Virus record (IMG/VR): IMGVR_UViG_2588253904_000003
Coordinates: 1-64,000 of that record
Direction: 5' to 3' (one strand)
Length of the DNA: 64,000 nt
Origin: a virus
Taxonomy: Duplodnaviria; Caudoviricetes
How positions within the stretch are numbered: the first letter of the stretch is position 1; each line of letters starts with the position of its first letter. The notes beneath the pieces were generated by a model. That model was not told the origin of the DNA. It did not search any database and saw only the letters and a program-made list of their open reading frames with translations. A program made the translations under genes and the position numbers. Shown here in pieces: positions 1 to 64,000 of this stretch.

Positions 1-303
1 TTAGATTGTGACCGTTGTCTTAGACAGTTCCCACAATGGTTTTTGATCCAAATATTGTTGATTTAACCACTCTGCTGCCTGAAAAACGCCTTCAGATGTA
101 AAGTCAAATTCCCTGCGCTGCTTTTTTGCCTCTTCGGTTTTGGCATAGCATAAAGGTTCCGGCCAGATAATCACCTCAAGCCTTGCCCCTTCTTCTTTTT
201 CTTTCTTCTTCAGCATATAGCGCATCCCATCCATGCTACCGCAGTATTCTTCTTTTTTTACATAGTTTAGTACATTGAATTTTTCTTTATCTATCATTGC
301 CAC
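1..303 (-). CDS. Conserved hypothetical protein, probably a host gene flanking the phage-derived locus
   Basis: 100 aa ORF with no phage-like features recognised; host origin is inferred. Confidence 0.6.
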   Translation of the reverse strand: MAMIDKEKFNVLNYVKKEEYCGSMDGMRYMLKKKEKEEGARLEVIIWPEPLCYAKTEEAKKQRREFDFTSEGVFQAAEWLNQQYLDQKPLWELSKTTVTI

Positions 304-341
304 CCTCTGCTAACATATCATAGAAAAAGAATAACACATTT

Positions 342-1736
342 TCACAACTTTGTAAGCAGAAACCTTTCAAATGCCTCCCTCATATATCTAAAATTCTTTT
401 TCTGGTCCGGAAAATATGTATTATTCTTTTCTGCATACTCCGCAAGCCAATCATCCAAATCCTGATCTTCCTTATAAGAATAAACCACCATTGCAAGAAG
501 GGAAAGCCTGTTTTGTTTATCTAACAGCTTCGAACCTAACTTTATGGTTTTTTCCTCCAGGTCATTTAATGTCTCATGATAAAGGCTGATATCCTTCTCC
601 AATGTTTCTTTATCTATTTCCAGAGTTTCAGTCAAAAATAATATTTCATCAAAATTGTTCTTTTTGCCATTTGTTTTTTGCCTGTTATTATTTTTAGCAC
701 AAAGAAATTTCTCCATCAGGCAATTTAACATTTCCAGCTTTTCCGTAATGACAGCCTTGTCCTTTGTGCTTAAATCCCTGTCAATTTCATCAAACAAAAG
801 TCCTTTTTCATTTCTTTCAGAAAGCCTCAGATCTTCTTTAAATTTCCTCAAAAATTCAGCAAATCTCTGATCCTTGATTCCAAGGAACGTAAACTTGTCA
901 AATAAGGCAAGAAAAAGAAACGCATCCTTTTTATTAAAAAGACTTCTGATATCTTCTGTGACCACATGCTCTAATCTGTGCAGATTATCTGTCAGCTTAT
1001 CAAACTCTTCCTTAGATGCATTTTCATTCAGATACCTGCAAAGGGCTTTGGGCTGCTTTTTCCACTTGTCCAAATGATTGGTACACATAATGGTATCAGT
1101 AATTACCCGCTCAATTACACCTTTTGTCTTTTCAGGTTCTGAAAAACTACTACAATCCAGAAAAAAACGACAGTTTAAAATTTCACGTATATTTCCAGCA
1201 AATTTATCAATATAAGTAAATGCCTTCTGATCTGTATTCATGGGTGTGTGGTTATTGTATCTTTTGATATATTTTGAAATCCTATGGCTGTCGCAATTTT
1301 CATGGATAATTGTTTCCAACTGATATTCATTAAATCTCTTTTTCAATTCTTCCGGAAGCTTTTCATAAGTTTTATTTTTAATGTCGAATACTGCATCCTC
1401 CCAGTCTATGCTTCCATCTTCCCTTTTTACTTTTTTCTTATAAAAAATAATAGAATCTTCAATGGCAGATGTAACCTTATAATTTCCATTACGAAAGCTG
1501 TTTAACGCCGCACTTCTACAGCCGCCATCCGTAATATGTAATTGTGAGCTGCTTTCCTCCCCTAAAATAATAGGCGGAATATATTCATCAGCAAGAACTG
1601 TTACAATCAGCTCATTAATCTGTTCTTTATTCCAGACAAAGTTCCTTTGAACATCTGCATTATTGTCAATATCTCCATCCTCTATTTTACTCAAATACAT
1701 TTCCAATGTATAAATCTGCTTTCGTGGTCTTGCCAT
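342..1736 (-). CDS. DUF262 (ParB/Srx-like, GmrS-type) domain protein
   Basis: N-terminal QRNFVW...IPPIIL...ITDGGCR motifs; RBS GGAGG before ATG 1736 (MARPRK). Confidence 0.7.
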   Translation of the reverse strand: MARPRKQIYTLEMYLSKIEDGDIDNNADVQRNFVWNKEQINELIVTVLADEYIPPIILGEESSSQLHITDGGCRSAALNSFRNGNYKVTSAIEDSIIFYKKKVKREDGSIDWEDAVFDIKNKTYEKLPEELKKRFNEYQLETIIHENCDSHRISKYIKRYNNHTPMNTDQKAFTYIDKFAGNIREILNCRFFLDCSSFSEPEKTKGVIERVITDTIMCTNHLDKWKKQPKALCRYLNENASKEEFDKLTDNLHRLEHVVTEDIRSLFNKKDAFLFLALFDKFTFLGIKDQRFAEFLRKFKEDLRLSERNEKGLLFDEIDRDLSTKDKAVITEKLEMLNCLMEKFLCAKNNNRQKTNGKKNNFDEILFLTETLEIDKETLEKDISLYHETLNDLEEKTIKLGSKLLDKQNRLSLLAMVVYSYKEDQDLDDWLAEYAEKNNTYFPDQKKNFRYMREAFERFLLTKL

Positions 1737-1755
1737 TTTTCTTCCTCCCTGCATC

Positions 1756-2313
1756 TTAAAGCAATACAGATATATTCCTGTAAGAACGGATTGCTGCATT
1801 ACAATCTGCAAACTGCTTATTGCTGATCTGTAACTTTTCTTTTATTTCAACAGGAGAATAACCTATCACCTCCAAATGCAGTATTTTTCTCTGAAGGAGG
1901 GAAAGCCTGCCAAGATAAAGCAGCATTCTTTTACTGTATCTTTCTCCCTGTTTTCTTATAATCTCCTGTTCCATATTAAATTCATCTGCAATTACATCTT
2001 TTAAAGTGGAATCCTCATCATCTCCAACAGGCGTGTCAATGGAAATAATGCATCTCTTTACTTTACGTTTTTCACGATTTCTTCTTGTCATCTCCGATTT
2101 TATTCTATTTGACAGGCATGCGTACAAAAATACATCAAATGACTGAGAACGATCATACCGTTTTAATGCATCTGTAAACACCTCATTTGCAAGAGAGTAG
2201 AAATCATCTCTGTCCTTATCCGATATACCGCCAAACTTCCGTAATATTCTGTCAACCACCTTATGAAGTTTTTCCCCATTGTCATTATAATAGTCTGCTA
2301 ATATCTGTTCCAT
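1756..2313 (-). CDS. Sigma-70 family alternative sigma factor (phage type)
   Basis: DDFYSLANEVF...YDRSQSFDVFLY (region 2), ISIDTPV, C-terminal GYSPVEIKEKL helix-turn-helix. Confidence 0.75.
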   Translation of the reverse strand: MEQILADYYNDNGEKLHKVVDRILRKFGGISDKDRDDFYSLANEVFTDALKRYDRSQSFDVFLYACLSNRIKSEMTRRNREKRKVKRCIISIDTPVGDDEDSTLKDVIADEFNMEQEIIRKQGERYSKRMLLYLGRLSLLQRKILHLEVIGYSPVEIKEKLQISNKQFADCNAAIRSYRNISVLL

Positions 2314-2349
2314 TTTTAATTACCTTTCTTTCCTTTGCTTGTAATCATT

Positions 2350-2378
2350 AGTATAGAACATACGTTTGTGCTTGTCAA
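2350..2378 (-). promoter_or_regulatory. sigmaA promoter of the sigma/DUF262 operon
   Basis: Minus strand TTGACA (2378-2373), 17 nt spacer, TATACT (2355-2350). Confidence 0.8.
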
Positions 2379-2401
2379 TATATTTTTCGAACGTTTGTTT
2401 G
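2355..2401. promoter_or_regulatory. Two Gram-positive LexA (SOS/Cheo) box-like operators
   Basis: AGAAC-ATAC-GTTTG at 2355-2368 (in the promoter spacer) and CGAAC-GTTT-GTTTG at 2388-2401, compared with consensus CGAAC-N4-GTTCG. Confidence 0.7.
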
Positions 2402-2544
2402 TTTGTAAATCTTTTTTCCCTTTTGGCAGTGCCGGAATTCTTCGTCCCCACGCTTCCGCTCCATAAAAGTAATTTTTGCTCACTCAAAAAACAAATGGAG
2501 AAATAGTAATTAGAGGGATATGAAAGGAGGAAGAGAAACAACAA

Positions 2545-2730
2545 ATGGATGTACCCATTACAGATCACACCACCTTTGGAGGGAAAATCTTTTTTACAGA
2601 TTTTGACAGGAAAACTACATTAGCGGAAGTAGCGGAAAAAATTATTTCCGACAGAAAATTTGACCAGCAATGCATAAAAAACATGGAAATCCGAAGGGAA
2701 TGGAAAAAAACTTGTTGTGCGCAACAGTAA
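2545..2730 (+). CDS. Small hypothetical protein
   Basis: 61 aa ORF with AAGGAGG upstream. Confidence 0.5.
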   Translation: MDVPITDHTTFGGKIFFTDFDRKTTLAEVAEKIISDRKFDQQCIKNMEIRREWKKTCCAQQ

Positions 2731-2751
2731 ACGCAGAAAGGGAGGAAAACA

Positions 2752-3134
2752 TGTATCAAATTATAAAAGAAGGCTATACCATCAGGATCAAGCTGCCGGC
2801 AAAATGCGGGCAGGAAGGTTATTCCGTAAAATGTACCTACAAATATAAAAAGGCAAAAGAAAAATATATGCTTGCCCTATGGCTGAAACGGGATGATATT
2901 GAGGAGGATTTCAGAATTGACGCGCAGGAAATTGATGCCCAGCTGATTCCGGGAACAAGAGAAACCATTGAAAACAATATATTAAGAATCGTAAGGCATG
3001 CATATGAAACTGGTTATTTTGACCGTTATATCAAGCGGTTTGAATATACCTGCAAGTGCTTTGAAAAAGGAAACGAACTGATTGAGCAGGAAATAGAAAA
3101 CAAACGGGAAAGGGAGGCGGCTGACCATCAATAA
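2752..3134 (+). CDS. Hypothetical protein
   Basis: RBS GGGAGG before ATG 2752 (MYQIIKEG). Confidence 0.7.
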
Positions 3135-5748
3135 TACGCAATATACGCTTATAAAAATCCCCCTCAAAGATCTGATTTCAAAAAAATTTAATCTGTCAAT
3201 TGATAAAGAAGCTGAGCTTCAAAAAGGTTATCTGATCACGCAGGAAAGCTCCCTGCTTCTTGATCAGATTGAGCGGCTTCGCGAAAAACCTTCCTTACAT
3301 GTCAGTGAAATGATCCTTGTTGTGGCAAAAAAGAATCCCCGACAGGAAAAGGAACTCCGCCACATTTTAAATAATGGTTTCTTCTATAATGGAGTCCATT
3401 ATTCCAGATTCGGAAAATCCGCCTCACAGGCAAAGGAAGGAATTACCGCTTTTGTGTGTGACACCATTTTTGATGAATTATATCAAATAACCCAGATGGA
3501 TCTTCCGGTGAGGGAATGCGTAATTTCCAAATATGAAGCACAAAGATGCCTTTTATTTAGTTCCTGCACTTTGATACCTGACTATATGCCGAATATTGTT
3601 ATTATCGGCGAATATGAAAAAATTCTCCCAAATCAACTGATCAAATTTGTTGTGGAAAGGGAAAAAGAATTTACCGATAAGGCTACGGGTAAAAAGAAGA
3701 CATATCTGGCAAAGGAAATTGAAGAAGGTTATAAAGATTTAACGCTGTCTTTCTTTGACGGATGCGGCTGCCACGAACAGGAATTCATGGAAAAGGTAAG
3801 CGGGCAATTAGGACTGGATTACAATGCAGCAGGCGTACAGATACGTCTTCCCTTTATAAAAGGCTATTCTGTTTACGTTCCTTTCAGAAAGATACTAAAA
3901 GAATGGGGCTGTGAGTTTATCACAGACATTTATGGCACCAGACATCCCATTGACACCATTGACTGCATCTGGAACACCTCCATGTTTAAAGGCTGCAGGC
4001 TTTTTAAGGAAGCCTATGGCAGTAACGCATGGAAAGAATACCTGAACACCCTAAAAAAATACCATTTTAAATTAGGAATCAGTAAGTACAGTCATCACAT
4101 CAAAGATAGAAACAAATACACCCGCATGAATTTTCAGTATCTGCAGTGCTTAGACCTTTGGAACCCCAAATATATTGAACATTTTCAGCAAAGGAAACCG
4201 GATAATTATGATATTCTGGACAGTAAAAATGATGGAAAAATCATTCAGCTGGCCAGATACACCACCCAGCTTTATGAAAGAATTATCAAAGGCGAACCCT
4301 TTTATACTTACAAATTTATGGGAATTCATGATACCAACGGACATGAACCGGAAAGCAAATATCTGGAGGCTGCGCTTATCAATGACGCCATGCTGAAAGA
4401 TCCTGCCATCAAACAATTTATCTACAGAAAGCTGAAAAAAGCAATTCATGAAGCAAAGGTGGGAAAAATCTACTGTTCCGGATTTTATCATACCGGCGTT
4501 GGAGATATGATCGGCTATCTGCAATATGCTGCCGGTCAAAAGCCTGTCGGATGTTTAAGGGAAGGGGAATTGTACAGCGGAAATTTTGCTCCCGGCACTG
4601 TTTTATCCTTCCGCTCTCCCTTAGTAGATCCTTCGGAGGTTAATCGAATAAAGATCGTCCAAAATGATGTGCTTTTAAAATGGTTTGGGCACTTTAAGGA
4701 TCAGGATATTGTTATGTTTAACATGTATGATGCCTCCCTCCCCCAACAGGGAGGGGCTGACTGCGATGGCGACATTTTTCTGCTGACAGACGATCCTGTT
4801 CTGACTGCTTCCAAAATTGAAAAACACATCATTCTTGATCTGGAAGATAAAATAACCATTTCTCCAAAGCCCTACACAAAAGCCAATCTTACGGAATACG
4901 AGCTTATGACAAGGGACAGCCGGATTGGTGAAATCACCAATGCCGCCACAAGCATTATAAACAAATACACTGCTGGCAGCGACATCCAGAAACTGTATTC
5001 CGATTTCACTTCGCTGCTTCGGGTTTTTCAGGGAAAAGAAATCGATTTTCTGAAAACCGGTTTCCGCTGGCACATGAATAATGGTCTTAAAAAGCATTTA
5101 GATCAGCTTCCTTTCTTTTTGCTTTACAATTATCCAGCAAAGCTAAAGAAATATAAAGCAATTATGGAGAAAAACAAACAACTAAAAAATGGAGAAGAAA
5201 AGTTAATTCCCAACGCCTACCACTCCCCTTCCCCTATGAATGAGCTTTGTGATTATATTTGCACATGGGAAAAGAAACATATTCTTTGGGAACATGACAT
5301 TCATTCCCTGGATCACATCAAAAATTTAATTTTAAACAAAAACATAGCGCTCTCAGACAAAACTTCCCTGCGGATCTGCCGGAGGTTTATCAATCAATAC
5401 GCCGCCCAATTAAAGGAACAGCTGGAAAAAGAATGCACTGCTGCAGAATCTTCCCTTTTTTTAGACGCTGTAGTGGAAGAATACAAAAAGCAGTTAAAAT
5501 CGGTTCTGAACATGGAAGAGGAATTCATTGCCAACTATGTGATCTGCGCTTCCTATGCTTCCGTATCCATCAGCAAGGCTTTTGCATGGGCTGCCTACGG
5601 CGATTATATCATTGAAAATCTGCAAAGCAACACTGCGTCAAAAGAAAATGTTTCTATCAGGGAAGTTCCCCGAAAAACAGAAACCTCCTATGAATATCTT
5701 GGAAAATATTATGAATTTAAGGCAGGTGATACCGATTTACCAATGTGA
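3127..5748 (+). CDS. YonO-like single-subunit RNA polymerase (homologue of eukaryotic RdRP)
   Basis: Catalytic GGADCDGD (DxDGD) plus DGCG, QIRLPFIKG, FRSPL, IGEITN and EIDFLKTG blocks. The frame is open upstream of ATG 3310 to ATC 3127/CTG 3121, behind GGAGG at 3113-3117. Confidence 0.85.
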   Translation: MNNTQYTLIKIPLKDLISKKFNLSIDKEAELQKGYLITQESSLLLDQIERLREKPSLHVSEMILVVAKKNPRQEKELRHILNNGFFYNGVHYSRFGKSASQAKEGITAFVCDTIFDELYQITQMDLPVRECVISKYEAQRCLLFSSCTLIPDYMPNIVIIGEYEKILPNQLIKFVVEREKEFTDKATGKKKTYLAKEIEEGYKDLTLSFFDGCGCHEQEFMEKVSGQLGLDYNAAGVQIRLPFIKGYSVYVPFRKILKEWGCEFITDIYGTRHPIDTIDCIWNTSMFKGCRLFKEAYGSNAWKEYLNTLKKYHFKLGISKYSHHIKDRNKYTRMNFQYLQCLDLWNPKYIEHFQQRKPDNYDILDSKNDGKIIQLARYTTQLYERIIKGEPFYTYKFMGIHDTNGHEPESKYLEAALINDAMLKDPAIKQFIYRKLKKAIHEAKVGKIYCSGFYHTGVGDMIGYLQYAAGQKPVGCLREGELYSGNFAPGTVLSFRSPLVDPSEVNRIKIVQNDVLLKWFGHFKDQDIVMFNMYDASLPQQGGADCDGDIFLLTDDPVLTASKIEKHIILDLEDKITISPKPYTKANLTEYELMTRDSRIGEITNAATSIINKYTAGSDIQKLYSDFTSLLRVFQGKEIDFLKTGFRWHMNNGLKKHLDQLPFFLLYNYPAKLKKYKAIMEKNKQLKNGEEKLIPNAYHSPSPMNELCDYICTWEKKHILWEHDIHSLDHIKNLILNKNIALSDKTSLRICRRFINQYAAQLKEQLEKECTAAESSLFLDAVVEEYKKQLKSVLNMEEEFIANYVICASYASVSISKAFAWAAYGDYIIENLQSNTASKENVSIREVPRKTETSYEYLGKYYEFKAGDTDLPM

Positions 5749-6610
5749 CGAAATGTTTCTTTATGAAATAATTGAAGATTACAAGCAGGCAGAATCATCA
5801 GCAGAAAAGGATGAAATTTTTCACGCCTTCTGCACACTTCTCTGGTCTTCCGCCAATCAAAGAAGAACCTGCAGAAAGTCCATCCGTTTCCAGATTCCGG
5901 ATCACCTTCTTTCCACAAGACTTGGACAAGTTTTTCTCACCTGGTCGGACGTGGAATATAACCATTACAAATCCATGACCAAAAAGGAAGACTGGTGTTC
6001 TATCATCCGGCAGAAAGTCAATAACCTTTACACCAGATATTTTGATCAGGAAGTAATTTTAAACAAAGAATACATGGATCTGCTAAAAACACCAAAACGG
6101 TTATTTTATCAGTGGATCTCAGGAATTGACATGGACGCTGACCTTGTGACGGAAATGATTGATGATGCAATTGCCCGTTCTGAAAAGGTAAAAAAGAAAC
6201 TTCAGGCGGAAAAAATGGTTTTATCCTGGGCGGAATATAAAAAAGTGATCGAAGGGTTTTTAAGAAAGTCCTTAGAATGCTGCAGGCTGATCGAAGAATA
6301 TGAGAACAAGAATAAAATAATTACCGACCTGGATTTTCTGACGGAAGATCATTTCTATATTGGATACATCTGCAAACGGCTGGAAGGAAATATGAAGGAT
6401 TATCAAAAAGCCTATTACGGATTAAAGTCCGGTTCCCGAAAAGGATATACCCGCTGCAAGCTATGCGGTGCCCTGATTGAAAAAACAGGAAACAAGCGGA
6501 TGTATTGCAGAAAATGTGCTCTTATAAGAAAAAAGGAATCCAACAAAAAATCAGACCAGTCCTACAAAATAAAGCTGCGAGAAAATAAAAATCTTTTATT
6601 TCCCCTGTGA
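5726..6610 (+). CDS. Hypothetical protein with C-terminal Zn ribbon, possibly an RNAP accessory factor
   Basis: C-terminal CKLC...YCRKC; overlaps the end of the RNAP gene; start uncertain (GTG/ATT near 5726-5735). Confidence 0.55.
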   Translation: MIPIYQCDEMFLYEIIEDYKQAESSAEKDEIFHAFCTLLWSSANQRRTCRKSIRFQIPDHLLSTRLGQVFLTWSDVEYNHYKSMTKKEDWCSIIRQKVNNLYTRYFDQEVILNKEYMDLLKTPKRLFYQWISGIDMDADLVTEMIDDAIARSEKVKKKLQAEKMVLSWAEYKKVIEGFLRKSLECCRLIEEYENKNKIITDLDFLTEDHFYIGYICKRLEGNMKDYQKAYYGLKSGSRKGYTRCKLCGALIEKTGNKRMYCRKCALIRKKESNKKSDQSYKIKLRENKNLLFPL

Positions 6611-6705
6611 AATCAAACAAAACCGCTGTTTTTTTGCAGCTATATATCAAATATGGAAATCAAAGAAGTTCTAAGGTAAAACAAGCGCAAAAAGAGGCAA
6701 AATAT

Positions 6706-7521
6706 ATGAATATAACTTTTAGCAAGGCATTTTTAATGTCAGGGGAAGATTTTAAACTTACCTCCTCTATCACCCTGCATCACCCCACAATAAAAGAGAT
6801 TTTATCCATCAGCCAGTCCTCCTCTCCGGATCTGATTTATTGGAGCTACATCCAAATTCTGCTGGCTGATCCCTATCTGAATATGGTGATGCTGGATGAT
6901 ATGGGAAAAAATTATTTAGAAACCTCCCCCTATGAGGTTTTTCATCTCCAATGGGATAACTGCATTGCAAATTATGAGGAAAACAAAGCAGAATATGACG
7001 CTTACCAGATTCATCCCGGGGATCAAATCACAGATGCCCTTCAGTTCTTTATGGTGGAAACACATCATTTTAAAAAAGGATTCTATCAGGATGGAAGTCC
7101 CTGCTTCTATGACGAGGCCGATCCTTCCTGCCAGATTAATCAGGAAATCTTTGAATACATTTATCAGTGGGTAAAAGCAGTCAACAAAATTGACCACTCA
7201 GGCAGAATCCATCCTGCCGATGAAAATGCAAGACGTGTTCTCATTGAAGATATGCGGGAAGAAATCAAAAAAGCAAAAAGACGGAAGAAAAAGAAGGAGG
7301 AGGACTTTGACCTTTTAGGAAGTCTGATGGCTGCCGGCTGCTTTTGCGGCAATGGTTCTATTTCCCCCTTTCAAATAGGTGACTGCAAAATTTACTGGCT
7401 AAATGAAGCCCTTTCCCTCAATAACAGGAAAGATTACGCCAATCACCTGCTGGACGGTATTTATCACGGAACACTCCGTTTTAAGGACATTAATAAAAAA
7501 GAATTAGACTGGTTGAAATGA
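6706..7521 (+). CDS. Hypothetical phage-type protein, possibly tail assembly related
   Basis: ORF with likely ATG 6706, directly upstream of the tail tube gene. Confidence 0.5.
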   Translation: MNITFSKAFLMSGEDFKLTSSITLHHPTIKEILSISQSSSPDLIYWSYIQILLADPYLNMVMLDDMGKNYLETSPYEVFHLQWDNCIANYEENKAEYDAYQIHPGDQITDALQFFMVETHHFKKGFYQDGSPCFYDEADPSCQINQEIFEYIYQWVKAVNKIDHSGRIHPADENARRVLIEDMREEIKKAKRRKKKKEEDFDLLGSLMAAGCFCGNGSISPFQIGDCKIYWLNEALSLNNRKDYANHLLDGIYHGTLRFKDINKKELDWLK

Positions 7522-7538
7522 TTGGTCTTTTCTTATAA

Positions 7539-7710
7539 AAAACAAGGAGGATAAATCCTCCCCTCGCCAAAGAGGCTCGGATTTTCCTTCGGAAAACAAG
7601 GAGGTTAAATCCTCTCCTCGCCAAGGGGCTCGGATTTTCCTTCGGAAAACAAGGAGGTTAAATCCTCTCCTCGCCAAGGGGCTCGGATTTTCCTTCGGAA
7701 AACAAGGAGG
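7539..7710 (+). repeat. Tandem 53-54 bp repeat, three copies plus a partial fourth, each with a Shine-Dalgarno sequence
   Basis: Unit AAAACAAGGAGGTTAAATCCTCTCCTCGCCAAGGGGCTCGGATTTTCCTTCGG starting at 7539, 7593 and 7646; the partial copy at 7699 provides the RBS of the 7718 gene. Confidence 0.95.
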
Positions 7711-7717
7711 ATTAAAA

Positions 7718-8521
7718 ATGAAGTACGCATTCAAAAAAGTAAGGAGAATCATCATCAATGATTCCGCAACAAAAAAGCATAAGGTAACCTTAAACGACTT
7801 AAAGAATTTTAAGATTGTAGGCTCACAGGAAACCGTATATGCAGAGGGGCAGGACGGTGCAAAGCTTGCAGCCTTTGACGTAAATAAAGTTGCAAGCATT
7901 ACAGCCGAAAACGGTTCTGTAGATGAAGGTTATCTGGCCCTGCAGGTAGGCTCCGAAGTTGTAAAGGTAACAAACGGTTCCGCCATCTTAATCAGAGAAG
8001 AATTTGAAGTAAAGAGCGGAGAAAATACCATTACATTGTCTTACAAGGCTGCGGGAGCTGCCGGCAATGAAGTAAGGTACCTCTACAAAGCAGATTCCAA
8101 CGGGCTTCCTGGTGATGCTTATACACAGAATGCAGCAGCATCTGCAAAAGAATTTGCCTATGCGCCGGAAATAAAAACAATCACTCTGCCTACAGATGCC
8201 TTTGCAGCAGGCGATACCGTGATCGTGGACTACTATCCTGTGTTCTCTGAATACGAGGAAATTTCCAATGACGCAAACAAGTTCAGCATGGCTGGAGAAG
8301 TAATCGTAGATGCATGGTTTACCGACCTTTGCACTGAAGTAGACGTACCCTTACAGTTATACCTGCCAAAGGGCAAAATTTCCGGAACCATTGATTTGTC
8401 CGCAGGCGATCAGGCTGCTGTTCAGGGAATCGAAATTGAATCCCTTACAAAGGCATGTGCAGGCGACGGCAAAAATCTCTGGACGCTTAGAAAATACGAC
8501 ATGGCCAACGCTGAAAGCTAA
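7718..8521 (+). CDS. Putative major tail tube protein
   Basis: 267 aa, beta-rich and acidic, with strong RBS and a following terminator; position upstream of the TMP. Confidence 0.6.
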   Translation: MKYAFKKVRRIIINDSATKKHKVTLNDLKNFKIVGSQETVYAEGQDGAKLAAFDVNKVASITAENGSVDEGYLALQVGSEVVKVTNGSAILIREEFEVKSGENTITLSYKAAGAAGNEVRYLYKADSNGLPGDAYTQNAAASAKEFAYAPEIKTITLPTDAFAAGDTVIVDYYPVFSEYEEISNDANKFSMAGEVIVDAWFTDLCTEVDVPLQLYLPKGKISGTIDLSAGDQAAVQGIEIESLTKACAGDGKNLWTLRKYDMANAES

Positions 8522-8575
8522 ATCAGCAAATGCAATGGGAAATACGCACTGCGTACTCTCATTACAAATCAATCC

Positions 8576-8601
8576 GGGGCGGCTTATGCCGCCCTTTTTT
8601 T
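8576..8601 (+). terminator. Intrinsic terminator
   Basis: GGGCGGC-TTAT-GCCGCCC followed by a T tract. Confidence 0.85.
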
Positions 8602-8616
8602 ATGAGGTGAAATGTT

Positions 8617-8781
8617 TTGAACAAACCAAATACCGTATGCCGGGTTTGCGGCAAAGAGTACTTCTGCTGTCTGGACAGTAAGCGGATCAGCTCCTGGCGC
8701 GCAATGACCTGCTCTCCTGAATGTTTTCAGGAATATATGGCACGTCTACAAAAAGCCAGAACCCAAATCATTTCCGATTAG
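8617..8781 (+). CDS. 54 aa Cys-rich (Zn-finger-like) protein not in the ORF track
   Basis: GAGGTG RBS, TTG start, MNKPNTVCRVCGKEYFCC...WRAMTCSPECFQEY. Confidence 0.7.
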   Translation: MNKPNTVCRVCGKEYFCCLDSKRISSWRAMTCSPECFQEYMARLQKARTQIISD

Positions 8782-8795
8782 GAGGTGCATATTAT

Positions 8796-9215
8796 ATGAA
8801 TGAAATGATGGAAATTTCAGAAGTGATTAACTATATATTATATATTATTTTAACTGCAGTTCTTCCGGTCGTTGCCGCTTATGCGGTCAGCCTGATCAAA
8901 GCCAAAATCATTGAAAGCGGCCTGATTGCCGATGCTGCCAAAAATGAAGTGATTGGACAAATCATTGAAAGTGCCTTATCTGACGTAATGGATGCTGTCC
9001 TCTATGTCAATCAGGTCTACACTGACTCCCTTAAGGCAAGCGGACGCTTTGATGAAGCTGCACAGAAAGAAGCCTTCAACCGGGCTTATGTAGAAGCCAT
9101 CAATCTGATCTCCGATCAGGCCAAAAAGACAATTGAGCAGTTATATGGTTCTTTCGACAAATGGTTAAAGCTGAAAATAGAAGCTGCTGTAAGTTCAGTT
9201 AAAAAAACTAATTAA
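8796..9215 (+). CDS. Putative holin
   Basis: Single N-terminal TM segment, VNQVYTDSLK...IEAAV pattern, directly upstream of the lysin. Confidence 0.6.
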   Translation: MNEMMEISEVINYILYIILTAVLPVVAAYAVSLIKAKIIESGLIADAAKNEVIGQIIESALSDVMDAVLYVNQVYTDSLKASGRFDEAAQKEAFNRAYVEAINLISDQAKKTIEQLYGSFDKWLKLKIEAAVSSVKKTN

Positions 9216-9272
9216 TATAACATGGGCCTGTATCTGCCAGGTTACAGCTCATATAAGAAAGGTGTGAATCTA

Positions 9273-9920
9273 ATGTCTGACAAAAATATACTCACAAATA
9301 AATGTGTGGACGTAAGCTCTTATCAGGGCAATATCAACTGGGAACAGGTAAAGTCAGCAGGCGTTCATCAGGCAATCCTTAAAATAATCCGGAAAGACTT
9401 AAACCCTGATACCAAATTTGAACAAAACTGGAAAGGCTGTCAGGATGCGGGTGTCACTGTATCCGGTGTATACAATTATTCTTATGCTGCTTCAACTGCA
9501 AAAGCCATAACAGACGCCAAAAAAGTTCTTTCTGTTTTAAATGGAAGAAAATGCATGGTATGGCTTGATGTGGAAGATAAATGCCAGAAGGGACTCGGCC
9601 CGCTGCTAAAAGATATCATCCACGCATACAGCGACGTAATCACAGACGCCGGATACCCCTTCGGTGTCTACACAGGGATGTCCTTTTATCAATCTTACCT
9701 GAAACCTTATCCTATAAAATGTGATACTTACTGGATTGCAAGATATTATAATTCTTACAGGAAAATGGATATTTCTATCAGTCCCAATGAAAAATATAAT
9801 CCCAGGCTAAACATAGGCAGAGATATTTATGCATGGCAGTACACCTCAAGCGGCCAGCTTTCCGGCATTACCGGTAATGTGGACTTAAGTATTATTTATG
9901 GCGGTATAGCCAATGGATGA
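9273..9920 (+). CDS. GH25 muramidase (lysin), catalytic domain only
   Basis: VDVSSYQG, WLDVED, WQYTSSG...VDL motifs. Confidence 0.9.
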   Translation: MSDKNILTNKCVDVSSYQGNINWEQVKSAGVHQAILKIIRKDLNPDTKFEQNWKGCQDAGVTVSGVYNYSYAASTAKAITDAKKVLSVLNGRKCMVWLDVEDKCQKGLGPLLKDIIHAYSDVITDAGYPFGVYTGMSFYQSYLKPYPIKCDTYWIARYYNSYRKMDISISPNEKYNPRLNIGRDIYAWQYTSSGQLSGITGNVDLSIIYGGIANG

Positions 9921-10371
9921 TATCCTTGCATTATCCAAAGTAGATTTTTCCTCCGTATTTATTTCCGTTTTTCTCATTCTCATGGGAATAAAGGCGGCGG
10001 TTTCTTTGCTGGAATGGATGATAAATAAGCTTGGGCTGGAAACAAAATGGATGAGAAAACACCGGCAGGAGCATGAGCTTCTGCTGCAGACTGCGCAAAA
10101 CCTGGCTGCTTTACAAAAAAAATACGAAGAAAACATGCAGCTTGACAACCTGATGGCTGCCCAAAGAGAAATACTGGCAGACAAGATAAATGAAAAGTAC
10201 AAATTCTATATCTCCATCAAAGGCATTCCTGATGATGAAGTGGACGAATTTACCAATCTGCATGCAGCATACAAAGGTGTTGGCGGAAACCACAGCGGAG
10301 ATGTGAAATTTGAATACTGCATTAATCATCTGCCTGTTATTCCGGTTGAAACAAAATTAGTCATAGAATAA
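9913..10371 (+). CDS. Membrane protein of the lysis module
   Basis: N-terminal TM segment and YKGVGGNHSG motif; overlaps the lysin stop. Confidence 0.55.
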   Translation: MDDILALSKVDFSSVFISVFLILMGIKAAVSLLEWMINKLGLETKWMRKHRQEHELLLQTAQNLAALQKKYEENMQLDNLMAAQREILADKINEKYKFYISIKGIPDDEVDEFTNLHAAYKGVGGNHSGDVKFEYCINHLPVIPVETKLVIE

Positions 10372-10431
10372 GAGGATTGATTTTGCCTCACCTTTTACAA
10401 AAATCAGCATGGAAAGGATGGTTTATAATCT

Positions 10432-10779
10432 ATGGACAAATATGACATGGAAATCCAGGCTGCTGTCAATCTGCCCAGCCGCCAAACCATTAATAAACAA
10501 ATACTTGATCTGGAGAAAAAAATTAACAAGCTGAAAATCAGCGGAACCCTTGACGATGCTGCCATAAAGAAACTGACCGACCAGTTAAAGTCTTTAAAAG
10601 CAACCGTCACCACCATTGACTTTTCTCCTTCTGCCCTGCAAAGCCTCACCAGCCAGGTGGAAAAAGCCCTGAGTTCTGTCAACGTCTCCGATGCAGGCAC
10701 CAAAAAGGCAGACAGCTTTCTGGCAAGTTTCGGAAAGCAGATCACCACAAAAATCTCTGATTATGTTAAGAACATCGGT
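10432..10779 (+). CDS. Tape-measure protein, exon 1 (116 codons, ending KNIG)
   Basis: Helical ORF whose codon 116 ends at the predicted group I 5' splice site (GGT|aaatgccg). Confidence 0.65.
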
Positions 10780-12393
10780 AAATGCCGTATCAGCGTACGG
10801 ATTTCATAAACTGTTTTTTGTTTTGAATATGCCCTTCATGCCCAAGCAATTCCTGATCGACGAACTGCAAGGGCAGGAATGTATGAACTTAGTCAACTCA
10901 TGATGTTCTATAAAGTGAATCGTAATTGAGGAATGCTGTTTCCTCAGTGCTGGGAAGCTTTTTTATAGTGAATAAATAGTGCCGCATGGCTACAACGTGA
11001 CTGGAAACGGTGAGCGTGATATGCACTCCGAAAGGATGTCAGCAATGGCAAAAAAATATGCGGCAGGTCATATGTGGAAACGCTAAATGACAGGTCTTGT
11101 GGAAGAGACTAAACCACCAATCAGCAGCGGAAATCCTAAGTCTGGTCATTCAGATATGGACGTGTTCAGAGAGTATAAACGATTCTGAGTCGAAAGGCTT
11201 GTAACAGGTACTCCAAACCAAGAAGGAAAACTTGCTCGTGACTGAGTAGAAACCAAAAGAGTGATACTGCTCTCCTGCTTCTTACACAGCTCTGCCTGCG
11301 CAGGAAGAAACAGGATAATGCTACGGAATTCTCCTGGCCGGAGTGGAAAAAACGGAGAAAATAGAAAGAAATTTCTAAACTAAATATTCATATTTTTATA
11401 GTATTTTTAAATATTTTACAGTATAATAAAAATAATAGTTTTTAAATTACAAGTGCACTCAATATAACAAGAAAGAACAAACGTTTATGGAAAATACTGA
11501 TGAACAAGAAATTGAGAAAGACCAAGATACCATTTCTGAAAAAGTCGCTCATATAACTGGCCGATATAATATTATATCGGCAATCATTGGAGCAATTGTT
11601 GGCGGTTTTTTTACTCTTGTCTGTACTCATATTAGCATAACAAACACCAACCTCTCATACAACTCCTTACAAGAAGAGTACGCTGTTTTAACAGAGGAAT
11701 ATCTTGCTTTAAAAGAAGAAAATAATAAATTACATAATGAAATCAAAGATTTAAATACTGAAGTTACTCAACTATCTATAGCTAAGGAAAACACTAACGA
11801 AATGCAGCCAATCGATAATAAAAGTGTATTTGATCTACCTGCTATTAATAGCAAAGAAAAGTATTGGTTTGATCATTCAGATCAATATCCTCCTGAGTGT
11901 TTTATTGATACTGATGGTATTGAACATTATACAGGTACTATATGTTTTCATTATGGAAGTAATAAAAACAACATTTTAAATCCCACCTACCAACTTGATG
12001 ATGCTTATTCTGAGTGCGTTGGAGAAATGGTATGTTCTTCTGTAAATGGAGATTCTCAGGAAAAAGCATGGTTGGAATTCTATTCAGGTGATCAATTTCT
12101 TGGCAGCACAGATCCTATAGATATTAATAGTGGTTCAAAACCATTTACTATTGATATTAAAGGTGTTAAAGAACTGACAATTGTAAGAAATGGAACTGAG
12201 TCTGACTATGGATACTTCACCATCATTTATGATTATTTGAATTTAGTTAAATAATGTTTAAAAACAGTACTCATTTCCATCTGAACTAGATAAATAAGTA
12301 TTTCCATAAATCAAATGTCTCCAATATATTCATTGCCTTTCTTCACAAGCTATGAAATGTAATCCTCCACAGATTACAAACATTAATCATATG
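10780..12393 (+). ncRNA. Group I self-splicing intron with cargo ORF
   Basis: P1 CGGT/GCCG with U.G at the splice site; P3 AATCGT (10918)/ACGATT (11179); P TGCTGGGAA 10948; Q AATCAGCAG 11119; R GTTCAGAGAGTA 11164; P7 GAGTA/TACTC (11209); P8 GAGTC-GAAA-GGCTT; terminal G 12393 gives an in-frame join. Confidence 0.8.
11487..12254 (+). CDS. Intron-borne membrane-anchored protein (TM, coiled coil, NPCBM/NEW2-like beta domain)
   Basis: Hydrophobic IISAIIGAIVGGFFTLV, coiled coil, C-terminal PFTIDIKGVKELTI; AT-rich; TATAAT upstream near 11422; no homing endonuclease motifs. Confidence 0.7.
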   Translation: MENTDEQEIEKDQDTISEKVAHITGRYNIISAIIGAIVGGFFTLVCTHISITNTNLSYNSLQEEYAVLTEEYLALKEENNKLHNEIKDLNTEVTQLSIAKENTNEMQPIDNKSVFDLPAINSKEKYWFDHSDQYPPECFIDTDGIEHYTGTICFHYGSNKNNILNPTYQLDDAYSECVGEMVCSSVNGDSQEKAWLEFYSGDQFLGSTDPIDINSGSKPFTIDIKGVKELTIVRNGTESDYGYFTIIYDYLNLVK

Positions 12394-15300
12394 ATATTCA
12401 AAACATTTGACAGCAAAAAAAAAACTCCTGAATCAACAAATGATTTTTCAATTCCTGAAATAGATGCCAGTGATATTTTAAGTGAAATACCTACACCCCA
12501 AAAAATACTTACTCAAATTGGCAAAAAAATACTCCAAGCAGTTGGAGCTGTAGTTAACATGTTTGTTACATGGGCACTTAACAAAGTGATTGATAAAGCT
12601 ATTGCCGCCCTTGATAACTACATACACAGGCTTGATAAAGCAAAAGAAGCTTTATCCAATACTCAATCTGAAATATCATCTATTGAAACAGAAATTAAGA
12701 GCTTAAATGATAAAATAAAAGAATTGGAAAATCGTGATCCAGCTTCCCTATCGATTATTAACAAAGAAGACTTACAAAACCTCAAAGCACAAAACGAAGA
12801 ACTAAAAATACGCCAACAATATCTAAATCAGGAAAAAAACGATGATCAACAGAAAGTTGCCAATTTGACCAAAGAAAAATACAACCAGCAATATGGCACT
12901 TCAAATCAGGAATTAATTGAACAGTATAAATCTCTCTACGAAAATCAACCAGGTCCAAGTAAACCCGTTTCCTCTTACTTAACAGGTGAAAACACCACTC
13001 AGACTATATCATATGCTGCTTCCAGCCAGGATACCGGATTAATCCGTGGTTCAGGGGTGTTAGCTGACCTTATAGCACAATACGAATACTATTCGGATTT
13101 AAAAAAAGAGGCCATTGGAAATGATGACTCTGAATCTATTGAAAAATATAATAATAAACTGAAAGAATTGTCACAAAAGCTTCAAGAAGATAGAAAGAAT
13201 CTTCAAGAATTTGCTGACGATTTATTAGCCGCGGGAGACGCAAGTCCTGAATTAGACAATATTACTTTACAACTTGAAACAATTGACAATCTTCTATTAG
13301 CACCAAAGCAGAACCTTATTGAATTTATTAATAACGATTCTTTATCAGAATCAAAGCAGCACTTAATTGATCTTATAAATACTGGCAGCTTAACCCAAAA
13401 TGAACTATTAACACATTTCCCAGAAATTAATAACTATTTAAAAGAAAATGGACTTACCTTAGAAGACTTAATTTTAACTGTTAAATTATACAAAGAAGAA
13501 CTATCTGACAATTCAAATGCAAATTTCCCACTCTCTTCTTCAAAAACAATAAGCAATCTTAATGCGCAAATTAAGCCTGCATTCGACAGCCTGAAATCAA
13601 CATGGCAAAACCTCTTTACGGACAATGAACTTAATATAAATAGTGTAGACATCCTATCTACCTGCGATTCAATCAAAGCAAAACTTGATGATATGTCAGA
13701 AATGGGCTTACAAGTCGATTATTCTGCATATGAGCATTTTATTGATATACTAAATGATTCAGATTCAGAAGCTGCTGATGTCCAAGACAGTTTCAATCAG
13801 CTTGCTATTTCTATCCTGCAAGCCGGAGTATCTGGAACGGAAGATTTTGAAACTTTAAAATCTGCCTTAGAAGATCTTGGTGTAGTAAATGAAGAACTGG
13901 TAGCTTTTGACGCTTTAATAAGTAATACAGAGATATTAAAAAAGTCAGGATTAGATTTAAATTCTGCTACAGAAGAACAGATTGCCTCTTTTGCAAATGA
14001 AATGGTATCTGCCGAAAATGTTGCACAAGCTATTTTAATGCTGACCTTCCAAAAGGAATTATGCAATCTACAAGGCATGAATACTTCTGGTGAAGTTGCC
14101 AACCTGCTTACGCTTGCTGAAAATGCAGCCTATACAGGTGAAATCATTAAAAACTTAACAGAATTAGAGGGAGTCTATCAGGAAATTGCTAGCGGTACTT
14201 TAACTCCCGGCCAACTAGATGCCAAACTGGCAAGAGCTGCAGAACTGGAAAATGCAATAAAAGAATCAGCAGGTAATATTAAATATGAGCCGCAAATTAA
14301 TTTTAACAGTATGGGCGGTGCTGCCTCCCATGCAGCAGGTGCCGGAAAATCCGCCGCCGCAAGCTACATAGAAGCCTTCGAGGAAGAGTTATCTGACTTA
14401 TCCCAGCTTCGCGACAATGGAGTTATTACTGAAAAGGAATACCTGGACAGTCTCTGCGCGCTTTATGAGAGATATTTTGCAAACAAGCTGGGGTATGAGA
14501 AGGAATATGCCAAATACCAACGGCAATACCTGGAAGGCTATAAATCGCTTTACGAATCCGCCCTCAGCGGCATTTCCACGCTGCTGGGTAATCAGATTGA
14601 CGGTTACAAGGATGCCAAAGATGCCGCTGTCTCCTCTCTCACTCAGGAAAAGGATGCCCGTCTTGAAGTAATTGACGCCCAGAAGGAACAGCTAGAGGCA
14701 CAAAAAGATCTGATTGACGAGCAGATCGAAGCAAAACAAAAGCTCATAGATGATATTCAAAATGAAATTGATGCTATGAAAGAAGCCAATTCTGAACGCC
14801 AGCGTCAGTTGGATTTGCAAAAAGCACAGTACGAGCTGGAACGGATGCAGCACCAGCGCACAATCCTTCAATACAGTGAAGAAAATGGAATGCAGTATGT
14901 GCAAAGTGATGAAGGACTGCGGACAGCAAAAGAAAACGTTGACAATGCAAAATTTGAAATTGAAATTTCCAATAAGGAAAAAAATATCTCCCTGCTGGAA
15001 GATGAAATCAGTCTGTTAGAAGAGCAAAAGGATGCCATTCAAAATCAAATGGACCTTCTCGACAAGCAGGCGGATCAGATTGAAAGCTACTATTCAAAAA
15101 TGATTTCTGAAACAGAAGCTTACTATGATTCTCTAATCAATAACATGGAACGCCAGAAATCAAAATGGGAAGAAATAGCTGAAATTGAAAACATTGCAAG
15201 AGCATATTCCGACTTAGAACAGGTTGCAGGCGGCATGGGCTACAGCGTCCAGGATATCTTAAGCGGCAATGAACAGGCTTTTGAAGATTTTAAGTCCAGG

Positions 15301-16501
15301 TACATTGCTCTGCTAAGCGACCTAAACAATAATTCCAGTTTTTCAGAAGGATTATCTTATGCCACATCAGGTATTGCCCAAGACATTGACAACCTGGAAG
15401 CTTCTGCTGCCACCGTCAGCGAAAGCACAGGCAAAATAGCCGCCAACATCGGGGAAGTTAACACCAGCGCAGAAACCCTAAGCGGCAGTCTGTCCAATAT
15501 TGGCGACGCCCTCTCCGGCTTTTCTGAGACGGACAATATCACTGCCGCCGCAGACGCCTTTTCTAAATTGGGGCAGGCAATCCAATCTGTAGCAGATGCA
15601 CTGAACATAAGCGAAGACGGTACCATAGGCAGTCTCACAGGCGCACTTAAGTCTTTATGCGAAATACCCCTTTGCCAAACGGATGATGATAAAAATGGCG
15701 GTATTCTGTCTAAATTTCAGGCATTAAAGACTGCTGTCACTGACGTAACAAGCGCCATTTCCGGCGGTGGTTCCTCCGCCTCAGACAGTGGTGACGGGGG
15801 AAATTCCTCAAGTCCAGGTACAAGCTCCGGTGCAGCCGGAAACAGTTCTGGCGGACTGGCAGGCGCCATTGCCTCCCTGAAATCCGCCGCCACTGATGCA
15901 TTAGGCGGCAATGGAAATGATGAATCAGAAGGACAAAGCGAAGGCTCCGGCATTATCGCCCAGTTTGGCCAGCTTAAAAATGCAGTAACCGATACCACGG
16001 AAGCCATCGGCAGCGGCGACTCAAAACAGAAGAAAAAATCTAAAGGAAACTCAAAAAATGGAAATCTGATCAGTTCCATCACAAGTCTTGGAAGCACCAC
16101 CTCAGAAATTCTTACCGGCGACGGTAATGATGAAGATAAATCAGGCGGCGTAATTGGGCGGTTTGAACAGTTTAAGGATGTCATCGGTGAAGCCAATGAA
16201 CATGTAACAGGAATTGCCACAGGGTTACACGATATTGATGGCGAAACTGTAGAATGCACCATCAAAGTAAATGTTGAACAAAATGGAGAGCTGCCTGCCT
16301 ATTCCAAAGGCGTCCTGGCTCCCATGAAGTTGGAAAGCGGTGAATATAAGGCAAAATATGGACGTGCATTTGCAAAGGGATCCGGAAATTACAAAGGACT
16401 TCCCAAATCAGAGAAAAATGCGCTTCGCTCTGAATATGGCCAGCCAGAATTAACCGTATATCCTGACGGAACTACAGAACTCACCACACAACCTACCATC
16501 A
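12394..16501 (+). CDS. Tape-measure protein, exon 2, 5' portion interrupted by the prophage
   Basis: Long coiled-coil ORF ending in AFAKGS...SEYGQPELTVYPDG...PTI; the ORF track reads on into phage DNA to 16653. Confidence 0.8.
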
Positions 16502-16515
16502 CCCCTCAGAATGAA
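16490..16515. other. Left attachment site
   Basis: CCTACCA-TCA-CCCCTCAGAATG: TMP sequence to the left, phage arm to the right. Confidence 0.75.
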
Positions 16516-16559
16516 AAAGAGAAAACAGAGGAGAGCCGGGCAGGCCCTCCTCTTTCCCT

Positions 16560-16808
16560 TTACATTGACAGCCGGATCTTTTTGGCCGCCGCCTGCTCAA
16601 TGAGCTGCTTTGCCTCTTCCCTGCTGCCACGCTCAGCAGATACCATGATATAACCGGGCATATCTTTGGCCGGTTCCACCTTAAAATCCTTCATTTCTGC
16701 CGCTTCCAGGCGCTCCTTCAGCTTTTTTGCATAATCTCCACATGCTGCCGGAAACGTGCCCGCAATCACCCGGATCGGGGCCTCCTTCGTGCTTTTTGTT
16801 TCTGCCAT
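16560..16808 (-). CDS. Small hypothetical protein
   Basis: 82 aa ORF with GGAGG RBS after the endolysin. Confidence 0.6.
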   Translation of the reverse strand: MAETKSTKEAPIRVIAGTFPAACGDYAKKLKERLEAAEMKDFKVEPAKDMPGYIMVSAERGSREEAKQLIEQAAAKKIRLSM

Positions 16809-16821
16809 TGTGTTTCCCTCC

Positions 16822-18462
16822 TTATGATTTCTTTAAATATTCACTACTGGAAAAGCCCTCTTTGCCATTGTAGGCAATATAAAGCCATTTCACACCTTCC
16901 ACCATGGTATAGTAACCATAATTCCGCACCGTTGCCCCTTTGGGGATCTCCGTGATAATATTCTCACTCTTCAGCACTCCCGGATGGGTTCTCATGTTCA
17001 AGTTGGTTGTGGTCTTATAGGCTCCGGCAATTCCCTTGGCAAAACTCTTTGCCCCCACCGGCTTCAGGGAAGCATTGCCCGCCGTGGCTCCGTTGGCCAC
17101 ATAGGTATAATATTGGCCGCCTGCATTGCTTGTGTAGGCATACCCACATGAAGCGCCCGGCCATACAATTTTATACCAACCATTGGCCAGGATCTCCAAT
17201 ACCTCCACAGAGGCTCCTTTGGTCACTCCTCCAATGGATCCGGATGCGGTACTGCTGCCGGTTCTCACATTCATATTGCTTTTGGCCGTTGCGCTGCCTA
17301 TTCCCTTGCCTACATAGTTTTTATTGCCTGAGGCCGTTGCTGTGCTCTGAGAAGCTCCTGAGGCCGTTCCTGAGGCCTTTGAGCCCTTACTCAATGCCAT
17401 AACTACATGAGAGCTTTCCTTCAGGTAAATGCCGCCCCTCTTTGCGTATGCACTGGATCCAGTGTGGGCAGCATCCGTGTATGCTTTAAATTTTCCGGTT
17501 GCCAGGAGAATGCTTTTCATATTGCCGGTGTAGCCACTGGCGGCAATGCTCAGGCCCGCCAATATGTAACATGCAAGCACCAGGGAGCTGCAATCAAAAT
17601 CTCCCTTGGCTCCGGCCACCTTCCGGCCATTGTTCACAATCGCATTAAAGCCCTTCCATCTGTTAGGCTGAGAATAGCCAAAATTATCATTTTTGCATAT
17701 CTCCTCCATAATTGCGGCGGCCTTGTCTGCCAGGGTATCATCCAGGCATTCCAGGTAAACATTCCACGGCTTACTGTACCATTCCCGGATGCAGATCTCT
17801 TTTGTGGTCTGATCCCCCGGTGTTTTCCCCTGAATTGTTCCGTTTTCGTCAATACTTGCATGGCCAATCAATACAGCCATCTGATCACTCCTTTCCTCAT
17901 AGCCCTTTACTGCTGCATATACCGCATCCCTCCGGGCCATATACTTACAGAAAACTTTGTCACTTTTCGCTGAAGCATAAAGCGCATCCAACGTCTTTCC
18001 ACCGGCCGCCCTGATAATCCGGGCAGAGGCTCCGGCCCCGCCCTGGTTCTCAATATCGGCCATGAAAATAATAGCTGCCGGATCTGTTACTCCCAAATTT
18101 TTAATATGGGTACAGTATCCGGTAATATCTTTCAGGGCAAGCGCATCCTGGGCCCGCTTCCCTTCCGTTGTGCTGAGGGCAGCAGATAACCGGCCCGCCT
18201 CTTCCGTTGTGGCCTTCCTGCTGCCCCATGAGGTGCCCTTTGCTGTAATTTCCGTATAAAGGGCCGCCCCCAATATTTCCTTGCCCTTTTGGGCTCCCAG
18301 GGCCTCACAAATCTCTTTCATAAGGCCCAGGGCCCTGCCGCCATGCCACTGGACTCTCCCAACCGATAAAGCCCCGTTATCGTTCTTATTTACCGATCCA
18401 TAACCCCCTTCATGGGAAAAAATGATCGGAGCCGCCCTCTCAGCAATTTCCTTCAGATTCAT
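16822..18462 (-). CDS. Endolysin: lysozyme-like domain, NlpC/P60-like peptidase and two SH3b domains
   Basis: HEGGYGSVN...ALSVGRVQW; FDCSSLV...HVVM; MNVRTG and LNMRTHPG SH3b starts. Confidence 0.85.
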   Translation of the reverse strand: MNLKEIAERAAPIIFSHEGGYGSVNKNDNGALSVGRVQWHGGRALGLMKEICEALGAQKGKEILGAALYTEITAKGTSWGSRKATTEEAGRLSAALSTTEGKRAQDALALKDITGYCTHIKNLGVTDPAAIIFMADIENQGGAGASARIIRAAGGKTLDALYASAKSDKVFCKYMARRDAVYAAVKGYEERSDQMAVLIGHASIDENGTIQGKTPGDQTTKEICIREWYSKPWNVYLECLDDTLADKAAAIMEEICKNDNFGYSQPNRWKGFNAIVNNGRKVAGAKGDFDCSSLVLACYILAGLSIAASGYTGNMKSILLATGKFKAYTDAAHTGSSAYAKRGGIYLKESSHVVMALSKGSKASGTASGASQSTATASGNKNYVGKGIGSATAKSNMNVRTGSSTASGSIGGVTKGASVEVLEILANGWYKIVWPGASCGYAYTSNAGGQYYTYVANGATAGNASLKPVGAKSFAKGIAGAYKTTTNLNMRTHPGVLKSENIITEIPKGATVRNYGYYTMVEGVKWLYIAYNGKEGFSSSEYLKKS

Positions 18463-18751
18463 CCTCTTCCTCCTTTCCCGTTTTGCACAAATCCGGGTAT
18501 TTCTCCGCTATCTTCCCATATACCCACACCCCGATCAGCACCAGGGGGAGAAACGGCCACAGCACCGCCGCCAATAAGGAAATAGCGAAAAAGGAGCAGA
18601 TGGCGATCAAGCCTTCTCCTGCTCCTTCCGGGTATTCCATGTATTTCTCTTCCTCACTCAACTCATTCCATGAGCTGCAAAACAGATATAATAAGGCCAT
18701 GGCCAATATTACAGCCACAGCCACATAAACAATAAGCAGCGCCTTCCACAC
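18440..18751 (-). CDS. Membrane protein of the lysis module
   Basis: Two to three hydrophobic segments. Confidence 0.55.
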   Translation of the reverse strand: MWKALLIVYVAVAVILAMALLYLFCSSWNELSEEEKYMEYPEGAGEGLIAICSFFAISLLAAVLWPFLPLVLIGVWVYGKIAEKYPDLCKTGKEEEDESEGNC

Positions 18752-18753
18752 TT

Positions 18754-19071
18754 TTATGCCCCCTTACTGTTATTCATAGCAAACACAGCCGCCTCTATCA
18801 GGGTTTCAAGCTGAGCATCCGAAATAGAAATATTTTTGGCTGCAAGAATCTCTTTCAAAAACTCCGTAACAATGGCCTTTTTCTCAGCGCCGGATCCTGC
18901 CTCCTTATTCATCTGCTCTGCCGCCTCCACGGCCTTGGCCACCCACTTCATAACTCCGGTGAGCTTCATTTCCTCTGCCCACGTTTTGAGCAGCGGGATC
19001 CCGTACCTCATAATGAGCGTTACTGCAATAATCACCACAAGCTCAATAACCTTTAATAAAATATTATCCAT
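18754..19071 (-). CDS. Holin (LL-H-like)
   Basis: N-terminal TM, AVEAAEQ...GAEKK...LIEAAV. Confidence 0.8.
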   Translation of the reverse strand: MDNILLKVIELVVIIAVTLIMRYGIPLLKTWAEEMKLTGVMKWVAKAVEAAEQMNKEAGSGAEKKAIVTEFLKEILAAKNISISDAQLETLIEAAVFAMNNSKGA

Positions 19072-19085
19072 AGAAATATGCCTCC

Positions 19086-19508
19086 TTATCCTTTTGCCGC
19101 CTCAGAGGGCCCTTCCTGGCTCTCTGAGCATGTTTCAGGGCCTCTCATTGCCATATCATGCACAATGCCGCCCTCCGTGTTTTCTTTGGTTGCTTTTGCC
19201 GCATAGGCACAGTATGAGATCGCTTCTCCTACCGTGGCCCCGATCAGGCTGTACAGCGCTGAGAGATCCGCAAAGTGCCACATTGCGGCCATAGAGTAAA
19301 GCTGCACCGCCGTACATGATAGGAAGATATAAGCCAGGGCCACCTTGGAAGCGTTTGGCGGCTTCTTTTTCGGCCAGTATTCCTCCCGCTTCTGTTTCAG
19401 CTCTTCCTCCAATAGCTTCCGCTCTCCCTGGATCTCAATCCTCCTCAGCTTCCGCTCATGCTCCCTGAGCTCTTCCCTGCTTAGCCTCACCCGGCTCACC
19501 TCCCACAT
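19086..19508 (-). CDS. Membrane-associated hypothetical protein
   Basis: Two TM segments, KATKENTEGGI. Confidence 0.6.
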   Translation of the reverse strand: MWEVSRVRLSREELREHERKLRRIEIQGERKLLEEELKQKREEYWPKKKPPNASKVALAYIFLSCTAVQLYSMAAMWHFADLSALYSLIGATVGEAISYCAYAAKATKENTEGGIVHDMAMRGPETCSESQEGPSEAAKG

Positions 19509-19944
19509 AAAAATCCTTTTCTTCCTGGCACTTATGGTAAATCTTCAGAATATACTCATATTCTGCTTCATATACACCGTTGGGATCATTCGTCACCTTC
19601 AGCAGCTCCTCATATTTCTCATTCTGCTGTATGATATAATTAAATTCACCCTCAGAGTGCCTCTGCCCTCTTTGGCATTCGTTGTAAAAATTGAAAATCT
19701 CTGCTTTGATATTGTCGGCGGCATCTATCGCCCTTTGTATTGCAAGTTCTTCCTGCCTTTTGGCAATTTCCTCCTGCTCCTTCCTCAGTTCCTTCATTTC
19801 TTCCTTCACACTGGCCATCATTTTGTTGCCGATCCACCCAAAAAGGCTGCTCCATGGATTGATCTTGATCTTGGATACCTCTATGAAGGTGCCCAGGAAG
19901 AGAGCCCCGCCTGAAATAGCCGCCACTATTTCTCCTATGCTCAC
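19456..19944 (-). CDS. Holin-associated hypothetical protein
   Basis: IKINPWS motif and coiled coil in the lysis region. Confidence 0.6.
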   Translation of the reverse strand: MSIGEIVAAISGGALFLGTFIEVSKIKINPWSSLFGWIGNKMMASVKEEMKELRKEQEEIAKRQEELAIQRAIDAADNIKAEIFNFYNECQRGQRHSEGEFNYIIQQNEKYEELLKVTNDPNGVYEAEYEYILKIYHKCQEEKDFYVGGEPGEAKQGRAQGA

Positions 19945-20156
19945 TCCTGCTCCTCTCCTTCCTCTTCATTTTCCGGCCCCTGCACTTTGCAGAAAACGCA
20001 CCGGGAGCATGGCTCTTGGCTGTATGGCATGTAATAACTTTTACATTCCCCACAATTTCCATATTCTTTGCACTCCCGGCTGCACTCTTCCAGTGTCCTC
20101 CTGCAATATCCCAGGGCCCTATGAGAGCACCTGAAATTATTCCGCTTCGGCTTCAT
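19941..20156 (-). CDS. Cys-rich small protein
   Basis: 71 aa ORF coupled to both neighbours. Confidence 0.5.
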   Translation of the reverse strand: MKPKRNNFRCSHRALGYCRRTLEECSRECKEYGNCGECKSYYMPYSQEPCSRCVFCKVQGPENEEEGEEQE

Positions 20157-20349
20157 CCATTTCCTTCAGCATGGCATTGAGCTCATTTTTCCTGGCGGCC
20201 ATTCTGTCAGATTCAGCGATCTCCTCAGCGTATTCCTCCACCGTGGCCCGCCCCATTGCGATCTTGGTGCCTATGTAGTCCTTTTCTCTCATAAGCTGAT
20301 CCAATCCTCTGATCTCTGCCTCAATCTGTTCTCTTGTCATTGCTTCCAT
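20137..20349 (-). CDS. Small hypothetical protein downstream of the RT
   Basis: 70 aa ORF with AGGAG RBS. Confidence 0.6.
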   Translation of the reverse strand: MEAMTREQIEAEIRGLDQLMREKDYIGTKIAMGRATVEEYAEEIAESDRMAARKNELNAMLKEMDEAEAE

Positions 20350-20364
20350 GTTTTTTCTCCTTCC

Positions 20365-21579
20365 TTATACTGTTTTAGGGATATATGGGATGTACTCCCA
20401 ATTTTCTATAAATAGCCGGTTGAAAAGGGCATCCATATTCCTGATAGTGTGGTATGCGTCCTTTTTCCCGGCAAATCCCCGCCATGATTGATATGCCGCC
20501 CTGATCTGCTCATAGCTCATGTGGCCCTCAGCATTCAGCTTGGCAAATTTCTTCAGCTTCCTTCTTTCCCTTGTTACAGAATCCCGGCATATTCTTTTCA
20601 CTACCTTCCCGGTATCCGTGAGCAGGAAATGTGTTTTTAAGAATGTGAAGCCCCTGCTGAGCTTCACAATTTTGGTTTTCTTATCATTGAGCCGTATTCC
20701 CAATGATTCATATATTTTTCGCACCTCTTCCAGTATCTCCTTCAGGTATTCCTTATCAATGTGAATGATATATGAATCATCCATATACCTGGCATATGGC
20801 CGGATCCCTTTTTCGTCCTTCACATAATGATCCACTTTATCAGGATAAGAAACGGCACATATTTGGCAGACTTCACTCCCTAATCCCAGGCCCCTGGCAT
20901 ACTCTTCACCGTACTCCATGGCCGCCTCTTTAAATTGTGCCATTTCCTTCATTTTCTCCTCAGCAAAGGCATCAATAAATTGCTCTGCAAGGTGAATGAT
21001 CCTCTGATCCGTGAATTTGCTCCGGATCTGCTCCTTCATTTTGTCATGTGGGATACTTGCAAAATAATCTTTCAGATCTATTTGCAGGATATAGCCCTCA
21101 TTTCCATATTTTGCATAATGCTCCTGCAAATGAAGCGTGATCCGGTCAATGGCATGGCTGATTCCCATACCCTTCCTGGATGCTCCGTTGTCATATATCA
21201 GACTATTGGAGAGTACCGGCATGAGTGCATTTTGTGAGAGGCTCTTCTGAGGCACACGCTCAGAGAAATGCACACTCTGAATATGCCTCAGCTTTCCCCT
21301 CTCCACCAAATCAAAGGCAATGAATCCCTTTCGGACATCCTCACCATTGATCAGTGCATTATGAGTTTTACAAAGGTTTCTGCTCAGCTCGGATCTGTAC
21401 CGCTGCACACTGGCTTTTCACCCCACTCCCTTCCTGGCATCCTTGTATGCCTGGTAAAGTGAGTTATAATCTGCCACCCGTTCAAAATTATCATATTCGG
21501 ATAGCCTCTCCCTCCGGTGTGCCTCCCTGGCCTCTCTCCTTCGCTGAGCTCTGCCCGCTCTTCTTTCTTCACTTGTCAT
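20365..21579 (-). pseudogene. DGR reverse transcriptase with in-frame TGA at codon 54
   Basis: DLKDYFASI, GLGLGSEVCQ, RYMDD, GFTFLK. The frame from ATG 21579 (MTSEERR...) reads ARKGVG*KASVQRY with TGA at 21420-21418; the tracked ORF 20365-21408 is the downstream part. Confidence 0.85.
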
Positions 21580-21868
21580 ATAAAATTGTGCCCATCTCCT
21601 CCTTGTACGGTATTTGTGCCCCTAACCGCATAATGGTATGGGTATGAAATGCACCTCTGCACCTTCTTTTCAGCTCCCTTCCGATTTCTGCACCATGCAA
21701 GCAGCGTACACCCACCCAAAACAAGCAAAAACCACCTCTCTGAGCACATGAGAGGCGGCAAGGTCATTTACACTTTTTTCAAAGTGACGGTCATCCACTC
21801 CTTCCTCTACCTGATACAGATTTCTGCCTTTTACAGCGTACTTTGTCGGATCGTTTATGGTAGTGAAT

Positions 21869-21988
21869 CAGACGGGCACCCGGAGAGCGTTGGAGCAACT
21901 GTTGTTGTTGGCATTGCCATTGTTGTTGACATTGCAGGCATTGGTAGAATTGCCCGCACACACAGACAGCAGCCACCAGTTGGCCCGG
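21869..21988 (-). ncRNA. DGR template repeat (TR)
   Basis: 120 bp with 12 AAY codons; differs from both VRs only at coding-strand adenines. Confidence 0.95.
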
Positions 21989-22020
21989 TGCGAAAAATAC
22001 AGCGGATAACCGATATTTCA

Positions 22021-22428
22021 TTATTTTCTTTTAACTATTTTCGTGTTGTCCTTCCAATTCTTCATCTTTCCCTCTTCCTTCAGCATTAAATTCAGGAGCG
22101 GATCAAATCGGTTCCAATCCACCGGCAAAGTAGTGGCCAGGTAATTTATGAGATCATAAATATCCCGCAAGGTGTCAATGGCCTCCTGGGCCTTTGCCTT
22201 CCTCTTCTCCACTAATTCCTCCGTGGTGCTCCATATTCTGTTAGCTGCCCGGATCTGAGTATAGAGCTTGTGGCACAGCGCACACATTGGCTTTGCAAAT
22301 ATATCCCGCCACCCTTTAGGCACTATATTGGTATTCCATACCAACCTTGTGGCCTCTGCTCTTATTTCCTCCGCAAGATCCAACACATCCAATTTCGAGG
22401 CGCTCCTGAGCCTTGCCAATACACTCAT
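22021..22428 (-). CDS. avd: DGR accessory variability determinant (Avd-like four-helix protein)
   Basis: 135 aa basic helical protein (IRAANRIW) between the target and TR/RT. Confidence 0.8.
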   Translation of the reverse strand: MSVLARLRSASKLDVLDLAEEIRAEATRLVWNTNIVPKGWRDIFAKPMCALCHKLYTQIRAANRIWSTTEELVEKRKAKAQEAIDTLRDIYDLINYLATTLPVDWNRFDPLLNLMLKEEGKMKNWKDNTKIVKRK

Positions 22429-22455
22429 GCTCTTTCCTCACTTTCGCAAATATAC

Positions 22456-22478
22456 CCCGCCCCTGGGAAGGGGGCGGG
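22456..22478 (-). promoter_or_regulatory. GC-rich hairpin downstream of VR1 (DGR target-recognition element)
   Basis: CCCGCCCC-CTTCCCA-GGGGCGGG just after the target stop codon. Confidence 0.75.
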
Positions 22479-22490
22479 ATTGATCCATGA

Positions 22491-23450
22491 TTATTCCGTG
22501 ATTCGGAAGCAGACGGGCACCCGGAGAGCGTAGGAGCAACTGTAGCTGTCGGCAATGCCATTGCCGCTGACATAGCAGGCATAGGTAGAATAGCCCGCAC
22601 ACACAGACAGCAGCCACCAGTAGGCCCGGCTTCCTCCGTCACCGGCCCCCTTGATCCGATTCTTCCAACTGTTCGCAAAAATCGGATACTGCACCGCCTG
22701 GCCTTCTCCCCATGGCTTTGTTGCCCAAATCAGTGAGCCAAACACTTCATATTCACACGGGATCCACAGTTTCCCTAAATCCTGCCACCCCCATGAGGTT
22801 GAATCATTCAGCTTTCCGGATGCGGAATATCTCTGCTCTAAAAGGAACCGCTTGGAGCTGATAACTGCCCGCACCTCTGCCGGGAGCTTTGCCTCTAATC
22901 CGGCCAGGAAGCTCTTCACGGTTGACTTGTTATAGGGATAAGGATCCGCTGAGGTTCCGTTGTTATCGTTTGAAGTGAACCATTGCACAGTATCCGGGTA
23001 ACAATCTTTTGAGATCCAATCAATATGCCACCCTACCTCCTGATCACAGCACCGTGTATATGTATTTATACCGGCAATCTGCATTTTGATCAGATAATTC
23101 CCCATGTAAATGGGTATATAGTCCTCTACATGCAGGCCATCAATGTTATGGGCTGCAAGCCTGGTTTTAATCCACCGCCACGGATCAGAAAATCCGGCAA
23201 TCTCCTCAGCAAATTCCACTGTAAGATCCCGTCCCTCATAGGTGCGATCTGCTGCCTCTATGGCATAATTGGTATGCTTATTCTCAAAATTGATCTGCTC
23301 TGCACCGTATTCATCCCCTTCCTGGGTGTACGGTGTTACGTCATTATAGCTCTTGGTGCCATCCTCGTTCTGCACCTCTCCAAACTTGCGATCTGCCGCA
23401 AGCTCTTTGTTGATCACGTCATCCACATAATCTGTTTTTAATACTGACAT
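22491..23450 (-). CDS. DGR target 1: tail-associated receptor-binding-type protein with C-terminal variable domain (DUF6273/CLec-like)
   Basis: Last gene of the tail module; VR1 at its 3' end. Confidence 0.85.
   Translation of the reverse strand: MSVLKTDYVDDVINKELAADRKFGEVQNEDGTKSYNDVTPYTQEGDEYGAEQINFENKHTNYAIEAADRTYEGRDLTVEFAEEIAGFSDPWRWIKTRLAAHNIDGLHVEDYIPIYMGNYLIKMQIAGINTYTRCCDQEVGWHIDWISKDCYPDTVQWFTSNDNNGTSADPYPYNKSTVKSFLAGLEAKLPAEVRAVISSKRFLLEQRYSASGKLNDSTSWGWQDLGKLWIPCEYEVFGSLIWATKPWGEGQAVQYPIFANSWKNRIKGAGDGGSRAYWWLLSVCAGYSTYACYVSGNGIADSYSCSYALRVPVCFRITE
22510..22629 (-). repeat. DGR variable repeat VR1
   Basis: 12 mismatches to TR over 120 bp, all at TR adenines. Confidence 0.95.
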
Positions 23451-23459
23451 AATGCCCTC

Positions 23460-24230
23460 CTATTCGTTAAATAAATGATTGCCGCCCAATCTCCTGGGCA
23501 GCGTTCTTTTTCTTTTCGGCTCCCGTGGATTCCCAAATGGGAAATATTCACGGCCCGTAATTAAAGGCAACCTCCTCTCTCTGATTTCTTTTTCTTCCTC
23601 CCGTGGTATCTCCGGATCCTTCAGCGGGAAATACTGATCACCCAACCTGAAGGGAAGCCTTCTCAATTCTGTTACCACCTGAGGCTCTTCATATGCTGAA
23701 GGGGCTTTGAATGGATAATATGCCCCGCCCAACCTTGTGCCCAATCCAAAGGGGAGCCTGAGCCGCTCCGGCTCTTTTGGCCGTGGTATCCTTGGATTCT
23801 TCAAGGGATAATAAAAAGCCCCCAAACGAAAAGGGAGCTTTACTGGCCGTGTGTAGAGGTTCCACATAACCTCATACAGCTTCAGGCAGGCCGATTCTAA
23901 CCGGTTTAGATCGTCATAGCCAATAAATGCACCATTCTCCTCATATACCGTTTTTTGGCCTATCTCGCAATTTACAAAGGCATTGATCGCCTCCAAATTA
24001 TCTGAAAGAGTGTTTATTTCATCAGCAAAAGGGTATTCCTCATATTTCCGATCCGGCATTGCCCTCACAAATACCGGCCAAAACTTACGGGCCACGGCCC
24101 CCAAAAATTCAATATTATTCTTGATCCGGTTAAAGTCCACGGTGTTGAAATAATCCCCGGCATAGTTCCCGGCTTCATCCTGCCGGGCCATCCAGTCTGT
24201 TTTTGGTGTTATCCATTCCATTTCACACAT
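23460..24230 (-). CDS. Tail-associated protein with repeated LPFRLG-x-YP C-terminal units
   Basis: WITPKTDW...DFNRIKNN N-terminus; 4-5 Pro/Arg-rich repeats. Confidence 0.65.
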   Translation of the reverse strand: MCEMEWITPKTDWMARQDEAGNYAGDYFNTVDFNRIKNNIEFLGAVARKFWPVFVRAMPDRKYEEYPFADEINTLSDNLEAINAFVNCEIGQKTVYEENGAFIGYDDLNRLESACLKLYEVMWNLYTRPVKLPFRLGAFYYPLKNPRIPRPKEPERLRLPFGLGTRLGGAYYPFKAPSAYEEPQVVTELRRLPFRLGDQYFPLKDPEIPREEEKEIRERRLPLITGREYFPFGNPREPKRKRTLPRRLGGNHLFNE

Positions 24231-26463
24231 GCCTCCTTGCCACCAGTGTGCCGCTCAGGGCCCCGGAATAGTTCAGGCCTACATCTTCAAGCCTTATCAT
24301 TAAATTCTCTACATACCGGCTTTCTAGGTATGCAAGATCATTGGTATCCAGGATCGGATCTCCCCGGTACTTCAATTCATACTGATTGCCGCCCTTGTAG
24401 TAGGCCCCCACCCATTCCACCAGGTTCTTAGCGTCCTCTGCTGAGCTTATGAGCGGATTATTCCAGGTTTGAATGCTGCCGCTGTTATTCAGCTTTGTGG
24501 TTTCCTGAGAAGTGGTGATGTTGTACTCATATCCCCGCACCGTGATCACCGTCTTGGTATCCTTGGCCGGGGGCTTTGTGATCCTGACTTTGCACCAGTA
24601 AGAGCTACTTTCCACCACCACGGCCCCAAAATCCTGAAGAGCCTCATTTATCATGCACACCGCTGAGAGGTTATGCACCGCATTACCGAAATTTATTTCA
24701 AATTCCCTCACTTCTCCTGCTGCCAATATGGTTTCTTCCGTTGTGAGATCCTTCAGCTCTGTGCCTCTTGTGTAGATTGTTCGGATCACCCTCAGCTCCT
24801 TCACCTTTTCCAGTTTGGTGCCGTTGGGTGTGGCCGTTAGATCGTCATAGGTGAGCCTATAATCCGTCTGACTTCCAAAAAGAATCTGCTTCAGGTGGAT
24901 CCGGTTATGCGGCTTTGCCCTGGTAAATTCAATTTCTATTTTGTCGGTGTCTATAAAATCATAGTAAACTATGGTTTTTTCCGTGATACTCTTACTTTTG
25001 AACCGCTTCAGGCGCTTCCCATCGTTGAATGTGGTGATCGTAAATTCCACCGGCTGAATGCTTCCGAAAAGAAGAGTTAAGTTGTAAAAGGTATAGGCGC
25101 TTTCCATGGTGAGGGTGATCACCGGGTTCTCCTCAAAATATCCCTCCTCATTGCTTATGGATTCGCTTACATAGCCCACCTCCATGAAATTCTTCCCCCT
25201 GGGCATAAAATACTGCTGCCTGCCTACCTGGGAATAATTCTGCTCAAATGCTGCATATTCAGAATATGGCCGCTCTTTCAGCAGGCACTCAATACTGCCG
25301 TACTCTGCCACCTGGTTTGCCGCCACCTCCTTCTCCGGCTCAAAAGAGGATTTCAGCATGATAATTCCATCCCGGTTTTGCATCACCACGCTTCTCCCGG
25401 CATTGGCAATGAGCTGAAGGCATTCCTTGTGTTTCACCATGGGCAGCGGATTGTATACTATAACCTTTTTCAGATATGGATCGATCCAGTACCCCTCCGG
25501 GAGCACACCCGCATCCTCAAACACGTCCACCGCCAAATCAAAAAGAGAGATACCTTCAGGCCGGTACTCTCCCCTTTTATATTCATCATTCATATACTCA
25601 AAAATATCCACAGCGCCAAACTTTGCCAGTTTATCATCAGCACTCCACTCCTGCATGAAGAGAGTGCCTCCCTTTACCCACTCAATGCTTCCATTGTTCA
25701 GGGTGTACCCGTAATATACAGCCATTTCCTGGCCGGTTTCCATGTAGTTGATGGCACTGTCATCATTATCCACATTATAGTATTTATCCATGTTTTCTAT
25801 GGTCACGCTAAAGTCAACGCTTGGCAGGCTCTCCGATATAGGGGAAATGTGGCTCTTCATTTCAGCGCTCACTATCTTCTCATTGTCAAACGTGATTCCG
25901 ATCCCAAATACGATATTTAGGATCCGGAACCTGGCGATCCCGTTTTTCATTTTCCTTGGATATATTTTCATAAATGTGGTGTTGTTGAAGGTGTCCTCTG
26001 TCTTGAATGTGGGTGAATCGTTCTCATAGTTGAAAATGCCTTCATCCGTTTCCACCGTGAGCTCCACCGGGTAAGCCTCCCCCAATTCCAGGGTGAGGCC
26101 CTTTATATCCAATGGATCCAGTGTATTGAAATGAATGATAACCACCGGCTGCTGCCCCTGGCCGCATAATGCCTCTGTTACCATACCGGCATTATAAAAG
26201 CTCTTCCCCGGCCCATTCCTGGGCAGGAAATACATGGAGCGATCCACCTTTGAAAAATCATTCTCATAGGTTGCATAGATTTTATTCACCGCCTCTGTGC
26301 TCAGAGGCTTAATGAGATCGGCAAAATATGTATATCCTACATTCTGCACCTCTGCCGCCGTTTGGGCCGCCTGGTTTATCAGGCCCAGGCTGATCCTCAT
26401 ATATGATTTATTGCGGGCCGCCTGCTTCATGCCCTCCTTGTACTCGGTACTTACATATTGCAT
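24223..26463 (-). CDS. Tail tip/baseplate hub protein
   Basis: 746 aa, position after the Dit-like gene, YRGDP motif near the C-terminus. Confidence 0.65.
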   Translation of the reverse strand: MQYVSTEYKEGMKQAARNKSYMRISLGLINQAAQTAAEVQNVGYTYFADLIKPLSTEAVNKIYATYENDFSKVDRSMYFLPRNGPGKSFYNAGMVTEALCGQGQQPVVIIHFNTLDPLDIKGLTLELGEAYPVELTVETDEGIFNYENDSPTFKTEDTFNNTTFMKIYPRKMKNGIARFRILNIVFGIGITFDNEKIVSAEMKSHISPISESLPSVDFSVTIENMDKYYNVDNDDSAINYMETGQEMAVYYGYTLNNGSIEWVKGGTLFMQEWSADDKLAKFGAVDIFEYMNDEYKRGEYRPEGISLFDLAVDVFEDAGVLPEGYWIDPYLKKVIVYNPLPMVKHKECLQLIANAGRSVVMQNRDGIIMLKSSFEPEKEVAANQVAEYGSIECLLKERPYSEYAAFEQNYSQVGRQQYFMPRGKNFMEVGYVSESISNEEGYFEENPVITLTMESAYTFYNLTLLFGSIQPVEFTITTFNDGKRLKRFKSKSITEKTIVYYDFIDTDKIEIEFTRAKPHNRIHLKQILFGSQTDYRLTYDDLTATPNGTKLEKVKELRVIRTIYTRGTELKDLTTEETILAAGEVREFEINFGNAVHNLSAVCMINEALQDFGAVVVESSSYWCKVRITKPPAKDTKTVITVRGYEYNITTSQETTKLNNSGSIQTWNNPLISSAEDAKNLVEWVGAYYKGGNQYELKYRGDPILDTNDLAYLESRYVENLMIRLEDVGLNYSGALSGTLVARRHV

Positions 26464-26473
26464 ACTGCATCAC

Positions 26474-26845
26474 CTACATTTCAATTAAGTTTACTGTAAA
26501 ATCTTTATATACCGGCCTCCCCTCCTCATAGGTGTAAATGGGTGTTTTTCTATCCCCGGCATACATTTCCAGGCTTCCTCCGGCATTTTGATCCGGTATG
26601 AAAAAATTCACGCTCAGCCCAAACTTTTTCTTTATTGCCCGCCTTATTACCATGTATTCATCCGGCCTGAGCACGAACCATTTACACTCAATTTTATGCA
26701 CGTCCTCCCGTATGATCTGAGATACCATTTTCCCGTTGGCATTTCTCTCACTCTCCGATATGTCATAATCGGATATAGTCATCTGAGAGGGATCGGGGAG
26801 AGATACCCCGCCCACAATCAGAATATTATGATATTTTGCCGCCAT
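26474..26845 (-). CDS. Distal tail-like protein
   Basis: 123 aa directly after the TMP; RNANG...MYAGDR...NLIEM. Confidence 0.6.
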   Translation of the reverse strand: MAAKYHNILIVGGVSLPDPSQMTISDYDISESERNANGKMVSQIIREDVHKIECKWFVLRPDEYMVIRRAIKKKFGLSVNFFIPDQNAGGSLEMYAGDRKTPIYTYEEGRPVYKDFTVNLIEM

Positions 26846-26863
26846 GCGTTCTCTCTCCCCTCC

Positions 26864-29800
26864 TTATGCGTTGGCCATCTGATAGCCTTTTCTCCGTCTG
26901 TATTTGTCTGTTTGTTCCACCAGTGTTTTACTGTCAAGCAATACGGTTGTGTGAATTGTCTGCCACTCCTCAGCGCCATCCATTTCTCCAATGATAGCCC
27001 TCAGATTCATTGAGATAATTTCCCCAATCCTGGCCGCCACCTTATCCATCCATCCGGTGTTGTTTTCAAGTGGCACAACCGCCTCCTGCCCGGCCTCTCC
27101 TACCATTGCAATAGTGGCCTGGTCTACCACACCGCCCTTTGCAAGCCTTGGAATGGATATATTGCCTATTGTGGAGATATTAAAGCCAAATGTTTTCCCT
27201 CCTATCTCCGGCACCCAATCCGGCACATCAAAGCTCAGGTTATTCAGCGCCCGGATCATTCCGTTAATACCATTGATCACTCCGTTTGCCATTTTCTCAA
27301 TTCCTCCAATTATGGAATTTATCACCCCTTTTATAGAGCTCCAAATGCCATTGAAGATATTGATCACCGTGGTTTTCATGCTCTCCCACATATTACTCCA
27401 CGTTGTTTTGATACTGCTCAGGGCTGTGCTTATTCCGCTCTGAATCGTTCCCATTATCGTGGTGATCGTGCTCTTTATAGCATTGAAAATGGTATTTACG
27501 GTTGTTTTGATACTATTCAGGATTGTGCTAAAAGTGGTTTTGATACTATTCAGCACAGTGCTGATCGTAGTGCTCACCGCATTTATGATTGTGGTGATCG
27601 TGCTCTTTATGGCATTGAAAACCGTTGTAACTGTATTTTTTATACTTTCCAGTATCGTGCTGAATGTAGTCTTGATCGCATTCAGTACGGTGCTGAGTGT
27701 GGTGCTTATTGTGTTTATGGTTGTGGTTATGAAGGCCTTGATTGCATTGAATACGGTTGTAACTGTATTTTTTATGCTTTCCAGTATTGTGCTGAATGTA
27801 GTCTTGATGATATTCAACACAGTGCTGAGCGTGGTGCTTATGGTATTGATTGTTGTAGTTATGAAGGTTTTGATTGCATTAAAAATTGTTGTTACTGTAT
27901 TCTTTATGCTCTCAAAAATCGTGCTGAAGGTTGTTTTTATCGCATTCAGTACAGTGCTTATGATCGTGCTTATCGTGTTGATCGTGGTGCTGATTATGCT
28001 TTTTATGGCATTCCACACTGTATTTATGAGAGTTTTGATCGCCTCCCAAATGGTTGAAAAAATGGTTTTGATTGTGTTCAGCACCGCACTGATAACTGAA
28101 GAGATTACTCCCAGGGCCGTGGAAATAATGGCCTTGATCGCACTCCACACAGCGCTCACTATATTCTTTATGGCATCCCATATTGCAGAGAAAAAGGTTT
28201 TAATTCCTTCCCATGCCCTCTGCCAGTCACCAGTAAACACTCCGGCTATAAAATCAATCAGGCCGCCCAATGCGTCAAATATATTCCCGATCACATCAGC
28301 AACCACACCGGCCACTGTCAGGAAAACACTTCCCACCGTATCCAGGGCCGCCGCTATGTACGGGGCCACCGTGGCAATAAACCACTCAATGAATGGCTGA
28401 AGCGTCTGCTCCCAAATATCCTTTATTGCATCCGCTATCTTTCCGATCAGTTCCAGGCCCTTGTTAATTGCGGGCTGTATGTGTTCATCAATCAGCGGCT
28501 TCACCTTCGCCTGAAGGCCTTCCAGTACCGGGAGAATATATGAGTTATATGCATCCAGTAATTTCCCGGTTATGCTGCTGAGCCCTGCTGCCAGTGAGCT
28601 GAACATGGGGGCCACATGCTGATCGTACACCTCATTCGCCTTGCTAAAGGTGTCATCCACCACTTGCTTGATATTCCCCAAAAAGCCGCTCAGCACTCCC
28701 AGGGTGCCATTCAGGGCCGTTTTAAATTTATCCTGATTATCTATAAAGGGCCTTGTGATTATATCCGTTATATCCCGGTACAGCTTAGCCCCGATCTCGG
28801 CTGCACCCATGGCCGCATTGGCAAAAATCCCTATTATGTTGGCCGTTACCTGCTGCCCGTTCTCTCTTCCAAATACAGAGAAGATATTGGCCGCCGCCTG
28901 AGCAAAATCCCCCTGCATCTTCACAATTTCTGAGCTTATATCAAACATGCTAACAATGTGCTGCTTGATCCGCTCTTTGTTCTGATCCAGGTACTTATTC
29001 AGGCCGCCCAATAGGTTTGTGGCTATCGTGATCCCTATGCTCGCCGCCGCTCCTGCCTGCTGCCCCAAAGAATAGGCCCATGTATTCAGGAAATTATTGG
29101 CCGCTTGCAATACGGCGGGATCCGTCCAAATCTCTTTCAGGCTCTTCTTAATTCCTTCAATGGCCTGCTTTAAAGGCTCCAGGGTTACATCTCCCAGGCC
29201 TGCCTTAAATCCCTTCTTGAAGAGCTCGGCAAGCTCCTTCATCCGGTTCCAAATCTTTTCCAGTACCGGGTTCAGTGTTGCGTCTGCTTCGTTTGCTGCA
29301 TCCACAATACTCTCTGAGAGCGCTCCTCCTGAAGCTCCTCCTCCACCGCCTCCCCCGGATCCGTCGCTTCCGCTGTCCTCTGCTGCCTTTGTAAGGCTGT
29401 GAATTTCATCAAAGGAAGCCAGGCCATGAAAAGCCTCCTCTGCCTTTTTTGCGGATTTCCCGGCCTTATCCGTGGCCCCTGAGAGGCTTCCCGCTGAATC
29501 CGTTGCTGAATCCAGGGCCCCTCCCATTTCATTCACTGAGGTTGTGGTTTTGGTATTCTTTCCGGTGATCTTCGCTATGAAATTGCTGAAGGCATCGGTT
29601 ACGGTCAAAATCTTTGCAAGTAGCTGATTGAGCACCCGGATCACCGGTGTTAATACAGCAATAAGTCCCTGCCCAATGGCCGCCTTTAAAGCATTAAATC
29701 TCTCAGTAAGCACCCGCACCTGGTTAGCCCACCCATCTGAAGTGCGGGCAAAATCGCCTTGTGCGTCCTTTGTCACTGATAACAGATAGTTGTACCTGAG

Positions 29801-30424
29801 GATCGCCTGCTCCTGCTGTGACATTGCATTATAAGCCTTTGTTATTCCCTGGCTGAGTGCGTATGCCTCCATATTGGCCACGGACATATTGATCCCCAAC
29901 TGCTTCAGCGGTTCGGTTTCTCCTGATATTCCGGCCCGGATCTTCTCAAATGCCGCATCATTTTCCAGGTTATAAAAAGAGGCCATATCTGCCGCAAGCC
30001 CCGCCATTTCCATAGACATTTCAGCCGCCTGGTTTGTGGCTATTCCCATGGATTTCAGCATCGCCCCTAATGTTGAGGTGTACTTCTTTGCGCTTGTTTC
30101 AGATAGGCCAAATTGTTCAAGTGCATCCCTGGCAAAATGGTTGATTGTTTCAGACATGGCCCCAAACGTGACATCCACCACGTTCTGCACCTCTGCAAGG
30201 GCAGAGCCCAACTCAATGCAGCTCTTTCCAAAACTGATCAGTGCCGTTACAGAAAAAGCAACGGCCACCGCCTTCCCAATCTTGCCAAATGCACTCTTTA
30301 TTTTTTCTGTTTGTCTTTCAACTGCACTGGTTGCTTTTTTGGTCTGCTGCTGTACTTTTTGCAGCTCCTCATAGTATGCCCGTGTTTGGGCCTCAATGAT
30401 TACTTGCAGCCGTTCCAGCGTCAT
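26864..30424 (-). CDS. Prophage tape-measure protein
   Basis: AGISGETEPLKQLGI, long 11-residue periodic Thr/Ile-rich repeats, PRLAKGG...VGEAGQEAVVPL. Confidence 0.9.
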   Translation of the reverse strand: MTLERLQVIIEAQTRAYYEELQKVQQQTKKATSAVERQTEKIKSAFGKIGKAVAVAFSVTALISFGKSCIELGSALAEVQNVVDVTFGAMSETINHFARDALEQFGLSETSAKKYTSTLGAMLKSMGIATNQAAEMSMEMAGLAADMASFYNLENDAAFEKIRAGISGETEPLKQLGINMSVANMEAYALSQGITKAYNAMSQQEQAILRYNYLLSVTKDAQGDFARTSDGWANQVRVLTERFNALKAAIGQGLIAVLTPVIRVLNQLLAKILTVTDAFSNFIAKITGKNTKTTTSVNEMGGALDSATDSAGSLSGATDKAGKSAKKAEEAFHGLASFDEIHSLTKAAEDSGSDGSGGGGGGGASGGALSESIVDAANEADATLNPVLEKIWNRMKELAELFKKGFKAGLGDVTLEPLKQAIEGIKKSLKEIWTDPAVLQAANNFLNTWAYSLGQQAGAAASIGITIATNLLGGLNKYLDQNKERIKQHIVSMFDISSEIVKMQGDFAQAAANIFSVFGRENGQQVTANIIGIFANAAMGAAEIGAKLYRDITDIITRPFIDNQDKFKTALNGTLGVLSGFLGNIKQVVDDTFSKANEVYDQHVAPMFSSLAAGLSSITGKLLDAYNSYILPVLEGLQAKVKPLIDEHIQPAINKGLELIGKIADAIKDIWEQTLQPFIEWFIATVAPYIAAALDTVGSVFLTVAGVVADVIGNIFDALGGLIDFIAGVFTGDWQRAWEGIKTFFSAIWDAIKNIVSAVWSAIKAIISTALGVISSVISAVLNTIKTIFSTIWEAIKTLINTVWNAIKSIISTTINTISTIISTVLNAIKTTFSTIFESIKNTVTTIFNAIKTFITTTINTISTTLSTVLNIIKTTFSTILESIKNTVTTVFNAIKAFITTTINTISTTLSTVLNAIKTTFSTILESIKNTVTTVFNAIKSTITTIINAVSTTISTVLNSIKTTFSTILNSIKTTVNTIFNAIKSTITTIMGTIQSGISTALSSIKTTWSNMWESMKTTVINIFNGIWSSIKGVINSIIGGIEKMANGVINGINGMIRALNNLSFDVPDWVPEIGGKTFGFNISTIGNISIPRLAKGGVVDQATIAMVGEAGQEAVVPLENNTGWMDKVAARIGEIISMNLRAIIGEMDGAEEWQTIHTTVLLDSKTLVEQTDKYRRRKGYQMANA

Positions 30425-30857
30425 TCCTTCCACTGTTCTCTTCACCTCGCTCCTTGGCCAATCGTTCCCTCATAGCCATGTTGTGCCTGAAGATAAAGTC
30501 ATCCATTCTTGCCTTGTGTAACTCCATTTCCGGGCTCAGTTTGCGCTTATCCCCTGCATCTTCCTGCTCGGTGAAATTTGTCTTTTCCTCCTCATTTCCA
30601 AATAATTCCGGGTAATATTCTTTCGGGAGCCGGATCGCCACTTTATTATCCATAAGCCTGCCAACCACATTGCCGATCTGAAGGGCCTGGTTGAAGAGGA
30701 GCATGATCTGATCCTTCAGTTCTGCCTCCCGTTTCTTCTGTTCGTGCTCTTTCCTCCTGGCATAGCTTTCCAGGAGATCGCTCACCTCTCCAAAACTCAG
30801 CTCCCAAAAATATTCAGGGCCATACCCGGCATCTAAAAATACCGGATACAGCCCCAT
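30393..30857 (-). CDS. Tail assembly chaperone (downstream part)
   Basis: FWELSFGEV motif; lies between the chaperone gene and the TMP. Confidence 0.6.
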   Translation of the reverse strand: MGLYPVFLDAGYGPEYFWELSFGEVSDLLESYARRKEHEQKKREAELKDQIMLLFNQALQIGNVVGRLMDNKVAIRLPKEYYPELFGNEEEKTNFTEQEDAGDKRKLSPEMELHKARMDDFIFRHNMAMRERLAKERGEENSGRNDAGTAASNH

Positions 30858-30886
30858 TATTGCCTCTGATACTGATTCAGGCTCTT

Positions 30887-31390
30887 TTACATGGTTTCCT
30901 GTGCCTCCTGAAGGGCCTCCCCCATCTGATTGCTCAGGTTTACAGAGAAAAAACCGCTCACTGTGAAAATCTCCATGTATACTGTCATGTAAAATGACAA
31001 CTGAGAGCCTCCCTCCTCAATGTATCTGTTGAAAATATCCATCACCCCGTTTTTGGTGATCCCGTGGTTCCAATCCTTCATAGCCGCATGGGCCACATCC
31101 AACATTACAGAGAGAGCGGGCATACCGCCCTGGCCGGATCCCATTATATTCATTAAGTTTGTTTTATACTTGCTTTCAAGCTCCACAATGGCAGAGGTTT
31201 TCAGCTTCAGCTTGTAGCTCTGCCCTCCTACCTCCCACAGTGCAAAGGGCTTTCTTTTGGGCATTTCAACCACTTTGCTCTCCTCTGCCTCTCCTGCTGC
31301 CTCATTCCTCTCCATGGTTTCCTCTTCCTGGTTTGCCGCCTCTACTGCTGCCGCCATTGCGTTATCATTCTTATTCCCAAATAAATTCAT
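30887..31390 (-). CDS. Tail assembly chaperone
   Basis: YKLKL...ELE...VSGFF; follows the major tail gene. Confidence 0.7.
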   Translation of the reverse strand: MNLFGNKNDNAMAAAVEAANQEEETMERNEAAGEAEESKVVEMPKRKPFALWEVGGQSYKLKLKTSAIVELESKYKTNLMNIMGSGQGGMPALSVMLDVAHAAMKDWNHGITKNGVMDIFNRYIEEGGSQLSFYMTVYMEIFTVSGFFSVNLSNQMGEALQEAQETM

Positions 31391-31413
31391 TTTTCAATCC
31401 TCCTATACTCTTT

Positions 31414-31827
31414 TTATGCCGGATCCGTTGTTACAATCTCACTCTGAAGGGCCATATTGAGATCCCACTCCATTACACCATTCACACCGCCGCCCGATCT
31501 CTTCACAGATACCTGGGCATCGTACTCATACCGGGTGCCATCGGGCAGCTCTTCACAGAATGAAAGTACCTCCTTTGTGGCTCCTGCCTTCCTCATTACT
31601 CTGTATGGGGAATTTTCTGAGGTATTCTCATACTTGAATTTATAAGTAAGATCACCGGCATCTCCTATACCAAATTCATACTGCTTCACCTTATCGGCCA
31701 GGCCGGTATTTTCCACTTTTTCAGGATCATCACCTAACTCAGGGATCTCCTTCAGGCCGGTAAGGTTTGTATAATCCTCAGTAGAGCCCTTCTTTTTATA
31801 TCCCAGTGTTGCACCATTCGCTAACAT
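31414..31827 (-). CDS. Major tail tube protein
   Basis: MLANGATLGY...IPELG.DPEKVE.T...GIGDAGDL. Confidence 0.85.
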   Translation of the reverse strand: MLANGATLGYKKKGSTEDYTNLTGLKEIPELGDDPEKVENTGLADKVKQYEFGIGDAGDLTYKFKYENTSENSPYRVMRKAGATKEVLSFCEELPDGTRYEYDAQVSVKRSGGGVNGVMEWDLNMALQSEIVTTDPA

Positions 31828-31848
31828 AGTTCTTTTACCTCCTTGTTT

Positions 31849-32208
31849 TTAATAATTGTTGTATACTCTTTCGGTATCCACATCAATAATGCCTTCATAC
31901 CGCATAACCTTGTGCTTCAGGCCGGACGGATCGGGAACATCACCACATGCAATGCGCTTCAATCCCAGGGCAGATATGGCCGCATCCACCTTCAGAGCCG
32001 CCTCTGAGGTGCTTGCATTGTTCCAAATATCAAACTTATAAAGAAGATGGGCCTTGCTTTCCTTGTTATCCACCCATTCCACCACAGAATTATCCTCCTC
32101 AGTGTACTGGATAGCGGGAAGCACAGCCCACTCCTTTGGGTATGTATCACTCACATTCTCTGTAATGCCCTGGATTGCCCCATATACCTGATCTTTCACA
32201 TTGATCAT
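31849..32208 (-). CDS. Tail terminator/completion protein
   Basis: Start MINVKDQ at 32208; synteny. Confidence 0.65.
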   Translation of the reverse strand: MINVKDQVYGAIQGITENVSDTYPKEWAVLPAIQYTEEDNSVVEWVDNKESKAHLLYKFDIWNNASTSEAALKVDAAISALGLKRIACGDVPDPSGLKHKVMRYEGIIDVDTERVYNNY

Positions 32209-32702
32209 TGATTTCCACCAACCTCTCTCATATAATCCTTCACATCTTTTGCTATATTCTTTGTAACCGTATCCTCCATATCCTTCAATGCAGGATACAT
32301 AAATGGATGCGCCGGTTGCCCTTCTGTATAATGGAAATCTCCATCCGGATCCTGCCACACCCATCCCTCTTGTACGTGTGTTACATTTACATTAGGGGAA
32401 GTTCCTGCATGATTTGATTCTCCCACCGGCCCGGTGCCAAACTCCACAAAAACGGCATGTTTTGCATTGGAATAAACACATCCAATAATAGAGCCCTCTT
32501 CTTTTTTTACCACTGTGTGGATGCTTCTCTTTAGCTCCCCTCTCGGCACAAACGGCCAGGGGCCGGTATAAGTCGGAACATTCAGCACCGCCGCACCTCT
32601 TACTAATTCTGTTTGATCACGCATTGAGGCCATTATTGTGGGCTCAATATTCTGCATCCTCTTAATCTTTCCCATTAAGCTCTGCACACCGTTTACTGCC
32701 AT
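32205..32702 (-). CDS. HK97 gp10-like neck protein
   Basis: GELKRSI...VEFGTG...GQPAHPFMYPA. Confidence 0.85.
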   Translation of the reverse strand: MAVNGVQSLMGKIKRMQNIEPTIMASMRDQTELVRGAAVLNVPTYTGPWPFVPRGELKRSIHTVVKKEEGSIIGCVYSNAKHAVFVEFGTGPVGESNHAGTSPNVNVTHVQEGWVWQDPDGDFHYTEGQPAHPFMYPALKDMEDTVTKNIAKDVKDYMREVGGNQ

Positions 32703-33028
32703 TATATTATCCTTTCCAACTCCATCACCTTCGGGCTGTACTCCGGTTTTATGGAAATGATTTTATAATCCGGCCCGGCTTCCGGCCCCACAAACACGCA
32801 TATGCCATCGCCTTCCTGCATGGCCTCAGCTCCCCCATATTCCATATTTTTGATATAGGTGAGCCTCTCTCCATACAATTCAGCCTGCACCCTGCCGCTT
32901 GCGGGCCATATGGTTGCCTTGATCTCCACCGCTTCCTCATATTCCACAATGGAGCCGCCTTCACGATCCTTCCCCGTTTTCCTCCTCCTCAGGTGGTAAC
33001 TCTTCATCAGGCTCCTTCTCATACGCAT
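32702..33028 (-). CDS. Head-closure protein
   Basis: Synteny; AELYGER motif. Confidence 0.6.
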   Translation of the reverse strand: MRMRRSLMKSYHLRRRKTGKDREGGSIVEYEEAVEIKATIWPASGRVQAELYGERLTYIKNMEYGGAEAMQEGDGICVFVGPEAGPDYKIISIKPEYSPKVMELERII

Positions 33029-33317
33029 GGCCGCCGATCCTCCCTAATCTGTACCGTTTAATCACGGTTTCAATATCTTTTGGAATCTCCGCAAATGCTG
33101 AAGATATCCCGCCTTCGCTCCGGCTTGTTTCTCCCTGCATCCCCATACGGTTATAGGCCACAGTGGCCCATTCTCTCACCGCAGGCTTCAGCGGGTAGAT
33201 CATTTTTCTCCGGTTTGCCAGGGAGAGCACCTTTTCCTCTGCCATGGACAGCAAAAGGGAGAGGAGCTCTTCATCCCCCTCTCCCGTTATCTTTTTAAGC
33301 ATTTCCACATCCGTCAC
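32961..33317 (-). CDS. Head-tail connector (gp6/gp15-like)
   Basis: YNRMGMQGETSRSEGGIS. Confidence 0.8.
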   Translation of the reverse strand: MTDVEMLKKITGEGDEELLSLLLSMAEEKVLSLANRRKMIYPLKPAVREWATVAYNRMGMQGETSRSEGGISSAFAEIPKDIETVIKRYRLGRIGGHAYEKEPDEELPPEEEENGEGS

Positions 33318-33332
33318 AGTATCGCCTCCCGC

Positions 33333-33830
33333 TTAATGGTTCATAATCATGGCCACCAGGGTATCCTTATTCATGTTTGCATACCCCTGGATCCCCATTC
33401 CTTTGGCAATCTCCCTCAGCTCAGCCACCTTTTTCCCATTCAGCTCTGCAAGACGTTCATCACCGGCACCATTCAGGGGATCATTGCCAGTTTTCTCTTC
33501 TCCGGCTCCCTCTTCCGGTTTCCCGCTGCCTTCGCCGGTTCCTTCCTGCTGCTTCTCACCGCCTTCAGCGCTTCCTCCTGCTGCCTGCTGCCCTCCATTT
33601 CCCTCTGTGAGCTTCTCAGCGCCCTCAGGAGCGGCTTTTTCGGGTTCTTTGGTATTTTCCCCCGCCTCCGGCTTTTTGGGCTCCTCCTGAGGCTTATTTG
33701 CCGCCTTCCCTTCAAGCTCCTCCCTGGTTGCTGCTACCAAATAATGATCCGTATCTTTCCGGCATACCTTAATGGCATCCGCATTATGGCACTCCTGAAT
33801 GCTTCCGTTTTTCTTGTTATAGATGAACAT
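33333..33830 (-). CDS. Rho-N-like domain protein
   Basis: C-terminal KVAELREIAKGMGIQGYANMNKDTLV. Confidence 0.7.
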   Translation of the reverse strand: MFIYNKKNGSIQECHNADAIKVCRKDTDHYLVAATREELEGKAANKPQEEPKKPEAGENTKEPEKAAPEGAEKLTEGNGGQQAAGGSAEGGEKQQEGTGEGSGKPEEGAGEEKTGNDPLNGAGDERLAELNGKKVAELREIAKGMGIQGYANMNKDTLVAMIMNH

Positions 33831-33846
33831 TATTGGCCCTCCTTCC

Positions 33847-34698
33847 TTAGTTCTTATTTGCTGTCAATACAGAGATACACTTGGGCTGCAATACCTTGGC
33901 ACCATACACATGCAGGCCTTTAACAGCGTCAGAGAATCTCTTTTCAGGCCGGTATGCTTCAGTTTTGAGAATCTGCTCAGCATAGGAGCCTGCTGCATTG
34001 GTTCCGGCAATGATCTTGTACTTCTCCCCATCCGTATTCGGCACATTGTTGGAGAGCCAAATTCTGAAGCCTGCTGCCACACCGATCTCACCGCCTTCAA
34101 TGAGGGCTTTATTGTAATCTGTACCATTTCCCACAAATCTGCTATCTTTCAGCAAAAGGCCGTGATACCATGCCGGAATAACCGCCCATCTCCCAATCGT
34201 GGGCACGTTCTTTTCCGTCAAATCCGTGGAAAGATCCACCAGGTAATCATAGGCATTATCTTTGGCCGGTACAATCGGCGCTGCATCCGTTCCCAGGTTC
34301 GTGCCATTGTTCTCAGCTCCCAAATACAAAAGGTTTGCCAGGAAAAGATCCGTTGTATCGTTCATGGCATACGCTGAGCGCTGCATGGCCGAATCCATGA
34401 GTTTAGGGTTCACCTGAGCGGCATCCACATCATCAATGGAAAAGTTGAAATATTTCGCCTGATCAATGGTGAGTGTGTTCTGATCGCCGTTCAGTTCCTC
34501 CGGATCGTCAATATCCTTCCCTTTTGTGTAGTCCTTAATGGTGACATCCCCGATCTGATTGATTTTTACGGTATCACCATAGTTTTTGATCTCCCCTTCA
34601 TAATCCCGGTTTACCAGGGCGGCATACACATGTGCCTTGTCAAGGTGTGCCAAAAGCCTGGCGCTCCAAATTGTGGGGATAAAATTTGCTACTGACAT
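33847..34698 (-). CDS. Major capsid protein
   Basis: FIPTIWS...NRDYEGEI..GDTVKI...D.VKGLHVYGAKV. Confidence 0.9.
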   Translation of the reverse strand: MSVANFIPTIWSARLLAHLDKAHVYAALVNRDYEGEIKNYGDTVKINQIGDVTIKDYTKGKDIDDPEELNGDQNTLTIDQAKYFNFSIDDVDAAQVNPKLMDSAMQRSAYAMNDTTDLFLANLLYLGAENNGTNLGTDAAPIVPAKDNAYDYLVDLSTDLTEKNVPTIGRWAVIPAWYHGLLLKDSRFVGNGTDYNKALIEGGEIGVAAGFRIWLSNNVPNTDGEKYKIIAGTNAAGSYAEQILKTEAYRPEKRFSDAVKGLHVYGAKVLQPKCISVLTANKN

Positions 34699-34722
34699 TT
34701 TTTCTTTCCTCCTTTATTCGCT

Positions 34723-35499
34723 TTATTTTTCTGCCTGCATGGCCGCCTGCACCGCATCCCAATTCTTATTTATCTCAGCAGGGCTCATTGCCTTAATCTG
34801 CTCCATGGTATATGCGGCATGATCTCCGGCCTTTTTCGGCGGCTTCCCACCGCTCAGACGGTCATTCACCGCCTTTTCAACTGCCTCCTGAAATGCTTTT
34901 CCCACAGCCTCTATTGAGGCGCTGCATTCCTCGGCATTGGAATAATTCAGCACAGCGGCCAGGGAAACGGGGAGCCCCTTCTCTGCAAGCTGCTCCTTTG
35001 CCGTTGCTGTGAGCTCTCTTTTGGTGAGAGCCGCTTCTCTGTCGGCAATCTCCTTCTCTTTCTTTTCCCGCTCATACTGCGCTTTCTGCTCAGCGTTCAT
35101 TTTGGCCATCTTCTCTGCCTCAGTTACAGCTTCCTGCACCTTGGTATTGAGTTCAGCCTGCATTTTGCTCCGGCTTGTTTCCAGGGCCTTGCCTACTCTC
35201 CGATCAAATTCTGCCTGATTTTTCGGATCCTTTAAAAAATCGTCAAAACTTACGGGAGAGCCCGCCGCCTGGCCGGTTCCTCCTTCAGCGCCCTGGCCTG
35301 CCGCTCCTTCTCCTCCTGCTGCCCCCGGTTCTGCTCCGGTTCCTCCGGCATTTCCTGAGGTTCCTCCACCTCCGGCCCCACCGGCACCGCCTCCTGCTCC
35401 ACCGTCCGGCTCAGCAAAAAACTGTAAATTCATGGGCATAGCACAATGCGCCCGGCCAAAAATCCTGCTTACTCCATAATGATTGTTCATAAATTTCAT
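34723..35499 (-). CDS. Capsid scaffolding protein (DUF4355-like)
   Basis: MNLQFFAE motif, Gly-rich linker, coiled coil. Confidence 0.85.
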   Translation of the reverse strand: MKFMNNHYGVSRIFGRAHCAMPMNLQFFAEPDGGAGGGAGGAGGGGTSGNAGGTGAEPGAAGGEGAAGQGAEGGTGQAAGSPVSFDDFLKDPKNQAEFDRRVGKALETSRSKMQAELNTKVQEAVTEAEKMAKMNAEQKAQYEREKKEKEIADREAALTKRELTATAKEQLAEKGLPVSLAAVLNYSNAEECSASIEAVGKAFQEAVEKAVNDRLSGGKPPKKAGDHAAYTMEQIKAMSPAEINKNWDAVQAAMQAEK

Positions 35500-35650
35500 A
35501 TTGTTCTTTTCCTCCTATATGCCCCTGCATTTCCTTTCCAGGCCCCACAGATTCATTATTTTGGTTTCGCCTGCCTCTTATTTTCGGCCCTTGGCAGCAC
35601 CGGGCCCGCCTCTCACCCTCGGCATGGGAGATAAAAGGATCACCGCCTTT

Positions 35651-35905
35651 CTACTCTGCTATGTGCCAATCCTCTGCAAGCATATCCGCCTGGGACGCAA
35701 GCCACCCCATCTGCACTCCACTTGTACCCACAAAAGCAATAGCTTTGTTTCCGATTGCTTCATGAACACAGTTGACTACATTGCCGCCCGCTCTTGTGTA
35801 GCTGATATTGGTTGCAAGCTCAATATACTGCTTTTTCCCATTCCAACCTTCTCTTGCCACTTTCTTTCCACTCTTCAGGGCTTCCAGTGCTTCTCCAAAA
35901 TTCAT
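35651..35905 (-). CDS. DUF2829 / Tad2-like anti-defence sponge candidate
   Basis: MNFGEALEALKSGKKVAREGWNGK...GWLASQADMLAEDW; GGAGG RBS before ATG 35905. Confidence 0.75.
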   Translation of the reverse strand: MNFGEALEALKSGKKVAREGWNGKKQYIELATNISYTRAGGNVVNCVHEAIGNKAIAFVGTSGVQMGWLASQADMLAEDWHIAE

Positions 35906-35984
35906 GCTCAGATCCTCCTCTCTTATTTTTGTATACAAAAAGAGCCATGCATCTCTGCACAGCCCTTCATTGCTTAAAATATTA

Positions 35985-37202
35985 TTATTTTTCCTTTTCA
36001 TTTGTCTTGGTTTCTTTGTATTGTTTTTTAATCTCTTCCCATTTCTCAGGATTGTTATATTTAATTTCCTGAAAATCTTCAAATGATTTTCCGGCTTTCT
36101 TTCCCATTACACTCCGATACCTTTCATATTGCTTTTTATCTGAAGAATGGTTTTTTATCTTCTTTTCCGCTGCCAGTGCCTTGGGATTGTTTGCTATGTT
36201 TTTTTTATACCACTCATTATAATTCATGGTTGCCGGTACTTTTTTCCATTCTTCTTTTTCCGGATCCCATGCATCCCTTTTTAACTTCTTTTTCAGCTCT
36301 TCATCCATATGGATCATTGTGGTTGATCTGCAAAATGGATGCATAGGGTTCATATTTACACCCGGTTTTGCGTCCTCTATCTTGAATGTTTTCCCATCCA
36401 ATTCCCTGCAAATCTTTGAAGTTTTCAAATCCAATGTTGCAACAAAATCATATTCTTCTGATTTGCACTCCTTATATGCCGCAAGCTGCATCTGCCCTGA
36501 AATGAAATTGCTCTCAGTTCTCACAAGCCTCCGGGCCTCAAAGGCTCCCGCTGCATACTTATTGGCGATCTCCCTAGCCATTTCCTCCTCACCTTTTCCA
36601 GTAAGGAGCCCAATGAGCATCTGCTCCTTCAAATCAGCAGCCACTCCCTTGGTATTTTTCCATATTCTTTGAGAATAATTTGCCCCGCTCCATTTTGATT
36701 CCAAAAGCAAGGCCACCGTTTTGGGATCTACCGCCGAAAAACTAAATTGAAAACCAACTCTTTTCTGCACATTATAAATTTCCCGGTAATAGGAATTTGT
36801 TGCCAGGTCAACATAATGTGAAGTTGTGACTTTCTTTTCCTGCTCAAATACTTCCTGCATCATGTGATCTACTTCTGCCTGAAGCTGCTCCAATCTCTCA
36901 ATGCGGGCCCGGTATGCACCGCTTTCTATCTCTGCCAATAGATCGGCATTCTTTGGATCTTGTGCAAGGGCCTTTTTTAGCTCTTCTATGTCTGTTTTAT
37001 TTCTCAAAGTGTTAAGGAGCCGCTTTGCCTCCGCATCCGTCAAATTGTGCTTTGTTTTAAATTTATTATATATCTCCTCAATTTCATAATTCAGATGCCG
37101 GGAAGCCTTTGCATATATGTCTGCCAGTTCCTTTGATACCGTTTCAGCGTCCTCCATGTATTCAAACATGTTTTGTGCCTGCCGGTTTTCCCAATATCCC
37201 AC
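35985..37202 (-). CDS. Minor capsid / head morphogenesis protein (SPP1 gp7, MuF)
   Basis: RLVRTE...ATLDLKTS.IC..LDG...PMHPFCRST. Confidence 0.9.
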   Translation of the reverse strand: MGYWENRQAQNMFEYMEDAETVSKELADIYAKASRHLNYEIEEIYNKFKTKHNLTDAEAKRLLNTLRNKTDIEELKKALAQDPKNADLLAEIESGAYRARIERLEQLQAEVDHMMQEVFEQEKKVTTSHYVDLATNSYYREIYNVQKRVGFQFSFSAVDPKTVALLLESKWSGANYSQRIWKNTKGVAADLKEQMLIGLLTGKGEEEMAREIANKYAAGAFEARRLVRTESNFISGQMQLAAYKECKSEEYDFVATLDLKTSKICRELDGKTFKIEDAKPGVNMNPMHPFCRSTTMIHMDEELKKKLKRDAWDPEKEEWKKVPATMNYNEWYKKNIANNPKALAAEKKIKNHSSDKKQYERYRSVMGKKAGKSFEDFQEIKYNNPEKWEEIKKQYKETKTNEKEK

Positions 37203-37207
37203 TCAGA

Positions 37208-38698
37208 TCACCCCTTGCTTCCTGCTGCCTGCTGCTTCTCCTTTTCCTCTTCAGCCTCTTCTTTGGGTTCCTCTTTGGCCTCCCCATCCGGATCGGTTTC
37301 TTCCTCCTCAGGCTCCTCTTCCTCTCCAAATTCAGGCGGCTCATTGGCTCCCATTCCAAAAAGCTCCTGCTGCCGCTTTACCTCTTCGGCCTTTTGCTTT
37401 GTAACCTCTTCAATCTCATAATCCGGATCTTCCACAAATGGCAGGAGCTTCAGCAGCGTTTTGGCCGATACATTATCTTTCAGATTAGCCACAATCTGAG
37501 CCAGTTCCAGGAGATTTTTAGGCAATGCCCGGCTGAAGGTTGCCATGATTGAGCCCGCCTCCATGAGAATGGCCTTCATGCTGAGGAAATTGCAGTATAG
37601 CCGGATCCTCTTCCTGAGGCCCTTTTTATACTGCCTTTCCTTTACCTTCGTGATCATTTCCAGGCCCAGGAGCTTATACTCCATAGCCACACCGGACACA
37701 TTACCGGCAAAATTTTCATCCATGAAGTTGGGCACATGGCTGAAATTGTAAATATCTTCTTTTATGGCCTTCCTGAGCACCTCTGCCCCGTTTTCGTCCA
37801 TTTGCCTGCTCAGGTATTCCGCTTTTGCGTCCTCAGGCAGTTCCAGGAGCTTATTCTCTCTCAGCTTCTTTTGTGCCTCCGTGGTTTCCTCTTCGTCATC
37901 CCCTAAAATAGCCCCATACAAAACAAGCACCGCATCAATGAATTGCTCTTTATCATTGATCCGGTCACTCATTAAAGTGTTGTATGCGTCTATCAAAGGG
38001 ATCTGCTGCTCAAAATCCCCTATTGCCTCCTTATTGTTCAGATATTCTATGATCTGAGGTTCACCAAAATAATGCTGCACCGGCTCCTCTGTCACAAGTT
38101 GGGAAATATCTGATCCGCTGTCAAGAATATTCAGCACATATGTATAGTTGGCTGTGCTCACCGTGGCCACATATGTATATGTATCCTGCACAGAGTTCTT
38201 TTTCTTGTAGTAGTACACCCCACAGAGCTCATTTTCTTCTATGGTGTCATCCACCACTATGAAGGTGGATAATGGAGAGATATTCTTGGAAACGGGGGCC
38301 GCCTCTCCCTCCTTCGTGTACACATATTCATAAGCTAACCCATAAATGCTCATATCTAGGGCATTATCCGCATCCACGTCATCCACATTGGCATTGTCAA
38401 AGGCCGTGAGTAACGGATCAATGTTCTGCTCCCCACTGTTTGAGTATGTGACCGGGTTCCCCATGAAGTACCCCGTGGCCGTGTCTGAAATATCTTTGGC
38501 ATGGTTGCATGTTACTTTGCTATTGGGTGCCTCCTTCTCCCGCTTCCGCTCCTCAATTTTATGGTGCCCATCATAATACCTTTTATTTTTCAGCAGGCGG
38601 GCCATCATGCCCTCATGCTTCTTTACCAACGTGAGAATAATGCTTTTATTTAGGTTTCTTTCGTCAAATTGTTCTGCCGGATATGTAAAACGTTCCAC
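37208..38698 (-). CDS. Portal protein (SPP1 type)
   Basis: GYFMGNPV, LIDAYN, FAGNVSGVAM. Confidence 0.9.
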   Translation of the reverse strand: MERFTYPAEQFDERNLNKSIILTLVKKHEGMMARLLKNKRYYDGHHKIEERKREKEAPNSKVTCNHAKDISDTATGYFMGNPVTYSNSGEQNIDPLLTAFDNANVDDVDADNALDMSIYGLAYEYVYTKEGEAAPVSKNISPLSTFIVVDDTIEENELCGVYYYKKKNSVQDTYTYVATVSTANYTYVLNILDSGSDISQLVTEEPVQHYFGEPQIIEYLNNKEAIGDFEQQIPLIDAYNTLMSDRINDKEQFIDAVLVLYGAILGDDEEETTEAQKKLRENKLLELPEDAKAEYLSRQMDENGAEVLRKAIKEDIYNFSHVPNFMDENFAGNVSGVAMEYKLLGLEMITKVKERQYKKGLRKRIRLYCNFLSMKAILMEAGSIMATFSRALPKNLLELAQIVANLKDNVSAKTLLKLLPFVEDPDYEIEEVTKQKAEEVKRQQELFGMGANEPPEFGEEEEPEEEETDPDGEAKEEPKEEAEEEKEKQQAAGSKG

Positions 38699-38726
38699 TT
38701 CAATCCCTCCTAACAAAAAGAGAGCC

Positions 38727-39335
38727 CTATTCAGGGGCTCTCCTACTTCTCCACATTGCTTTATTTGCACAACTTCTTGAGCAATATCTTACTTTTTTAA
38801 ATTTATTAGTTAAAAATTCCTTTCCGCAAATTACACATACTCTAGTAACATTATCTAGCCCGCTTTTTCTCCTCCATTTACTCCTGCAAGCATTGGAACA
38901 AAATTTATTATTTCCATGGTATTGCGTTTCATATTCTTTTCCGCACATTTCGCAAATTAAAGTTCTTTTTCCTGAAAATGTTTCCATCGCATGTTTTGAA
39001 TGCCACTCTTTCCCCTCCTTGCTTTTGTGCCAATCCTTTGCCGCTTCAACCGCTTTTGCAAAATTTTTTCTCCCTTCTCCTGGGTGTTCATCATGCCATT
39101 TTTGACTATGCATGGATTGATGTTTTCCGGCCTTAATCATTTCAAGGTTTGATATGTCATTATTTGCTTTATCTTCATCCTTATGGTGTATATCATACCC
39201 TTTTGGAATAGGCCCATTGTAAAATTCCCATACATATCTATGCATCCGCTTTTCTATTGTGGAATTTAGATAATACCCGGTTTTATCATCCCTTGTGAAT
39301 TTCAGGCCGTTAAAATATTGGTATTTGCTGCTCAT
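38727..39335 (-). CDS. HNH endonuclease with Zn-finger C-terminus
   Basis: MHRYVW...IHHKD..KANNDISNLE. Confidence 0.85.
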   Translation of the reverse strand: MSSKYQYFNGLKFTRDDKTGYYLNSTIEKRMHRYVWEFYNGPIPKGYDIHHKDEDKANNDISNLEMIKAGKHQSMHSQKWHDEHPGEGRKNFAKAVEAAKDWHKSKEGKEWHSKHAMETFSGKRTLICEMCGKEYETQYHGNNKFCSNACRSKWRRKSGLDNVTRVCVICGKEFLTNKFKKVRYCSRSCANKAMWRSRRAPE

Positions 39336-39589
39336 TTTGCTTTCCTCTGCTCTGCAATTTTCATAATTTCGGCCATTACTTCAGATTGATTGGTTAAATA
39401 ATTTAGGAACATGAATGATCTCATGCAATGCATATAATCATCCTGATCTGCCCTTCCTAATGCTATTTTATTCAAACTATCAGCCATCTTGTTTAACATG
39501 AGGCTCATTGTGTATATGGCTTCATTTTCCGATTTCTTATTTGCTTCCGTGTTATTCCCTTTCGGTCTAAATTCAATTACTTTACTCAT
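39332..39589 (-). CDS. Hypothetical protein
   Basis: 85 aa with AAGGAG RBS. Confidence 0.6.
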   Translation of the reverse strand: MSKVIEFRPKGNNTEANKKSENEAIYTMSLMLNKMADSLNKIALGRADQDDYMHCMRSFMFLNYLTNQSEVMAEIMKIAEQRKAK

Positions 39590-39612
39590 AGTTATCTCCT
39601 TTCAAATTATGC

Positions 39613-39714
39613 TTGAAAGAAGTTCCATTCTGCTCTATAATGTGTACAGAAGGAAACTTCTGATATGGAGCAATCGTGATACCGTCCAAAGTGAAACGAT
39701 TGCTCTTATTTTTT
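39613..39714 (+). ncRNA. Predicted short antisense RNA with its promoter and terminator
   Basis: TTGAAA-N17-TATAAT (39613-39641), then GAGCAATCGT...ACGATTGCTC-TTATTTTT. Confidence 0.55.
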
Positions 39715-39889
39715 ACCTATCTTTTACCTCTTCATAGACCTTCTCAATTCCCTTTCTAACAATATCTGATTTTGATAAACCAGTTTTTTCACAGCAAAAT
39801 TCTAAAAGTTCAACTTCCCTATCAGAAAGCCTTATTCTATATTGATTGTTTTTGGGGTCTTTTGTTGGCCTGCCTGTTCTTGGTGACAC
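39713..39889 (-). CDS. 58 aa ribbon-helix-helix (CopG-like) regulator not in the ORF track
   Basis: GTG start after GGAGG: MSPRTGRPTKDPKNNQYRIRLSDRE...SKSDIVRKGI. Confidence 0.75.
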   Translation of the reverse strand: MSPRTGRPTKDPKNNQYRIRLSDREVELLEFCCEKTGLSKSDIVRKGIEKVYEEVKDR

Positions 39890-39904
39890 TTTTTTCCTCC
39901 TTTC

Positions 39905-39949
39905 TTTTGGCTACACATAAATTATATATTTTGCGTAGCCAAAAGTCAA
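39905..39949 (-). promoter_or_regulatory. sigmaA promoter overlapped by an inverted-repeat operator
   Basis: TTGACT-N17-TATAAT on the minus strand; TTTTGGCTAC...GTAGCCAAAA inverted repeat. Confidence 0.65.
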
Positions 39950-41217
39950 TAGTGAATCCCTAATTTCTTTTTTTCTCTTATTTTCGCTTTTTTGTTCATT
40001 ATTTCGTCAGATATTGCATACCTGGTACAGTCAAGAAAATGGTTGTCTTTATCAGGGTATGATCCTTTGAAATTTCCGTTTTTATCCTTTTCCAGTTCAT
40101 ATGAGGAAAATTCACGGGCTGCATTCGGGCACCTCACCGGATCAATAACAATATAATCCAAATCATTGGCCAGGTAATTGATCCCAAAATCAACGGATCC
40201 GGGCCCCTTTTTTGCCGGGTACACCCTCAGGCCTAACTCATTGAAGGAGGATATGGAGCGGGGTTCCTCGCTGTCTGCTATGATGATCTTGTTATCAGGA
40301 TTTAGCTTCTTAATCTCCTCCACAGCCTTCCGGGTTTTTAGGTTCACCTGGTAGATCTCAGCAAAGATGTAAAGCCGCCTCTGCTTCTTATTCAGGTGCA
40401 TTCTTCCAAATGCAAGCGGATCCGCCGCAAAACCAAAATCCAGGCCTTGCTTAATCTTATCAAAGATCGCTATCTCTTCATCCGTGATCTCCCTCAGAAT
40501 CACATTATCAAATACTTTTCCACCGGTTCCAGTAGCCTCTCCCAGGTACTCATGCCGGTATGCCATTCTTTTCCGCTTTTTGAGCTCTTCAGCCTCAATG
40601 AAAAATTGCTCTCCCAACCAACTCCTGGGCACTGTCAAATAGGTGGAATGGCTGCACAGCGTATCCTCCCGCACCTGAAGCACATCCTGATTTACCCATG
40701 AATTGAGGCTCTTTGGCGGGTTCCATGTGTAAAATACCACATACTTATCACCGCCACGCATTAAGGACTGGTTTATTTTTCTTTCATCTTCATCCCCTTC
40801 AAACTCAGCCCTTTCCTCATACCATATGTATTTAAAATAGCCCTTCCTCAGTTTGATTGACTTGGACTTGTTAGGATCATCACAGCCCCTAAATACAATC
40901 CTTTGCCCTGTTGGCTTATAGGTTAGCCTCAGGGGGGAGAGGGTTATTTTCCATAAGTGGCTTACTTCCAGGGCATCTATGGCCCACAAAAGCTGCTCAA
41001 AAACGCTCTCAGCCAGGGTATTGCCCACCTTCCTGAAACAAGCGGCATTCGCATTGGGATCCTGCATCATGCCGTAAATTATTTCCAGGCTCACAAATGA
41101 GGATTTAGTGGAGCCTCTGCCTCCGTATAGCTTATAGTGGGTATGTTTACCCTCCAAAATATCCCAATGAATATCATAGAATTGTGGTGCAATGAGATCA
41201 GATAGTCTAATCTCCAT
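39946..41217 (-). CDS. terL: Terminase large subunit (PBSX type)
   Basis: GGRGSTKS Walker A, WYEE, GLDFG, DNHFLDCTRY. Confidence 0.95.
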   Translation of the reverse strand: MEIRLSDLIAPQFYDIHWDILEGKHTHYKLYGGRGSTKSSFVSLEIIYGMMQDPNANAACFRKVGNTLAESVFEQLLWAIDALEVSHLWKITLSPLRLTYKPTGQRIVFRGCDDPNKSKSIKLRKGYFKYIWYEERAEFEGDEDERKINQSLMRGGDKYVVFYTWNPPKSLNSWVNQDVLQVREDTLCSHSTYLTVPRSWLGEQFFIEAEELKKRKRMAYRHEYLGEATGTGGKVFDNVILREITDEEIAIFDKIKQGLDFGFAADPLAFGRMHLNKKQRRLYIFAEIYQVNLKTRKAVEEIKKLNPDNKIIIADSEEPRSISSFNELGLRVYPAKKGPGSVDFGINYLANDLDYIVIDPVRCPNAAREFSSYELEKDKNGNFKGSYPDKDNHFLDCTRYAISDEIMNKKAKIREKKKLGIHY

Positions 41218-41656
41218 TCGGTGCCCTTGGTATATCGTTTATAATGGTGACGGGCTCTAATTTCCCGGTGATCTCCTGCTTATCCACAAATAGCCGGTAT
41301 CTTTTTCCCAATAGCTCTGCCGCCTTGGTTCTGTCCTGAAGGGAAGGATCCAAATCAAATTGATCCCGCTCCTCTCCTCTCATTACCCTTGTGAGATATT
41401 GCAGCACCTCCTCAGCGCTTGCCACCCTTTTTTCTTCCAGTTCTGCAAGCCGCAAATCTATATATTCTTTTAGGTAAGGTTTTGTCAGGTTTTCGCTTCC
41501 CATGGCTTTTGCCGTTTTTTCAGAATATCCGGCCAGTTTTGCGGCCTCCGTGGCATTCAGCGTGGTAATGTAATGATCACAGAATGCCGCTTGCTTTTCG
41601 CTCATTAGCCTCTTCAGTTCCTTCATTCTCTCCATCTGCTGCCCTTCCATGCTCAT
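41207..41656 (-). CDS. terS: Terminase small subunit
   Basis: NATEAAKLAGYSEKTA...ENL.KP...KAAELLGK. Confidence 0.9.
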   Translation of the reverse strand: MSMEGQQMERMKELKRLMSEKQAAFCDHYITTLNATEAAKLAGYSEKTAKAMGSENLTKPYLKEYIDLRLAELEEKRVASAEEVLQYLTRVMRGEERDQFDLDPSLQDRTKAAELLGKRYRLFVDKQEITGKLEPVTIINDIPRAPNGD

Positions 41657-41942
41657 TCACTTCCTTCCACTTGTCTGCCAGGTATTTCAGCAGCTTCACC
41701 TTACTGAAGAAAACCTCTCCATCCCGGTTCGGGTGCTCTTCCCATAAAATCAACTTTGTGCATAGCCGCCCTTGGCTCTCTGAATAAAATTGCTGAGTAT
41801 TTATCTTGTATACAATGCCCTGCTGCCTCAGGGCCTTCAGTAAATTATTGATTTTCCCTTGTACGTTCACCCTTCCCCCTCCTTTGCACACGAAAAAGGC
41901 ACCCACGCACAGAGGCGGGATGCCCTTTCCTTCAGGTTTCAA
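41577..41942 (-). CDS. Hypothetical protein (true start probably further downstream)
   Basis: ORF upstream of terS. Confidence 0.45.
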   Translation of the reverse strand: MKPEGKGIPPLCVGAFFVCKGGGRVNVQGKINNLLKALRQQGIVYKINTQQFYSESQGRLCTKLILWEEHPNRDGEVFFSKVKLLKYLADKWKEVNEHGRAADGENEGTEEANERKASGIL

Positions 41943-42018
41943 TTCATAAGGGGATAAGCCAACAAATTTTCACCTGATAGCATTATAGATCATTTAAAAT
42001 GAGAATTGTGAGAAACTT

Positions 42019-42477
42019 TCATTTTTTTCTCTTTTTCTTTTCCGGGTGTTCCTTCAGGTACTTAGTGAGCAGCTTCTCCGGGTATGTCCGATCACAGTTC
42101 ATGGCGGCGGCCACTTTATCCCAGGAGAGCCCCTCTTCATACCTCAGGCTTATAATTCTCCGGATCCTGCTGTCATTTATGCTCTTTATGTACTGAGATA
42201 TTTTAAACTCTGCATCCACCGCCTGCTGCCGCCGCTTCAGCAAAAGGAGCTCACTTTCTGTCAACTCCCTCCGGCGCTTCCGGCTTCCTTTATTGTCTAC
42301 CCCGGTTATTGTCTTGGTTGTGCGTACATACGGAAAATCGGGCATGGAAGCCTGCACTCTATCTGTCACTTTTCCCACCCTTTGCTCCTGCATTTTTTCA
42401 ACCTTGGCATCCAACTCCTGGATCTCTTTCCTGAGATCCAATAATTGCTCTAACTCACTTTTAGTCACCCTCAGCAC
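42019..42477 (-). CDS. RinA/ArpU-like late transcription activator
   Basis: RRIISLRYEEGLSWDKVA; position just before the packaging genes. Confidence 0.75.
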   Translation of the reverse strand: MLRVTKSELEQLLDLRKEIQELDAKVEKMQEQRVGKVTDRVQASMPDFPYVRTTKTITGVDNKGSRKRRRELTESELLLLKRRQQAVDAEFKISQYIKSINDSRIRRIISLRYEEGLSWDKVAAAMNCDRTYPEKLLTKYLKEHPEKKKRKK

Positions 42478-42480
42478 CTC

Positions 42481-42861
42481 CTAATTGAACGGGAGCCCTT
42501 CATATTCTTCAGGCGCTTCCATGTAGCCGCCTGCTGCCGGGCCGGTGTTCCCCTGCTTCCCGTCACAGAATGTAAAGCCTTCACAGATAAACTCTGTATA
42601 ATATATCTTGTTTCCATTCTTTTCATAGGAGCCGCTTTCTGCCCTGGCACAAATTCCGATCCTCATGCCTCTCTTCAGGTGCTTCTCAACAAATTCACCT
42701 CTGCCGCCCAATGCTTTGAAGGTGAGAAAATCTGCCGCCCGCTCCTTTGTCGGTCTGTCTACTGCCAGGGTAAACCTTGCCACACATACCGGCTTTTCAC
42801 CCTGGCTATATCTCACTTCCGGATCCCTTGTGAGCCTCCCTATGAAATTACAGCTATTCAT
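42481..42861 (-). CDS. ssb: Single-stranded DNA-binding protein
   Basis: GRLTRDPEVRY...FTLAVDR...LPFN. Confidence 0.92.
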   Translation of the reverse strand: MNSCNFIGRLTRDPEVRYSQGEKPVCVARFTLAVDRPTKERAADFLTFKALGGRGEFVEKHLKRGMRIGICARAESGSYEKNGNKIYYTEFICEGFTFCDGKQGNTGPAAGGYMEAPEEYEGLPFN

Positions 42862-43273
42862 TGCCCACTTCCTCCTCTCTTATAACTTTTTCCTCTTTCA
42901 CATTACTCAGAGGAATACAAAAAGTGCCCTGAGGTTCCCATTCCTTCCAGTGCTCCTCAAATTCTTCAAAAGAATCGTACAAGCACATGCCCGCCTCTGT
43001 TTCTGTTTTATACATGGTTTCCATCACGGCTCTTTCCGATTCTTCCGGCCAACTGTAAAGGTGCCATGATTCGTGATTGTCATAATCCCACAATGAGAGG
43101 AGCAGGGTGTGGCCATCTATTGGCCACCCGGTTCCGCTCACCTTCCCCTCAATAATTTTGGGCATATAGTTCCGCATAGTCATACCCCCTTGATCTTGGT
43201 TGCTATCATATCCGCTGTATGAGTATAGAGCACATTCGGGCACCGTTTCACAGCTTCCGTGTAAAACTTCCAC
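42854..43273 (-). CDS. Hypothetical protein
   Basis: ORF in the early operon; start uncertain. Confidence 0.5.
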   Translation of the reverse strand: MEVLHGSCETVPECALYSYSGYDSNQDQGGMTMRNYMPKIIEGKVSGTGWPIDGHTLLLSLWDYDNHESWHLYSWPEESERAVMETMYKTETEAGMCLYDSFEEFEEHWKEWEPQGTFCIPLSNVKEEKVIREEEVGNE

Positions 43274-43755
43274 TCTTTACTGTCTGTAAAAGCTCCCATG
43301 TGATACCGGATACAGAGCTTTTCTTCCACCGTGAGATCAATGTGCCCCATGAGCATGATCAGGCTCTTATCTCCATGCCCTGGCCACAGCGCCTCCTCAT
43401 TCCATACCGCCTGCCCTGGCCCATATACCGGCCCGCCGCCCTGGTCTACTGATACAATCTCCTGCTGTATCACATAATCATCCATTTTACACACATCATG
43501 CAGCATACCCACCACGGCGGGGCTCTCTTTCCTCTGCCACTTCAGGCCCAATCTATCAGTAAGCATGATCAGCTCATGTGTTACCTGAAGGCTGTGATCG
43601 AATAGTGAGCCCTCATAGGAAGCATGGTGCTTCATGGAAGCCGGGGCCGTATAATACCCCACTTCCTCCAACCAATCCAGGAGCCTGCTGCCGCCCACAT
43701 TCTCAAAAAACTGCTGCATGATAATCTTTTTACTTTCCATTTTCAGCTCTTCCAA
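43180..43755 (-). CDS. HD-domain hydrolase
   Basis: APAS.KHH...HS...LHDVCK...HG...YHMG...AD. Confidence 0.85.
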   Translation of the reverse strand: MEELKMESKKIIMQQFFENVGGSRLLDWLEEVGYYTAPASMKHHASYEGSLFDHSLQVTHELIMLTDRLGLKWQRKESPAVVGMLHDVCKMDDYVIQQEIVSVDQGGGPVYGPGQAVWNEEALWPGHGDKSLIMLMGHIDLTVEEKLCIRYHMGAFTDSKEWKFYTEAVKRCPNVLYTHTADMIATKIKGV

Positions 43756-43776
43756 TTTCTTCCCTCCTATTTCTTC

Positions 43777-44223
43777 TCAGTCAATGCCTTGGCCACCGCT
43801 ATGAATAGCGCTATCAGAATCATAAGCACCAGGGCCGCCAATACAATCAGGCACCCGGCCCCTATCATTTTCAGAATCGTCCACATGATTTCCATTTCGC
43901 TCTCCTCCTCTCATAAATTCTGCCGCCGCCATGATCTCCCTTCTCAGTTCTTCCATGCCTGCCGCCGCATTTAAAGCCGCCTCATGGACTTGGCGGGCCA
44001 TTTCCTTCAACCCTTCTCCTGCTGCCCTCTGCACCTCTCTCAGGCGCTCATGGAGCAGCTCAGGCCAGTGCTCTGCCCACCATGCCTCATACTGCTCCGG
44101 GTTCATTCCATATATTTTTTTGAATTGCTTTCTTTTCTGCCTCCTATTCAATGGCCGCCTCCCTTCTTGGATCCATGAAGCGCTCCCTCTGCTCCCTGAG
44201 GAGCTTTTGCATTTTCTCCTCAA
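43777..44223 (-). CDS. Hypothetical protein
   Basis: ORF in the early operon. Confidence 0.4.
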   Translation of the reverse strand: MRRKCKSSSGSRGSASWIQEGRRPLNRRQKRKQFKKIYGMNPEQYEAWWAEHWPELLHERLREVQRAAGEGLKEMARQVHEAALNAAAGMEELRREIMAAAEFMRGGERNGNHVDDSENDRGRVPDCIGGPGAYDSDSAIHSGGQGID

Positions 44224-44614
44224 ACCTATGGCCCAATACCTTGCAATCAGGAGAGGCGCTGAAGGAAATGCTCAGGCCTCCATGCTCAGGATCGCCGGTG
44301 TCAAAATTGATTAAATACCCACATTCCTCCTTATCATATTCCACAGTACCAGTGAGCCACCGCCTGCCATCCTCCCAATCCCGCACCTTTACCACATCAC
44401 CCTCATAGATCTCATGGCCTTCCATATCCTTCCGGCCAATTTGAAACATGATACAGCCGGGCCCCATTCGGATCATGCCCTCCCATCTCATATTCCTCAG
44501 ATCAATTCCGAACACTACCCCATCCCGGTTCAGCAGATAACGGAAAGTATTCTCTGTTACGTCCTCCGGCATGAGCATTTTGCCATCCTGCCATATTCTG
44601 AATTTATGCCCCAT
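44144..44614 (-). CDS. YopX family protein
   Basis: KFRIW...G.KD..G.EIYEGDVV...VLG. Confidence 0.75.
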   Translation of the reverse strand: MGHKFRIWQDGKMLMPEDVTENTFRYLLNRDGVVFGIDLRNMRWEGMIRMGPGCIMFQIGRKDMEGHEIYEGDVVKVRDWEDGRRWLTGTVEYDKEECGYLINFDTGDPEHGGLSISFSASPDCKVLGHRFEEKMQKLLREQRERFMDPRREAAIE

Positions 44615-45392
44615 GTTGCCTCCTGCTGCCGGGCTTCAACTTTTCAGGCCATTCCTGGATCAATGGCTCTCCCCACACATCTGATAGACTATCTTTCATA
44701 AATACCGGCTTTTTGTTTTCCCTGCATAACTTCACTATATCCTCTATCCACTCTCTTTCCGGTATGGCCTTCCCTTTTCTGTTTCCGGTTTCTGCTCCGA
44801 TAATTACCCAATCAATTTGCCTAAAGAGTATATTGTGCTTTTCAGGCTGAAGATCTTCCAGTATTGGCTCCATGCTTACAAAAGTGTTAGCCCCTGCCGG
44901 TAAATTATTAAAAAGGTGTGCCTCACTTTCTTTTGTTATGCTTACTCCGTACCACATATTTTCACAGAGAGGTACATGGTATTGACAGTATCTCTTTACA
45001 TTTTTGGTTAGAAATAAATAATTGTGTTGTGTGGCCCTCTCACATGCCTCAAATACTGCATCTATCCACACATCCGGCACCCAATCCCCAAACAGATCCG
45101 CCATTGAGCACACAAATATATTGCGGCCTCTCTTCTTTTCATAATCACTCAGCCTTTTTATGTGTAATGTTGGTGTGAATTTTTCCGGGTATGGATTAGA
45201 CGTTTTATAGGCCACCTCCACACATAACTCACCATTCCGGCCCTTTACCGTCTTTATGTCCGATCCGTCAATTCTGAGAAAATCTCCAAATCTTGCGGCC
45301 ATCCTTCTTGCATAACAATACTTGCAATCATGGTAACAACCTGTGACCGGGTTCCAGGTACTTTCTGCCCATTCTATCCTTGTTTTTTCCAT
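44604..45392 (-). CDS. DUF5131 (phage Gp37/Gp68-like) protein
   Basis: IEW...TWNPVTGC..DC.YCYA...FVCSMADLF. Confidence 0.85.
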   Translation of the reverse strand: MEKTRIEWAESTWNPVTGCYHDCKYCYARRMAARFGDFLRIDGSDIKTVKGRNGELCVEVAYKTSNPYPEKFTPTLHIKRLSDYEKKRGRNIFVCSMADLFGDWVPDVWIDAVFEACERATQHNYLFLTKNVKRYCQYHVPLCENMWYGVSITKESEAHLFNNLPAGANTFVSMEPILEDLQPEKHNILFRQIDWVIIGAETGNRKGKAIPEREWIEDIVKLCRENKKPVFMKDSLSDVWGEPLIQEWPEKLKPGSRRQHGA

Positions 45393-45401
45393 TTCTGCCT
45401 C

Positions 45402-46145
45402 CTATCTGTAAAAATTGTGATTGCCTACTGTCTTTATGTATTCCAAATTTTCAGAGTGCTAGGTGTTCTCCCCATTGTATACAGCTTCAAAATATAGGGC
45501 CCCTTCACTTTCATCCCATTTATCAATGAGCACCATATCCAGGGCGGCCCAACACTCTGCATTAGGCTCCACCCGGTCAAACCGGCCATTTTCTACCGGT
45601 GTAAACTGCCCATCCTCAAAAATTACCTCCTCTATGGTATCCGGGAAGGCGCTGCTTTCTTCTCTATTCAGCACCACCCGGATCACCATTGCCTTCCCTT
45701 CTATGCACTCACCCTCTGCTTCAGCCATTGCAAGGCGGGCCAAAAGGTACTCATTGCGGGAATTTCCGGATCCTGATCGGGTTTCCTGAATAGGCTCCTG
45801 CTGTGCCCTCTCAGGCCCCGTGGCCTTATGAGGGAGCTCTCCGGCCTCCGTTTCCTGCTGAATCTCTTCCACTGGCACCTCCACCGGCTCCTCTGCTGCC
45901 ATTATTTTGCATATTATGGCCGCCGCAATCAGAATGGCCGCAAATATTACTGCTGCCCTCCTGGCCGCTCTCAGCCTCTTCCTCCGGATCCTCCGCTTTT
46001 TCTTCGCATATGCTACACGCAAAGAATGGCTCCCGGCTTCCCTTAATGAAAAAGCCTTTGCATTTCCCGCTTGCGTCCTTCTCTGCCCTCTTGCATTTCT
46101 CTCCCAGGAGCGGCTCTCCCGGACTTGAATCGGGTAACTTTTCAT
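45402..46145 (-). pseudogene. SleB/CwlJ-like cell wall hydrolase with premature TAG
   Basis: LARLAMAEAEGE...VVLNR..S..FPDTI.EVI..GQF...GALYF; TAG at 45461-45459 is followed in frame by HSENLEYIKTVGNHNFYR*. Confidence 0.75.
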
Positions 46146-46372
46146 TGCAAATCCCCTCCAATGCTTTCACTACTGCTGCCCCCTTCAAATTTTGTGAGCT
46201 CCATCTCCTGCTTCTCCTCATTAAACTGGATACTCAGGAAGGTTTTGCATTGCAGGCAGCGCCCGGCTCCCTGGTTGATCCCCATTTCCATGAATATACT
46301 TTTGCAGATCCACATCTCCCTCCCGCACTCCGGGCATATTCCTTTATACCTTGGCCTTTTGTCCTGCTCCAT
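46142..46372 (-). CDS. Small Zn-ribbon protein
   Basis: CPEC...CLQC. Confidence 0.55.
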   Translation of the reverse strand: MEQDKRPRYKGICPECGREMWICKSIFMEMGINQGAGRCLQCKTFLSIQFNEEKQEMELTKFEGGSSSESIGGDLQ

Positions 46373-46384
46373 TGTTTGCGCCTC

Positions 46385-46597
46385 TCAATCTATTTCTTTC
46401 TTATCAACTGTTAAAGTCGGGTTTACCAGTTTGATCCACTCTATTGGTATTTTCCCATTATTTTCTCTCAGCAGATCATTGATCCCTTGTGCTGCTTCCT
46501 CTTTTGTCACATACTGCTCAAATGAAAATTCTATTCTTACCGCTTTAGACACATAATCATCCAAAACTACCGGCACCGGATTTTTATATTTTCCCAA
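46385..46597 (-). CDS. Small hypothetical protein
   Basis: AGGAGG RBS. Confidence 0.5.
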   Translation of the reverse strand: MGKYKNPVPVVLDDYVSKAVRIEFSFEQYVTKEEAAQGINDLLRENNGKIPIEWIKLVNPTLTVDKKEID

Positions 46598-46636
46598 TTT
46601 TATTCCTCCTTAAAATTTGCTTGCTTATCCCCTTAT

Positions 46637-46667
46637 AATCCCACCGCCGCAAAAGGCGGCGGGATTG
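46637..46667 (-). promoter_or_regulatory. GC-rich hairpin downstream of VR2
   Basis: CCGCCGC-CTTTT-GCGGCGG; shares ATCAATCCCGCC with the VR1 downstream region. Confidence 0.75.
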
Positions 46668-46674
46668 ATATTGA

Positions 46675-47298
46675 TTATTTTTTGATACTGAAGCAGACGG
46701 GCACCCGGAGAGCGTAGGAGCAACTGCTGCCGTTGGCAATGCCATCGTAGTTGACATTGCAGGCATGGGTAGAATGGCCCGCACACACAGACAGCAGCCA
46801 CCAGTCGGCCCTCTCTCCATCCTTGTCAAATTTCACCCGGTTCCTGGAATCCTTGAAGAGCTCAAACTGCTGCCCCTCCTCCACTTCAGAGGCCCAACTA
46901 TCGCCAAATACTTCAAATTCAGACGGGAGCCACAGCTTCAGCATGAAGCGCTCCTCTTTCCCTTCCACAATCTGAAGGCACTCCCTCTCACTGATCACCG
47001 CCTTCAGCTCCTCAGGCAGGATCTCCCACACTCCCTCATTCAGATACCGGCATAAATCCGATTCTTTAAAGCCTCCGGTGTTTCTCCCGTTCCCATTCCA
47101 CACCACACGCTCAGCCAGGAGATCCTTGCTTACAAATTTCACCTCTTCCTCTGTAATATCTGCCACCACATACACCATTTTCTGCCCGGTGAGCAGATTA
47201 TCAGAGATTTCATCCCCTACTTTCAAAGAGCCTGCTGCTGCCAGTTCCTTCACCTTGGCCCAATTTGTTTCCTCTGTTCTTTTCCTTGTGATTTCCAT
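46675..47298 (-). CDS. DGR target 2 (remote): stand-alone DUF6273/CLec-like protein in the early region
   Basis: AAGGAGG RBS before ATG 47298; KLWLPSEFEVFG resembles target 1 KLWIPCEYEVFG; VR2 at the 3' end. Confidence 0.88.
   Translation of the reverse strand: MEITRKRTEETNWAKVKELAAAGSLKVGDEISDNLLTGQKMVYVVADITEEEVKFVSKDLLAERVVWNGNGRNTGGFKESDLCRYLNEGVWEILPEELKAVISERECLQIVEGKEERFMLKLWLPSEFEVFGDSWASEVEEGQQFELFKDSRNRVKFDKDGERADWWLLSVCAGHSTHACNVNYDGIANGSSCSYALRVPVCFSIKK
46694..46811 (-). repeat. DGR variable repeat VR2
   Basis: 10 mismatches to TR over 118 bp, all at TR adenines. Confidence 0.95.
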
Positions 47299-47329
47299 AT
47301 GTTTCTTATCCTCCTTATATTTTCTCAGG

Positions 47330-47644
47330 CTATTGGCCGCCTGCTGCCTTCTGTAATTCTTCCAGGGTTTTCTCTGCTTCCTTATCCTCTGCCCCTGCTG
47401 CCACAAGCGCAATATGGATCGCCCTCAGCTTTGCCTCTCCAATCCCTTTTATTTTCCGTATTTCTTCCAGTGCCGTGGGGAGATTGAAGGAAGAAGCCGC
47501 CTGCTGCCGCCCGGCCTCATATCCTGCTGTATATCCCCGCTCATAATATCCGGCAATATGGCTCTCCATGGTGCTGTGATCCATTTTCCGGATCCGGTCA
47601 AATTCTTTCCGGTTTACCTCAACCGCCTTTTTCTTCTTGGCCAT
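47330..47644 (-). CDS. Hypothetical protein with HhH-like motif
   Basis: KIKGIGEAK. Confidence 0.55.
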   Translation of the reverse strand: MAKKKKAVEVNRKEFDRIRKMDHSTMESHIAGYYERGYTAGYEAGRQQAASSFNLPTALEEIRKIKGIGEAKLRAIHIALVAAGAEDKEAEKTLEELQKAAGGQ

Positions 47645-47656
47645 CCCGCTGCCCTC

Positions 47657-49039
47657 CTATGCAAATTTGATCTGCTCTTCGCTACAATCGATCCTCATGT
47701 GTGGTATCCGCTCCCCTATTTTCAAGTATCCGCAGTTTGCTTCTACCAATTTCTGAGCCATAATTGGCACCACACTATTTCCGATTCTCGCCACCTGCTC
47801 CTTCACCGGATACCGCTTGAAATTTATATCACGGTCAATTATGTAATCAGGTGGGAAGCCCTGCATGATCTTCAGCTCCTCCGGCTTCAGCATTCTCAAA
47901 AATATATCATTCAGAACATACTTCTCACCGTTCAGCTCCACAATGGCGCTCACCAGGCCAAAACGATCCTTTGTCGTAATCGTTCCCAATGGGTTGCTCA
48001 ATGTCTGCCCGCACCCGGCCCCGTAATATTTGATCAAAAATGCAGTTATCAGGCCAAAATGCCCCGGTGAGGTTGTGATTGTGTGAAGCGGCTCATTGCA
48101 CCCCTGCCCGATCCCTGATTTATAGAATTTTGTTACAAAGGCCGTTACTAGGCCATACCGGTTGCTTGTGTCAATGGTTTTTATGGGCTCTTTGAGTGTC
48201 TGCCCCCTTGCATCCCCTTCTTTCTGCTCCCCGTGATACTGAATCAGAAAAGCATAGGCTTCACTGTTTTTCACTTCATAGGGATGCGGATTATTCACCA
48301 CATACTTCAGAAAACCATTGGCAATCCGCTTCATTGTGGCCTCTGCAAGCGGCTTTTTCCGGTCAAATATGCTTTTTCCCAAATCCGACCAATCAATATA
48401 TTTCCCGCATTCCTCCCAGGGCTTCAAGCCGCCTGCTGCCCCTTTTGCATGTGTGGGCTCCGGCCAAATTATTTCCCGGCCATCCCTCCTGAAAATTGCA
48501 TACCATCGCCGCCTCGTTGTGGGGGCTCCATAATCTGCCGCCACCAGTTCCCTACTGTCAAACTGATAGCCTAACCCTTTCATGGCATTTATAAACTTTT
48601 GATAGTCCTCACCTTCCCGCTCCTTTATCGGGCGGCCATTGTCATCCAGTGGCCCCCATTTCTGAATCTCTTCCACATTCTCCATAATAACCACATCCGG
48701 CCTGATTGCTTTTGCATGTTTATATACTGCCCATGGCAGAATCCTCAGCCCCTTTTTTCGTGGTTGTGATCCCTTTGCTTTGCTGTGACTTGTGCAGTCA
48801 GGGCTTGCCCACATAAGGGAAACATGCCGGCCATTTACATACTTTTTCAGATTTACCTCAAAAATATCCTCTGTCAGGTGTGTGGTGGTGGGATGGTTTA
48901 CTGTGTGCATTCTGATCGCCTCCGGATCGTGATTGATTGCTATATCCACAGTTCTCCCTAATGCCATTTCAATTCCCACGCTTGCACCGCCACCGCCTGC
49001 AAATGCGTCAACTAACAGATCTCTCATTCTTCTCACCAT
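47657..49039 (-). CDS. C5-cytosine DNA methyltransferase
   Basis: FAGGGG, SPDC, ENV, R.R, IGNSV motifs. Confidence 0.92.
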   Translation of the reverse strand: MVRRMRDLLVDAFAGGGGASVGIEMALGRTVDIAINHDPEAIRMHTVNHPTTTHLTEDIFEVNLKKYVNGRHVSLMWASPDCTSHSKAKGSQPRKKGLRILPWAVYKHAKAIRPDVVIMENVEEIQKWGPLDDNGRPIKEREGEDYQKFINAMKGLGYQFDSRELVAADYGAPTTRRRWYAIFRRDGREIIWPEPTHAKGAAGGLKPWEECGKYIDWSDLGKSIFDRKKPLAEATMKRIANGFLKYVVNNPHPYEVKNSEAYAFLIQYHGEQKEGDARGQTLKEPIKTIDTSNRYGLVTAFVTKFYKSGIGQGCNEPLHTITTSPGHFGLITAFLIKYYGAGCGQTLSNPLGTITTKDRFGLVSAIVELNGEKYVLNDIFLRMLKPEELKIMQGFPPDYIIDRDINFKRYPVKEQVARIGNSVVPIMAQKLVEANCGYLKIGERIPHMRIDCSEEQIKFA

Positions 49040-49625
49040 CTAATTTTCCGACTTCATTCCCCCAACAATCCCAACCGCTGATATTTTGCCGGGCAAAAAG
49101 CTCTATGTAATTCAGATCATCACCCATGAGCTCCTTGATCTTCTTTCGCACAATTCCCGGCTTTTGGGAATGCTCTTTTATAGTTGCCTCTATAATCTGG
49201 CTTACACTATTGCTCTTTCTGCTTGGCTTCCCCCTTACACCAATAAAGCAGGCCTCTGTGTTCCCTCTAGTCCACCGGCCCAAACCGAAAAACTTTTGCC
49301 CGTTTTTCTTATTCAGTTTTATCCACTGAAAACCTATGGTTTTATACTTGAATCCCCATGCCTCCATGAGCTCAATGCCTTCCTTCAGCATTGGGTATGT
49401 GATCCACATGAAAATTACACAATCCTTTGCCGCCAATTCCTTCACGGGAAGATCCTTTATATCCTGAATTTTCATGGTGTCATAATGGAGAGCACATGCT
49501 CCATTGCATTTTCTATCCTGGTATCTCCACGGCGGATCTGCATAAATCACATCATACTTTTTCGCCGGGGAGAAAATATCTATTTCAGCCATGCCTTTCC
49601 TCCTATCTGAGCCAGGTTTCAGCAA
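49008..49625 (-). CDS. MT-A70 family adenine methyltransferase
   Basis: YADPPW...HSQKP...IELFAR...WGNE. Confidence 0.9.
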   Translation of the reverse strand: MLKPGSDRRKGMAEIDIFSPAKKYDVIYADPPWRYQDRKCNGACALHYDTMKIQDIKDLPVKELAAKDCVIFMWITYPMLKEGIELMEAWGFKYKTIGFQWIKLNKKNGQKFFGLGRWTRGNTEACFIGVRGKPSRKSNSVSQIIEATIKEHSQKPGIVRKKIKELMGDDLNYIELFARQNISGWDCWGNEVGKLDGEKNERSVS

Positions 49626-49875
49626 TCACCGGATCCTCTCCCTCTGTCCGGGTGAGCCGTGTTGTGAATCCTGCTGCCCTTATATCTTTTCTTATTTCCT
49701 GAAGCGTTTCCCTCTTAATGAGCGTATTTGTGGGCAGATTCCTGGCCCCTTCCCACACCCTGGCCACATAGGCATCCGGGTAGTCTTTGGGATTTTTATA
49801 CACCGTTATCACTGGAAAACTCAGATCCGAAAAATCCACCTGCCTCAGGCTCTCCATGAGCTTCTCCTGCTGCAT
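49603..49875 (-). CDS. Hypothetical protein
   Basis: P.DYP..YVAR...DPVI.ETW. Confidence 0.55.
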   Translation of the reverse strand: MQQEKLMESLRQVDFSDLSFPVITVYKNPKDYPDAYVARVWEGARNLPTNTLIKRETLQEIRKDIRAAGFTTRLTRTEGEDPVIAETWLR

Positions 49876-50218
49876 CCTCTTCCTCCTCTAAATAGTTCTT
49901 TTCAAATTCCTGCATCCATTTCTCATGCCCATACTTGGCTTCAAAAGCCCTCTGTGCAATCTGCTTCAGCTTCCGATCCACCTCTGCATTATTGTGGGGA
50001 GCCTCCGGCCCATACTCATGGTGACGCTCAGCGCACATATAACCCCACAGCCCATAATGCTCTGCTTTCTTCCTGAAGGCACCAAACCGGCCATATATAA
50101 AATGGTGCTTATGCAGGCCGGTGTGCTTCAGCTCTCCATAATATCCACGCTTTTCAGCTTCCTCCCTGCACAAATAGCACTCCCTGATCCGGGTGTCCTG
50201 AATGATACTCTTAGCCAT
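49796..50218 (-). CDS. HNH-like Zn-binding phage protein
   Basis: CYLC...HKHH...C..HH...F.KNYL. Confidence 0.6.
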   Translation of the reverse strand: MAKSIIQDTRIRECYLCREEAEKRGYYGELKHTGLHKHHFIYGRFGAFRKKAEHYGLWGYMCAERHHEYGPEAPHNNAEVDRKLKQIAQRAFEAKYGHEKWMQEFEKNYLEEEEDAAGEAHGEPEAGGFFGSEFSSDNGV

Positions 50219-50750
50219 TGAGCACCTCCCTGAGTTCCTTCACAATCTCCTCCTCCGCATAGGCCGCCTGATCTTCTGAATAAATCACCGCCATATTTGC
50301 TATGGTGATAGGAATGCCCCACTCCTTGGCCTTCAGGAGCTCTCCTTTCATTCCCTCTGAAATGTTGGTGAAGATCCTCAGCTCCCCGCAATCCTTCAGG
50401 AGCTCCAATCCAATCCTCATGCCTGCTGCCCGCTGTGATTTCACATCATCATTGAGCACCTGGGCATAGAACAAATGAGGGCAAATGGGGATCTTTCCCT
50501 CTTCAATCACTGTCATGCAAAAGAATTTTGCAAGCTCCAAATTTGTGGCCTTATCTCCCCTGCTGCCATATTGTGAGCATATATAAACCCTCTCCATGCT
50601 CTCCTCTTTTTCCAGTTCCCTGAGCTTCTCCTCTGCCTCATGGTTGCTCATGCTGTACTTGGGCCCTCTCAGCCTCAGCAGCTCCTCAGCCGCCTGCCCT
50701 GCTGCCCTCATGGTTTTCTCTGTCATTGCTTCTCTCCTTCCTACCAACAC
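50211..50750 (-). CDS. Nucleoside deoxyribosyltransferase-like (DUF4406-type) protein
   Basis: VYICS...PICPHL...LL..C...ISEGM..E...A...GIP. Confidence 0.6.
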   Translation of the reverse strand: MLVGRREAMTEKTMRAAGQAAEELLRLRGPKYSMSNHEAEEKLRELEKEESMERVYICSQYGSRGDKATNLELAKFFCMTVIEEGKIPICPHLFYAQVLNDDVKSQRAAGMRIGLELLKDCGELRIFTNISEGMKGELLKAKEWGIPITIANMAVIYSEDQAAYAEEEIVKELREVLNG

Positions 50751-51001
50751 GGCCTCACCGTGTAGGGATCCATAAAATCCAATTCATCCGGATCGGCATA
50801 TGCTATTTGCACCCGGATTCCTGCCCGCACACATTCCACAATGGAATGTACCTCTGTAATGCTCCGGTAATTGTCAGCAATGGCCTCCATCACCGCATCG
50901 GCCACCTTCTCTGCTGCCTCCGTTACCTTCTCCCGCTCTCCTTCCATATTGGCCAGTACCGCCTCCATGGTTCTCCTTCTTACTTCTCTGTATTCTTCCA
51001 A
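50741..51001 (-). CDS. Hypothetical protein
   Basis: 86 aa coupled ORF. Confidence 0.5.
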   Translation of the reverse strand: MEEYREVRRRTMEAVLANMEGEREKVTEAAEKVADAVMEAIADNYRSITEVHSIVECVRAGIRVQIAYADPDELDFMDPYTVRPCW

Positions 51002-51456
51002 CTCTCCAACTCCTTCCTGAGTTCTGATTGCATTACATTCTCATATTCGTGGTGATCGTCTTTCAGGGTGTAGGTGTGGCCCTTCCCCTTTTCAATCAGC
51101 ATTTTCCACAGCTCAGCATTCTTCACCGGCTTCCCCTTTGCATTGATCCACCCGCTCTCCTGCCATTCCTTTGGCCACTCCTGCTGCATGGAGATCAAAA
51201 TGTGGCTGCACTTGGTAAATACTAGGGCTCTGCATGGTTTTTTCAGAATGTAAAAGGCATTGATCATAGCCATAAGGTTCCCCTGGGTTTCTGTACCCTC
51301 TTTCACATGCACAAATCCCTGCCGGGTATCCAGGCGATCTCCTCTTTTGCATTCCACCAACCACATGGCCACCCCATCCCTCCTGGCCGGGCCTCTCCAT
51401 GTGCTCTCAATGAATATGCTCACCTCATGCATCCCCTGAATCACCTCCTGGATCAA
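50980..51456 (-). CDS. RNase H-like protein
   Basis: W..SGWINAKGKPVKNAELW (RNase HI basic protrusion). Confidence 0.7.
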   Translation of the reverse strand: MIQEVIQGMHEVSIFIESTWRGPARRDGVAMWLVECKRGDRLDTRQGFVHVKEGTETQGNLMAMINAFYILKKPCRALVFTKCSHILISMQQEWPKEWQESGWINAKGKPVKNAELWKMLIEKGKGHTYTLKDDHHEYENVMQSELRKELESWKNTEK

Positions 51457-52207
51457 TCTTTCGCATGGTGTAGTGCTGATATGGGAGCCCCGTCACCGGG
51501 TTTTCACCATTCACAAGAGAATCCTTCACAATGTACCAACCTTTTTCCGGCTTTGGCTCCTTCCTCCACCTCCTGCTGTGAATCACTTCCTTTTGCGGCT
51601 GAGGTATGATCAGATTCCTACTCCTGGAATATGAGCAGCCCTCCTCCTCTTCCTTGCTTTCTTTTTTCACTATGTACTCAGCAAGATCCTCAAACTCCCC
51701 ATCCTCATACAGCGGGTGGAAACTCTTGGATCCATATTGCCAAAACTTCAGCACCAGTTTTTTGGTGTTCAAATTCTGATCCGCTATATCCTCAATGATC
51801 AGGTGGTGGTGACATGCTCCTTGCTTCCCTCTCTCCGTGACAGCTATCCACTTGAAGGGGATCCCCGCCTTCTTGTATACCTTCCTCATATCAGACAAGA
51901 ATTTTCTCAGTTGCTTCTTTGCCTCCTTAAAGGAGCCCGGCCTCTGCTCTTTCTTATAGCTCAGAATTAAATGCCAATCACCCTCATGGAAATTGGCCAG
52001 GATCAACCTCTGCACCTTTTTCTCTCTGTTCGTCTTATTCTGCCGATCTATGTCCTCAGGTGTCCTCTTTCTTTTTGGCCCCCTCTTCACTCCTGGGGCC
52101 CCATAATTACCCGGATAGTATTTTGCAATCTGCTTCACCCATCCCAGGTCATATATTTTTTTCCAGTACAAACCGTATATCACCCCCATCTTTAATATCT
52201 TGATCAA
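51425..52207 (-). CDS. HUH rolling-circle Rep-like initiator
   Basis: HLILSY (motif I), E.G...HHHLII (HUH), LAEYIVKE-like motif III, SRNL. Confidence 0.7.
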   Translation of the reverse strand: MIKILKMGVIYGLYWKKIYDLGWVKQIAKYYPGNYGAPGVKRGPKRKRTPEDIDRQNKTNREKKVQRLILANFHEGDWHLILSYKKEQRPGSFKEAKKQLRKFLSDMRKVYKKAGIPFKWIAVTERGKQGACHHHLIIEDIADQNLNTKKLVLKFWQYGSKSFHPLYEDGEFEDLAEYIVKKESKEEEEGCSYSRSRNLIIPQPQKEVIHSRRWRKEPKPEKGWYIVKDSLVNGENPVTGLPYQHYTMRKIDPGGDSGDA

Positions 52208-52251
52208 GTGTTTAACAAGGCCGAAAAGCCTTGATTTTAGCGCCTTTTCAC

Positions 52252-52350
52252 TTGACTTGGATGCCCAAAAGTGATATACTGTTTTTAGGTGTAGTATGTC
52301 CTTAGGGCATATGTCGGGAGCAGATTTCTCAGATCTGCTCCCATTTTTTT
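52252..52350 (+). ncRNA. Predicted short antisense RNA in the rep leader
   Basis: TTGACT-N17-TATACT with extended -10 TG; terminator GGGAGCAGAT-TTCTCAG-ATCTGCTCCC-ATTTTTTT. Confidence 0.6.
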
Positions 52351-52516
52351 ATGTAAACCATTTACATCACCGCCACCTTCCTGGCAGGCATGGCCGGATC
52401 CGGATGGTTCTCCTTCTCCTGGCTCTCCACCCTTTTCCGGGCCACCTGGATGCAGGCTTTGGTGAAGCGTTCCTCATACCCTTCTGAGAGGGTGATCTTC
52501 ACCTTTACCTCCCGCC

Positions 52517-52681
52517 TCATGCCATGGCCACCTCCTTCTCTGCTTCTTTTGCAAGCTGAATACCAATGATAATGCTTTTAACATGTTGCCTCTCATTGGG
52601 TGACAGCATTCCATAAAGCTCTGCAAATTCCTTTGCATCGTCCATCTCGGTTCTCTGAATCGGTTTCTCTTTCACTTTCAT
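52517..52681 (-). CDS. 54 aa hypothetical protein not in the ORF track
   Basis: GGAGG RBS, MKVKEKPIQRTEMDDAKEFAELY... Confidence 0.5.
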   Translation of the reverse strand: MKVKEKPIQRTEMDDAKEFAELYGMLSPNERQHVKSIIIGIQLAKEAEKEVAMA

Positions 52682-52693
52682 GCCTTTTCCCTC

Positions 52694-53218
52694 CTATCTG
52701 CTCTCTAATAATGGTGTAAAGCTCTTTTCCTGAAGGCCTGCCATCATGGCCCACATTCTCTCTAATCGCTCCATTTCTTCCAGTGTTGGAAGCTCAGCCT
52801 CCTCTCCTGAATCCCCAAAAAGCCGGTGCTTTTGTATGAATGCCTCAAAGAGGAGCTCCTGCTCTTCCTTCAGCAAATCCCGGTAAAACTCAAATTCGAT
52901 CCGGATCTGTATCTCCTGGGCTTTTGTGCATTCCACAATGAGAATACTCCTGGAGCCCTGCCCATGCCTCCGGTGGTACTGCCCTTCTTTGTCATTCCTG
53001 GCCCGGTATACAATTTGAGAGAGCAACCGCCGCTCAAACTCTCCCCGGTATTTGATTTCATACCGGCTCACCCGATCCTCTTCAAGCTCCAACTGATCCA
53101 CCCCATACTTTGCCATGAGTTGCTTCAGTTTCCTCTCTGCTCCTTCCCTCTCTCCTCCCACACCACGCTCTGCAAGGGCCTTCAGCTTTTGCAGGAGAGC
53201 CTTTTGCTTCTCATTCAA
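52694..53218 (-). CDS. DUF2786-like protein
   Basis: KLKALAERG..GE...A...L..LM.KYG. Confidence 0.65.
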   Translation of the reverse strand: MNEKQKALLQKLKALAERGVGGEREGAERKLKQLMAKYGVDQLELEEDRVSRYEIKYRGEFERRLLSQIVYRARNDKEGQYHRRHGQGSRSILIVECTKAQEIQIRIEFEFYRDLLKEEQELLFEAFIQKHRLFGDSGEEAELPTLEEMERLERMWAMMAGLQEKSFTPLLESR

Positions 53219-53741
53219 TCTCTTTCCCTCCTGCTGCCCCTATTGCTTCAAATTCCTCCTGCATTCCTGCGATCAAGCTATCATCTAATGAATTGAGAAG
53301 GGCCACGGCCTCTCCATGCCTTCCTTCAGTGATAAGCTGCACCGCCTTCTCTTCTACCTCTGCCCGGTGATCCATTTCTGCCTGCATACGTTTGATCAGG
53401 CCTATTTTTATATCAATTTTCCCCGTTGCTTCATAAAATGGGAGCCTATTTCCACATACCGGGCACCCTGCACCCGGCTCCACTTTGTAGAGCACCCACT
53501 GATCTCCCTGGGGCGCTTCCTCCTGCCCTTCTTTAGTGCATATTGCCATCACATAATCTCCATTAAAGCTGCCGTTGTGAGAGTATCTGAGAAAATTTCC
53601 TACCTCTGCCAGGCTCAGCTTCCCCTCCTCTTTTTCCAATACCAATATACTGTTATCATGTGCATCCCGATCCCATACCGCCTCAATTTTCTCTGCTATT
53701 ACTTCATTCTTTTTCATCCCCTTATGCCTCCTCAATCTCAA
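53211..53741 (-). CDS. Hypothetical protein
   Basis: Coupled ORF with CPVCG. Confidence 0.5.
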   Translation of the reverse strand: MRLRRHKGMKKNEVIAEKIEAVWDRDAHDNSILVLEKEEGKLSLAEVGNFLRYSHNGSFNGDYVMAICTKEGQEEAPQGDQWVLYKVEPGAGCPVCGNRLPFYEATGKIDIKIGLIKRMQAEMDHRAEVEEKAVQLITEGRHGEAVALLNSLDDSLIAGMQEEFEAIGAAGGKEIE

Positions 53742-54117
53742 TTCTAATTACTCTGTCTGTATATCTGCCCCTTCTCTGCCCTGGCCCGATCCGAAACTCT
53801 AACCCCATATCATTCAGAATGGTTATGGCTCTTCTTTCCTCTTCCTCTGAATATGGATTGAAAAACTTAGATTCCTTCCCGGATACTTCCGGGTATCCTA
53901 AAAGAATATTCAGGGTTTTCCCGTTGTCCTTTGTGTGCTCAAATCCTGCTTTTCTCAGGGCCTCCCTGATTTCATCAACCCTGATCTTCCTGGCCGCCGC
54001 TCTCACCGTTTTCATAAAACTTTTTTCCACTTCCTGGAGCTTGCTTTCATCCACCTTCCTGATTGCGTTCAGGAGCTCCTCAATTTGTTCACTTCTCCTC
54101 ATGGCTCTCCTCCTCAA
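53722..54117 (-). CDS. Hypothetical protein
   Basis: Coupled ORF. Confidence 0.5.
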   Translation of the reverse strand: MRRRAMRRSEQIEELLNAIRKVDESKLQEVEKSFMKTVRAAARKIRVDEIREALRKAGFEHTKDNGKTLNILLGYPEVSGKESKFFNPYSEEEERRAITILNDMGLEFRIGPGQRRGRYTDRVIRIEIEEA

Positions 54118-54686
54118 TCCATTGCCTTTTCAAGAATTTGCTTCAGCTCTTCTCGGTGTGTAAAAAGCATTTTCTTACTTGTTTCTTTGTCGATCTCCCC
54201 ATTCGTATAGGTTGTAATGCTATTGAGCAGCTCTTCCATGGCCTCAAATTCCTTTTTGTATGCCTTATCAAATGCCGCCTCTAATTCTGCATTTTCCGGC
54301 TCAGCCTGGTATGCTTCATCCGCTTTATTGGCGGCGGCCTCCAACTCCTCAAATTTTTCCAGTTTCTTCAGCAATCCCTTCCCGCTTTTCTTCTCCCGTT
54401 CAAATCTGAAAAGAAAATCCTCTCCATCGTTGGTACAGCATCCGAAATAGTCATCTGTGCGGGTGAAATGGTACTCCACCCCATAAAACTGCTTTACCGC
54501 CAATTTGAAGATCTCAAATTGTGCAAATAACCGATCAATGTCTTTTCTCAGCCTCTTGTATTTCTCCGGCTCCTGCCACTGGCTTGTATGGCTCTTTTCT
54601 TCAAGGTAAAAATCTAATGCCTTTACCGTTTCAACCATCTGCCCGCCAAACTCCGTTTTTTCAAATCTTGCTTTCACTAATTTCAT
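54114..54686 (-). CDS. First early gene, hypothetical
   Basis: GGAGG RBS; divergent from the repressor. Confidence 0.6.
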   Translation of the reverse strand: MKLVKARFEKTEFGGQMVETVKALDFYLEEKSHTSQWQEPEKYKRLRKDIDRLFAQFEIFKLAVKQFYGVEYHFTRTDDYFGCCTNDGEDFLFRFEREKKSGKGLLKKLEKFEELEAAANKADEAYQAEPENAELEAAFDKAYKKEFEAMEELLNSITTYTNGEIDKETSKKMLFTHREELKQILEKAMD

Positions 54687-54777
54687 GGCTTATCCCTCCA
54701 TAATTATTTCATTGTGTTTATAGAATACCACAATGTGTTTAAAAGATCAATAGCTTTTCCTTGAAAATTATTGCAAT

Positions 54778-55287
54778 GTGTTATTTTTCGTGTTATATTA
54801 TCCTCAGGAGGTGATTTTTTTGGATATTGGGGATAGAATTAAGCTCCTCAGAAAAAGGCTAAATATGAATCAGGCTGACTTTGCAACCCCTCTCGGCCTC
54901 AGACAGTCCACCATCGGAAATTATGAGAGCGGATCTAGGGGGATAAGTGATGCAACCATATTGGCCATATGCAGAGAATATGGCGCTAGTGAGGAATGGC
55001 TTCGCACCGGCTCCGGTGAAATGTTTGCCACTGTTCCGGCCACCGTAGTTTCTGAATTGGCCAGGGAGCACGATCTTGACGATATGGATCAGGCCATTAT
55101 TGCTGAGTATTTGAAATTAGATAAGGGGAGCCGGGCTGTATTGAAAGATTACATAAAAAGAGTGTACCTTGCTTCAGATCCGGATGCTGCCATTGATAGA
55201 GAAGTGGCTGCATACCGCAAAGAATTGGAAGCTGAAAAAGGGGAAAAATCATCAGCCTTAGACACTATAAGAGAAAAAGAGGCTTAG
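54778..55287 (+). CDS. XRE-family (CI-like) repressor
   Basis: RIKLLRK.LNMNQADFA..LG...STI..YESG...WLRTGSGEMF. Confidence 0.88.
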   Translation: MLFFVLYYPQEVIFLDIGDRIKLLRKRLNMNQADFATPLGLRQSTIGNYESGSRGISDATILAICREYGASEEWLRTGSGEMFATVPATVVSELAREHDLDDMDQAIIAEYLKLDKGSRAVLKDYIKRVYLASDPDAAIDREVAAYRKELEAEKGEKSSALDTIREKEA

Positions 55288-55305
55288 AATAGGGGGGATT
55301 GCTTA

Positions 55306-55884
55306 TTGAACGATAAAGCATATTTTATTATTACCCTTCTTTTCGGATGGTGTGGCGCTCACAAATTTATCCAAAAGAAGTACGGTATGGGCCTTCTGTA
55401 TCTTGTTACTTTCGGATTGTTCGGACTTGGATGGGCCGCTGACTGCTTCCGGGCCCTGCTGCCGGTGCTCCGTCATAAAAATGGTGCTCCTGCTGCCAGT
55501 GCTCAGCATGATAACATTGTGGATCAGCTCTGCCTCTCCCTGGATCCTGAATTTGTTTCCTTCGTTCTGCCCATGATTAAGGCAGGGCTTTCATGGAATA
55601 GAATTGAGCAGGCTTACCGCTCTTCTTTTCCTGATTCAGAATGTGAGGATCTTGCCCTCAGAATCCAGTATGTTGAAAGTTATTACTCAAATTCTACTGA
55701 GATCGCAAGCCTGAAGGAATGCGGGGCCTCAAAGTATCGGATCATTTCAATGCCCGATCATGAATTATGTGATATTTGTAAGAGATTCAAAGGCCGTACT
55801 TTTCCGGTATCCTCTGCAAGGATCGGCTACAACTGCCCGCCCTTCCACCTTGGATGCCGGTGTACCACCGTTATAGAAGAATAA
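55306..55884 (+). CDS. TM2-domain membrane protein fused to a MuF-like Cys/His domain
   Basis: FGWCGAHKF...GLLYL.TFGLFG.GW (TM2) plus C..C...CPPFHLGCRCT. Confidence 0.7.
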   Translation: MNDKAYFIITLLFGWCGAHKFIQKKYGMGLLYLVTFGLFGLGWAADCFRALLPVLRHKNGAPAASAQHDNIVDQLCLSLDPEFVSFVLPMIKAGLSWNRIEQAYRSSFPDSECEDLALRIQYVESYYSNSTEIASLKECGASKYRIISMPDHELCDICKRFKGRTFPVSSARIGYNCPPFHLGCRCTTVIEE

Positions 55885-55973
55885 TAAAAGCCCCGGTTTT
55901 CACCAGGGCCCCATGAGGTAATGCTCATGTATTCCGCAAAATATATTGTAGCATTATCTCCGGGAGCTTTCAA
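55885..55973 (-). ncRNA. Predicted short antisense RNA in the integrase leader
   Basis: Minus-strand TTGAAA (55973-55968)-N17-TACAAT (55950-55945); hairpin GCCCTGGT-GAAA-ACCGGGGC-TTTT. Confidence 0.5.
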
Positions 55974-56017
55974 TCAGATTCCGGGCATTTTTATGCCCTT
56001 TTTTAGGAGATAATAGC

Positions 56018-57598
56018 ATGAATTTTGGAATATATTGCAGAAAATCATATTTTGTTGATACTTCAGAGAGCACACAGATGCAGCTCTCCATGTGTAAAAA
56101 TCATATAGAGCAGCGCTTTCCTGAGGTTGATTCCCTCGCATTCTATGAAGATGATGGTTATGTGCGCTCAGATATGGATCGGCCCGGCATGAACCAACTG
56201 AAGGAAGATATTGCAGCAGGCCTCATTGATTGTGTGGTTATTTACAAAATAGATCGGGTGTGCTCCGATATGATGGACTTTTGCACCTTCTACTCTTACC
56301 TGAAGGAGCATGAGATCAAATTTATCACTGTTCAGGATGGCATTGATACCACCACACCCCTGGGAGAGGCCATGATGTACTTGGCTGTAATCTTTTCCGG
56401 CCTGGAAGTTCGCACAGATTCCCTCAGGATCACCGATAATATGAACCACCTGGCGGCAAGTGGCTTTTGGTGTGGGGGCCGGGCTCCCGTTGGCTATGAT
56501 ATTGCCACTATTGACCTGGGGGCAAAATCCCACAAAACGCTCACATTCAATCAGGAAGAGATCGACTATAAAAACAATCTTATTGACATATTCTTAGAGA
56601 ACGGCTTCAGCCTTCAGAGCATGGAAACATATTGCAAAAACAACCGGATCACCTCTTTAAAAGGCAGCTTCCTCTCTACAACTCAGTTATACAACCTTTT
56701 CACCTCTCCTCATTGTGTTCAGGATACTCCGGCCATGTATGACTATTTTGAAGCTAAAGGCTGCATGATTGATGAAAATTCCCCCCGTGAGAAGTGGGAT
56801 GGCCAACATGGGATCATTGTATATGGCCGCACCATGGAAAAGCGGGTGAACGGCAAAAAGCGCCACTCCCTGGCACCGCCTGAGAAGTGGCGGGTGAGTA
56901 TCGGCTTTCATAAGCCATATATGACGGATCAGCGCTTCTTTTCCATTATGGCCCAATTCGGGCATAATACTTTTTCAAAGGTTGCAAAGTATGATCTGCC
57001 GCTCCTGAAGGGTGTGCTCCGGTGCAAGTGTGGCCGCACCATGAGCATGAGCCGCAAGCAAAAAGTGGATGGCTCTGTTTCCACCTGGTACTATTGCCCC
57101 AAACGCATGAGGGCCGGTGCTGAGGCTTGCGACATGCGGCAAATTAAGGCCGATCTACTGGATGGGAAGGTGTTGGACGTGTTCAAAGAAATACAGCACA
57201 ACCCGGCCACCGTCAAAAAATACCTGAAGGACGGGAAAAAGCCTGCAAGGGATTCCTCTGCCTCTGTCCGGGCCCAAATGGAAACATGCCAGGAAAAGAT
57301 CGGGAAGCTCACCGCCGCCCTGGCCGTGAATAATGAATCTGCTGCTGCAAAGTATATTATAGGGGAGATTGAAAAACTTGATATAGAATATAATACCCTC
57401 AAAAGCAAGCTGCTGAATTTTGCCGCTGAGGAAAGACGGGCCGCCGCCCAAATGAAGAGCGCTATGGAGAAAAGAGAGGCCATCATTCGGCTTTTGGATA
57501 ATTTTGATAGTTTCACAGCAAATGAGAGGAATGAGATCGCCAAAAATGTGCTGAAGGAATGCACCTGGGATGGGGAAACGCTTTTTATTGTGCTTTAG
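56018..57598 (+). CDS. Large serine recombinase (integrase)
   Basis: YCRKS catalytic Ser, DRPG, KIDR, G.W.GG.AP.GY, LKG.LRC.CG Zn ribbon, coiled coil. Confidence 0.95.
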   Translation: MNFGIYCRKSYFVDTSESTQMQLSMCKNHIEQRFPEVDSLAFYEDDGYVRSDMDRPGMNQLKEDIAAGLIDCVVIYKIDRVCSDMMDFCTFYSYLKEHEIKFITVQDGIDTTTPLGEAMMYLAVIFSGLEVRTDSLRITDNMNHLAASGFWCGGRAPVGYDIATIDLGAKSHKTLTFNQEEIDYKNNLIDIFLENGFSLQSMETYCKNNRITSLKGSFLSTTQLYNLFTSPHCVQDTPAMYDYFEAKGCMIDENSPREKWDGQHGIIVYGRTMEKRVNGKKRHSLAPPEKWRVSIGFHKPYMTDQRFFSIMAQFGHNTFSKVAKYDLPLLKGVLRCKCGRTMSMSRKQKVDGSVSTWYYCPKRMRAGAEACDMRQIKADLLDGKVLDVFKEIQHNPATVKKYLKDGKKPARDSSASVRAQMETCQEKIGKLTAALAVNNESAAAKYIIGEIEKLDIEYNTLKSKLLNFAAEERRAAAQMKSAMEKREAIIRLLDNFDSFTANERNEIAKNVLKECTWDGETLFIVL

Positions 57599-57607
57599 TT
57601 TTCCCTG

Positions 57608-57636
57608 AATTATTTTGATACCCTCAGCGATCTTCC
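57608..57636. other. Right attachment site
   Basis: ATTTTGATACCC-TCA-GCGATC; the rebuilt attP has arms TTATTTTGA / TCAGAATGA (imperfect inverted repeat). Confidence 0.75.
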
Positions 57637-58078
57637 GAAAGGAACCGTTATTTTTAATGAAGCACAGACAAAAGAAATCTTCCAAAATAAAGCGGATACT
57701 ATGGGCAGCGTTTCTGCAAGCGGCTCTACAGGACAAAGCATTCCCGGAAAACCCACTCTTCCTCCGCCTCAGCGCCCTGCCTTTTTGGTGCAGCAGGAAT
57801 TGCAGGAAGAATGCCTTGCAAAAACAGGCAACATTACGGATAAAATTTTATCTCCCCTAAATATGCTTTCCCGCAATTGGAAAGACATGGCCGGCCTGAC
57901 AGGAAACATAAATCATATCAATCACAATGGACAAAACCAGTCTGTCAATGTAGGCGGCATCAATATCACCTGTCCCGGCGTTACCAGTCAGGAAGTGGCC
58001 AGACAGTTAGGGACAGAATTAAATCATATTTTCAGCGGATTCCATAACTATGCAGACCAGCAAAGCAGAGTCAGATAA
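57627..58078 (+). CDS. Tape-measure protein C-terminal portion, separated by the prophage
   Basis: Reads (S)DLPKGTVIFNEAQTKEI in frame with the 57701-58078 ORF; continues QPTI from 16500. Confidence 0.85.
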
Positions 58079-58110
58079 ATCACAAATCATTTATAAGAAA
58101 GGCTGTAAAA

Positions 58111-58368
58111 ATGGATTTTAAAACAGAACTTTTAAACGCAATCCAGATCATGGTAAACAGGAAACTTGACGACTACAAAGCAGACCGCACCTACAAATCT
58201 GTAGTAAAAAGCATTACCCAAAAAGGATACATAGTATTGGATGAAGCAGGCAGTGAACGTATTGTTCCCTGCTGCATTCCCAATCTAACGCTCAAGGCCG
58301 GACAAAACGTCTGGCTTAAAGAGCCTATGGGAGATCTGAAAGGTCTGCATATTTGCGGCATTTTATAA
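58111..58368 (+). CDS. Small tail-associated protein
   Basis: 85 aa, first gene after the TMP. Confidence 0.55.
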   Translation: MDFKTELLNAIQIMVNRKLDDYKADRTYKSVVKSITQKGYIVLDEAGSERIVPCCIPNLTLKAGQNVWLKEPMGDLKGLHICGIL

Positions 58369-58400
58369 CAAAAATTTACTGAAAAAGGAGGTGAGCAAAC

Positions 58401-59618
58401 ATGGCCAAACCCTATATTCAAAAAATAACTCCATTTGATGCCGACAAAGATTATGAAATCTCTTTATCATGGACCGGAAGCCGCGCCCATGCAAACAGAA
58501 TCATCATCTACGATAATGATACCAACAACATTTTGTTTGATGATACGGTGTCTTCCTTTGCACTTAAACATACGATTCCCGCTTATACCCTGACCAATGG
58601 CAAAAAATATGTAATTCAGGCGCAAACCTATGACGTGGAAAACCTCCCTTCTCCCCTGTCAGACAAGGTTTTGTTTTTTACCTTTGAAACGCCTGCGTTT
58701 TATTTTAACAATCTTCCTGAAAATCACAGGATTACAAATGCCTCTTTTTCGGCTTCTCTTACCTATCATTCCCCTGATTGGGAAGACATCAGCACCTATG
58801 TGTTTTCCCTTTATGACTCTACCAAAAAGCTGCTGCTTTCCAGCAGCCCGCTGACAGATTCCTTTGATATCAGCTATACCTATCGGGGACTTGAAAACAA
58901 TACCGTCTACTATATCAAATGTACAGGGGTTACGGTTAACGGAATGGAGCTGGATACCGGCTATCAGGAAATAAGTGTTAAATACGAAAACCCAAATGCC
59001 TACTCAAGAATCTACAGTACCGCCATCCCCTCGCAGGGGTGTGTACAGGTTGCCACGAATCTGATCATTATTCAATATAATGGGACGGAAACCTTCGAAT
59101 ACCCGGATGGAATGATTGACCTTAGAGACAAAACTCTATATTATGACGAGGGATTTTTGATTGAAAACGACTTTACACTGCTGATTCGGGGCACACATCT
59201 CTGGCAGAATGCGGACATTCTCAAAATGAGCAGCAAAAAAGCTTCTCTGACGCTAAGCTCCCATATTTACAGCGGCGGAAAGCTCCGTTTTAAACTGCTT
59301 GTTCCAAATGGAGTGAGCAGTTATTTATTATATTCCAAAGAGCAGGTTTTTGAAAATGAAGATATGGTCACAATTGCGGTGAGGAAAAAAGAGAATATCT
59401 ATCAGCTAAAGGTTTTTGTCTCTCCCGGCTTTTCTCCGGAGGGTAATCTGTGGTATGGCACACAGCGTCCTGATCCTGCCCTAATAAAGATTTATGACAG
59501 TTGGATTGATACAGAAGGTTCCACCCATGTTGTTTACAAAGAATCTTTTACTACCTTTTTAGGAGAAACAGAACCCGTAAATACAGTAACAAGCGACCTA
59601 TGGTTAGGAGGTGATTAA
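58401..59618 (+). CDS. Tail/baseplate protein with Fn3/Ig-like domains
   Basis: LTNGKKYVIQAQT and GLENNTVYYIKC Fn3-like strands; AAGGAGGTG RBS. Confidence 0.65.
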   Translation: MAKPYIQKITPFDADKDYEISLSWTGSRAHANRIIIYDNDTNNILFDDTVSSFALKHTIPAYTLTNGKKYVIQAQTYDVENLPSPLSDKVLFFTFETPAFYFNNLPENHRITNASFSASLTYHSPDWEDISTYVFSLYDSTKKLLLSSSPLTDSFDISYTYRGLENNTVYYIKCTGVTVNGMELDTGYQEISVKYENPNAYSRIYSTAIPSQGCVQVATNLIIIQYNGTETFEYPDGMIDLRDKTLYYDEGFLIENDFTLLIRGTHLWQNADILKMSSKKASLTLSSHIYSGGKLRFKLLVPNGVSSYLLYSKEQVFENEDMVTIAVRKKENIYQLKVFVSPGFSPEGNLWYGTQRPDPALIKIYDSWIDTEGSTHVVYKESFTTFLGETEPVNTVTSDLWLGGD

Positions 59619-59623
59619 GGCGC

Positions 59624-60553
59624 ATGTTTTTATGTGGAAGTAATTTCGTTGGAGGAGCACTGGCATGTGCCATTACTCCTACCAGCATAGAACCAATTCA
59701 TTATGTTGAGCTGAAAAACGGAGTCTATGATGATCTGTATCTCAGCAAAGCAGTCGATTTTGAACTTACAGATACCTGCCCTAATGAATGGAACTTTGAC
59801 ACCATACTTTGGGCAAAATTTAACGGAAATGCCAATGCAGGAAATGTTGACTGGAATCTGGAAACCACTTCCCACCTTATTTTAAAAAGCAGAAATGAAG
59901 GAGAATTTAAATGGAAAACCATTGCAGTAAAAGAAATTCATTCTACCGACGATTTTGTAATCAATTATCCTGATTACTTTATTGCCTCCGGCCAGACAGT
60001 GGAATATGCGGTGGTAAATGTTTTATATGGCGCAGAAGGCAACTACGCAACCACAAAAATCACGCCAAAATTCAGTCAGATGTTTTTAATTGAAAATGGA
60101 GTTGTGTGGGGAACGGAAATCACAGACGGAAACTGCAACACTACCCGCTGTATTCCCTCTTCCACTGTGGAACTGCTAAACAGCCGCTATCCCATTTTTA
60201 TCAGAAACACTCTTGCTAATTATGACACCGGAAACTGCACAGGCTCATTTGTGCCTCTAATGGATGAGGCTGGCTGTGATCTGGCCTATGACGACCAGCA
60301 CGATTATCAGCGGATCAGATATCAGAAAGAGTTTATGGATTTTCTGGCGGATGGAATCCCAAAGATACTGAAACTGCCTGATGGCAGGCTTTGGATTATC
60401 CAGGTAACACCCAGTCCTTCCGACAGCGCAAAAACCAGATATAATGACAGGGAAATTTCCTGGTCATGGGTTGAAATTGGAGATGTCAACTCAGAGGAAG
60501 ATCTATATTACCTGGGATTTTCTGAGGTGTCCCCGGAATGGTGGAATAAATAA
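59624..60553 (+). CDS. Distal tail-like structural protein
   Basis: FL.DG.PKILK..DGR.W...W.EIGD; synteny. Confidence 0.55.
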   Translation: MFLCGSNFVGGALACAITPTSIEPIHYVELKNGVYDDLYLSKAVDFELTDTCPNEWNFDTILWAKFNGNANAGNVDWNLETTSHLILKSRNEGEFKWKTIAVKEIHSTDDFVINYPDYFIASGQTVEYAVVNVLYGAEGNYATTKITPKFSQMFLIENGVVWGTEITDGNCNTTRCIPSSTVELLNSRYPIFIRNTLANYDTGNCTGSFVPLMDEAGCDLAYDDQHDYQRIRYQKEFMDFLADGIPKILKLPDGRLWIIQVTPSPSDSAKTRYNDREISWSWVEIGDVNSEEDLYYLGFSEVSPEWWNK

Positions 60554-62379
60554 TGGCGGACCAAATTACCCAGGAAGATCTGGTTTTAGTACTTTCTCAA
60601 TCCGCATCTCCACGGCTTGACCTGAAAATTGAAGTTTTAGACCAGAATCAAAAAATCATGGAAACCATTCATGGGGTGGTAACTGGCAGTATGTCTGTTT
60701 CCGGAGAATCGGAGGTAAGGCGTACTGCCAGCCTGACCGTCCAGCCAACCATAACCGAAAAACTAAAGCTTACCGAAGACAGTCTGCTTTGGCTTAATAA
60801 AGATATCCGTATTTTTATCGGCCTGTATAACTGCAGAACCAAACAATATAAATATTATCCTTTAGGGTACTATGTCTACACTGATACCTCAGGCTCCTAT
60901 GATGCTGTATCTAACAGTCTTTCCATTAACTGTGCCGATTTCATGAAAAAACTGGATGGCACAAAAAACGGACAATTAGGCCCACTGCTGATCAGCTATC
61001 CGGCGTACAAAGAAAATACAGAAACAGGGGAAGTGATAGAATACTATACCATACGCGGTGCAGTGATTGAAACTCTGGAAAATCTGGCACATATCACCAA
61101 GCATCGAATTGACGATATTGGCGAATACAAGGCTATGCCTGAATACAATGACTCCTGGCAGCAATACCGGGAGGAAAATGAAACCTGGAATGCCATCCCT
61201 TTTGATCAGGAATTTTCTTCAGGATGCAGTGTGCTGTCCATTTTAACTGCCTTCCGGGATCTGTACCCTAACTATGAAATGTTCTTTGATATGGATACCA
61301 ACACATTTATCTGCCAGCTTAAGCCTATGTGCTATGAGGATGACCTATACCTGGACAACAGCTTTTTACAAAAGGTGTTGATCTCTGAAAGCACTTCCGT
61401 CGACATGACCTCGGTCAGAAACATTTGCGAAGTGTGGGGAAAGGTGATAGAAACTGACTTTTACAGTGAAGAATGCACCTATTCCAATCATACTTATTCT
61501 GCTTCTATTGCCGGATATGAAGACGGGTATTTTAACGGAGACGTAATTGCCTTAAAAATCCCGGCTGCAAATCAGGCAGGCTCACAGCTCAACATCAATC
61601 AGTTGGGAGCTGTTCCCATCTGCAGCGAGGCAGATGACACACCTATTGCAGAAAATGAACTAAAGTCCGGTAATGTTTATGCTTTTAAAATAAAAAGAAG
61701 CCGCCCTTCACAAGCTAAACCATCAGCTAAATCAACTGTTAATTTAGCTGCTAATAAAGCAGGCGGGGGCAAACAGGATGTAATAAAAGCTTATCTACTG
61801 GGACAATGGCAGGTACATGCCCTGAATGTTTTAACAAACGGAAGAAAAAGTGGAAAACATGTATCTGACTCCCACGGACAGGAATATGAATTATACTCCA
61901 AAGAATATTTTCAAAAGTTCTATAACTGCCAAAGAGTAGATATGACGATTATCCCCAATTCCCCTTTTGTGGTAGAAAAGCTTGGTGAAATACCTGACAT
62001 CAAAACAGGAAGCGAATATGAAAATATTACTTCTGATGATCTGGCAGCAGACAGAGCCAAATGGGAAAACTGGAAAAACTGCCGGCTCACAGATCATATC
62101 ACCATTACAACCGCTCTCCTGCCCTTCCTTGATGTAAACAAAAAAATATCCTATAAACCCAGTGATTCGGACAGGGAGTATCAATACATTATCAGCTCCA
62201 TTTCCCATGATTTTTCAGGCTATACCACCACAATAACCATGTACCGTTTTTATCCTTTGTATGAAACACTGCTTAAGGAAGCCGGTACTCATAAGGTTTT
62301 ATCCGAATTCAGTCATGGGGTTTTAAGTAAGTACACCCATGATGAACTTGCTGCAGTTATCAGCGAAGAAGAACTATAG
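60553..62379 (+). CDS. Tail tip/hub protein
   Basis: S.VRRT.SL, C.D.M.KLDGT.NG, LPFLDVN.KI.Y; 608 aa. Confidence 0.6.
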   Translation: MADQITQEDLVLVLSQSASPRLDLKIEVLDQNQKIMETIHGVVTGSMSVSGESEVRRTASLTVQPTITEKLKLTEDSLLWLNKDIRIFIGLYNCRTKQYKYYPLGYYVYTDTSGSYDAVSNSLSINCADFMKKLDGTKNGQLGPLLISYPAYKENTETGEVIEYYTIRGAVIETLENLAHITKHRIDDIGEYKAMPEYNDSWQQYREENETWNAIPFDQEFSSGCSVLSILTAFRDLYPNYEMFFDMDTNTFICQLKPMCYEDDLYLDNSFLQKVLISESTSVDMTSVRNICEVWGKVIETDFYSEECTYSNHTYSASIAGYEDGYFNGDVIALKIPAANQAGSQLNINQLGAVPICSEADDTPIAENELKSGNVYAFKIKRSRPSQAKPSAKSTVNLAANKAGGGKQDVIKAYLLGQWQVHALNVLTNGRKSGKHVSDSHGQEYELYSKEYFQKFYNCQRVDMTIIPNSPFVVEKLGEIPDIKTGSEYENITSDDLAADRAKWENWKNCRLTDHITITTALLPFLDVNKKISYKPSDSDREYQYIISSISHDFSGYTTTITMYRFYPLYETLLKEAGTHKVLSEFSHGVLSKYTHDELAAVISEEEL

Positions 62380-62392
62380 AAAGGAGATCAAA

Positions 62393-62977
62393 GTGGCTAC
62401 ATACACGATTTATAAAAGTCTGGAAAAACCAGTCAGCACAGAGCGGTATAATGTGAACGTGGCAAATAAAAACTGTGATGTAATTGACGCAGAGCTTCAT
62501 AAACTTGACTTAAAAAATGAAAGTCAGGATAACCTGCTGGCAACAAAAGAAGCCCTAAACGCAAAAGCTGACCAGTCCCTGCTGGATGCTCATACCGGCA
62601 ATACCGTCATCCATGTAAGCACATCCGATAAGGATAACTGGAATGCTGCCAGTGTCCATGCGGATTCTGCCCACGCCCGCATAGATGCATCAAAGACAGA
62701 ACCTTCAGAAATAAATGGCAACATTATGCTAAATGGCATTGAAACCACTGTTTACACCCATCCCTCCGGCCCCAATCCCCATAATGTCTCAAAAGAAGAC
62801 ATTGGACTTGGTAATGTGGAAAATAAAAATTCCGCTGCTATAAGAGACGAATTAACAAAGGAAAATGTAATTGCCGCATTGGGTTACACGCCCTCTGTAA
62901 CAGATGGCGGCGGCATCTCTTACTCCGATTCAGAACCAGACGTACTATCTTCCGGTATGACCTGGATCGGCAATTAA
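62393..62977 (+). CDS. Tail fibre-associated protein
   Basis: GTG after AAGGAG; HTGN..IHV and NPHNVSKEDIGLGNVEN fibre motifs. Confidence 0.7.
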   Translation: MATYTIYKSLEKPVSTERYNVNVANKNCDVIDAELHKLDLKNESQDNLLATKEALNAKADQSLLDAHTGNTVIHVSTSDKDNWNAASVHADSAHARIDASKTEPSEINGNIMLNGIETTVYTHPSGPNPHNVSKEDIGLGNVENKNSAAIRDELTKENVIAALGYTPSVTDGGGISYSDSEPDVLSSGMTWIGN

Positions 62978-63080
62978 TTATGAAAAAAACGAACTTGTTC
63001 GTTTTGCAAATCTTATGCCTGTACAATACGCAAAGCTTGTATGAAAGTTTGCACGGCAATGGCAGAAATGGAGGAAAATT

Positions 63081-63410
63081 ATGACAGAATTTTCAAACGA
63101 ATTTAGCAGCTTTCCTTCCGGGAAGATTACAAAACACAACTTTAAAAATATTGACGACAGCATTGCATCCGTAATTAATCAGATCAATTCCCTGCGCAGT
63201 CAGGGATTATACAATCAGGCTGCCCGCATTATTGAGAATAACTCTGATGTGTTATCTCAATATATTGCTGACGCTTCCACTTTCAGAACCTGGGAGGAAG
63301 AAATATATAATACCCAGATCTATGCAAAGCAGCAACAGCAATCCATCTATTTTGATGACCAGGAGCCTGACTGCATTGATGGAGACGTCTGGCTTGGAGG
63401 TGATGCTTAG
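63081..63410 (+). CDS. Small tail-associated protein, paralogue of the next gene
   Basis: GGAGG RBS; similarity to 63410-63730. Confidence 0.6.
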   Translation: MTEFSNEFSSFPSGKITKHNFKNIDDSIASVINQINSLRSQGLYNQAARIIENNSDVLSQYIADASTFRTWEEEIYNTQIYAKQQQQSIYFDDQEPDCIDGDVWLGGDA

Positions 63411-63730
63411 TGTTATGTAACCCAGTATCTTACTACCCGGAAAAAATTGATGAAATGACTTTTTTTCAGGACAATAACATTGAAAATGCGGAAATCATCC
63501 ACACCTATAACAATTTAATTTCACAAGGCAGCTACAACACCGCAAATGATTTTATCAGCAAACAGGATGGTATTTATGGCTTTTTTGCTGATTTTCTTAA
63601 CCTCATTGAAAACCGTATCTACAATCTTCAGGCTTATCTTCTGCAAAAGCCTCCGAAAAAGCAGCCCTTTGCTACTTTTGATGAGGAAAAAGAACTTCCT
63701 GCTATAGATGTAGATACTATTTGGATTTAA
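63410..63730 (+). CDS. Small tail-associated protein
   Basis: Coupled ORF similar to the previous gene. Confidence 0.6.
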   Translation: MLCNPVSYYPEKIDEMTFFQDNNIENAEIIHTYNNLISQGSYNTANDFISKQDGIYGFFADFLNLIENRIYNLQAYLLQKPPKKQPFATFDEEKELPAIDVDTIWI

Positions 63731-63800
63731 ATATGATTGTATACAGTCCTTGGAGAGGGACGATAAACACTACTACTTTATCATACAAGGAGAATAGAAA

Positions 63801-64000
63801 ATGGCAGTTAATGAAACAATTGTAACTGGTAGAAAATTTAGAAAATGCATTGATGCAGCAACCAAAGCATGGCAGAGGATATCCTTCTGGACCAAGTCAT
63901 CTGACGTAGAATTTGAGGACGGAAAAAATGCAGAGACAAAATTGGGCGCTATTGACGGAATTACGGATAGTTTAGAGGATACTTCATCACGTATGGCCGC
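63801..64000 (+). CDS. Probable tail fibre protein, truncated by the window edge
   Basis: AAGGAG RBS; MAVNETIVTGRKFR...RISFWTKSSDVEFEDGKNAE. Confidence 0.6.
   Translation, partial: MAVNETIVTGRKFRKCIDAATKAWQRISFWTKSSDVEFEDGKNAETKLGAIDGITDSLEDTSSRMA

What the first reader, a model, noticed from the sequence alone, without database searches (positions are those of the whole stretch)
342..64000. Capsid-less phage-tail locus with its own sigma factor and YonO-like RNA polymerase under apparent SOS control (candidate new tailocin class)
Seen: with the inner prophage removed, the locus runs host gene | DUF262 and sigma (leftward, LexA-like boxes) | YonO-like RNAP, tail tube, holin, GH25 lysin, TMP, tail tip and fibre genes. 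There is no integrase at the left edge. No terminase, portal, capsid or replication gene lies between the RNAP and the tail tube, where a head module would be expected, and no sheath gene was recognised. Known: SPbeta YonO is a DNA-dependent RNAP for late genes, and tailocins such as monocins and diffocins are DNA-damage-induced tail-only loci. Inference: a domesticated SPbeta-like phage reduced to a LexA, sigma, private RNAP, tail plus lysis cascade making flexible (F-type) tail particles. I know of no described tailocin with a dedicated RNA polymerase.
Basis: partly seen in the sequence, partly recalled or inferred. Interest (0 to 1): 0.9.

Follow-up and report, generated by a model that had tools for sequence, protein, structure and literature searches.

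The report
Headless phage-tail locus with own polymerase
A gut bacterium keeps only the tail, cell-lysis and private RNA-polymerase genes of a large SPbeta-like phage under a DNA-damage switch, a layout conserved in dozens of species, so it is probably a tail-shaped bacteriocin of a kind not yet described in print.

Summary
Observation confirmed. A nested 41-kb prophage sits at 16502-57626. Outside it, between host genes, the locus holds these parts in order:
- a sigma-DUF262 operon with LexA boxes;
- a YonO-type RNA polymerase with a zinc-ribbon partner;
- one conserved promoter-like motif;
- a siphovirus tail tube whose fold matches the tube of SPbeta-like phage SPR;
- holin and GH25 lysin;
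- a ~1,635-codon tape measure, split by an intervening sequence and by the prophage;
- tip and fibre genes ending in a fibre shufflon.

I found no head, packaging or replication gene up to host tatD, 11 kb past the window.

The same headless layout occurs in 56 of 79 related genome loci. In syntenic species pairs dS resembles that of flanking host genes and dN/dS is mostly 0.03-0.2. Of 80 viral-contig relatives, 61 have exonuclease/terminase markers after the polymerase, many on 80-217 kb contigs. All five examined carry the tube and sigma, and four the adjacent DUF262.

The best reading is a maintained capsid-less derivative of SPbeta-like phages, most likely an SOS-induced F-type tailocin with a private transcription cascade. 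Particles and killing are untested, and this genome's copy is interrupted. Mouse-gut RNA-library contigs hold the uninterrupted forms.

This scan reached the same reading earlier on four other genomes. I found no paper describing it.

The parts
1..303 (-). Small conserved ORF of unknown function at the left border (family F36)
   Evidence: tblastn hit in 3 of 79 loci (L010, L070, L076), left of DUF262 in each. No Pfam or PHROG hit.
342..1811 (-). DUF262/GmrSD_N-domain protein, second gene of the leftward operon
   Evidence: PF03235 E 7e-9. Homologues in 44 of 79 loci. It also follows sigma in 4 of 4 large-phage pieces examined. No PDB sequence match.
1756..2313 (-). Divergent sigma-70 family sigma factor
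   Evidence: Sigma70_r2/r3. TIGR02937 E 3e-9, below its cut-off. Weak RpoS/SigH matches in PDB. Homologues in 42 of 79 loci.
2350..2400 (-). Promoter TTGACA-17-TATACT with two LexA-type boxes (2356-2367 in the spacer, 2389-2400 upstream of the -35)
   Evidence: The same arrangement is aligned across loci. Boxes are present in 31 of 42 loci, at 4.95 per kb against 0.061 per kb in the rest of those loci.
2497..2515 (+). Candidate promoter of the rightward operon (motif RNAGAARTA plus an A/T-rich stretch), possibly read with the element's sigma
   Evidence: Motif at the matching place in 22 of 42 loci, 1.6 per kb against 0.19 per kb elsewhere. The function is inferred.
2545..2730 (+). Conserved small ORF (61 aa, family F9), unknown function
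   Evidence: Family present in 21 loci. No PHROG hit.
2670..3134 (+). ORF of unknown function upstream of the polymerase (family F14)
   Evidence: tblastn hit in 11 of 79 genome loci. It also occurs in large-phage loci. No family hit.
3310..5748 (+). YonO-type single-chain RNA polymerase (the frame is open from 3097)
   Evidence: DCDGD at residue 484. 44-82% identical homologues in 79 genome loci.
5750..6610 (+). Zinc-ribbon partner of the polymerase (CKLC...CRKC at the C-terminus)
   Evidence: Follows the polymerase in 72 of 79 loci, in headless and full-size elements alike. Cysteine pairs. Earlier scan notes read it as a partner.
6641..6659 (+). Candidate late promoter TATATATCAAATATGGAAA, single copy
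   Evidence: A related motif lies 14-182 nt, mostly 30-60 nt, after the partner gene's stop in 41 of 62 loci. It is the only match in the window, and L001 has none. The function is inferred.
6607..7521 (+). Helical phrog_4051 protein that always precedes the tube gene; the true start is probably ATG 6706
   Evidence: AF2 pLDDT 82 with residues 1-31 disordered. No PDB fold match. BFVD matches to uncharacterised siphovirus proteins, E 4e-6. dN/dS 0.069.
7718..8521 (+). Major tail tube protein, SPbeta/SPR type
   Evidence: phrog_2729. AF2 pLDDT 92. Foldseek matches to the SPR, YSD1, Chi and JBD30 tubes. dN/dS 0.053.
8721..9215 (+). Holin
   Evidence: phrog_13712 E 5e-28.
9222..9920 (+). GH25 muramidase (endolysin)
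   Evidence: PF01183 E 7e-27.
9913..10371 (+). Conserved 152-aa protein upstream of the tape measure; a tail assembly chaperone by position only
   Evidence: tblastn hit in 28 of 79 loci; family F6 in 27 loci. PHROGs of unknown function. Atlas: phage-associated hypothetical clusters.
10432..10779 (+). Tape-measure gene, first part (116 codons)
   Evidence: A contig of an RNA library joins 10779 to 12394 in frame.
10780..12393 (+). 1,614-nt intervening sequence with a 255-aa ORF (11487-12254); candidate group I intron
   Evidence: The joint 10779->12394 skips 1,614 nt in run X18, while other X18 contigs lie inside it. Rfam finds no intron model.
12394..16501 (+). Tape-measure gene, main part
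   Evidence: Homologous tape measures lie at the same place in G041-G044. The related family F12 hits PF10145 and phrog_4211.
16502..57626 (-). Nested prophage with a large serine recombinase (56018-57598, +). It is an interruption, not a part of the element
   Evidence: GC 0.44-0.50 against 0.33-0.42. Recombinase. Terminase at window 40504-41127. The junction is given by contigs of three RNA libraries that run from 16501 straight into the sequence at 57627.
57627..58078 (+). Tape-measure gene, C-terminal part (...ISDLPKGTVIFNE...)
58111..58368 (+). 85-aa ORF after the tape measure
   Evidence: An 83-aa ORF lies at the same place in G041 and G044.
58401..59618 (+). 405-aa tail-tip protein; distal tail protein by position
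   Evidence: Homologues follow the tape measure in G041-G043. Atlas: viral clusters with lectin-like features.
59624..60553 (+). 309-aa phrog_27355 protein of the tail tip
   Evidence: E 8e-51. Syntenic in G041-G043.
60553..62379 (+). 608-aa tail protein with DUF5048
   Evidence: phrog_1887 'tail protein' E 1e-14. PF16467 E 1e-45.
62339..62977 (+). Fibre-like protein
   Evidence: phrog_38707; weak tail collar fibre PHROG hits.
63081..63730 (+). Two small ORFs (109 and 106 aa) of unknown function
   Evidence: No PHROG hit.
63801..64000 (+). Start of the expressed fibre gene. Its 3' part is exchangeable through a four-cassette inversion system that runs to window coordinate ~75120
   Evidence: The 15-bp core occurs 4 times in alternating orientation, at L001 24(+), 804(-), 2036(+), 11106(-); none of 200 shuffles reached 4 matches. 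A Xer-like recombinase lies between the cassettes.

Best explanation
The outer locus is about 26 kb once two later insertions are subtracted. It is a chromosomally fixed, capsid-less derivative of SPbeta-like temperate phages of Clostridia. It keeps only a three-step transcription cascade, a non-contractile tail and a lysis cassette, so it most likely makes F-type tailocin particles after DNA damage.

PROPOSED COURSE.
1. LexA self-cleavage opens the sigma-70-type promoter at 2378->2350, which expresses the element's sigma factor and a DUF262 protein. The boxes and promoter are shown and conserved; LexA binding is inferred.
2. The sigma factor directs host core polymerase to a conserved motif at ~2497. 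This expresses a small ORF, g04, the YonO-type polymerase and its zinc-ribbon partner. This step is inferred.
3. The private polymerase starts at the single conserved motif at 6641-6659. It transcribes one long late operon: helical protein, tube, holin, lysin, chaperone-like protein, tape measure, tip and fibres. [quoted passage not shown]
4. Tails assemble on the ~1,635-residue tape measure. Holin and GH25 lysin release them by lysing the producer.
5. A tyrosine-recombinase shufflon changes the fibre tip and so the target range. This step is inferred.

In this genome the cascade cannot run to completion unless the nested prophage excises, because the prophage splits the tape-measure gene and the operon.
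For: GENE CONTENT AND ABSENCE OF HEAD GENES. Searches cover every ORF of 80 aa or more in the outer locus. Own-genome terminase and portal families hit only the nested prophage and contigs C19 and C23.

TUBE FOLD. The tube model matches the SPR tail tube, E 2e-14, TM 0.73/0.80.

CONSERVED HEADLESS LAYOUT.
- 56 of 79 genome loci have the phrog_4051/tube pair within 7 kb after the polymerase and no exonuclease or terminase marker. Six have those markers, 11 are undetermined and 6 are cut at a contig end.
- In four extended loci the extra large ORFs are fibres or spikes.

FULL-SIZE RELATIVES.
- Of 80 IMG/VR loci, 61 carry exonuclease/terminase markers after the polymerase, many on contigs of 80-217 kb. 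Four are headless, on contigs of 16-28 kb. Fifteen are undetermined.
- All 5 large phage records examined carry a tube homologue and a sigma homologue. In the one worked out (G446) the tube lies ~24 kb downstream of the polymerase and sigma ~44 kb away. DUF262 follows sigma in the 4 pieces fetched.

VERTICAL, SELECTED INHERITANCE.
- Window against L010: same left host flank; element dS 0.34-1.02 against flank dS 0.30-0.83; dN/dS 0.05-0.20.
- Eight more syntenic pairs behave alike.
- One subgroup sits beside host der/plsY/gpsA.

SOS WIRING. LexA-type boxes occur in 31 of 42 loci and in pairs in 21, an 81-fold enrichment.

PROMOTER-LIKE MOTIFS. Late motif in 41 of 62 loci and single-copy here. 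Middle motif in 22 of 42 loci.

PRESENCE IN RNA LIBRARIES. In 4 mouse-gut RNA-library runs from 4 studies, separate contigs over the tube gene have depth 44.7 and 33.2. Adjacent bins in those two runs have depths from 0 to about 10.

ESTABLISHED KNOWLEDGE. YonO transcribes the SPbeta late structural and lysis genes as one operon (PMC5467207, passages read).
Against: - No particle, killing or induction data exist.
- This copy is interrupted by a 41-kb prophage in the tape-measure gene. A ~8-kb integrative element also lies among the fibre cassettes.
- The polymerase has no canonical start codon for its conserved N-terminal extension (3097-3309).
- No tail terminator, distal tail protein or tail-associated lysin was identified by family. 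Those roles are assigned by position only.
- The helical protein at 6607-7521 has no known fold.
- The polymerase is in only 10 of 401 family genomes and 0 of 24 congeners.
- On the polymerase tree the headless loci are not one clade (AU test p 0.0002). The layout either arose more than once or exchanges genes with phages.
- 11 of 42 loci lack LexA-type boxes within 250 nt. A sigma-less subgroup uses another operator.
- The Xer-like recombinase could be an integrase.
- Contigs from RNA libraries do not prove transcription; this is the tool's own caveat.
Confidence: 0.65

Rival explanations
1. It is decaying prophage debris: an SPbeta-like prophage that lost its head and early regions by deletion and now has no function.
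For: This copy is interrupted twice. The polymerase lacks a canonical start for its conserved N-terminus. Distribution is patchy: 10 of 401 family genomes and 0 of 24 congeners. The headless loci are not one clade on the polymerase tree, as repeated decay would give.
Against: The same two large blocks are missing in 56 loci from different species. ORFs are intact. dN/dS is 0.03-0.2 for tube, helical protein, polymerase, sigma, holin and lysin, with dS saturated or similar to host flanks. Regulatory motifs are conserved. Contigs of RNA libraries hold the uninterrupted gene.
Confidence: 0.1
2. It is a satellite or helper-dependent element. It interacts with co-resident SPbeta-like phages, for example by supplying or stealing tails or by using their capsids to move.
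For: Its polymerase, partner and late-promoter motif are shared with the large phages at ~70% identity. The polymerase tree interleaves the two kinds, which suggests exchange inside shared hosts. A tyrosine recombinase is present.
Against: No replication, packaging or excision gene was recognised. Chromosomal position is conserved within lineages and dS is like the host flanks. The recombinase is bracketed by inverted fibre cassettes. Only 4 of 80 IMG/VR loci are headless, all on short contigs.
Confidence: 0.1
3. It is chiefly an anti-phage suicide device. An infecting SPbeta-like phage's own polymerase fires the element's late promoter, which causes premature lysis, and the DUF262/GmrSD-like enzyme serves as a second defence.
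For: The late-promoter motif is shared between headless elements and full-size phages. The lysis cassette sits early in the late operon. A GmrSD_N-domain protein is conserved in the element.
Against: The element keeps its own polymerase, sigma and SOS boxes, which a passive decoy would not need. A complete and costly tail gene set with a fibre-switching system is under purifying selection. The sigma-DUF262 pair is also present in the phages themselves.
Confidence: 0.08
4. It is a complete phage whose head genes lie elsewhere, either beyond the window or at another locus.
Against: Host tatD and ABC-transporter genes follow at window coordinates 75275 onward, and host genes lie to the left. Terminase and portal families in this genome map only to the nested prophage and to C19 and C23, where each terminase hit has a portal hit within about 4 kb. 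A terminase of the large-phage type gave no hit in this genome (the query was distant, and the tool says an empty answer shows nothing).
Confidence: 0.03

Closest known systems
F-type (non-contractile) tailocins of Gram-positive bacteria: monocin of Listeria, efagins of Enterococcus, and the Clostridium histolyticum tailocin
   Same: A chromosomal, head-less set of tube, tape measure, tip and fibre genes with a lysis cassette. All of those are non-contractile. (Passages of preprints 10.64898/2025.12.13.693970 and 10.64898/2026.06.17.733002 read.)
   Different: None of those loci is described with an RNA polymerase: 'RNA polymerase' occurs 0 times in both preprints. The tube here is 267 aa and of SPbeta/SPR type, against 159 aa in C. 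histolyticum. Monocin cap and tip chains match the tube model only weakly, E 0.03-0.05. Here there are also a sigma factor with LexA boxes, an intervening sequence in the tape measure and a fibre shufflon.
Bacillus phage SPbeta and its polymerase YonO (Forrest et al. 2017, PMC5467207; passages read)
   Same: A single-chain two-barrel polymerase (PF05183, DxDGD motif) sits at the head of the late structural and lysis genes. The tail tube fold is that of the SPbeta-like phage SPR.
   Different: SPbeta is a ~134-kb complete phage. Only 22% identity to YonO. Here the head, packaging, replication and lysogeny genes are absent. That SPbeta's terminase and portal lie between yonO and the tail genes is recalled; Thomasclavelia phage TR-TP1 shows that order.
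Uncultured 80-217 kb SPbeta-like phages and proviruses of Lachnospiraceae in IMG/VR (for example the records behind L104, L106, L112)
   Same: Polymerase 68-72% identical, with the same zinc-ribbon partner, the same motif after it, homologous tube, and a sigma followed by DUF262.
   Different: They carry exonuclease, terminase and the rest of a virion module between the polymerase and the tube. In the one record worked out (G446) that gap is ~24 kb, and ~44 kb lies between the sigma operon and the polymerase. LexA-type boxes were seen near sigma in 1 of 4 pieces.
SigN (ZpdN) of Bacillus subtilis plasmid pBS32 (Burton et al. 2019, PMC6751061; abstract and section headings seen)
   Same: A sigma factor on a mobile or phage-derived element, repressed by LexA and linked to cell death after DNA damage.
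   Different: SigN acts with the host polymerase alone. Here the sigma factor appears to stand one step above a private polymerase. No homology between the two was tested.
PBSX of Bacillus subtilis
   Same: A domesticated, SOS-inducible phage-like element whose late genes depend on an element-encoded sigma-like factor, and which is released by lysis.
   Different: PBSX has a contractile tail and small heads that package host DNA. It has no private RNA polymerase.

Membership tests
F-type tailocin | Tail gene set: tube, tape measure, tip/baseplate, fibres | tested here: met
   Tube by fold. Tape measure. Tail and fibre PHROGs. Roles of the tip proteins are assigned by position only.
F-type tailocin | No capsid, portal, terminase or replication genes in the locus | tested here: met
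   Pfam, PHROGs and NCBIfam on all outer ORFs. Own-genome family searches. Host genes lie on both sides.
F-type tailocin | Non-contractile: no sheath | tested here: met
   No sheath family hit. The tube matches the tubes of non-contractile phages (SPR, YSD1, Chi, JBD30).
F-type tailocin | Own lysis cassette | tested here: met
   Holin and GH25 lysin.
F-type tailocin | Stable chromosomal inheritance under selection, not a mobile prophage | tested here: met
   Nine syntenic pairs with dS like the flanks and dN/dS mostly 0.03-0.2. However, distribution across the family is patchy.
F-type tailocin | Produces tail particles that kill related bacteria | not testable with these tools
   Needs induction, EM and killing assays.
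YonO-type RNA polymerase | Two-barrel catalytic core with the DxDGD metal-binding loop; homology to YonO | tested here: met
   PF05183 E 6.5e-16. tblastn to yonO E 3e-11 over 93% of the query. DCDGD at residue 484.
YonO-type RNA polymerase | DNA-dependent transcription of the late genes | not testable with these tools
   Position at the head of the tail and lysis genes and a conserved motif after it are consistent only.
Complete SPbeta-like prophage | Head and packaging module, replication genes, integrase | tested here: not met
   Same calls as for the absence of head genes. The only recombinase is Xer-like and lies inside the fibre inversion cassettes.
LexA (SOS) regulon | GAAC-N4-GTTC/T boxes overlapping the promoter (consensus recalled) | tested here: met
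LexA (SOS) regulon | LexA binding and derepression on DNA damage | not testable with these tools
   Needs a gel-shift assay and RNA measurements.
Group I intron (intervening sequence 10780-12393) | Match to the Rfam intron model; spliced RNA | tested here: inconclusive
   No Rfam match at gathering score or at E<=1. One contig of an RNA library shows the precise in-frame join, which could also be an intron-less DNA allele.

The most novel reading that the evidence does not exclude
This is a widespread and so far undescribed class of tailocin that carries a complete private gene-expression programme: LexA, then an element sigma factor, then a YonO-type polymerase with a zinc-ribbon specificity factor, then one late promoter. 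It stays in genetic exchange with the large SPbeta-like phages of the same hosts. It shares their polymerase module and late promoter, so an infecting relative could also trigger it, which would make it both a weapon against competitors and a phage-triggered suicide switch. With its single late promoter it would be the smallest natural system in which to define how YonO-type polymerases find promoters.
Probability: 0.25. Interest if true: 0.85.

Novelty: new variant of a known kind. Interest (0 to 1): 0.75.

Why it matters
Tailocins are studied as narrow-spectrum antibacterials and as drivers of strain competition. None is known from the dominant gut family Lachnospiraceae, and none is known with its own RNA polymerase.

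If these loci make particles, dozens of gut Clostridia species carry an SOS-triggered killing device with switchable fibres.

The locus also offers a compact natural test bed for YonO-type transcription. It has one polymerase, one candidate specificity factor and one candidate promoter. The promoter and cofactor needs of YonO were left open by its discoverers (PMC5467207).

The comparison with full-size phage relatives shows which two blocks were lost. That is a rare intermediate-rich view of how a phage becomes a bacterial tool.

Tried and rejected
WHAT LED NOWHERE.
- Rfam found no intron model in 10300-12700 at E<=1. The only window-wide hit was the RT-2 RNA of the nested prophage.
- The 14-nt motif ACACRAYARAATGA from an earlier scan note is not in the outer element. 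It gave 4 matches with up to 2 mismatches, all in the nested prophage, against 3.3 expected by chance.
- The motif TTTGACCAGAT upstream of the polymerase ATG turned out to be coding sequence of a conserved N-terminal extension, not a promoter.
- The C-terminal piece of the tape measure (57629-58078) has no significant BLAST match to the tape measures of G041-G044. The rejoining rests on the contigs.
- The helical protein at 6607-7521 had no Foldseek PDB match at E<=0.001, and the best VIA-align Z was 3.4.
- phmmer against PDB gave nothing for DUF262.
- The Atlas gave only unnamed viral clusters for the 405-aa and 152-aa proteins.
- A terminase of the large-phage type, taken from L078, had no hit in this genome. 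The tool notes that an empty answer shows nothing.
- Parts of the stretch without contig cover are not evidence of silence.

WHAT I CONSIDERED AND REJECTED.
- I first took the tyrosine recombinase right of the window for an integrase. I changed that reading after confirming the four inverted cores.
- I did not run complex prediction for the polymerase with its partner. The two exceed the size limit together and the claim is not central.
- Supplementary files of papers were not available. Those of PMC5467207 (SPbeta late-gene list) and of the efagin and C. histolyticum preprints (locus tables) could bear on the comparison.

LITERATURE SEARCHES BEHIND 'NOT IN PRINT'.
- 'tailocin' with 'YonO': 0 papers.
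- 'tailocin' with 'Lachnospiraceae': 5 papers, 4 listed, none with either term in the title or abstract.
- 'tailocin' with four polymerase terms: 42 papers hold 2 or more of the 5 terms; none of the 15 listed holds 'tailocin'.
- F-type tailocin/monocin/Clostridi/LexA: 14 papers, 11 listed.
- 'YonO' alone from 2017: 302 papers, 30 listed, none on tail-only loci.

Full report
WHAT IS IN THE WINDOW.

The window is G000:C1:479194-543193. Composition and ORF orientation show a GC-richer, leftward-transcribed block of about 41 kb inside a 33-42% GC locus.

To the left of position 1 lie host genes: an RNA methyltransferase, a chemotaxis receptor, a hydrolase and an HD protein.

The outer locus then reads as follows.
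- A small ORF at 1-303.
- A DUF262/GmrSD_N protein (342-1811) and a divergent sigma-70 family factor (1756-2313), both on the minus strand.
- On the plus strand: a 61-aa conserved ORF (2545-2730) and an ORF of unknown function (2670-3134).
- A YonO-type RNA polymerase (3310-5748). It hits PF05183 at E 6.5e-16 and phrog_8308 at E 4e-59, has DCDGD at residue 484, and is 22% identical to SPBc2 yonO.
- A protein with a C-terminal CKLC...CRKC zinc ribbon (5750-6610).
- A helical phrog_4051 protein (6607-7521).
- A 267-aa phrog_2729 protein (7718-8521).
- Holin, GH25 lysin, a 152-aa protein and a very long coiled-coil ORF.

THE 267-AA PROTEIN IS A TAIL TUBE.

I aligned it with 51 homologues from related loci. 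The AlphaFold model has pLDDT 92. Foldseek ranks 8ygm_A, 'cryo-EM structure of SPR', first, then a tail tube protein (8xkn_B), with E 2e-14 and 4e-14 and TM 0.71-0.80. The tubes of phages YSD1, Chi, JBD30 and Mystique follow. SPR is listed among SPbeta-like Bacillus phages. The tube is therefore of the non-contractile SPbeta type, and no sheath family was hit anywhere.

The helical protein before it has pLDDT 82 with residues 1-31 disordered. It has no PDB match. It matches only uncharacterised siphovirus proteins in BFVD. It is not a capsid fold.

THE TAPE MEASURE IS IN THREE PIECES.

The long ORF ends in unnatural-looking residues after ...TTQPTI. A large serine recombinase (56018-57598) lies next to the right junction.

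Contigs of three mouse-gut RNA libraries from three studies match up to 16501 and then continue with the letters that begin at 57627. X15 and X19 match those letters exactly, and X18 has one different letter. This fixes the nested prophage at 16502-57626 with a TCA core. It also shows that the uninterrupted gene exists in nature and reads through in frame (...ISDLPKGTVIFNE...).

One contig of run X18 also joins 10779 to 12394, skipping 1,614 nt in frame. Other X18 contigs lie inside the skipped part. Rfam does not recognise it, so I call it an intervening sequence.

Rejoined, the gene has 116 + 1,519 = 1,635 codons.

THE RIGHT END.

After the junction come an 85-aa ORF, a 405-aa protein, a phrog_27355 protein, a 608-aa 'tail protein' with DUF5048, fibre-like proteins and a fibre gene that runs over the window's end.

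Beyond 64000, a 15-bp core occurs four times in alternating orientation, and none of 200 shuffles reached four matches. A Xer-like tyrosine recombinase lies between the copies. I confirmed the repeats but not the inversion.

Between the third and fourth cassette lies a separate element with a Rep protein and a Tn916-type integrase. Host tatD and a transporter operon follow. PHROGs finds no head protein in this stretch.

In the whole genome, Terminase_6N, TerL_ATPase and Phage_portal hit only the nested prophage and contigs C19 and C23.

The outer locus is thus about 26 kb without the two insertions and has no head, packaging or replication gene.

RELATIVES IN GENOMES.

A scan of one genome per species found 79 loci with polymerases 44-82% identical. 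Most are in Lachnospiraceae, and a few are in Oscillospiraceae, Clostridium, Paenibacillus, Lysinibacillus and Sinanaerobacter. I clustered all ORFs of these loci and counted layouts.
- 56 have the phrog_4051/tube pair within 7 kb after the polymerase and none of the exonuclease or terminase families.
- 6 have polymerase, partner, exonuclease and then terminase.
- 11 are undetermined; 5 of these have under 4 kb of downstream sequence.
- 6 are cut at the polymerase.
- 36 of the 56 also have DUF262 and/or sigma to the left.

I extended four headless loci. In the complete Clostridium asparagiforme DSM 15981 chromosome the element is about 31 kb, running from DUF262 to two Xer-like recombinases, with host-like genes after them. 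In the others the extra large ORFs are fibres or spikes by PHROGs.

RELATIVES IN VIRAL CONTIGS.

Of 80 IMG/VR loci, 61 have the exonuclease/terminase markers, many on contigs of 80-217 kb. Four are headless, all on contigs of 16-28 kb. Fifteen are undetermined.

All five large records that I searched contain a tube homologue (E 1e-21 to 9e-85) and a sigma homologue. In the record where I worked out the distances (G446), the tube lies about 24 kb downstream of the polymerase and sigma about 44 kb away. In the four pieces fetched, sigma is followed by DUF262 as it is here.

The headless layout is therefore what remains of such a phage after two blocks are lost: the region between the sigma operon and the polymerase, and the virion-head region between the partner gene and the tube.

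INHERITANCE AND SELECTION.

L010 shares the window's left host flank. Its element genes differ from the window's by dS 0.34-1.02, against dS 0.30-0.83 for the flank genes. dN/dS is 0.053 for the tube, 0.069 for the helical protein, 0.108 for the polymerase, 0.150 for sigma, 0.072 for DUF262, 0.103 for the holin and 0.118 for the lysin.

Eight further pairs of loci that share host flanks give the same picture. A few short ORFs score higher, and several dS values are saturated. One subgroup lies directly beside host der, plsY, gpsA and a gyrB-like gene.

Against simple vertical descent:
- The polymerase was found in 10 of 401 genomes drawn one per genus from the family.
- It was found in 0 of 24 genomes of the window's own genus.
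- On a tree of the first 480 polymerase residues the headless and full-size kinds interleave. A FastTree of 156 rows needs at least 8 changes. An IQ-TREE of 63 dereplicated rows needs 7 changes.
- The AU test rejects one clade of the 47 headless rows (lnL difference 166.8, p 0.0002).

Either the layout arose several times or the polymerase module is exchanged with phages. I could not tell which.

REGULATION.

The sigma promoter is the best sigma-70-type match in the first 12.5 kb, at 11 of 12 positions. It carries two GAAC-N4-GTTT boxes; the LexA consensus is recalled.

In the 250 nt upstream of sigma, 31 of 42 loci have at least one GAAC-N4-GTTY box and 21 have two, usually about 30 nt apart. 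The density is 4.95 per kb against 0.061 per kb in the rest of those loci. The -10, box, -35, box arrangement aligns across loci.

To its right, 22 of 42 loci carry RNAGAARTA at the matching place, at 1.6 against 0.19 per kb. This is a candidate for the sigma-dependent promoter of the polymerase operon.

A motif (TATATATCAAATATGGAAA in the window, 6641-6659) follows the partner gene's stop at 14-182 nt, mostly 30-60 nt. It occurs in 41 of 62 loci of both kinds and is single-copy in the window, with none in L001. It lies about 47 nt before the likely true start of the helical protein (ATG 6706).

[quoted passage not shown] Earlier notes of this scan had already proposed the zinc-ribbon protein as the partner.

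A sigma-less subgroup has another repeated operator and no LexA-type box. In the large phages, LexA-type boxes were seen near sigma in 1 of 4 pieces.

PRESENCE IN RNA LIBRARIES.

Six metatranscriptome runs of five studies hold 22-45% of the sampled words of 2300-10400. In the four runs laid, contigs cover most of 1-16500.

In two runs the tube gene is covered by its own contig, at depth 44.7 (7678-8506) and 33.2 (7684-8611). Adjacent bins in those two runs have depths from 0 to about 10, though X18 reaches 26.8-30.6 further on, inside the intervening sequence.

The tool warns that contigs cannot rank genes and that DNA may be present in RNA libraries. I take this as a hint of expression, not proof.

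COMPARISON WITH WHAT IS KNOWN.

The locus works like an F-type tailocin (monocin, efagin, the C. histolyticum tailocin) and meets every defining feature that sequence can test. It differs in having an SPbeta-type tube, a private YonO-type polymerase with partner, a LexA-boxed sigma factor, an intervening sequence in the tape measure and a fibre shufflon.

The LexA-to-sigma step resembles SigN of pBS32 (PMC6751061, abstract and headings).

I found no paper that links a tailocin with such a polymerase.

This scan itself had reached the same reading on four other genomes, two Lachnospiraceae and two Paenibacillus. I treat those notes as leads, not as support.

VERDICT.

- Confidence that this is a maintained head-less derivative of SPbeta-like phages is high.
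- Confidence that it makes bactericidal tail particles under SOS control is moderate, 0.65 overall.
- This genome's own copy is broken by a prophage unless that prophage excises.

Noticed in passing
window 3097-3309: The polymerase frame is open for 71 codons upstream of the first ATG. It encodes a peptide (…LLLDQIERLR…) conserved in relatives, but has no ATG, GTG or TTG. An RBS-like AAGGGAGG lies at 3110-3117. In L010 the ORF starts 117 codons further upstream. Contigs of runs X15 and X16 lack 18 nt at 3089, a stretch that holds the in-frame TAG of the window.
   Followed up: partly
L001:2400-10500 (window coordinates ~66400-74500): A small integrative element sits between the third and fourth fibre cassettes. 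It holds a Rep_OBD plus helicase protein, a Tn916-type tyrosine integrase, an HTH regulator and a protein with 15-nt tandem repeats.
   Followed up: partly
L032, L066, L069, L071, L072, L081, L085, L162-L165, L173, L174, L177: The polymerase gene is split in these loci into two or three tblastn pieces, separated by roughly 200-1,100 nt. These may be introns, inteins or mobile insertions inside the polymerase gene.
   Followed up: no
17 related loci, for example L013:15603-16751: A class-V aminotransferase gene (PF00266, E 2e-48; phrog_12787) sits between the tube and the lysis genes of many headless loci. It is absent from the window.
   Followed up: no
L056, L057, L064, L068, L086, upstream of the polymerase: A sigma-less subgroup beside host der/plsY/gpsA has a 334-aa and a 120-aa gene in place of DUF262 and sigma. 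In 5 of the 7 loci shown, a repeated AATGCATTTAAAAC operator flanks a TTGACA promoter. It has no LexA-type box.
   Followed up: partly
window 16502-57626: The nested prophage integrates by a large serine recombinase into the 3' part of the tape-measure gene. It carries a diversity-generating retroelement RNA (RF03077 at 21577-21855) and a TM2/Mu-F-like fragment ORF (55306-55884).
   Followed up: partly
window 7677: All four RNA-library runs laid have one extra G after 7677, just upstream of the tube gene, relative to the window.
   Followed up: no
G000 contigs C4-C18: The assembly holds very small contigs with odd composition: C4 and C5 at 16-18% GC, and C6-C18 at 48-64% GC against 40% for the chromosome pieces. 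These may be contaminants or repeats.
   Followed up: no
G041-G044 (L089-L102): In several headless loci the tape measure is preceded by a separate ~400-740-aa PhageMin_Tail ORF. A 1-2 kb gap holding small minus-strand ORFs separates the two, reminiscent of the intervening sequence in the window.
   Followed up: no

What the first reader, a model, noticed from the sequence alone, without database searches (positions are those of the whole stretch)
10780..12393. Group I intron in the tape-measure gene carries a membrane-protein cargo rather than a homing endonuclease
Seen: a full group I core (P1 with U.G at GGT|, P3 AATCGT/ACGATT, P, Q, R, P7 GAGTA/TACTC covarying from the usual GACTA/TAGTC, P8 with GAAA loop). 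Splicing from T10779 to after G12393 joins ...KNIG to IFKTF... in frame. About 1.2 kb after P7 holds an AT-rich 255 aa ORF (TM, coiled coil, beta domain) with its own TATAAT and no GIY-YIG, LAGLIDADG or HNH motif. Known: group I ORFs are normally homing endonucleases or IStron transposases. Inference: the intron acts as a neutral landing pad letting an essential structural gene host an independently expressed accessory gene, possibly for immunity or exclusion.
Basis: partly seen in the sequence, partly recalled or inferred. Interest (0 to 1): 0.85.

Follow-up and report, generated by a model that had tools for sequence, protein, structure and literature searches.

The report
Cargo-carrying group I intron in prophage tape-measure gene
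A self-splicing group I intron splits the tail tape-measure gene of a gut-bacterium prophage, and instead of the usual homing endonuclease it carries a membrane-anchored sugar-binding protein gene; related copies carry other accessory and defence-like genes at the same spot.

Summary
Window 10780-12393 is a group I intron. Rfam does not detect it. A hand-drawn P1-P9 fold on 15 homologous copies is 93% paired, against 35-42% for slid controls, and 59 of 124 pairs covary. An internal guide sequence (10820-10833) pairs with both predicted exon ends. One contig of a metatranscriptome run joins 10779 directly to 12394, in 1 of 4 runs. No intron-less site was found.

The 255-aa cargo has a TM helix, a coiled coil and a CBM51/NPCBM-like domain. 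It is not a known homing endonuclease.

In 12 related loci the same core and 3' element enclose 0.5 to about 13.7 kb of different genes. These include zinc-ribbon proteins, GmrSD-like, methylase plus specificity subunit, RelA/SpoT-like and transposases. 0 of 38 cargo ORFs hit an endonuclease family.

Group I introns in prophage tape-measure genes are already published (PMC2504315). The variable non-endonuclease cargo appears new.

Not shown: independent expression of the cargo, its function, and splicing of the long versions.

The parts
10432..10779 (+). Exon 1 of the tape-measure gene (116 codons, ends ...VKNIG).
   Evidence: ORF. The N-terminal 104 aa are 49% identical to the start of P0002, a 927-aa PF10145 tape-measure protein. 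P0002 also ends VKNIGKCRISVRIS*, i.e. it reads into the same intron.
10780..12393 (+). Group I intron, 1614 nt, bounded by U10779 and omega-G12393.
   Evidence: The fold is supported by covariation. An RNA-library contig joins 10779 to 12394. An in-frame stop lies 9 codons into the intron.
10820..10833 (+). Internal guide sequence. 10820-10830 pairs with the first 11 nt of exon 2 (P10). 10831-10833 (GCC) pairs with GGT 10777-10779 (P1, with U.G at the splice site).
   Evidence: The sequence is invariant in 15 of 15 aligned copies. P10 has 11/11 pairs in 8 of 12 loci and 9/11 in 3.
10918..11214 (+). Catalytic core. It comprises P3 (10918-10923 / 11179-11184) and an extra hairpin between P3 and P4. 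It also has P4 (10949-10953 / 11121-11125), a large P5 extension with GNRA loops, and P6/P6a. P7 is 11169-11175 / 11209-11214 with bulged A11170, and P8 is 11186-11201 with a GAAA loop.
   Evidence: P7 covaries at 3 of 6 pairs. P3 and P4 never vary.
11215..11362 (+). P9, P9.0, P9.1, P9.2 and a terminal hairpin. Similarity to related introns ends here, and this is where the cargo sits.
   Evidence: BLAST similarity ends at 11362. Alignments; pair counts.
11422..11427 (+). TATAAT hexamer 60 nt upstream of the cargo ORF (a candidate -10 box only).
   Evidence: Read. No -35/-10 pair was called here by the scan.
11487..12254 (+). Cargo ORF, 255 aa. It has a TM helix (about residues 27-48), a coiled coil (58-101) and a CBM51/NPCBM-like beta-sandwich (111-254). 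GC is about 30-32%, against 41-45% in the core.
12360..12393 (+). 3' terminal element of the intron. It is a hairpin TAATC-CTCCACA-GATTA (12360-12376), an AT-rich spacer, and omega-G12393.
   Evidence: Related loci have one to four hairpins with the loop (C)UCCACA and differing stems, followed by ..ATAGTATG.
12394..16503 (+). Exon 2, first part (starts IFKTF...). It is the C-terminal two thirds of the tape-measure protein.
   Evidence: Homologues include 2000-2250-aa PF10145 proteins and proteins that their sources name tape measure. It is 99% identical to P0004 residues 1-1371.
16504..57619 (.). About 41.1 kb inserted in the 3' part of exon 2: a second prophage. It is not part of the intron but interrupts the same gene.
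   Evidence: P0004 maps to 12391-16503 and then to 57620-58075. A large serine recombinase lies at 56018-57598. One search also finds an HTH protein, an endolysin-like protein, a reverse transcriptase and a second 1193-aa tail protein.
57620..58078 (+). Exon 2, last part (C-terminal 152 aa of the tape-measure protein).
   Evidence: tblastn of P0004 residues 1369-1520 gives 94.7% identity.

Best explanation
Window 10780-12393 is a functional self-splicing group I intron in the tape-measure gene of an SPbeta/Sundance-like prophage of a Lachnospiraceae-type genome.

Proposed mechanism:
1. When the late operon is transcribed, the 5' ~590 nt fold into the ribozyme core (P1-P9.x).
2. The guide sequence 10820-10833 holds the exon-1 end (GGU, U.G) and then the exon-2 start (AUAUUCAAAAC).
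3. The short 3' hairpin element brings omega-G12393 into the P7 guanosine site.
4. The exons are ligated to read ...VKNIG-IFKTF...

The peripheral region after P9.x tolerates inserted DNA. In this copy it holds one gene for a membrane-anchored CBM51/NPCBM-like glycan-binding protein. Related copies hold other accessory or defence-like genes.

Shown here:
- the fold, by covariation;
- guide-sequence pairing at both ends;
- an exon-exon joint in an RNA library;
- the domain make-up of the cargo;
- cargo variability.

Inferred:
- self-splicing chemistry;
- independent, possibly lysogenic, expression of the cargo;
- a surface or exclusion role for it;
- that the intron benefits the phage as a place to keep accessory genes inside an essential gene.
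For: Fold:
- 15 homologous copies; 124 hand-assigned pairs are 93.1% paired, against 34.9-42.1% when the partners are slid.
- 59 pairs have double changes, against 6-21 when slid and 31.0+-2.9 in shuffles (0/500 reach the observed value). This includes 3 of 6 P7 pairs, i.e. the P3/P7 pseudoknot.

Guide sequence:
- 11/11 complementary to the exon-2 start, plus GCC/GGU.
- The same holds in relatives: P10 is 11/11 in 8 and 9/11 in 3 of 12 loci. Control windows average 4.7-5.2.

RNA:
- Run X9 (metatranscriptomic RNA-Seq) has a 2013-nt contig lying on 10300-10779 and then on 12394 onward: 'skips 1614, ends AA..TG'.
- The same run has separate contigs that start at 10778 and run into the intron, and one that runs 11439-12411.

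No intron-less allele found:
- 0 of 123 proteins in hand carry NIG followed directly by IF.
- The 21-nt junction probe gives 0 viral and 2 metagenome hits, neither in a tape-measure gene.
- A degenerate probe hits 0 of 401 family genomes, whereas 13 of 401 hold the intron.

Host gene:
- P0002, L002 and L003 have PF10145 tape-measure N-halves ending GVKNIG and then the same intron.
- Exon-2 homologues are tape-measure C-halves. 26 of the 120 listed contain MIFK at or near the called start.

Cargo:
- 19 of 37 family members hit NPCBM.
- The AF2 model has pLDDT above 90 over the beta domain.
- The top Foldseek hits are all CBM51 (7jrm E 1.7e-6; 2vmg TMt 0.56).
- 0 of 38 cargo ORFs in 9 loci hit a homing-endonuclease family.
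Against: - Rfam RF00028 gives no match at any threshold tried.
- P1 has only 3 exon pairs.
- P3 and P4 never vary, so they carry no covariation evidence.
- The RNA joint is one contig, in 1 of 4 runs, with only 31 nt on the exon-2 side.
- That contig comes from a strain with 2 exon-1 differences from the window.
- The tool did not report whether the joined form also stands in DNA runs (table 5b).
- The gene in this window is also broken by a 41-kb insertion. A full-length tape-measure protein therefore needs that element to excise.
- Exon 1 is only 116 codons and lacks the PF10145 domain seen in relatives.
- No promoter with both hexamers was called for the cargo.
Confidence: 0.8

Rival explanations
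1. The exon-exon joint in the RNA library comes from an intron-less allele (as DNA or its transcript) in the community, not from splicing. On this view the intron in the window might be inactive.
For: The joint rests on one contig in 1 of 4 runs. RNA libraries can hold DNA. The tool withheld the comparison with DNA runs. The contig differs from the window at 2 exon-1 positions (table 3).
Against: No intron-less junction was found: 0 of 123 proteins, 0 viral contigs, 2 metagenome hits that are not tape-measure genes, and 0 of 401 family genomes. In run X9 only one exon-1 contig exists, and the intron branch starts at 10778. Both forms therefore appear to share one exon-1 sequence.
Confidence: 0.08
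2. The ribozyme is a relic. The tape-measure function is supplied by two separate polypeptides: 10432-10809, and a protein starting at ATG 12352 or 12391. The conserved ATGATATTCAAAAC is a start-codon or promoter context rather than a 3' splice site.
For: Gene callers start 22 of 120 exon-2 homologues at MIFK. A reverse-oriented copy of the 3' element lies in front of a small ORF with a Shine-Dalgarno sequence in G1, G2 and L012. A weak promoter-like match, TCCACA-18-TATGAT, overlaps it.
Against: There is no Shine-Dalgarno sequence before either ATG. The first 11 nt after G12393 are exactly complementary to the guide sequence. This pairing is kept through wobble changes in relatives: ATATTT.., GTATTC... 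The core is under structural selection. The element occurs once in this genome, so it is not a general promoter. The RNA joint also argues against this.
Confidence: 0.07
3. The cargo protein is itself the intron's mobility or splicing factor, i.e. an unrecognised kind of homing endonuclease or maturase, and not a passenger.
For: Intron ORFs are usually such proteins (general knowledge; PMC2504315, section 8). Related introns very often carry a 105-200-aa double zinc-ribbon ORF of unknown function, which could be such a factor.
Against: The window's cargo is a TM, coiled-coil and CBM51-like protein. That make-up fits a surface protein, not a DNA or RNA enzyme. Its family (82 representatives) is mostly 200-370 aa with the same make-up. 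The window's intron has no zinc-ribbon ORF. Cargo differs entirely between copies that share the same core.
Confidence: 0.04

Closest known systems
Group I introns in tape-measure genes of Bacillus cereus-group prophages (TMP-IVS1, -IVS2, -IVS3; Tourasse and Kolsto 2008, PMC2504315; section 8 part 1 and passages read)
   Same: Both are group I introns that interrupt a prophage tape-measure gene. Both are recognised through P1/P10 pairing to conserved exon flanks. Both are shared by different prophages. Some of the Bacillus introns lack a complete homing-endonuclease gene.
   Different: The Bacillus introns are described as IA1/IA2. This one has no P7.1/P7.2. It has P2/P2.1, a large P5 extension and an extra hairpin between P3 and P4, and Rfam does not see it. 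The section I read does not mention accessory-gene cargo. Here the cargo is 0.5 to about 13.7 kb of non-endonuclease genes.
IStrons (group I intron fused to an IS200/IS605-type element, e.g. CdISt1 of Clostridioides difficile). Recalled, not read here.
   Same: Both are bacterial group I ribozymes whose 3' part carries non-endonuclease genes and which still splice precisely.
   Different: IStron cargo is its own transposase, and the element transposes to many sites. Here there is one copy per genome at one conserved site. The cargo is unrelated accessory genes. The transposases seen in G1 and G2 (IS110, DDE) are only some of the passengers.
Fungal mitochondrial rnl group I intron that houses the ribosomal protein gene rps3. 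Recalled, not read here.
   Same: In both, a group I intron serves as the home of a gene that is not a homing endonuclease.
   Different: That is one fixed host gene in an organelle rRNA intron. Here there is a variable set of phage accessory genes in a protein-coding late gene.
Phage morons and accessory-gene hotspots (independently transcribed genes inserted between late genes). General knowledge.
   Same: The cargo is AT-rich relative to its surroundings, has a candidate -10 box of its own, differs between related phages, and is rich in membrane and defence-like genes.
   Different: Morons sit between genes. Here the hotspot lies inside an essential gene and depends on RNA splicing to be harmless.

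Membership tests
Group I intron | Conserved core of P3-P8 with a P3/P7 pseudoknot and a P4-P6 domain. | tested here: met
   124 pairs in 28 helices are 93.1% paired. P7 is 100% paired with 3 of 6 pairs covarying. P5, P6, P8 and P9 covary. P3 and P4 are invariant, so they are compatible but uninformative.
Group I intron | 5' splice site after a U that forms U.G in P1 with an internal guide sequence; the same guide pairs with the 3' exon (P10). | tested here: met
   U10779.G10831, plus two G-C pairs. U.G is present in 14 of 15 aligned copies. P10 is 11/11 in the window and 9-11/11 in 11 of 12 loci. P1 is short, with 3 exon pairs.
Group I intron | Terminal G (omega-G) at the 3' splice site. | tested here: met
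   G12393. The last intron base is G in the 11 of 12 loci whose coordinate was set correctly. My search required a G, so this is partly built in.
Group I intron | Guanosine-binding G-C pair in P7 next to a bulged nucleotide. | tested here: met
   G11171-C11213 follows bulged A11170, and G11169-C11214 closes the helix. These pairs are invariant in 15 of 15 copies. That this is the G site is inferred from the general group I layout (recalled).
Group I intron | Match to the curated covariance model Rfam RF00028. | tested here: not met
   No match in the 64-kb window at the gathering score. No match in 2201 nt or 601 nt at E<=10. No match in the whole genome (the same search rang in 4 of 14 control genomes). 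The likely cause is the extra P3-P4 hairpin and the large P5 insertion; this explanation was not tested.
Group I intron | Precise exon ligation in RNA. | tested here: met
   Joint 10779->12394 in one contig of RNA-Seq run X9. There was no joint in X16, X18 or X15. A DNA origin is not formally excluded.
Group I intron | GTP-dependent self-splicing in vitro. | not testable with these tools
   A bench assay is needed.
Homing endonucleases (LAGLIDADG, GIY-YIG, HNH, His-Cys, PD-(D/E)xK) as intron ORF | Match of the intron ORF to one of these families. | tested here: not met
   For the window ORF, Pfam and PHROGs list only coiled-coil-type weak hits. 0 of 38 cargo ORFs from 9 loci hit such a family at E<=0.01 or 0.001.
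CBM51 / NPCBM (PF08305) carbohydrate-binding module (cargo C-terminal domain) | Sequence match to PF08305 and a CBM51 beta-sandwich fold. | tested here: inconclusive
   The window protein itself has no PF08305 hit at E<=0.01. 19 of 37 aligned relatives do, with best E 3.1e-6. The model's top 12 Foldseek hits are CBM51 modules, at E 1.7e-6 to 3.2e-4. Sugar binding was not tested.
Phage tail tape-measure protein (host gene) | PF10145 domain, a long coiled-coil protein, and a position ahead of distal tail genes. | tested here: inconclusive
   The window's own exons have no PF10145 hit. Exon 1 is homologous to the start of a PF10145 protein. Exon-2 homologues include PF10145 proteins of 2000-2250 aa and proteins that their sources name tape measure. 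L002's exon 1 aligns to the Sundance tape-measure protein up to residue 1084 of 2528.

The most novel reading that the evidence does not exclude
This is a family of group I introns that serves prophages as an accessory-gene platform. A split-looking ribozyme, made of a ~590-nt 5' core and a ~70-140-nt 3' hairpin module with conserved (C)UCCACA loops, can enclose anything from one small gene to a ~14-kb island. Such an island can carry restriction-modification-like, GmrSD-like and RelA/SpoT-like genes and insertion sequences. The ribozyme still restores an essential tail gene at induction.

For the longest versions, the two ribozyme parts may be transcribed separately and joined in trans. Extra or inverted copies of the 3' module (G1, G2, L012, G164) may offer alternative acceptors.
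Probability: 0.3. Interest if true: 0.9.

Novelty: new variant of a known kind. Interest (0 to 1): 0.72.

Why it matters
**A new place to keep accessory genes.** If the reading holds, RNA splicing lets a prophage keep variable accessory and defence-like genes inside an essential structural gene. There they cannot be lost without the flanking ribozyme parts, and they travel with the tail module. This adds a new kind of hotspot to the known ones (morons, ends of operons, integration sites).

**A wider view of group I intron ORFs.** It would widen the accepted view that bacterial group I intron ORFs are homing endonucleases or IStron transposases.

**Practical consequences for annotation.**
- The intron is invisible to Rfam, so tape-measure genes of these gut Lachnospiraceae prophages are annotated as two unrelated ORFs.
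- The core was found in 12 of 400 other genera sampled.
- The enclosed genes are likewise read as intergenic passengers.

**A test system.** A 14-kb version would be a case for asking how far apart the parts of a group I ribozyme can lie.

Tried and rejected
**Rfam.** Intron_gpI gave nothing. I did not take this as refutation, because covariation and the RNA joint outweigh it.

**Kissing-loop idea.** I proposed that the loop of the P5c-like hairpin (UGUGGAAG and similar) pairs with the (C)UCCACA loops of the 3' hairpins. This is rejected. The longest complementary run averages 7.33 for cognate pairs, 7.33 for non-cognate pairs and 7.4 for shuffled tails. The P5c loop is not conserved either.

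**Invertible-segment idea.** I considered this for the inverted copies of the 3' element in G1 and G2. It is rejected on geometry: an inversion between them would not bring exon 2 next to the core.

**'No exon 2 within 13-20 kb'.** My first strict pattern search missed exon 2 in several family loci. This was an artefact of the pattern. Exon 2 is present 1.2-4.3 kb downstream, with wobble variants of the first codons.

**Junction probe hits.** L025 and L026 are not tape-measure genes. One lies in a TnpB-like ORF and one in non-coding DNA. I read both as chance matches.

**L014 (Flavobacterium).** It shares only the 20-mer and no further similarity, so I dropped it from all counts.

**L022.** It is nearly identical to the window and was left out of alignment A2.

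**Depth and cover.** In X16 and X18 exon 1 has no cover while the cargo and exon 2 do. The cargo contig is deeper than the exon contigs in X9. Contigs begin at 11439, 11453 and 11457. No run covers 11301-11391. By the tool's own rules, contig depth and holes prove nothing, so I do not use these as evidence for a cargo promoter.

**BLASTP of exon 2.** Against the Sundance tape-measure protein and against P0002 it gave no significant match. tblastn of exon 2 against the phage collection found nothing. blastn of 9900-13400 against phages found only a 36-nt chance hit.

**Coordinates mis-set.** The L036 3' site was set 9 nt too early and the L043 5' site was wrong. Their rows (5/11 for P10, 0/3 for P1) are therefore not informative.

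**Literature.** Searches found no paper on accessory or defence cargo in phage group I introns. Apart from PMC2504315 and PMC4299906, I saw only search listings. Supplementary files were not consulted.

Full report
**What is at the place**

The window holds, on the + strand:
- a holin (8721-9215);
- a GH25 endolysin (9222-9920);
- a 152-aa ORF;
- a 125-aa ORF (10432-10809);
- about 680 nt without an ORF;
- an AT-rich 255-aa ORF (11487-12254);
- a 1433-aa ORF (12352-16653).

The 125-aa and 1433-aa ORFs are in the same frame. Removing 10780-12393 (1614 nt) joins ...VKNIG to IFKTF....

**Is it a group I intron?**

*Against.* Rfam says no.
- There is no Intron_gpI match in the window at the gathering score.
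- There is none at E<=10 in 2201 nt or in 601 nt.
- There is none in the 4.57-Mb genome, while the same search rang in 4 of 14 control genomes.

*Comparative evidence says yes.*
- The stretch 10765-11362 is about 78% identical over roughly 600 nt to two IMG/VR contigs.
- Exact-word scans found two more viral contigs and 12 genome contigs.
- Of those 12, 11 are real relatives, nearly all Lachnospiraceae or other Clostridia MAGs. One, a Flavobacterium, is a chance 20-mer.
- A BLAST search found the core in 12 of 400 other genomes of the same family, one per genus.

*The fold.* On an alignment of 15 copies I drew a group I fold by hand, helped by RNAalifold. It contains:
- P1;
- a hairpin in the P1 loop;
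- P2 and P2.1;
- P3;
- an extra hairpin between P3 and P4;
- P4 and P5;
- a multi-helix P5 extension with GNRA loops;
- P6 and P6a;
- P7, which is pseudoknotted with P3;
- P8 with a GAAA loop;
- P9, P9.0, P9.1 and P9.2.

*Pair counts.*
- 93.1% of cells are paired, against 34.9-42.1% when the 3' partners are slid by 1-3 columns.
- 59 of 124 pairs have changes on both sides. Slid controls give 6-21. Shuffles give 31.0+-2.9, and 0 of 500 reach the observed value.
- P7 is 100% paired with 3 of 6 pairs covarying.
- P3 and P4 never vary and so say nothing either way.
- P7 has the classical shape of a bulged A followed by a G-C pair. That this is the guanosine site is recalled group I knowledge.

*Likely reason for the Rfam miss.* The extra P3-P4 hairpin and the long P5 insertion probably explain it. 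I did not test this.

**Splice sites**

- GTTTTGAATAT (10820-10830) is the exact reverse complement of ATATTCAAAAC (12394-12404). The next three bases, GCC, pair with GGT 10777-10779 with U.G at the cut. This is the usual P10/P1 arrangement of an internal guide sequence.
- The guide is invariant in all 15 aligned copies.
- In 12 loci where I could place both ends, P10 has 11/11 pairs (G.U allowed) in 8 loci and 9/11 in 3. Other 11-mers of exon 2 average 4.7-5.2.
- P1 has 3/3 pairs in 11 loci. Two coordinates were mis-set by me and those rows are void.
- Exon 2 starts with wobble-compatible variants in relatives: ATATTT.., GTATTC...
- P1 is short, at three exon pairs.

**RNA evidence**

I laid the contigs of four RNA-labelled runs on 10300-13000.
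- Run X9 is a metatranscriptomic RNA-Seq library. It has a 2013-nt contig that lies on 10300-10779 and continues at 12394: 'skips 1614, ends AA..TG', with 31 nt on the short side.
- In the same run another contig starts at 10778 and runs into the intron, and a third covers 11439-12411. Unspliced and joined forms therefore both hang on one exon-1 sequence.
- The other three runs show no joint.
- These are contigs, not reads, and the tool did not say whether the joined form also exists in DNA runs.

I looked for an intron-less allele in other ways and found none.
- None of 123 proteins in hand has NIG directly followed by IF.
- A 21-nt junction probe gave 0 viral and 2 metagenome hits, neither in a tape-measure gene.
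- A degenerate probe gave 0 of 401 family genomes.

**The host gene**

- The first 104 residues of exon 1 are 49% identical to the start of P0002, a 927-aa PF10145 protein. P0002 also ends with the same 14 residues, VKNIGKCRISVRIS. It therefore reads into the same intron, but after residue 918 rather than 116.
- L002 and L003 have 1286- and 1036-aa PF10145 N-halves ending GVKNIG, followed by the intron.
- L002's N-half aligns to the 2528-aa tape-measure protein of Brevibacillus phage Sundance up to residue 1084.
- Exon 2 has 239 relatives at E<=0.001, of which 120 are listed. They include uninterrupted 2000-2250-aa PF10145 proteins and proteins that their sources name tape measure. 26 of the 120 carry MIFK at or near the called start, 22 of them at residue 1.
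- The window's gene has a short exon 1 without PF10145. The same arrangement is seen in L021 and L022.
- The gene is broken a second time. P0004 (1520 aa) maps to 12391-16503 and then to 57620-58075. A 41.1-kb element with a large serine recombinase therefore sits in its 3' part.

**The cargo**

- The 255-aa protein has four close relatives in the word-based search. It has 82 representatives at E<=0.001 in the exhaustive search, 40 of them at E<=1e-10.
- I aligned it with 36 of those 82, leaving out short fragments and very long proteins.
- Pfam finds only coiled-coil-type weak hits in the window's protein. NPCBM (PF08305) is hit in 19 of the 37 aligned members.
- The AlphaFold model has mean pLDDT 82. 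It shows a long helix at 19-51 that contains the hydrophobic stretch, a helix at 58-101, and a beta domain at 111-254 with pLDDT above 90.
- The best solved-structure matches are all CBM51 modules.
- The protein is therefore a membrane-anchored, probably outward-facing, glycan-binding-type protein. The topology is inferred. It is not a known endonuclease.
- Its GC content is about 30-32%, against 41-45% in the ribozyme core.
- A TATAAT hexamer lies at 11422-11427, but no two-hexamer promoter was called there.

**Relatives carry other cargo at the same place**

Similarity to the window ends after the P9.x hairpins, and then resumes only in a short 3' element. That element consists of one to four hairpins with the loop (C)UCCACA on differing stems, an AT-rich spacer..ATAGTATG and exon 2.

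Intron lengths in nt:

| Locus | Length | Note |
|---|---|---|
| L040 | 1164 | |
| L041 | 1239 | |
| L038 | 1258 | |
| L015 | about 1303 | no 5' exon recognised |
| window | 1614 | |
| L036 | about 1730 | read from the printed context; the script's own candidate was wrong |
| L037 | 1978 | |
| L018 | 3229 | |
| L035 | 3397 | |
| L043 | 4256 | |
| L011 | 6214 | |
| G1 | 8402 | exon 2 there is only a short frame |
| G2 | 14356 | |

Cargo found in the relatives:
- 105-200-aa double zinc-ribbon proteins encoded antisense to the tape-measure gene. One search confirms these in L035, L036, L037, L038, L040, L041 and L043, and weak Zn_ribbon hits occur in L018 and G2. A similar ORF in L021 was judged by eye only.
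- Further proteins with a TM helix, coiled coil and NPCBM domain.
- A GmrSD_N protein and a Bro-N protein.
- An N6 methylase with a specificity subunit.
- HARE-HTH.
- IS110 and DDE transposases.
- A lipoprotein with an Ig-like domain.
- DUF2513.
- A RelA/SpoT-domain protein.

None of the 38 cargo ORFs scanned hits a homing-endonuclease family. In the loci checked, exon 2 is followed by ordinary tail genes.

**How it most likely works**

- At late transcription the ribozyme core folds. An in-frame stop 9 codons into the intron would release ribosomes before they disturb it, a feature recalled from other phage introns.
- The guide sequence aligns both exon ends, and the exons are joined.
- The region after P9.x is a tolerant loop in which foreign genes have accumulated.

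I put 0.8 on 'a spliced group I intron with non-endonuclease cargo', and about 0.65 on the landing-pad reading. I put much less on any specific function for the cargo. A superinfection-exclusion or receptor-masking role is a guess from its make-up. Whether the 6-14-kb versions splice in cis, in trans or not at all is open.

**Comparison with what is known**

- Group I introns in prophage tape-measure genes are published for the Bacillus cereus group: three sites, IA1/IA2, some without a complete endonuclease gene (PMC2504315; section 8 part 1 and passages read). The bare finding 'intron in a tape-measure gene' is therefore not new.
- Phage Moonbeam's introns are in the terminase and polymerase genes, not the tape-measure gene (PMC4299906; passages read).
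- Six full-text searches turned up no report of phage group I introns carrying accessory or defence genes. Apart from the two papers above I saw only listings.
- IStrons and the fungal rps3 intron are the nearest precedents for non-endonuclease intron genes. Both are recalled, not read here.

**Unexplained**

- Inverted copies of the 3' element lie about 0.9 kb after the 5' splice site in G1, G2 and L012. They sit in front of a small membrane-protein ORF on the other strand.
- A possible second acceptor lies in front of a second exon-2-like frame in G164.
- The partner of the conserved (C)UCCACA loops is unknown. The P5c kissing idea failed.
- The loop UGCUR of the extra P3-P4 hairpin is invariant, and it repeats the P4 strand motif.

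**Verdict**

- This is a new variant of a known kind, of good interest because of the variable cargo, the RNA evidence, and the fact that it escapes Rfam.

Noticed in passing
window 16504-57619: A second prophage of about 41.1 kb is inserted in the 3' part of the same tape-measure gene. It carries a large serine recombinase (56018-57598), an HTH protein (54778-55287), an ELLD/SH3 endolysin-like protein (16822-18462, minus strand) and its own 1193-aa tail protein (26864-30445, minus strand). CCCTCAG is shared at both junctions.
   Followed up: partly
window 21577-21855 (-) and 20365-21408 (-): An RT-2 RNA (Rfam RF03077, 79.4 bits, E 2e-16) lies directly upstream of a 347-aa reverse transcriptase ORF (RVT_1), inside the nested prophage.
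   Followed up: no
window 3310-5748 (+): An 812-aa protein matches the Pfam RdRP family (PF05183, E 6.5e-16). This is the family to which the SPbeta YonO-type phage RNA polymerase is related (recalled). It fits an SPbeta/Sundance-like outer prophage.
   Followed up: no
G001 16497-16519 (-), G002 19954-19978 (-), L012 about 14166 (-): Inverted copies of the intron's 3' element (two CUCCACA hairpins plus ..ATAGTATG/ATATTCAAAAC) lie about 0.9 kb after the 5' splice site. Each is followed on that strand by a Shine-Dalgarno sequence and a 72-79-aa membrane-protein ORF. Their purpose is unknown.
   Followed up: partly
L035, L036, L037, L038, L040, L041, L043, L018, L008 (G002), L021: Related introns very often carry a 105-200-aa protein with two zinc ribbons. 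It is encoded antisense to the tape-measure gene, just upstream of the 3' element. It has no known function and is absent from the window's intron.
   Followed up: partly
L015 616-1214: This is a copy of the ribozyme core without a recognisable 5' exon. The guide sequence is paired in cis with an upstream ATATTCAAA, and a tRNA-like 3' end (GGTTCGATTCC) lies just upstream. An acceptor follows about 1.3 kb downstream.
   Followed up: no
window 10925-10948: An extra hairpin lies between P3 and P4. Its stem covaries strongly (4 of 8 pairs). Its loop, UGCUR, is invariant and repeats the P4 5' strand motif. This is unusual for group I and may explain why Rfam misses the intron.
   Followed up: partly
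L035 16942-17916 (-): One related intron (3397 nt) carries a 324-aa RelA/SpoT-domain protein (PF04607, E 2e-16) and a 375-aa PHROG 1974 protein.
   Followed up: no
window 342-1811 (-): A 489-aa GmrSD_N (DUF262-type) protein is encoded next to the outer prophage. A related domain also occurs as intron cargo in G001 and G002.
   Followed up: no
L037 18894 (= G164:C6 about 20093): A second exon-2-like frame begins with G|ATATTCAAAAC about 18.6 kb downstream of the intron core in one genome. It matches the window's exon 2 at E 3.9e-11. It may be a second acceptor or a second prophage.
   Followed up: no

Follow-up and report, generated by a model that had tools for sequence, protein, structure and literature searches.

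Organization of the locus

We analysed a 64,000-nucleotide stretch of DNA (the window) from source genome G000 of a mouse-gut bacterium, in which a prophage lies inside a tape-measure-like gene of a resident tail element (Table 1). The outer element is approximately 23–25 kb long and has chromosomal genes on both flanks. Besides the genes listed in Table 1, it carries a sigma-like gene, a tyrosine recombinase and an invertible fibre segment, the orientation of which is reversed between two genomes. Its polymerase gene was matched by SPbeta yonO over 93% of the query in tblastn, and copies of the element elsewhere are 97–99% identical with their genes open. In gene content the outer element is similar to the tail and lysis region of an SPbeta-like phage. 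It appears to be tail-only, a call based on the finding that none of 20 outer ORFs (several of them without annotation) matched a terminase, portal or major capsid PHROG, and on one language-model lead. An AlphaFold single-sequence model of the tube-like protein had a mean pLDDT of 39.8. A direct-repeat search for the ends of the outer element returned matches at chance level only.

Listeria monocins are F-type (flexible, non-contractile) tailocins. Like F-type tailocins, the outer element, as read from its genes, encodes a tape measure, a tube-like protein and distal tail and fibre proteins together with a holin and an endolysin, and head and packaging genes were not recognised among its 20 ORFs. 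It differs from them in having its own YonO-like RNA polymerase as well as the sigma-like gene, the invertible fibre segment and the tyrosine recombinase. A literature search returned no report linking YonO with a tailocin.

The inner element is present in G000 as a single copy and is, as predicted from its gene content, a complete temperate siphovirus-like phage of 41.1 kb, because it encodes a repressor-like regulator, a replication initiator, methylases, terminase, portal, head and tape-measure proteins, a diversity-generating retroelement (DGR) and an endolysin. VR1 of the DGR lies at the 3' end of an ORF at 22491–23450, and all 13 differences between TR and VR1 fall at TR adenines. None of 30 inner ORFs scanned received an excisionase or directionality factor (RDF) label from PHROG; since directionality factors are diverse, the missing label says little. 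In runs X5, X12 and X17, the interval 16506–26500 was covered just by short, divergent contigs at lower depth.

Table 1. Features of the split gene, the inner prophage and the outer tail element, in window coordinates
Feature	Coordinates	Strand	Basis
Outer tape-measure-like gene, 5' part (codons 1–1370 and first base of codon 1371)	12391..16501	+	ORF list, P0004 match
Outer tape-measure-like gene, 3' part (last two bases of codon 1371, 149 codons, stop)	57627..58078	+	P0004, X17
Phage-derived read-through tail (50 codons and stop on the truncated tape-measure protein)	16502..16653	+	Translation; L011 divergence
attL core, TCA	16499..16501	.	Identical to attR core; sequence comparison
attR core, TCA	57624..57626	.	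Identical to attL core; sequence comparison
Inner prophage (41,122 bp)	16502..57623	- (most genes)	Missing from L011; gene content
Terminator-like hairpin, 11 pairs, closing the phage late/lysis operon, 25 nt inside attL	16527..16553	-	
Inner phage endolysin (endolysin-like domain and SH3)	16822..18462	-	Pfam ELLD 2.8e-62, SH3_3
DGR of inner phage	20365..22629	-	RT, RT-2 RNA, TR, VR1
DGR, RT	20365..21408	-	
DGR, RT-2 RNA	21577..21855	-	
DGR, TR	21865..21988	-	
DGR, VR1	22506..22629	-	
Inner phage's own tape-measure gene, 1193 aa	26864..30445	-	PHROG phrog_1535, 5.8e-172
Inner phage head and packaging module	33847..41217	-	PHROGs
Major head protein	33847..34698	-	PHROGs
Scaffold	34723..35499	-	PHROGs
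Minor head protein	35985..37202	-	PHROGs
Portal	37208..38770	-	PHROGs
Large terminase	39946..41217	-	PHROGs
Inner phage replication initiation protein	51425..52207	-	phrog_3584, 1.6e-51
Repressor-like HTH regulator, on the integrase's strand	54778..55287	+	phrog_8, phrog_4 (transcriptional regulator/repressor)
Large serine recombinase, 526 aa	56018..57598	+	Pfam Resolvase 1.2e-18, Zn_ribbon_recom 6.1e-10, Recombinase 1.5e-4
Upstream half of outer element	3310..9920	+	Pfam, tblastn, PHROGs
YonO-like single-subunit RNA polymerase	3310..5748	+	Pfam RdRP 6.5e-16; tblastn
Tube-like virion protein	7718..8521	+	phrog_2729; Atlas lead to YomU/Tube
Holin	8721..9215	+	PHROGs
Endolysin of outer element	9222..9920	+	PHROGs
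Tail genes 3' of the split gene (405, 309, 608 and 212 aa)	58401..62977	+	
Tail protein	60553..62379	+	phrog_1887, DUF5048
Possible tail-collar-fibre gene	62339..62977	+	Weak match

The tape-measure-like gene is split into two colinear parts

The longest ORF of the 5' part opens at 12352, and the start of P0004, the 1520-aa product of an intact allele, corresponds to the ATG at 12391. The frame from either position extends to 16501, and the frame from 57627 ends at the stop codon at 58076–58078. Alignment of P0004 placed residues 1–1371 on 12391–16503 at 99% and residues 1369–1520 on 57620–58075 at 95%, the second piece being colinear with the first. The restored gene totals 1520 codons, made up of 1370, a composite Ser codon and a further 149 (1533 in all from the ATG at 12352), and places the crossover at codon 1370/1371. 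The initial annotation had expected a protein of about 1635 codons with splicing, and a gene that needs RNA splicing; this was not borne out, as both pieces are colinear with the intact 1520-aa allele. An Rfam scan of the window returned the RT-2 RNA only and no intron family.

An exact anchor was present in 9 of the first 20 proteins listed; all nine of these intact alleles read ...ELTTQPTISDLPKGTVIFNE..., with QPTISDLPKG across the site. Of 114 aligned homologues, 97 retain the motif at the insertion site. In the interrupted allele the protein is cut short after 1370 of its own residues, to which 50 phage-encoded ones are added, and the last 149 codons and the downstream tail genes now lie 41 kb from the 5' part and the promoter side.

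Neither the window protein nor P0004 had a Pfam family above the cut-off, and the split protein gave a single PHROG match, weak and unnamed. Homologues that are 51% identical over residues 1000–1382 carry PF10145 and are named tape-measure proteins by their sources. The 1520-aa gene follows the tube-like gene and precedes the tail protein genes, so that a very long protein is encoded between tube/chaperone-type and distal tail genes, the position expected of a tape-measure gene. Scans of IMG/VR returned no matches to the tape-measure protein or to the right-end 23-mer of the inner element, and the INPHARED phage collection held no match to the 3' part or to the last 499 residues of the N-terminal part.

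Empty sites define the junctions to the base

Comparison of the two junctions revealed that they have TCA in common and nothing longer. The crossover dinucleotide is likely TC (16499–16500), the last base pair common to all seven element ends compared. With TC as the centre, the rebuilt attP has imperfect inverted arms that match at 16 of 30 positions, against 8–11 when the centre is shifted by 1–4 bases; within the window, a score of 16 was reached at just 0.12–0.15% of control positions. The inverted arms proposed in the initial annotation are thus confirmed. A conservative crossover in a very short core, without long direct repeats at the ends, is the pattern of serine-integrase integration.

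An empty-site DNA locus, L011, is uninterrupted through the site and is 98.5–98.8% identical to the window on either side. Its alignments cover 7593–16501 and 57619–64000 and overlap by 8 bp with one mismatch; the two sequences part after 16501, and 16502–57623 is missing from L011. Similarly, a contig from run X17 departs from the window at 16501, and its next 30 letters are those of 57627–57656, while a contig from run X5 is identical to the window over 11180–16501 and then extends for 8438 further letters. The separate Logan assembly of run X1 crosses attL (7684–22535) with zero differences. The four runs examined were available as assembled contigs, a form that drops rare variants. Empty sites, a search for which had been suggested, were found, as L011 DNA, the X17 contig and intact protein alleles, with the junction as predicted. 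Joining at TCA restores the reading frame, as had also been proposed, and gives a product identical to natural intact alleles; recombination between attL and attR would rebuild the tape-measure-like gene exactly.

A 7-bp repeat, CCCTCAG (16503–16509 and 57621–57627), was considered as the core and rejected, as it joins the parts out of frame and is contradicted by L011.

The integrase and its target genes

The large serine recombinase has the resolvase catalytic, recombinase and zinc-ribbon domain set of serine integrases in Pfam, and its stop codon lies 25 nt upstream of the attR core. These domains, the phage genes and the precise ends bear out the reading of the insert as a serine-integrase prophage. 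The 90% cluster of the integrase comprises 352 members; each of the 15 listed is 526 aa long. To be set against these 352 members is a sample of seven target contexts, namely the window and six close relatives (77–99% identical, five of them 93–99%). None of the six relatives is in a tape-measure gene: four lie in a T2SSE ATPase gene, one in a Cache-domain (sCache_3_3) sensor gene and one in a histidine kinase gene, so that the window stands alone among the seven loci in its target. All seven share the element end GATAC(C/T)CTC, followed by different DNA. The target families were told apart by Pfam or homology and are unrelated by Pfam.

Multi-targeting large serine recombinases (LSRs) have been defined, in the account consulted, by one 90%-identity cluster occurring in >3 distinct target gene clusters; DUF4368 is described there as common in the multi-targeting clade and not strictly defining (Durrant et al. 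2022, PMC10083194). Here, four target families occur within one 90% cluster (the window and the five loci at 93–99%), and the window integrase had no Pfam match to DUF4368 at E<=0.001. The occurrence of four of the seven loci in one target gene suggests a preferred site with secondary sites and not near-random insertion. In G000 itself the T2SSE site is vacant and the gene intact; over its first 15 bases, the right half-site matches that of locus L021 exactly. The tape-measure and T2SSE attB sites have 25 of 62 positions in common. We infer that the integrase belongs to the loosely targeted ('multi-targeting') group and lands in genes with just a weak common site pattern.

The initial annotation had proposed that the phage targets a conserved tape-measure motif. 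The conservation stands and the targeting is not supported, given that the six closest integrases found, in which use of the same site had been sought, lie in other genes and that the T2SSE site is free. A scan of IMG/VR for the integrase gave only three distant loci (56–61% identity), which were left out of the site counts, and a search of the 401-genome family gave just two more integrases, also distant (41–46%). Targeting of a tRNA gene can be excluded, as there are zero tRNA genes in the window.

Distribution of the split allele

Part of the junction stretch was found in 20 run rows, and all 10 sampled words in three of them. These three rows are from one sample, possibly the source, and the other 17 hold 6 of the 10 words. 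The 90% cluster of the tape-measure-like protein has 45 members; among the 15 listed, twelve are 1520 aa and one is 1533 aa long. Eleven of the listed 1520-aa members are each recorded on 10 to 94 contigs, and intact alleles of the members listed on hundreds of contigs in all. The truncated forms of 1420 and 1433 aa come from the window itself, and each is recorded on a single contig, C1 of G000.

Two other 125-aa C-terminal ORFs, P0160 and P0161, start at the window's internal Met on contigs of 1179 and 5216 nt, and may represent further split alleles or contig-edge calls. The contig of a homologue in G467 ends 4 codons before DLPKG with normal gene sequence up to the end, probably an assembly break. 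The 61 genomes of relatives contained no close DNA copy of the left flank.

P0150 (153 aa), which starts three residues before SDLPKG, was considered as a second insertion at the same codon and set aside for its adapter-like start; its first residues back-translate to what we take to be the end of a common sequencing adapter, and it was treated as a putative contig-edge artefact.

Discussion

The locus probably records an opportunistic and in principle reversible insertion, by a phage with a multi-targeting serine integrase, into the tape-measure-like gene of a resident element. A complete temperate phage with a large serine recombinase integrated by a conservative crossover inside the shared TCA, most likely at TC. 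The insertion truncates the protein and puts 41 kb between the 5' part and both the final 149 codons and every tail gene downstream; excision would need a directionality factor. A loosely targeted integrase suggests that the insertion is recent, strain-specific and opportunistic, not a dedicated or regulated switch. The initial annotation also held that the insertion disables the tail system by separating it from its tip genes; the 41-kb separation is evident, and the tail element would accordingly seem to be disabled in the source strain.

Several observations run counter to an opportunistic insertion. Just seven integrase contexts were sampled from a 352-member cluster, a motif retained by 97 of 114 homologues is what one would expect of a dedicated target, the free T2SSE site could mean that this integrase variant prefers the tape-measure site, and rare excision is invisible in contigs.

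The insertion into the tape-measure gene while the T2SSE site of the same genome remained free also fits a conflict between elements, in which the phage or its integrase variant prefers a rival tail or tailocin element and disables it. The benefit would be removal of a lysis-timing competitor, or of a weapon able to kill the phage's next hosts, and the insertion is maximally disruptive because all distal tail genes are separated in a polar manner. However, there is a single instance, integrases that are 98–99% identical are located elsewhere, and the limited likeness of the two attB sites fits relaxed specificity, which makes such a conflict an unlikely origin of the arrangement.

The initial annotation had raised the possibility of an excision switch. 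As an evolved device ('active lysogeny'), the prophage would be kept as an off-switch and regulated excision would turn tail production on, possibly without lysis or in a sacrificial subpopulation, paralleling SPbeta in spsM, skin in sigK and the Listeria comK phage. Joining the two pieces at TCA yields the intact alleles, so that restoration is exact and in frame, the integrase is intact, the site falls within a conserved motif, and the outer element looks alive, with open genes in its 97–99% identical copies and an inverted fibre segment. Restorability alone is no mark of a switch, since every serine-integrase insertion is restorable. Against this view, the occupied site is confined to the source sample or contig and is not a conserved, inherited state of a lineage, related integrases use other genes and no dedicated site, and a directionality factor was not recognised among the 30 inner ORFs. 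The switch is therefore not supported, and we consider its evolution for this role quite improbable. It is likewise doubtful that the insertion acts as a working reversible off-switch between two mobile elements, with phage induction rebuilding the gene and co-releasing tail particles and phage; if it did, a tailocin-like element that is widespread in mouse-gut Lachnospiraceae and depends on a YonO-type polymerase would be kept silent as long as the inner phage stayed lysogenic.

A misjoining of unrelated elements at a short repeat is hardly credible: the junctions have only 3 bp in common and the source runs are small (9–10 million letters each), but the window lies within a 1.47-Mb contig, the independent X1 contig set agrees with the window at every base across attL, the two flanks correspond to a single uninterrupted gene elsewhere, and the integrase adjoins a junction whose attP-type end recurs at six other loci.

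In Listeria, the comK gene is interrupted by a prophage, a serine recombinase element, and is restored on its excision. The skin element likewise occupies sigK in Bacillus subtilis and C. difficile (PMC5025042). As in these cases, a serine recombinase element here interrupts a gene that excision would restore. The skin and comK elements, as the available accounts portray them, have become fixed, have often degenerated and are coupled to a host programme, whereas the element described here has the genes of a full phage, from head and tail to lysis and DGR, and relatives of its integrase lie at several other sites. SPbeta occupies spsM of B. subtilis, with SprA as integrase and SprB as directionality factor (PMC4191935, PMC5499854). 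To judge from these accounts, the two loci are alike in that a coding gene houses a prophage with a serine integrase and regains its frame on precise excision, which is deduced here from sequence; the outer element moreover shares SPbeta-type parts, in its YonO-like polymerase and the YomU-like lead for its tube protein. Unlike here, spsM is a chromosomal host gene, the arrangement is normal for the lineage and excision is under RDF-based developmental control; our target gene is on another mobile-type element, and occupancy was seen once.

The preferred reading, opportunistic insertion, finds its closest integrase counterpart in the multi-targeting LSRs as portrayed in PMC10083194, with one 90% cluster in more than three unrelated target genes, a core dinucleotide that stays constant (TC here) and flanks that are only loosely alike. 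It departs from those in that DUF4368 was not detected and four of seven loci fall in one target gene. Nesting itself has a precedent in Escherichia coli, where prophages integrate into prophages at attBs that lie in effector-gene-associated prophage loci and are, on that account, apparently derived from the host chromosome (Nakamura et al. 2021, PMC8112680). There too, attB is inside another prophage-type element; unlike in the E. coli case as reported, the site here is inside an essential structural gene, which would leave the outer element broken. Our literature search returned no report of a tape-measure or tailocin gene occupied by a prophage.

The locus is a clean natural case of one phage seated within an essential structural gene that belongs to a second phage-type element, and the positions of attB, attP, attL and attR are each known to the base. 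The tape-measure and T2SSE ATPase sites form a natural pair for the study of target choice by a loosely specific serine integrase, and the source strain, a natural knockout beside near-identical intact strains, offers a convenient comparison. The locus also points to a common, undescribed tail-only element in mouse-gut Lachnospiraceae. Should excision prove to be regulated, 'active lysogeny' would reach beyond host genes and include a case in which one mobile element controls another.

An exact junction within a tape-measure-like gene

The window lies within a 1.47-Mb contig of a 4.57-Mb genome. The trinucleotide TCA occurs at both 16499-16501 (attL core) and 57624-57626 (attR core), and the 41,122 bases that separate both copies, the inner prophage, are single copy in the genome. 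After 16501 the long ORF of the outer element, whose tape-measure-like gene the prophage splits, matches no homologue; the frame resumes at 57627 with the final two bases of a Ser codon and runs to a stop at 58076-58078.

Residues 1000-1382 of the 5' part, used as a protein query, returned 456 proteins (E ≤ 0.001; 7997 candidates), of which 120 were listed. The exact anchor was present in nine of the first 20 listed proteins, and all nine read ...ELTTQPTISDLPKGTVIFNE..., matching the join across the site predicted in the initial annotation. Residues 1-1371 of P0004, an intact homologue of 1520 aa, align with 12391-16503 (99% identity) and residues 1369-1520 with 57620-58075 (95% identity). The empty-site allele that had been sought was found in the metagenome locus L011, which matches 7593-16501 at 98.8% identity and 57619-64000 at 98.5%; both alignments overlap by 8 bp at the site, where the locus reads through as CCTACCATCAGTGATCTTCC.

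Contig sets from 4 of the 24 listed sequencing runs were compared with the window across the junction. The contig from run X17 departs from the window at 16501, its next 30 letters being exactly 57627-57656, and that from X5 is identical to the window over 11180-16501 and continues for 8438 further letters. The X12 contig ends at 16501, the base where these two depart. A contig from X1, possibly the source sample, covers 7684-22535 and crosses attL with zero differences, which counts against misassembly. By these alignments the junction is real and exact.

The initial annotation further held that splicing would give a product of about 1635 codons. The restored gene comprises 1370 codons, one composite Ser codon and 149 codons, a total of 1520 that equals the length of P0004 (1533 codons if counted from the ATG at 12352). 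Other alleles span 1515-1810 aa due to mosaic N-terminal parts, with no intron, and an Rfam scan of the window found no intron family; the proposed splicing is not supported.

Features of the inner prophage and the outer element (window coordinates)
Feature	Position	Strand	Remarks
GmrSD-like gene, 489 aa	342-1811	minus	GmrSD_N restriction-endonuclease N-terminal domain; left edge
Sigma-like gene		minus	after GmrSD-like gene in gene order
YonO-like RNA polymerase, 812 aa			Pfam RdRP 6.5e-16; tblastn to SPbeta yonO over 93% of query
Virion protein, 267 aa			phrog_2729; protein atlas groups it with YomU/tube proteins (a lead, no test)
Holin and endolysin			between virion protein and tape-measure-like gene
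Tape-measure-like gene			after holin/endolysin, before tail-type genes
Long ORF of outer element	12352-16653		closest homologue uses ATG at 12391; from ORF list
Terminator-like hairpin, strong	16527-16553	minus
DGR RT	20365-21408
DGR RT-2 RNA	21577-21855		Rfam
DGR template repeat TR	21865-21988
DGR variable repeat VR1	22506-22629		3' end of 319-aa ORF, 22491-23450
DGR variable repeat VR2	46679-46811		3' end of 245-aa ORF, 46675-47412, early region
Large serine recombinase	56018-57598		Resolvase, Recombinase and Zn-ribbon domains (Pfam); ends 25 nt before core
Four tail-type genes			downstream of tape-measure-like gene
Invertible segment adjoining tyrosine recombinase			last in outer element gene order

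The insert is a complete temperate phage

By its predicted gene content the insert is a full temperate phage, with genes for regulation and replication (a repressor-like regulator, a replication initiator, two methylases and SSB), head and packaging (large terminase, portal, minor head, scaffold and major head proteins), and tail and lysis (its own 1193-aa tape measure, tail proteins and an endolysin). A scan of 30 inner ORFs yielded no recognisable directionality factor. When the attP rebuilt from both ends is centred on the dinucleotide TC, its arms match at 16 of 30 inverted positions, compared with 8-11 at shifts of 1-4 bases, and at least 16 matches were reached by 0.12-0.15% of control positions; the inverted arms described earlier were thus borne out. 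On the plus strand, the scan found no terminator-like site from the integrase stop up to the junction.

The phage DGR has two variable repeats ~24 kb apart, in which all differences from TR (13/13 in VR1 and, inside the repeat, 11/11 in VR2) fall at TR adenines. A 192-aa ORF (55306-55884) separates the repressor-like gene from the integrase; its final ~65 residues match a domain found internally in phage minor head proteins (phrog_2841, 1e-16), and a separate full minor head protein is encoded at 35985-37202.

The interrupted outer element

Chromosomal genes flank the locus on the left (FeoB, endonuclease III, an MCP and tRNA methyltransferase) and on the right (TatD and an ABC transporter). 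The outer element occupies 300-16501 and 57627-64000 and extends to ~66050 in L027, the stretch of the same contig past the window end, amounting to ~23-25 kb without the insert. Terminase, portal and major capsid families were matched by 0 of 20 outer ORFs, and we lean towards a tail-only, tailocin-like element. No tape-measure model matched the long gene's own protein; PF10145 is present in homologues that share 51% identity with its last third, and their sources call these tape-measure proteins. A phage collection held no match to the last 499 residues of the N-terminal part or to the 3' part. Intact copies of the gene occur on hundreds of contigs, and runs with the tape-measure side are mostly mouse gut. 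The element, a tail-and-lysis cluster that carries a YonO-like RNA polymerase of its own and a sigma-like gene, seems undescribed so far, and a literature search found no paper on YonO with a tailocin. The gene for the GmrSD_N protein may serve in defence.

Inverted repeats of 21 bp enclose a 795-bp segment (543217-544011 of contig C1 in G000, the genome holding the window; ~window 64024-64818, L027) whose orientation in L011 is opposite to that in G000. The segment overlaps the 3' part of the 162-aa ORF ending the outer tail genes, neighbours a tyrosine recombinase (~window 64896-65981), and looks like a fibre-switching invertible segment. The ~9 kb between the outer element and TatD (L027, ~window 66050-75102) is missing in L011; besides a Rep-type protein (Rep_OBD and helicase), it encodes a second tyrosine integrase. 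The stretch probably represents a small integrative element, which would make three mobile elements stacked at one locus. Tandem-like short repeats of ~72 bp lie at 7539-7716, upstream of the tube-like gene, where every contig set breaks or varies and L011 aligns in two registers.

Target choice of the integrase

The insertion point lies inside a conserved protein motif, P-x-x-x-DLP(K/R) in 97 of 114 aligned homologues and exactly QPTISDLP in 16 of the 114. Integrase relatives, sought in one genome per species, were found at six loci (99, 98, 93, 93, 93 and 77% identity), all ending with GATAC(C/T)CTC and differing in sequence afterwards. None of the six uses the tape-measure site: L018, L020, L021 and L022 interrupt a T2SSE-family ATPase gene, each at profile position 215 of 370, L017 an sCache_3_3 sensor gene and L019 a histidine kinase gene. 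The expectation of relatives at the same site thus failed; of the suggestion that the phage targets a conserved tape-measure motif, the conservation stands, but relatives use other genes.

Contig C2 of the window's genome carries an intact T2SSE gene, whose right half-site begins with the same 15 bases as that of L021; the tape-measure site and the T2SSE site agree at 25 of 62 positions. Ten half-sites have few positions in common (T at +9 in 10/10, G at +2 in 8/10) and are not independent because five come from one gene family. The four unrelated targets in one 90% cluster place the integrase within the '>3 target gene clusters' used for multi-targeting serine recombinases in PMC10083194. DUF4368 is described there as common in the multi-targeting clade, whereas Pfam did not detect it in the window's integrase. 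Site choice probably reflects relaxed integrase specificity.

Frequency of the interrupted allele

Part of a 121-base stretch across attL was present in 20 of 24 run rows. All 10 sampled words occurred in three rows, all from one sample, possibly the source, and 6/10 words in 17 rows, representing 17 samples and 10 studies, mostly mouse gut. The tape-measure 90% cluster has 45 members; the 15 listed include twelve of 1520 aa, eleven of them found on 10-94 contigs each, and one of 1533 aa. The truncated 1420-aa and 1433-aa forms belong to the window, and among the members listed the sole recorded contig for either is C1. Of the 352 members of the integrase cluster, one occurs on 281 contigs. 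When orphan C-terminal pieces were sought, the window's own 125-aa ORF turned up on 4 contigs, together with P0160 and P0161, two near-identical 125-aa ORFs on short contigs, which may be split alleles or contig-edge calls.

In G467, another species of the genus, contig C16 ends at the same spot (L034), 4 codons before DLPKG in a 44%-identical tape-measure homologue, probably through an assembly break in the conserved block.

Comparison with known gene-interrupting elements

The locus had been likened to switches of the SPbeta/spsM and skin/sigK type. The insertion arrangement works alike, but two switch features, conserved occupancy and a dedicated site, both fail here. Prophages nested within prophages are known in E. 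coli and differ in using attB sites linked to effector gene clusters, according to the abstract of PMC8112680. In the literature searched, no prophage was described within a tape-measure or tailocin gene.

All four att sites, the family of the integrase, the insert's completeness and the intact alleles elsewhere are established. We further propose that integration split the tape-measure-like gene and uncoupled the distal tail genes, which would leave the outer element inactive in this strain. Recombination of attL with attR, by the integrase and a putative partner, would restore the gene. The anatomy of the insertion is well documented; a demonstration of regulated excision would be needed to lift its interest above modest.
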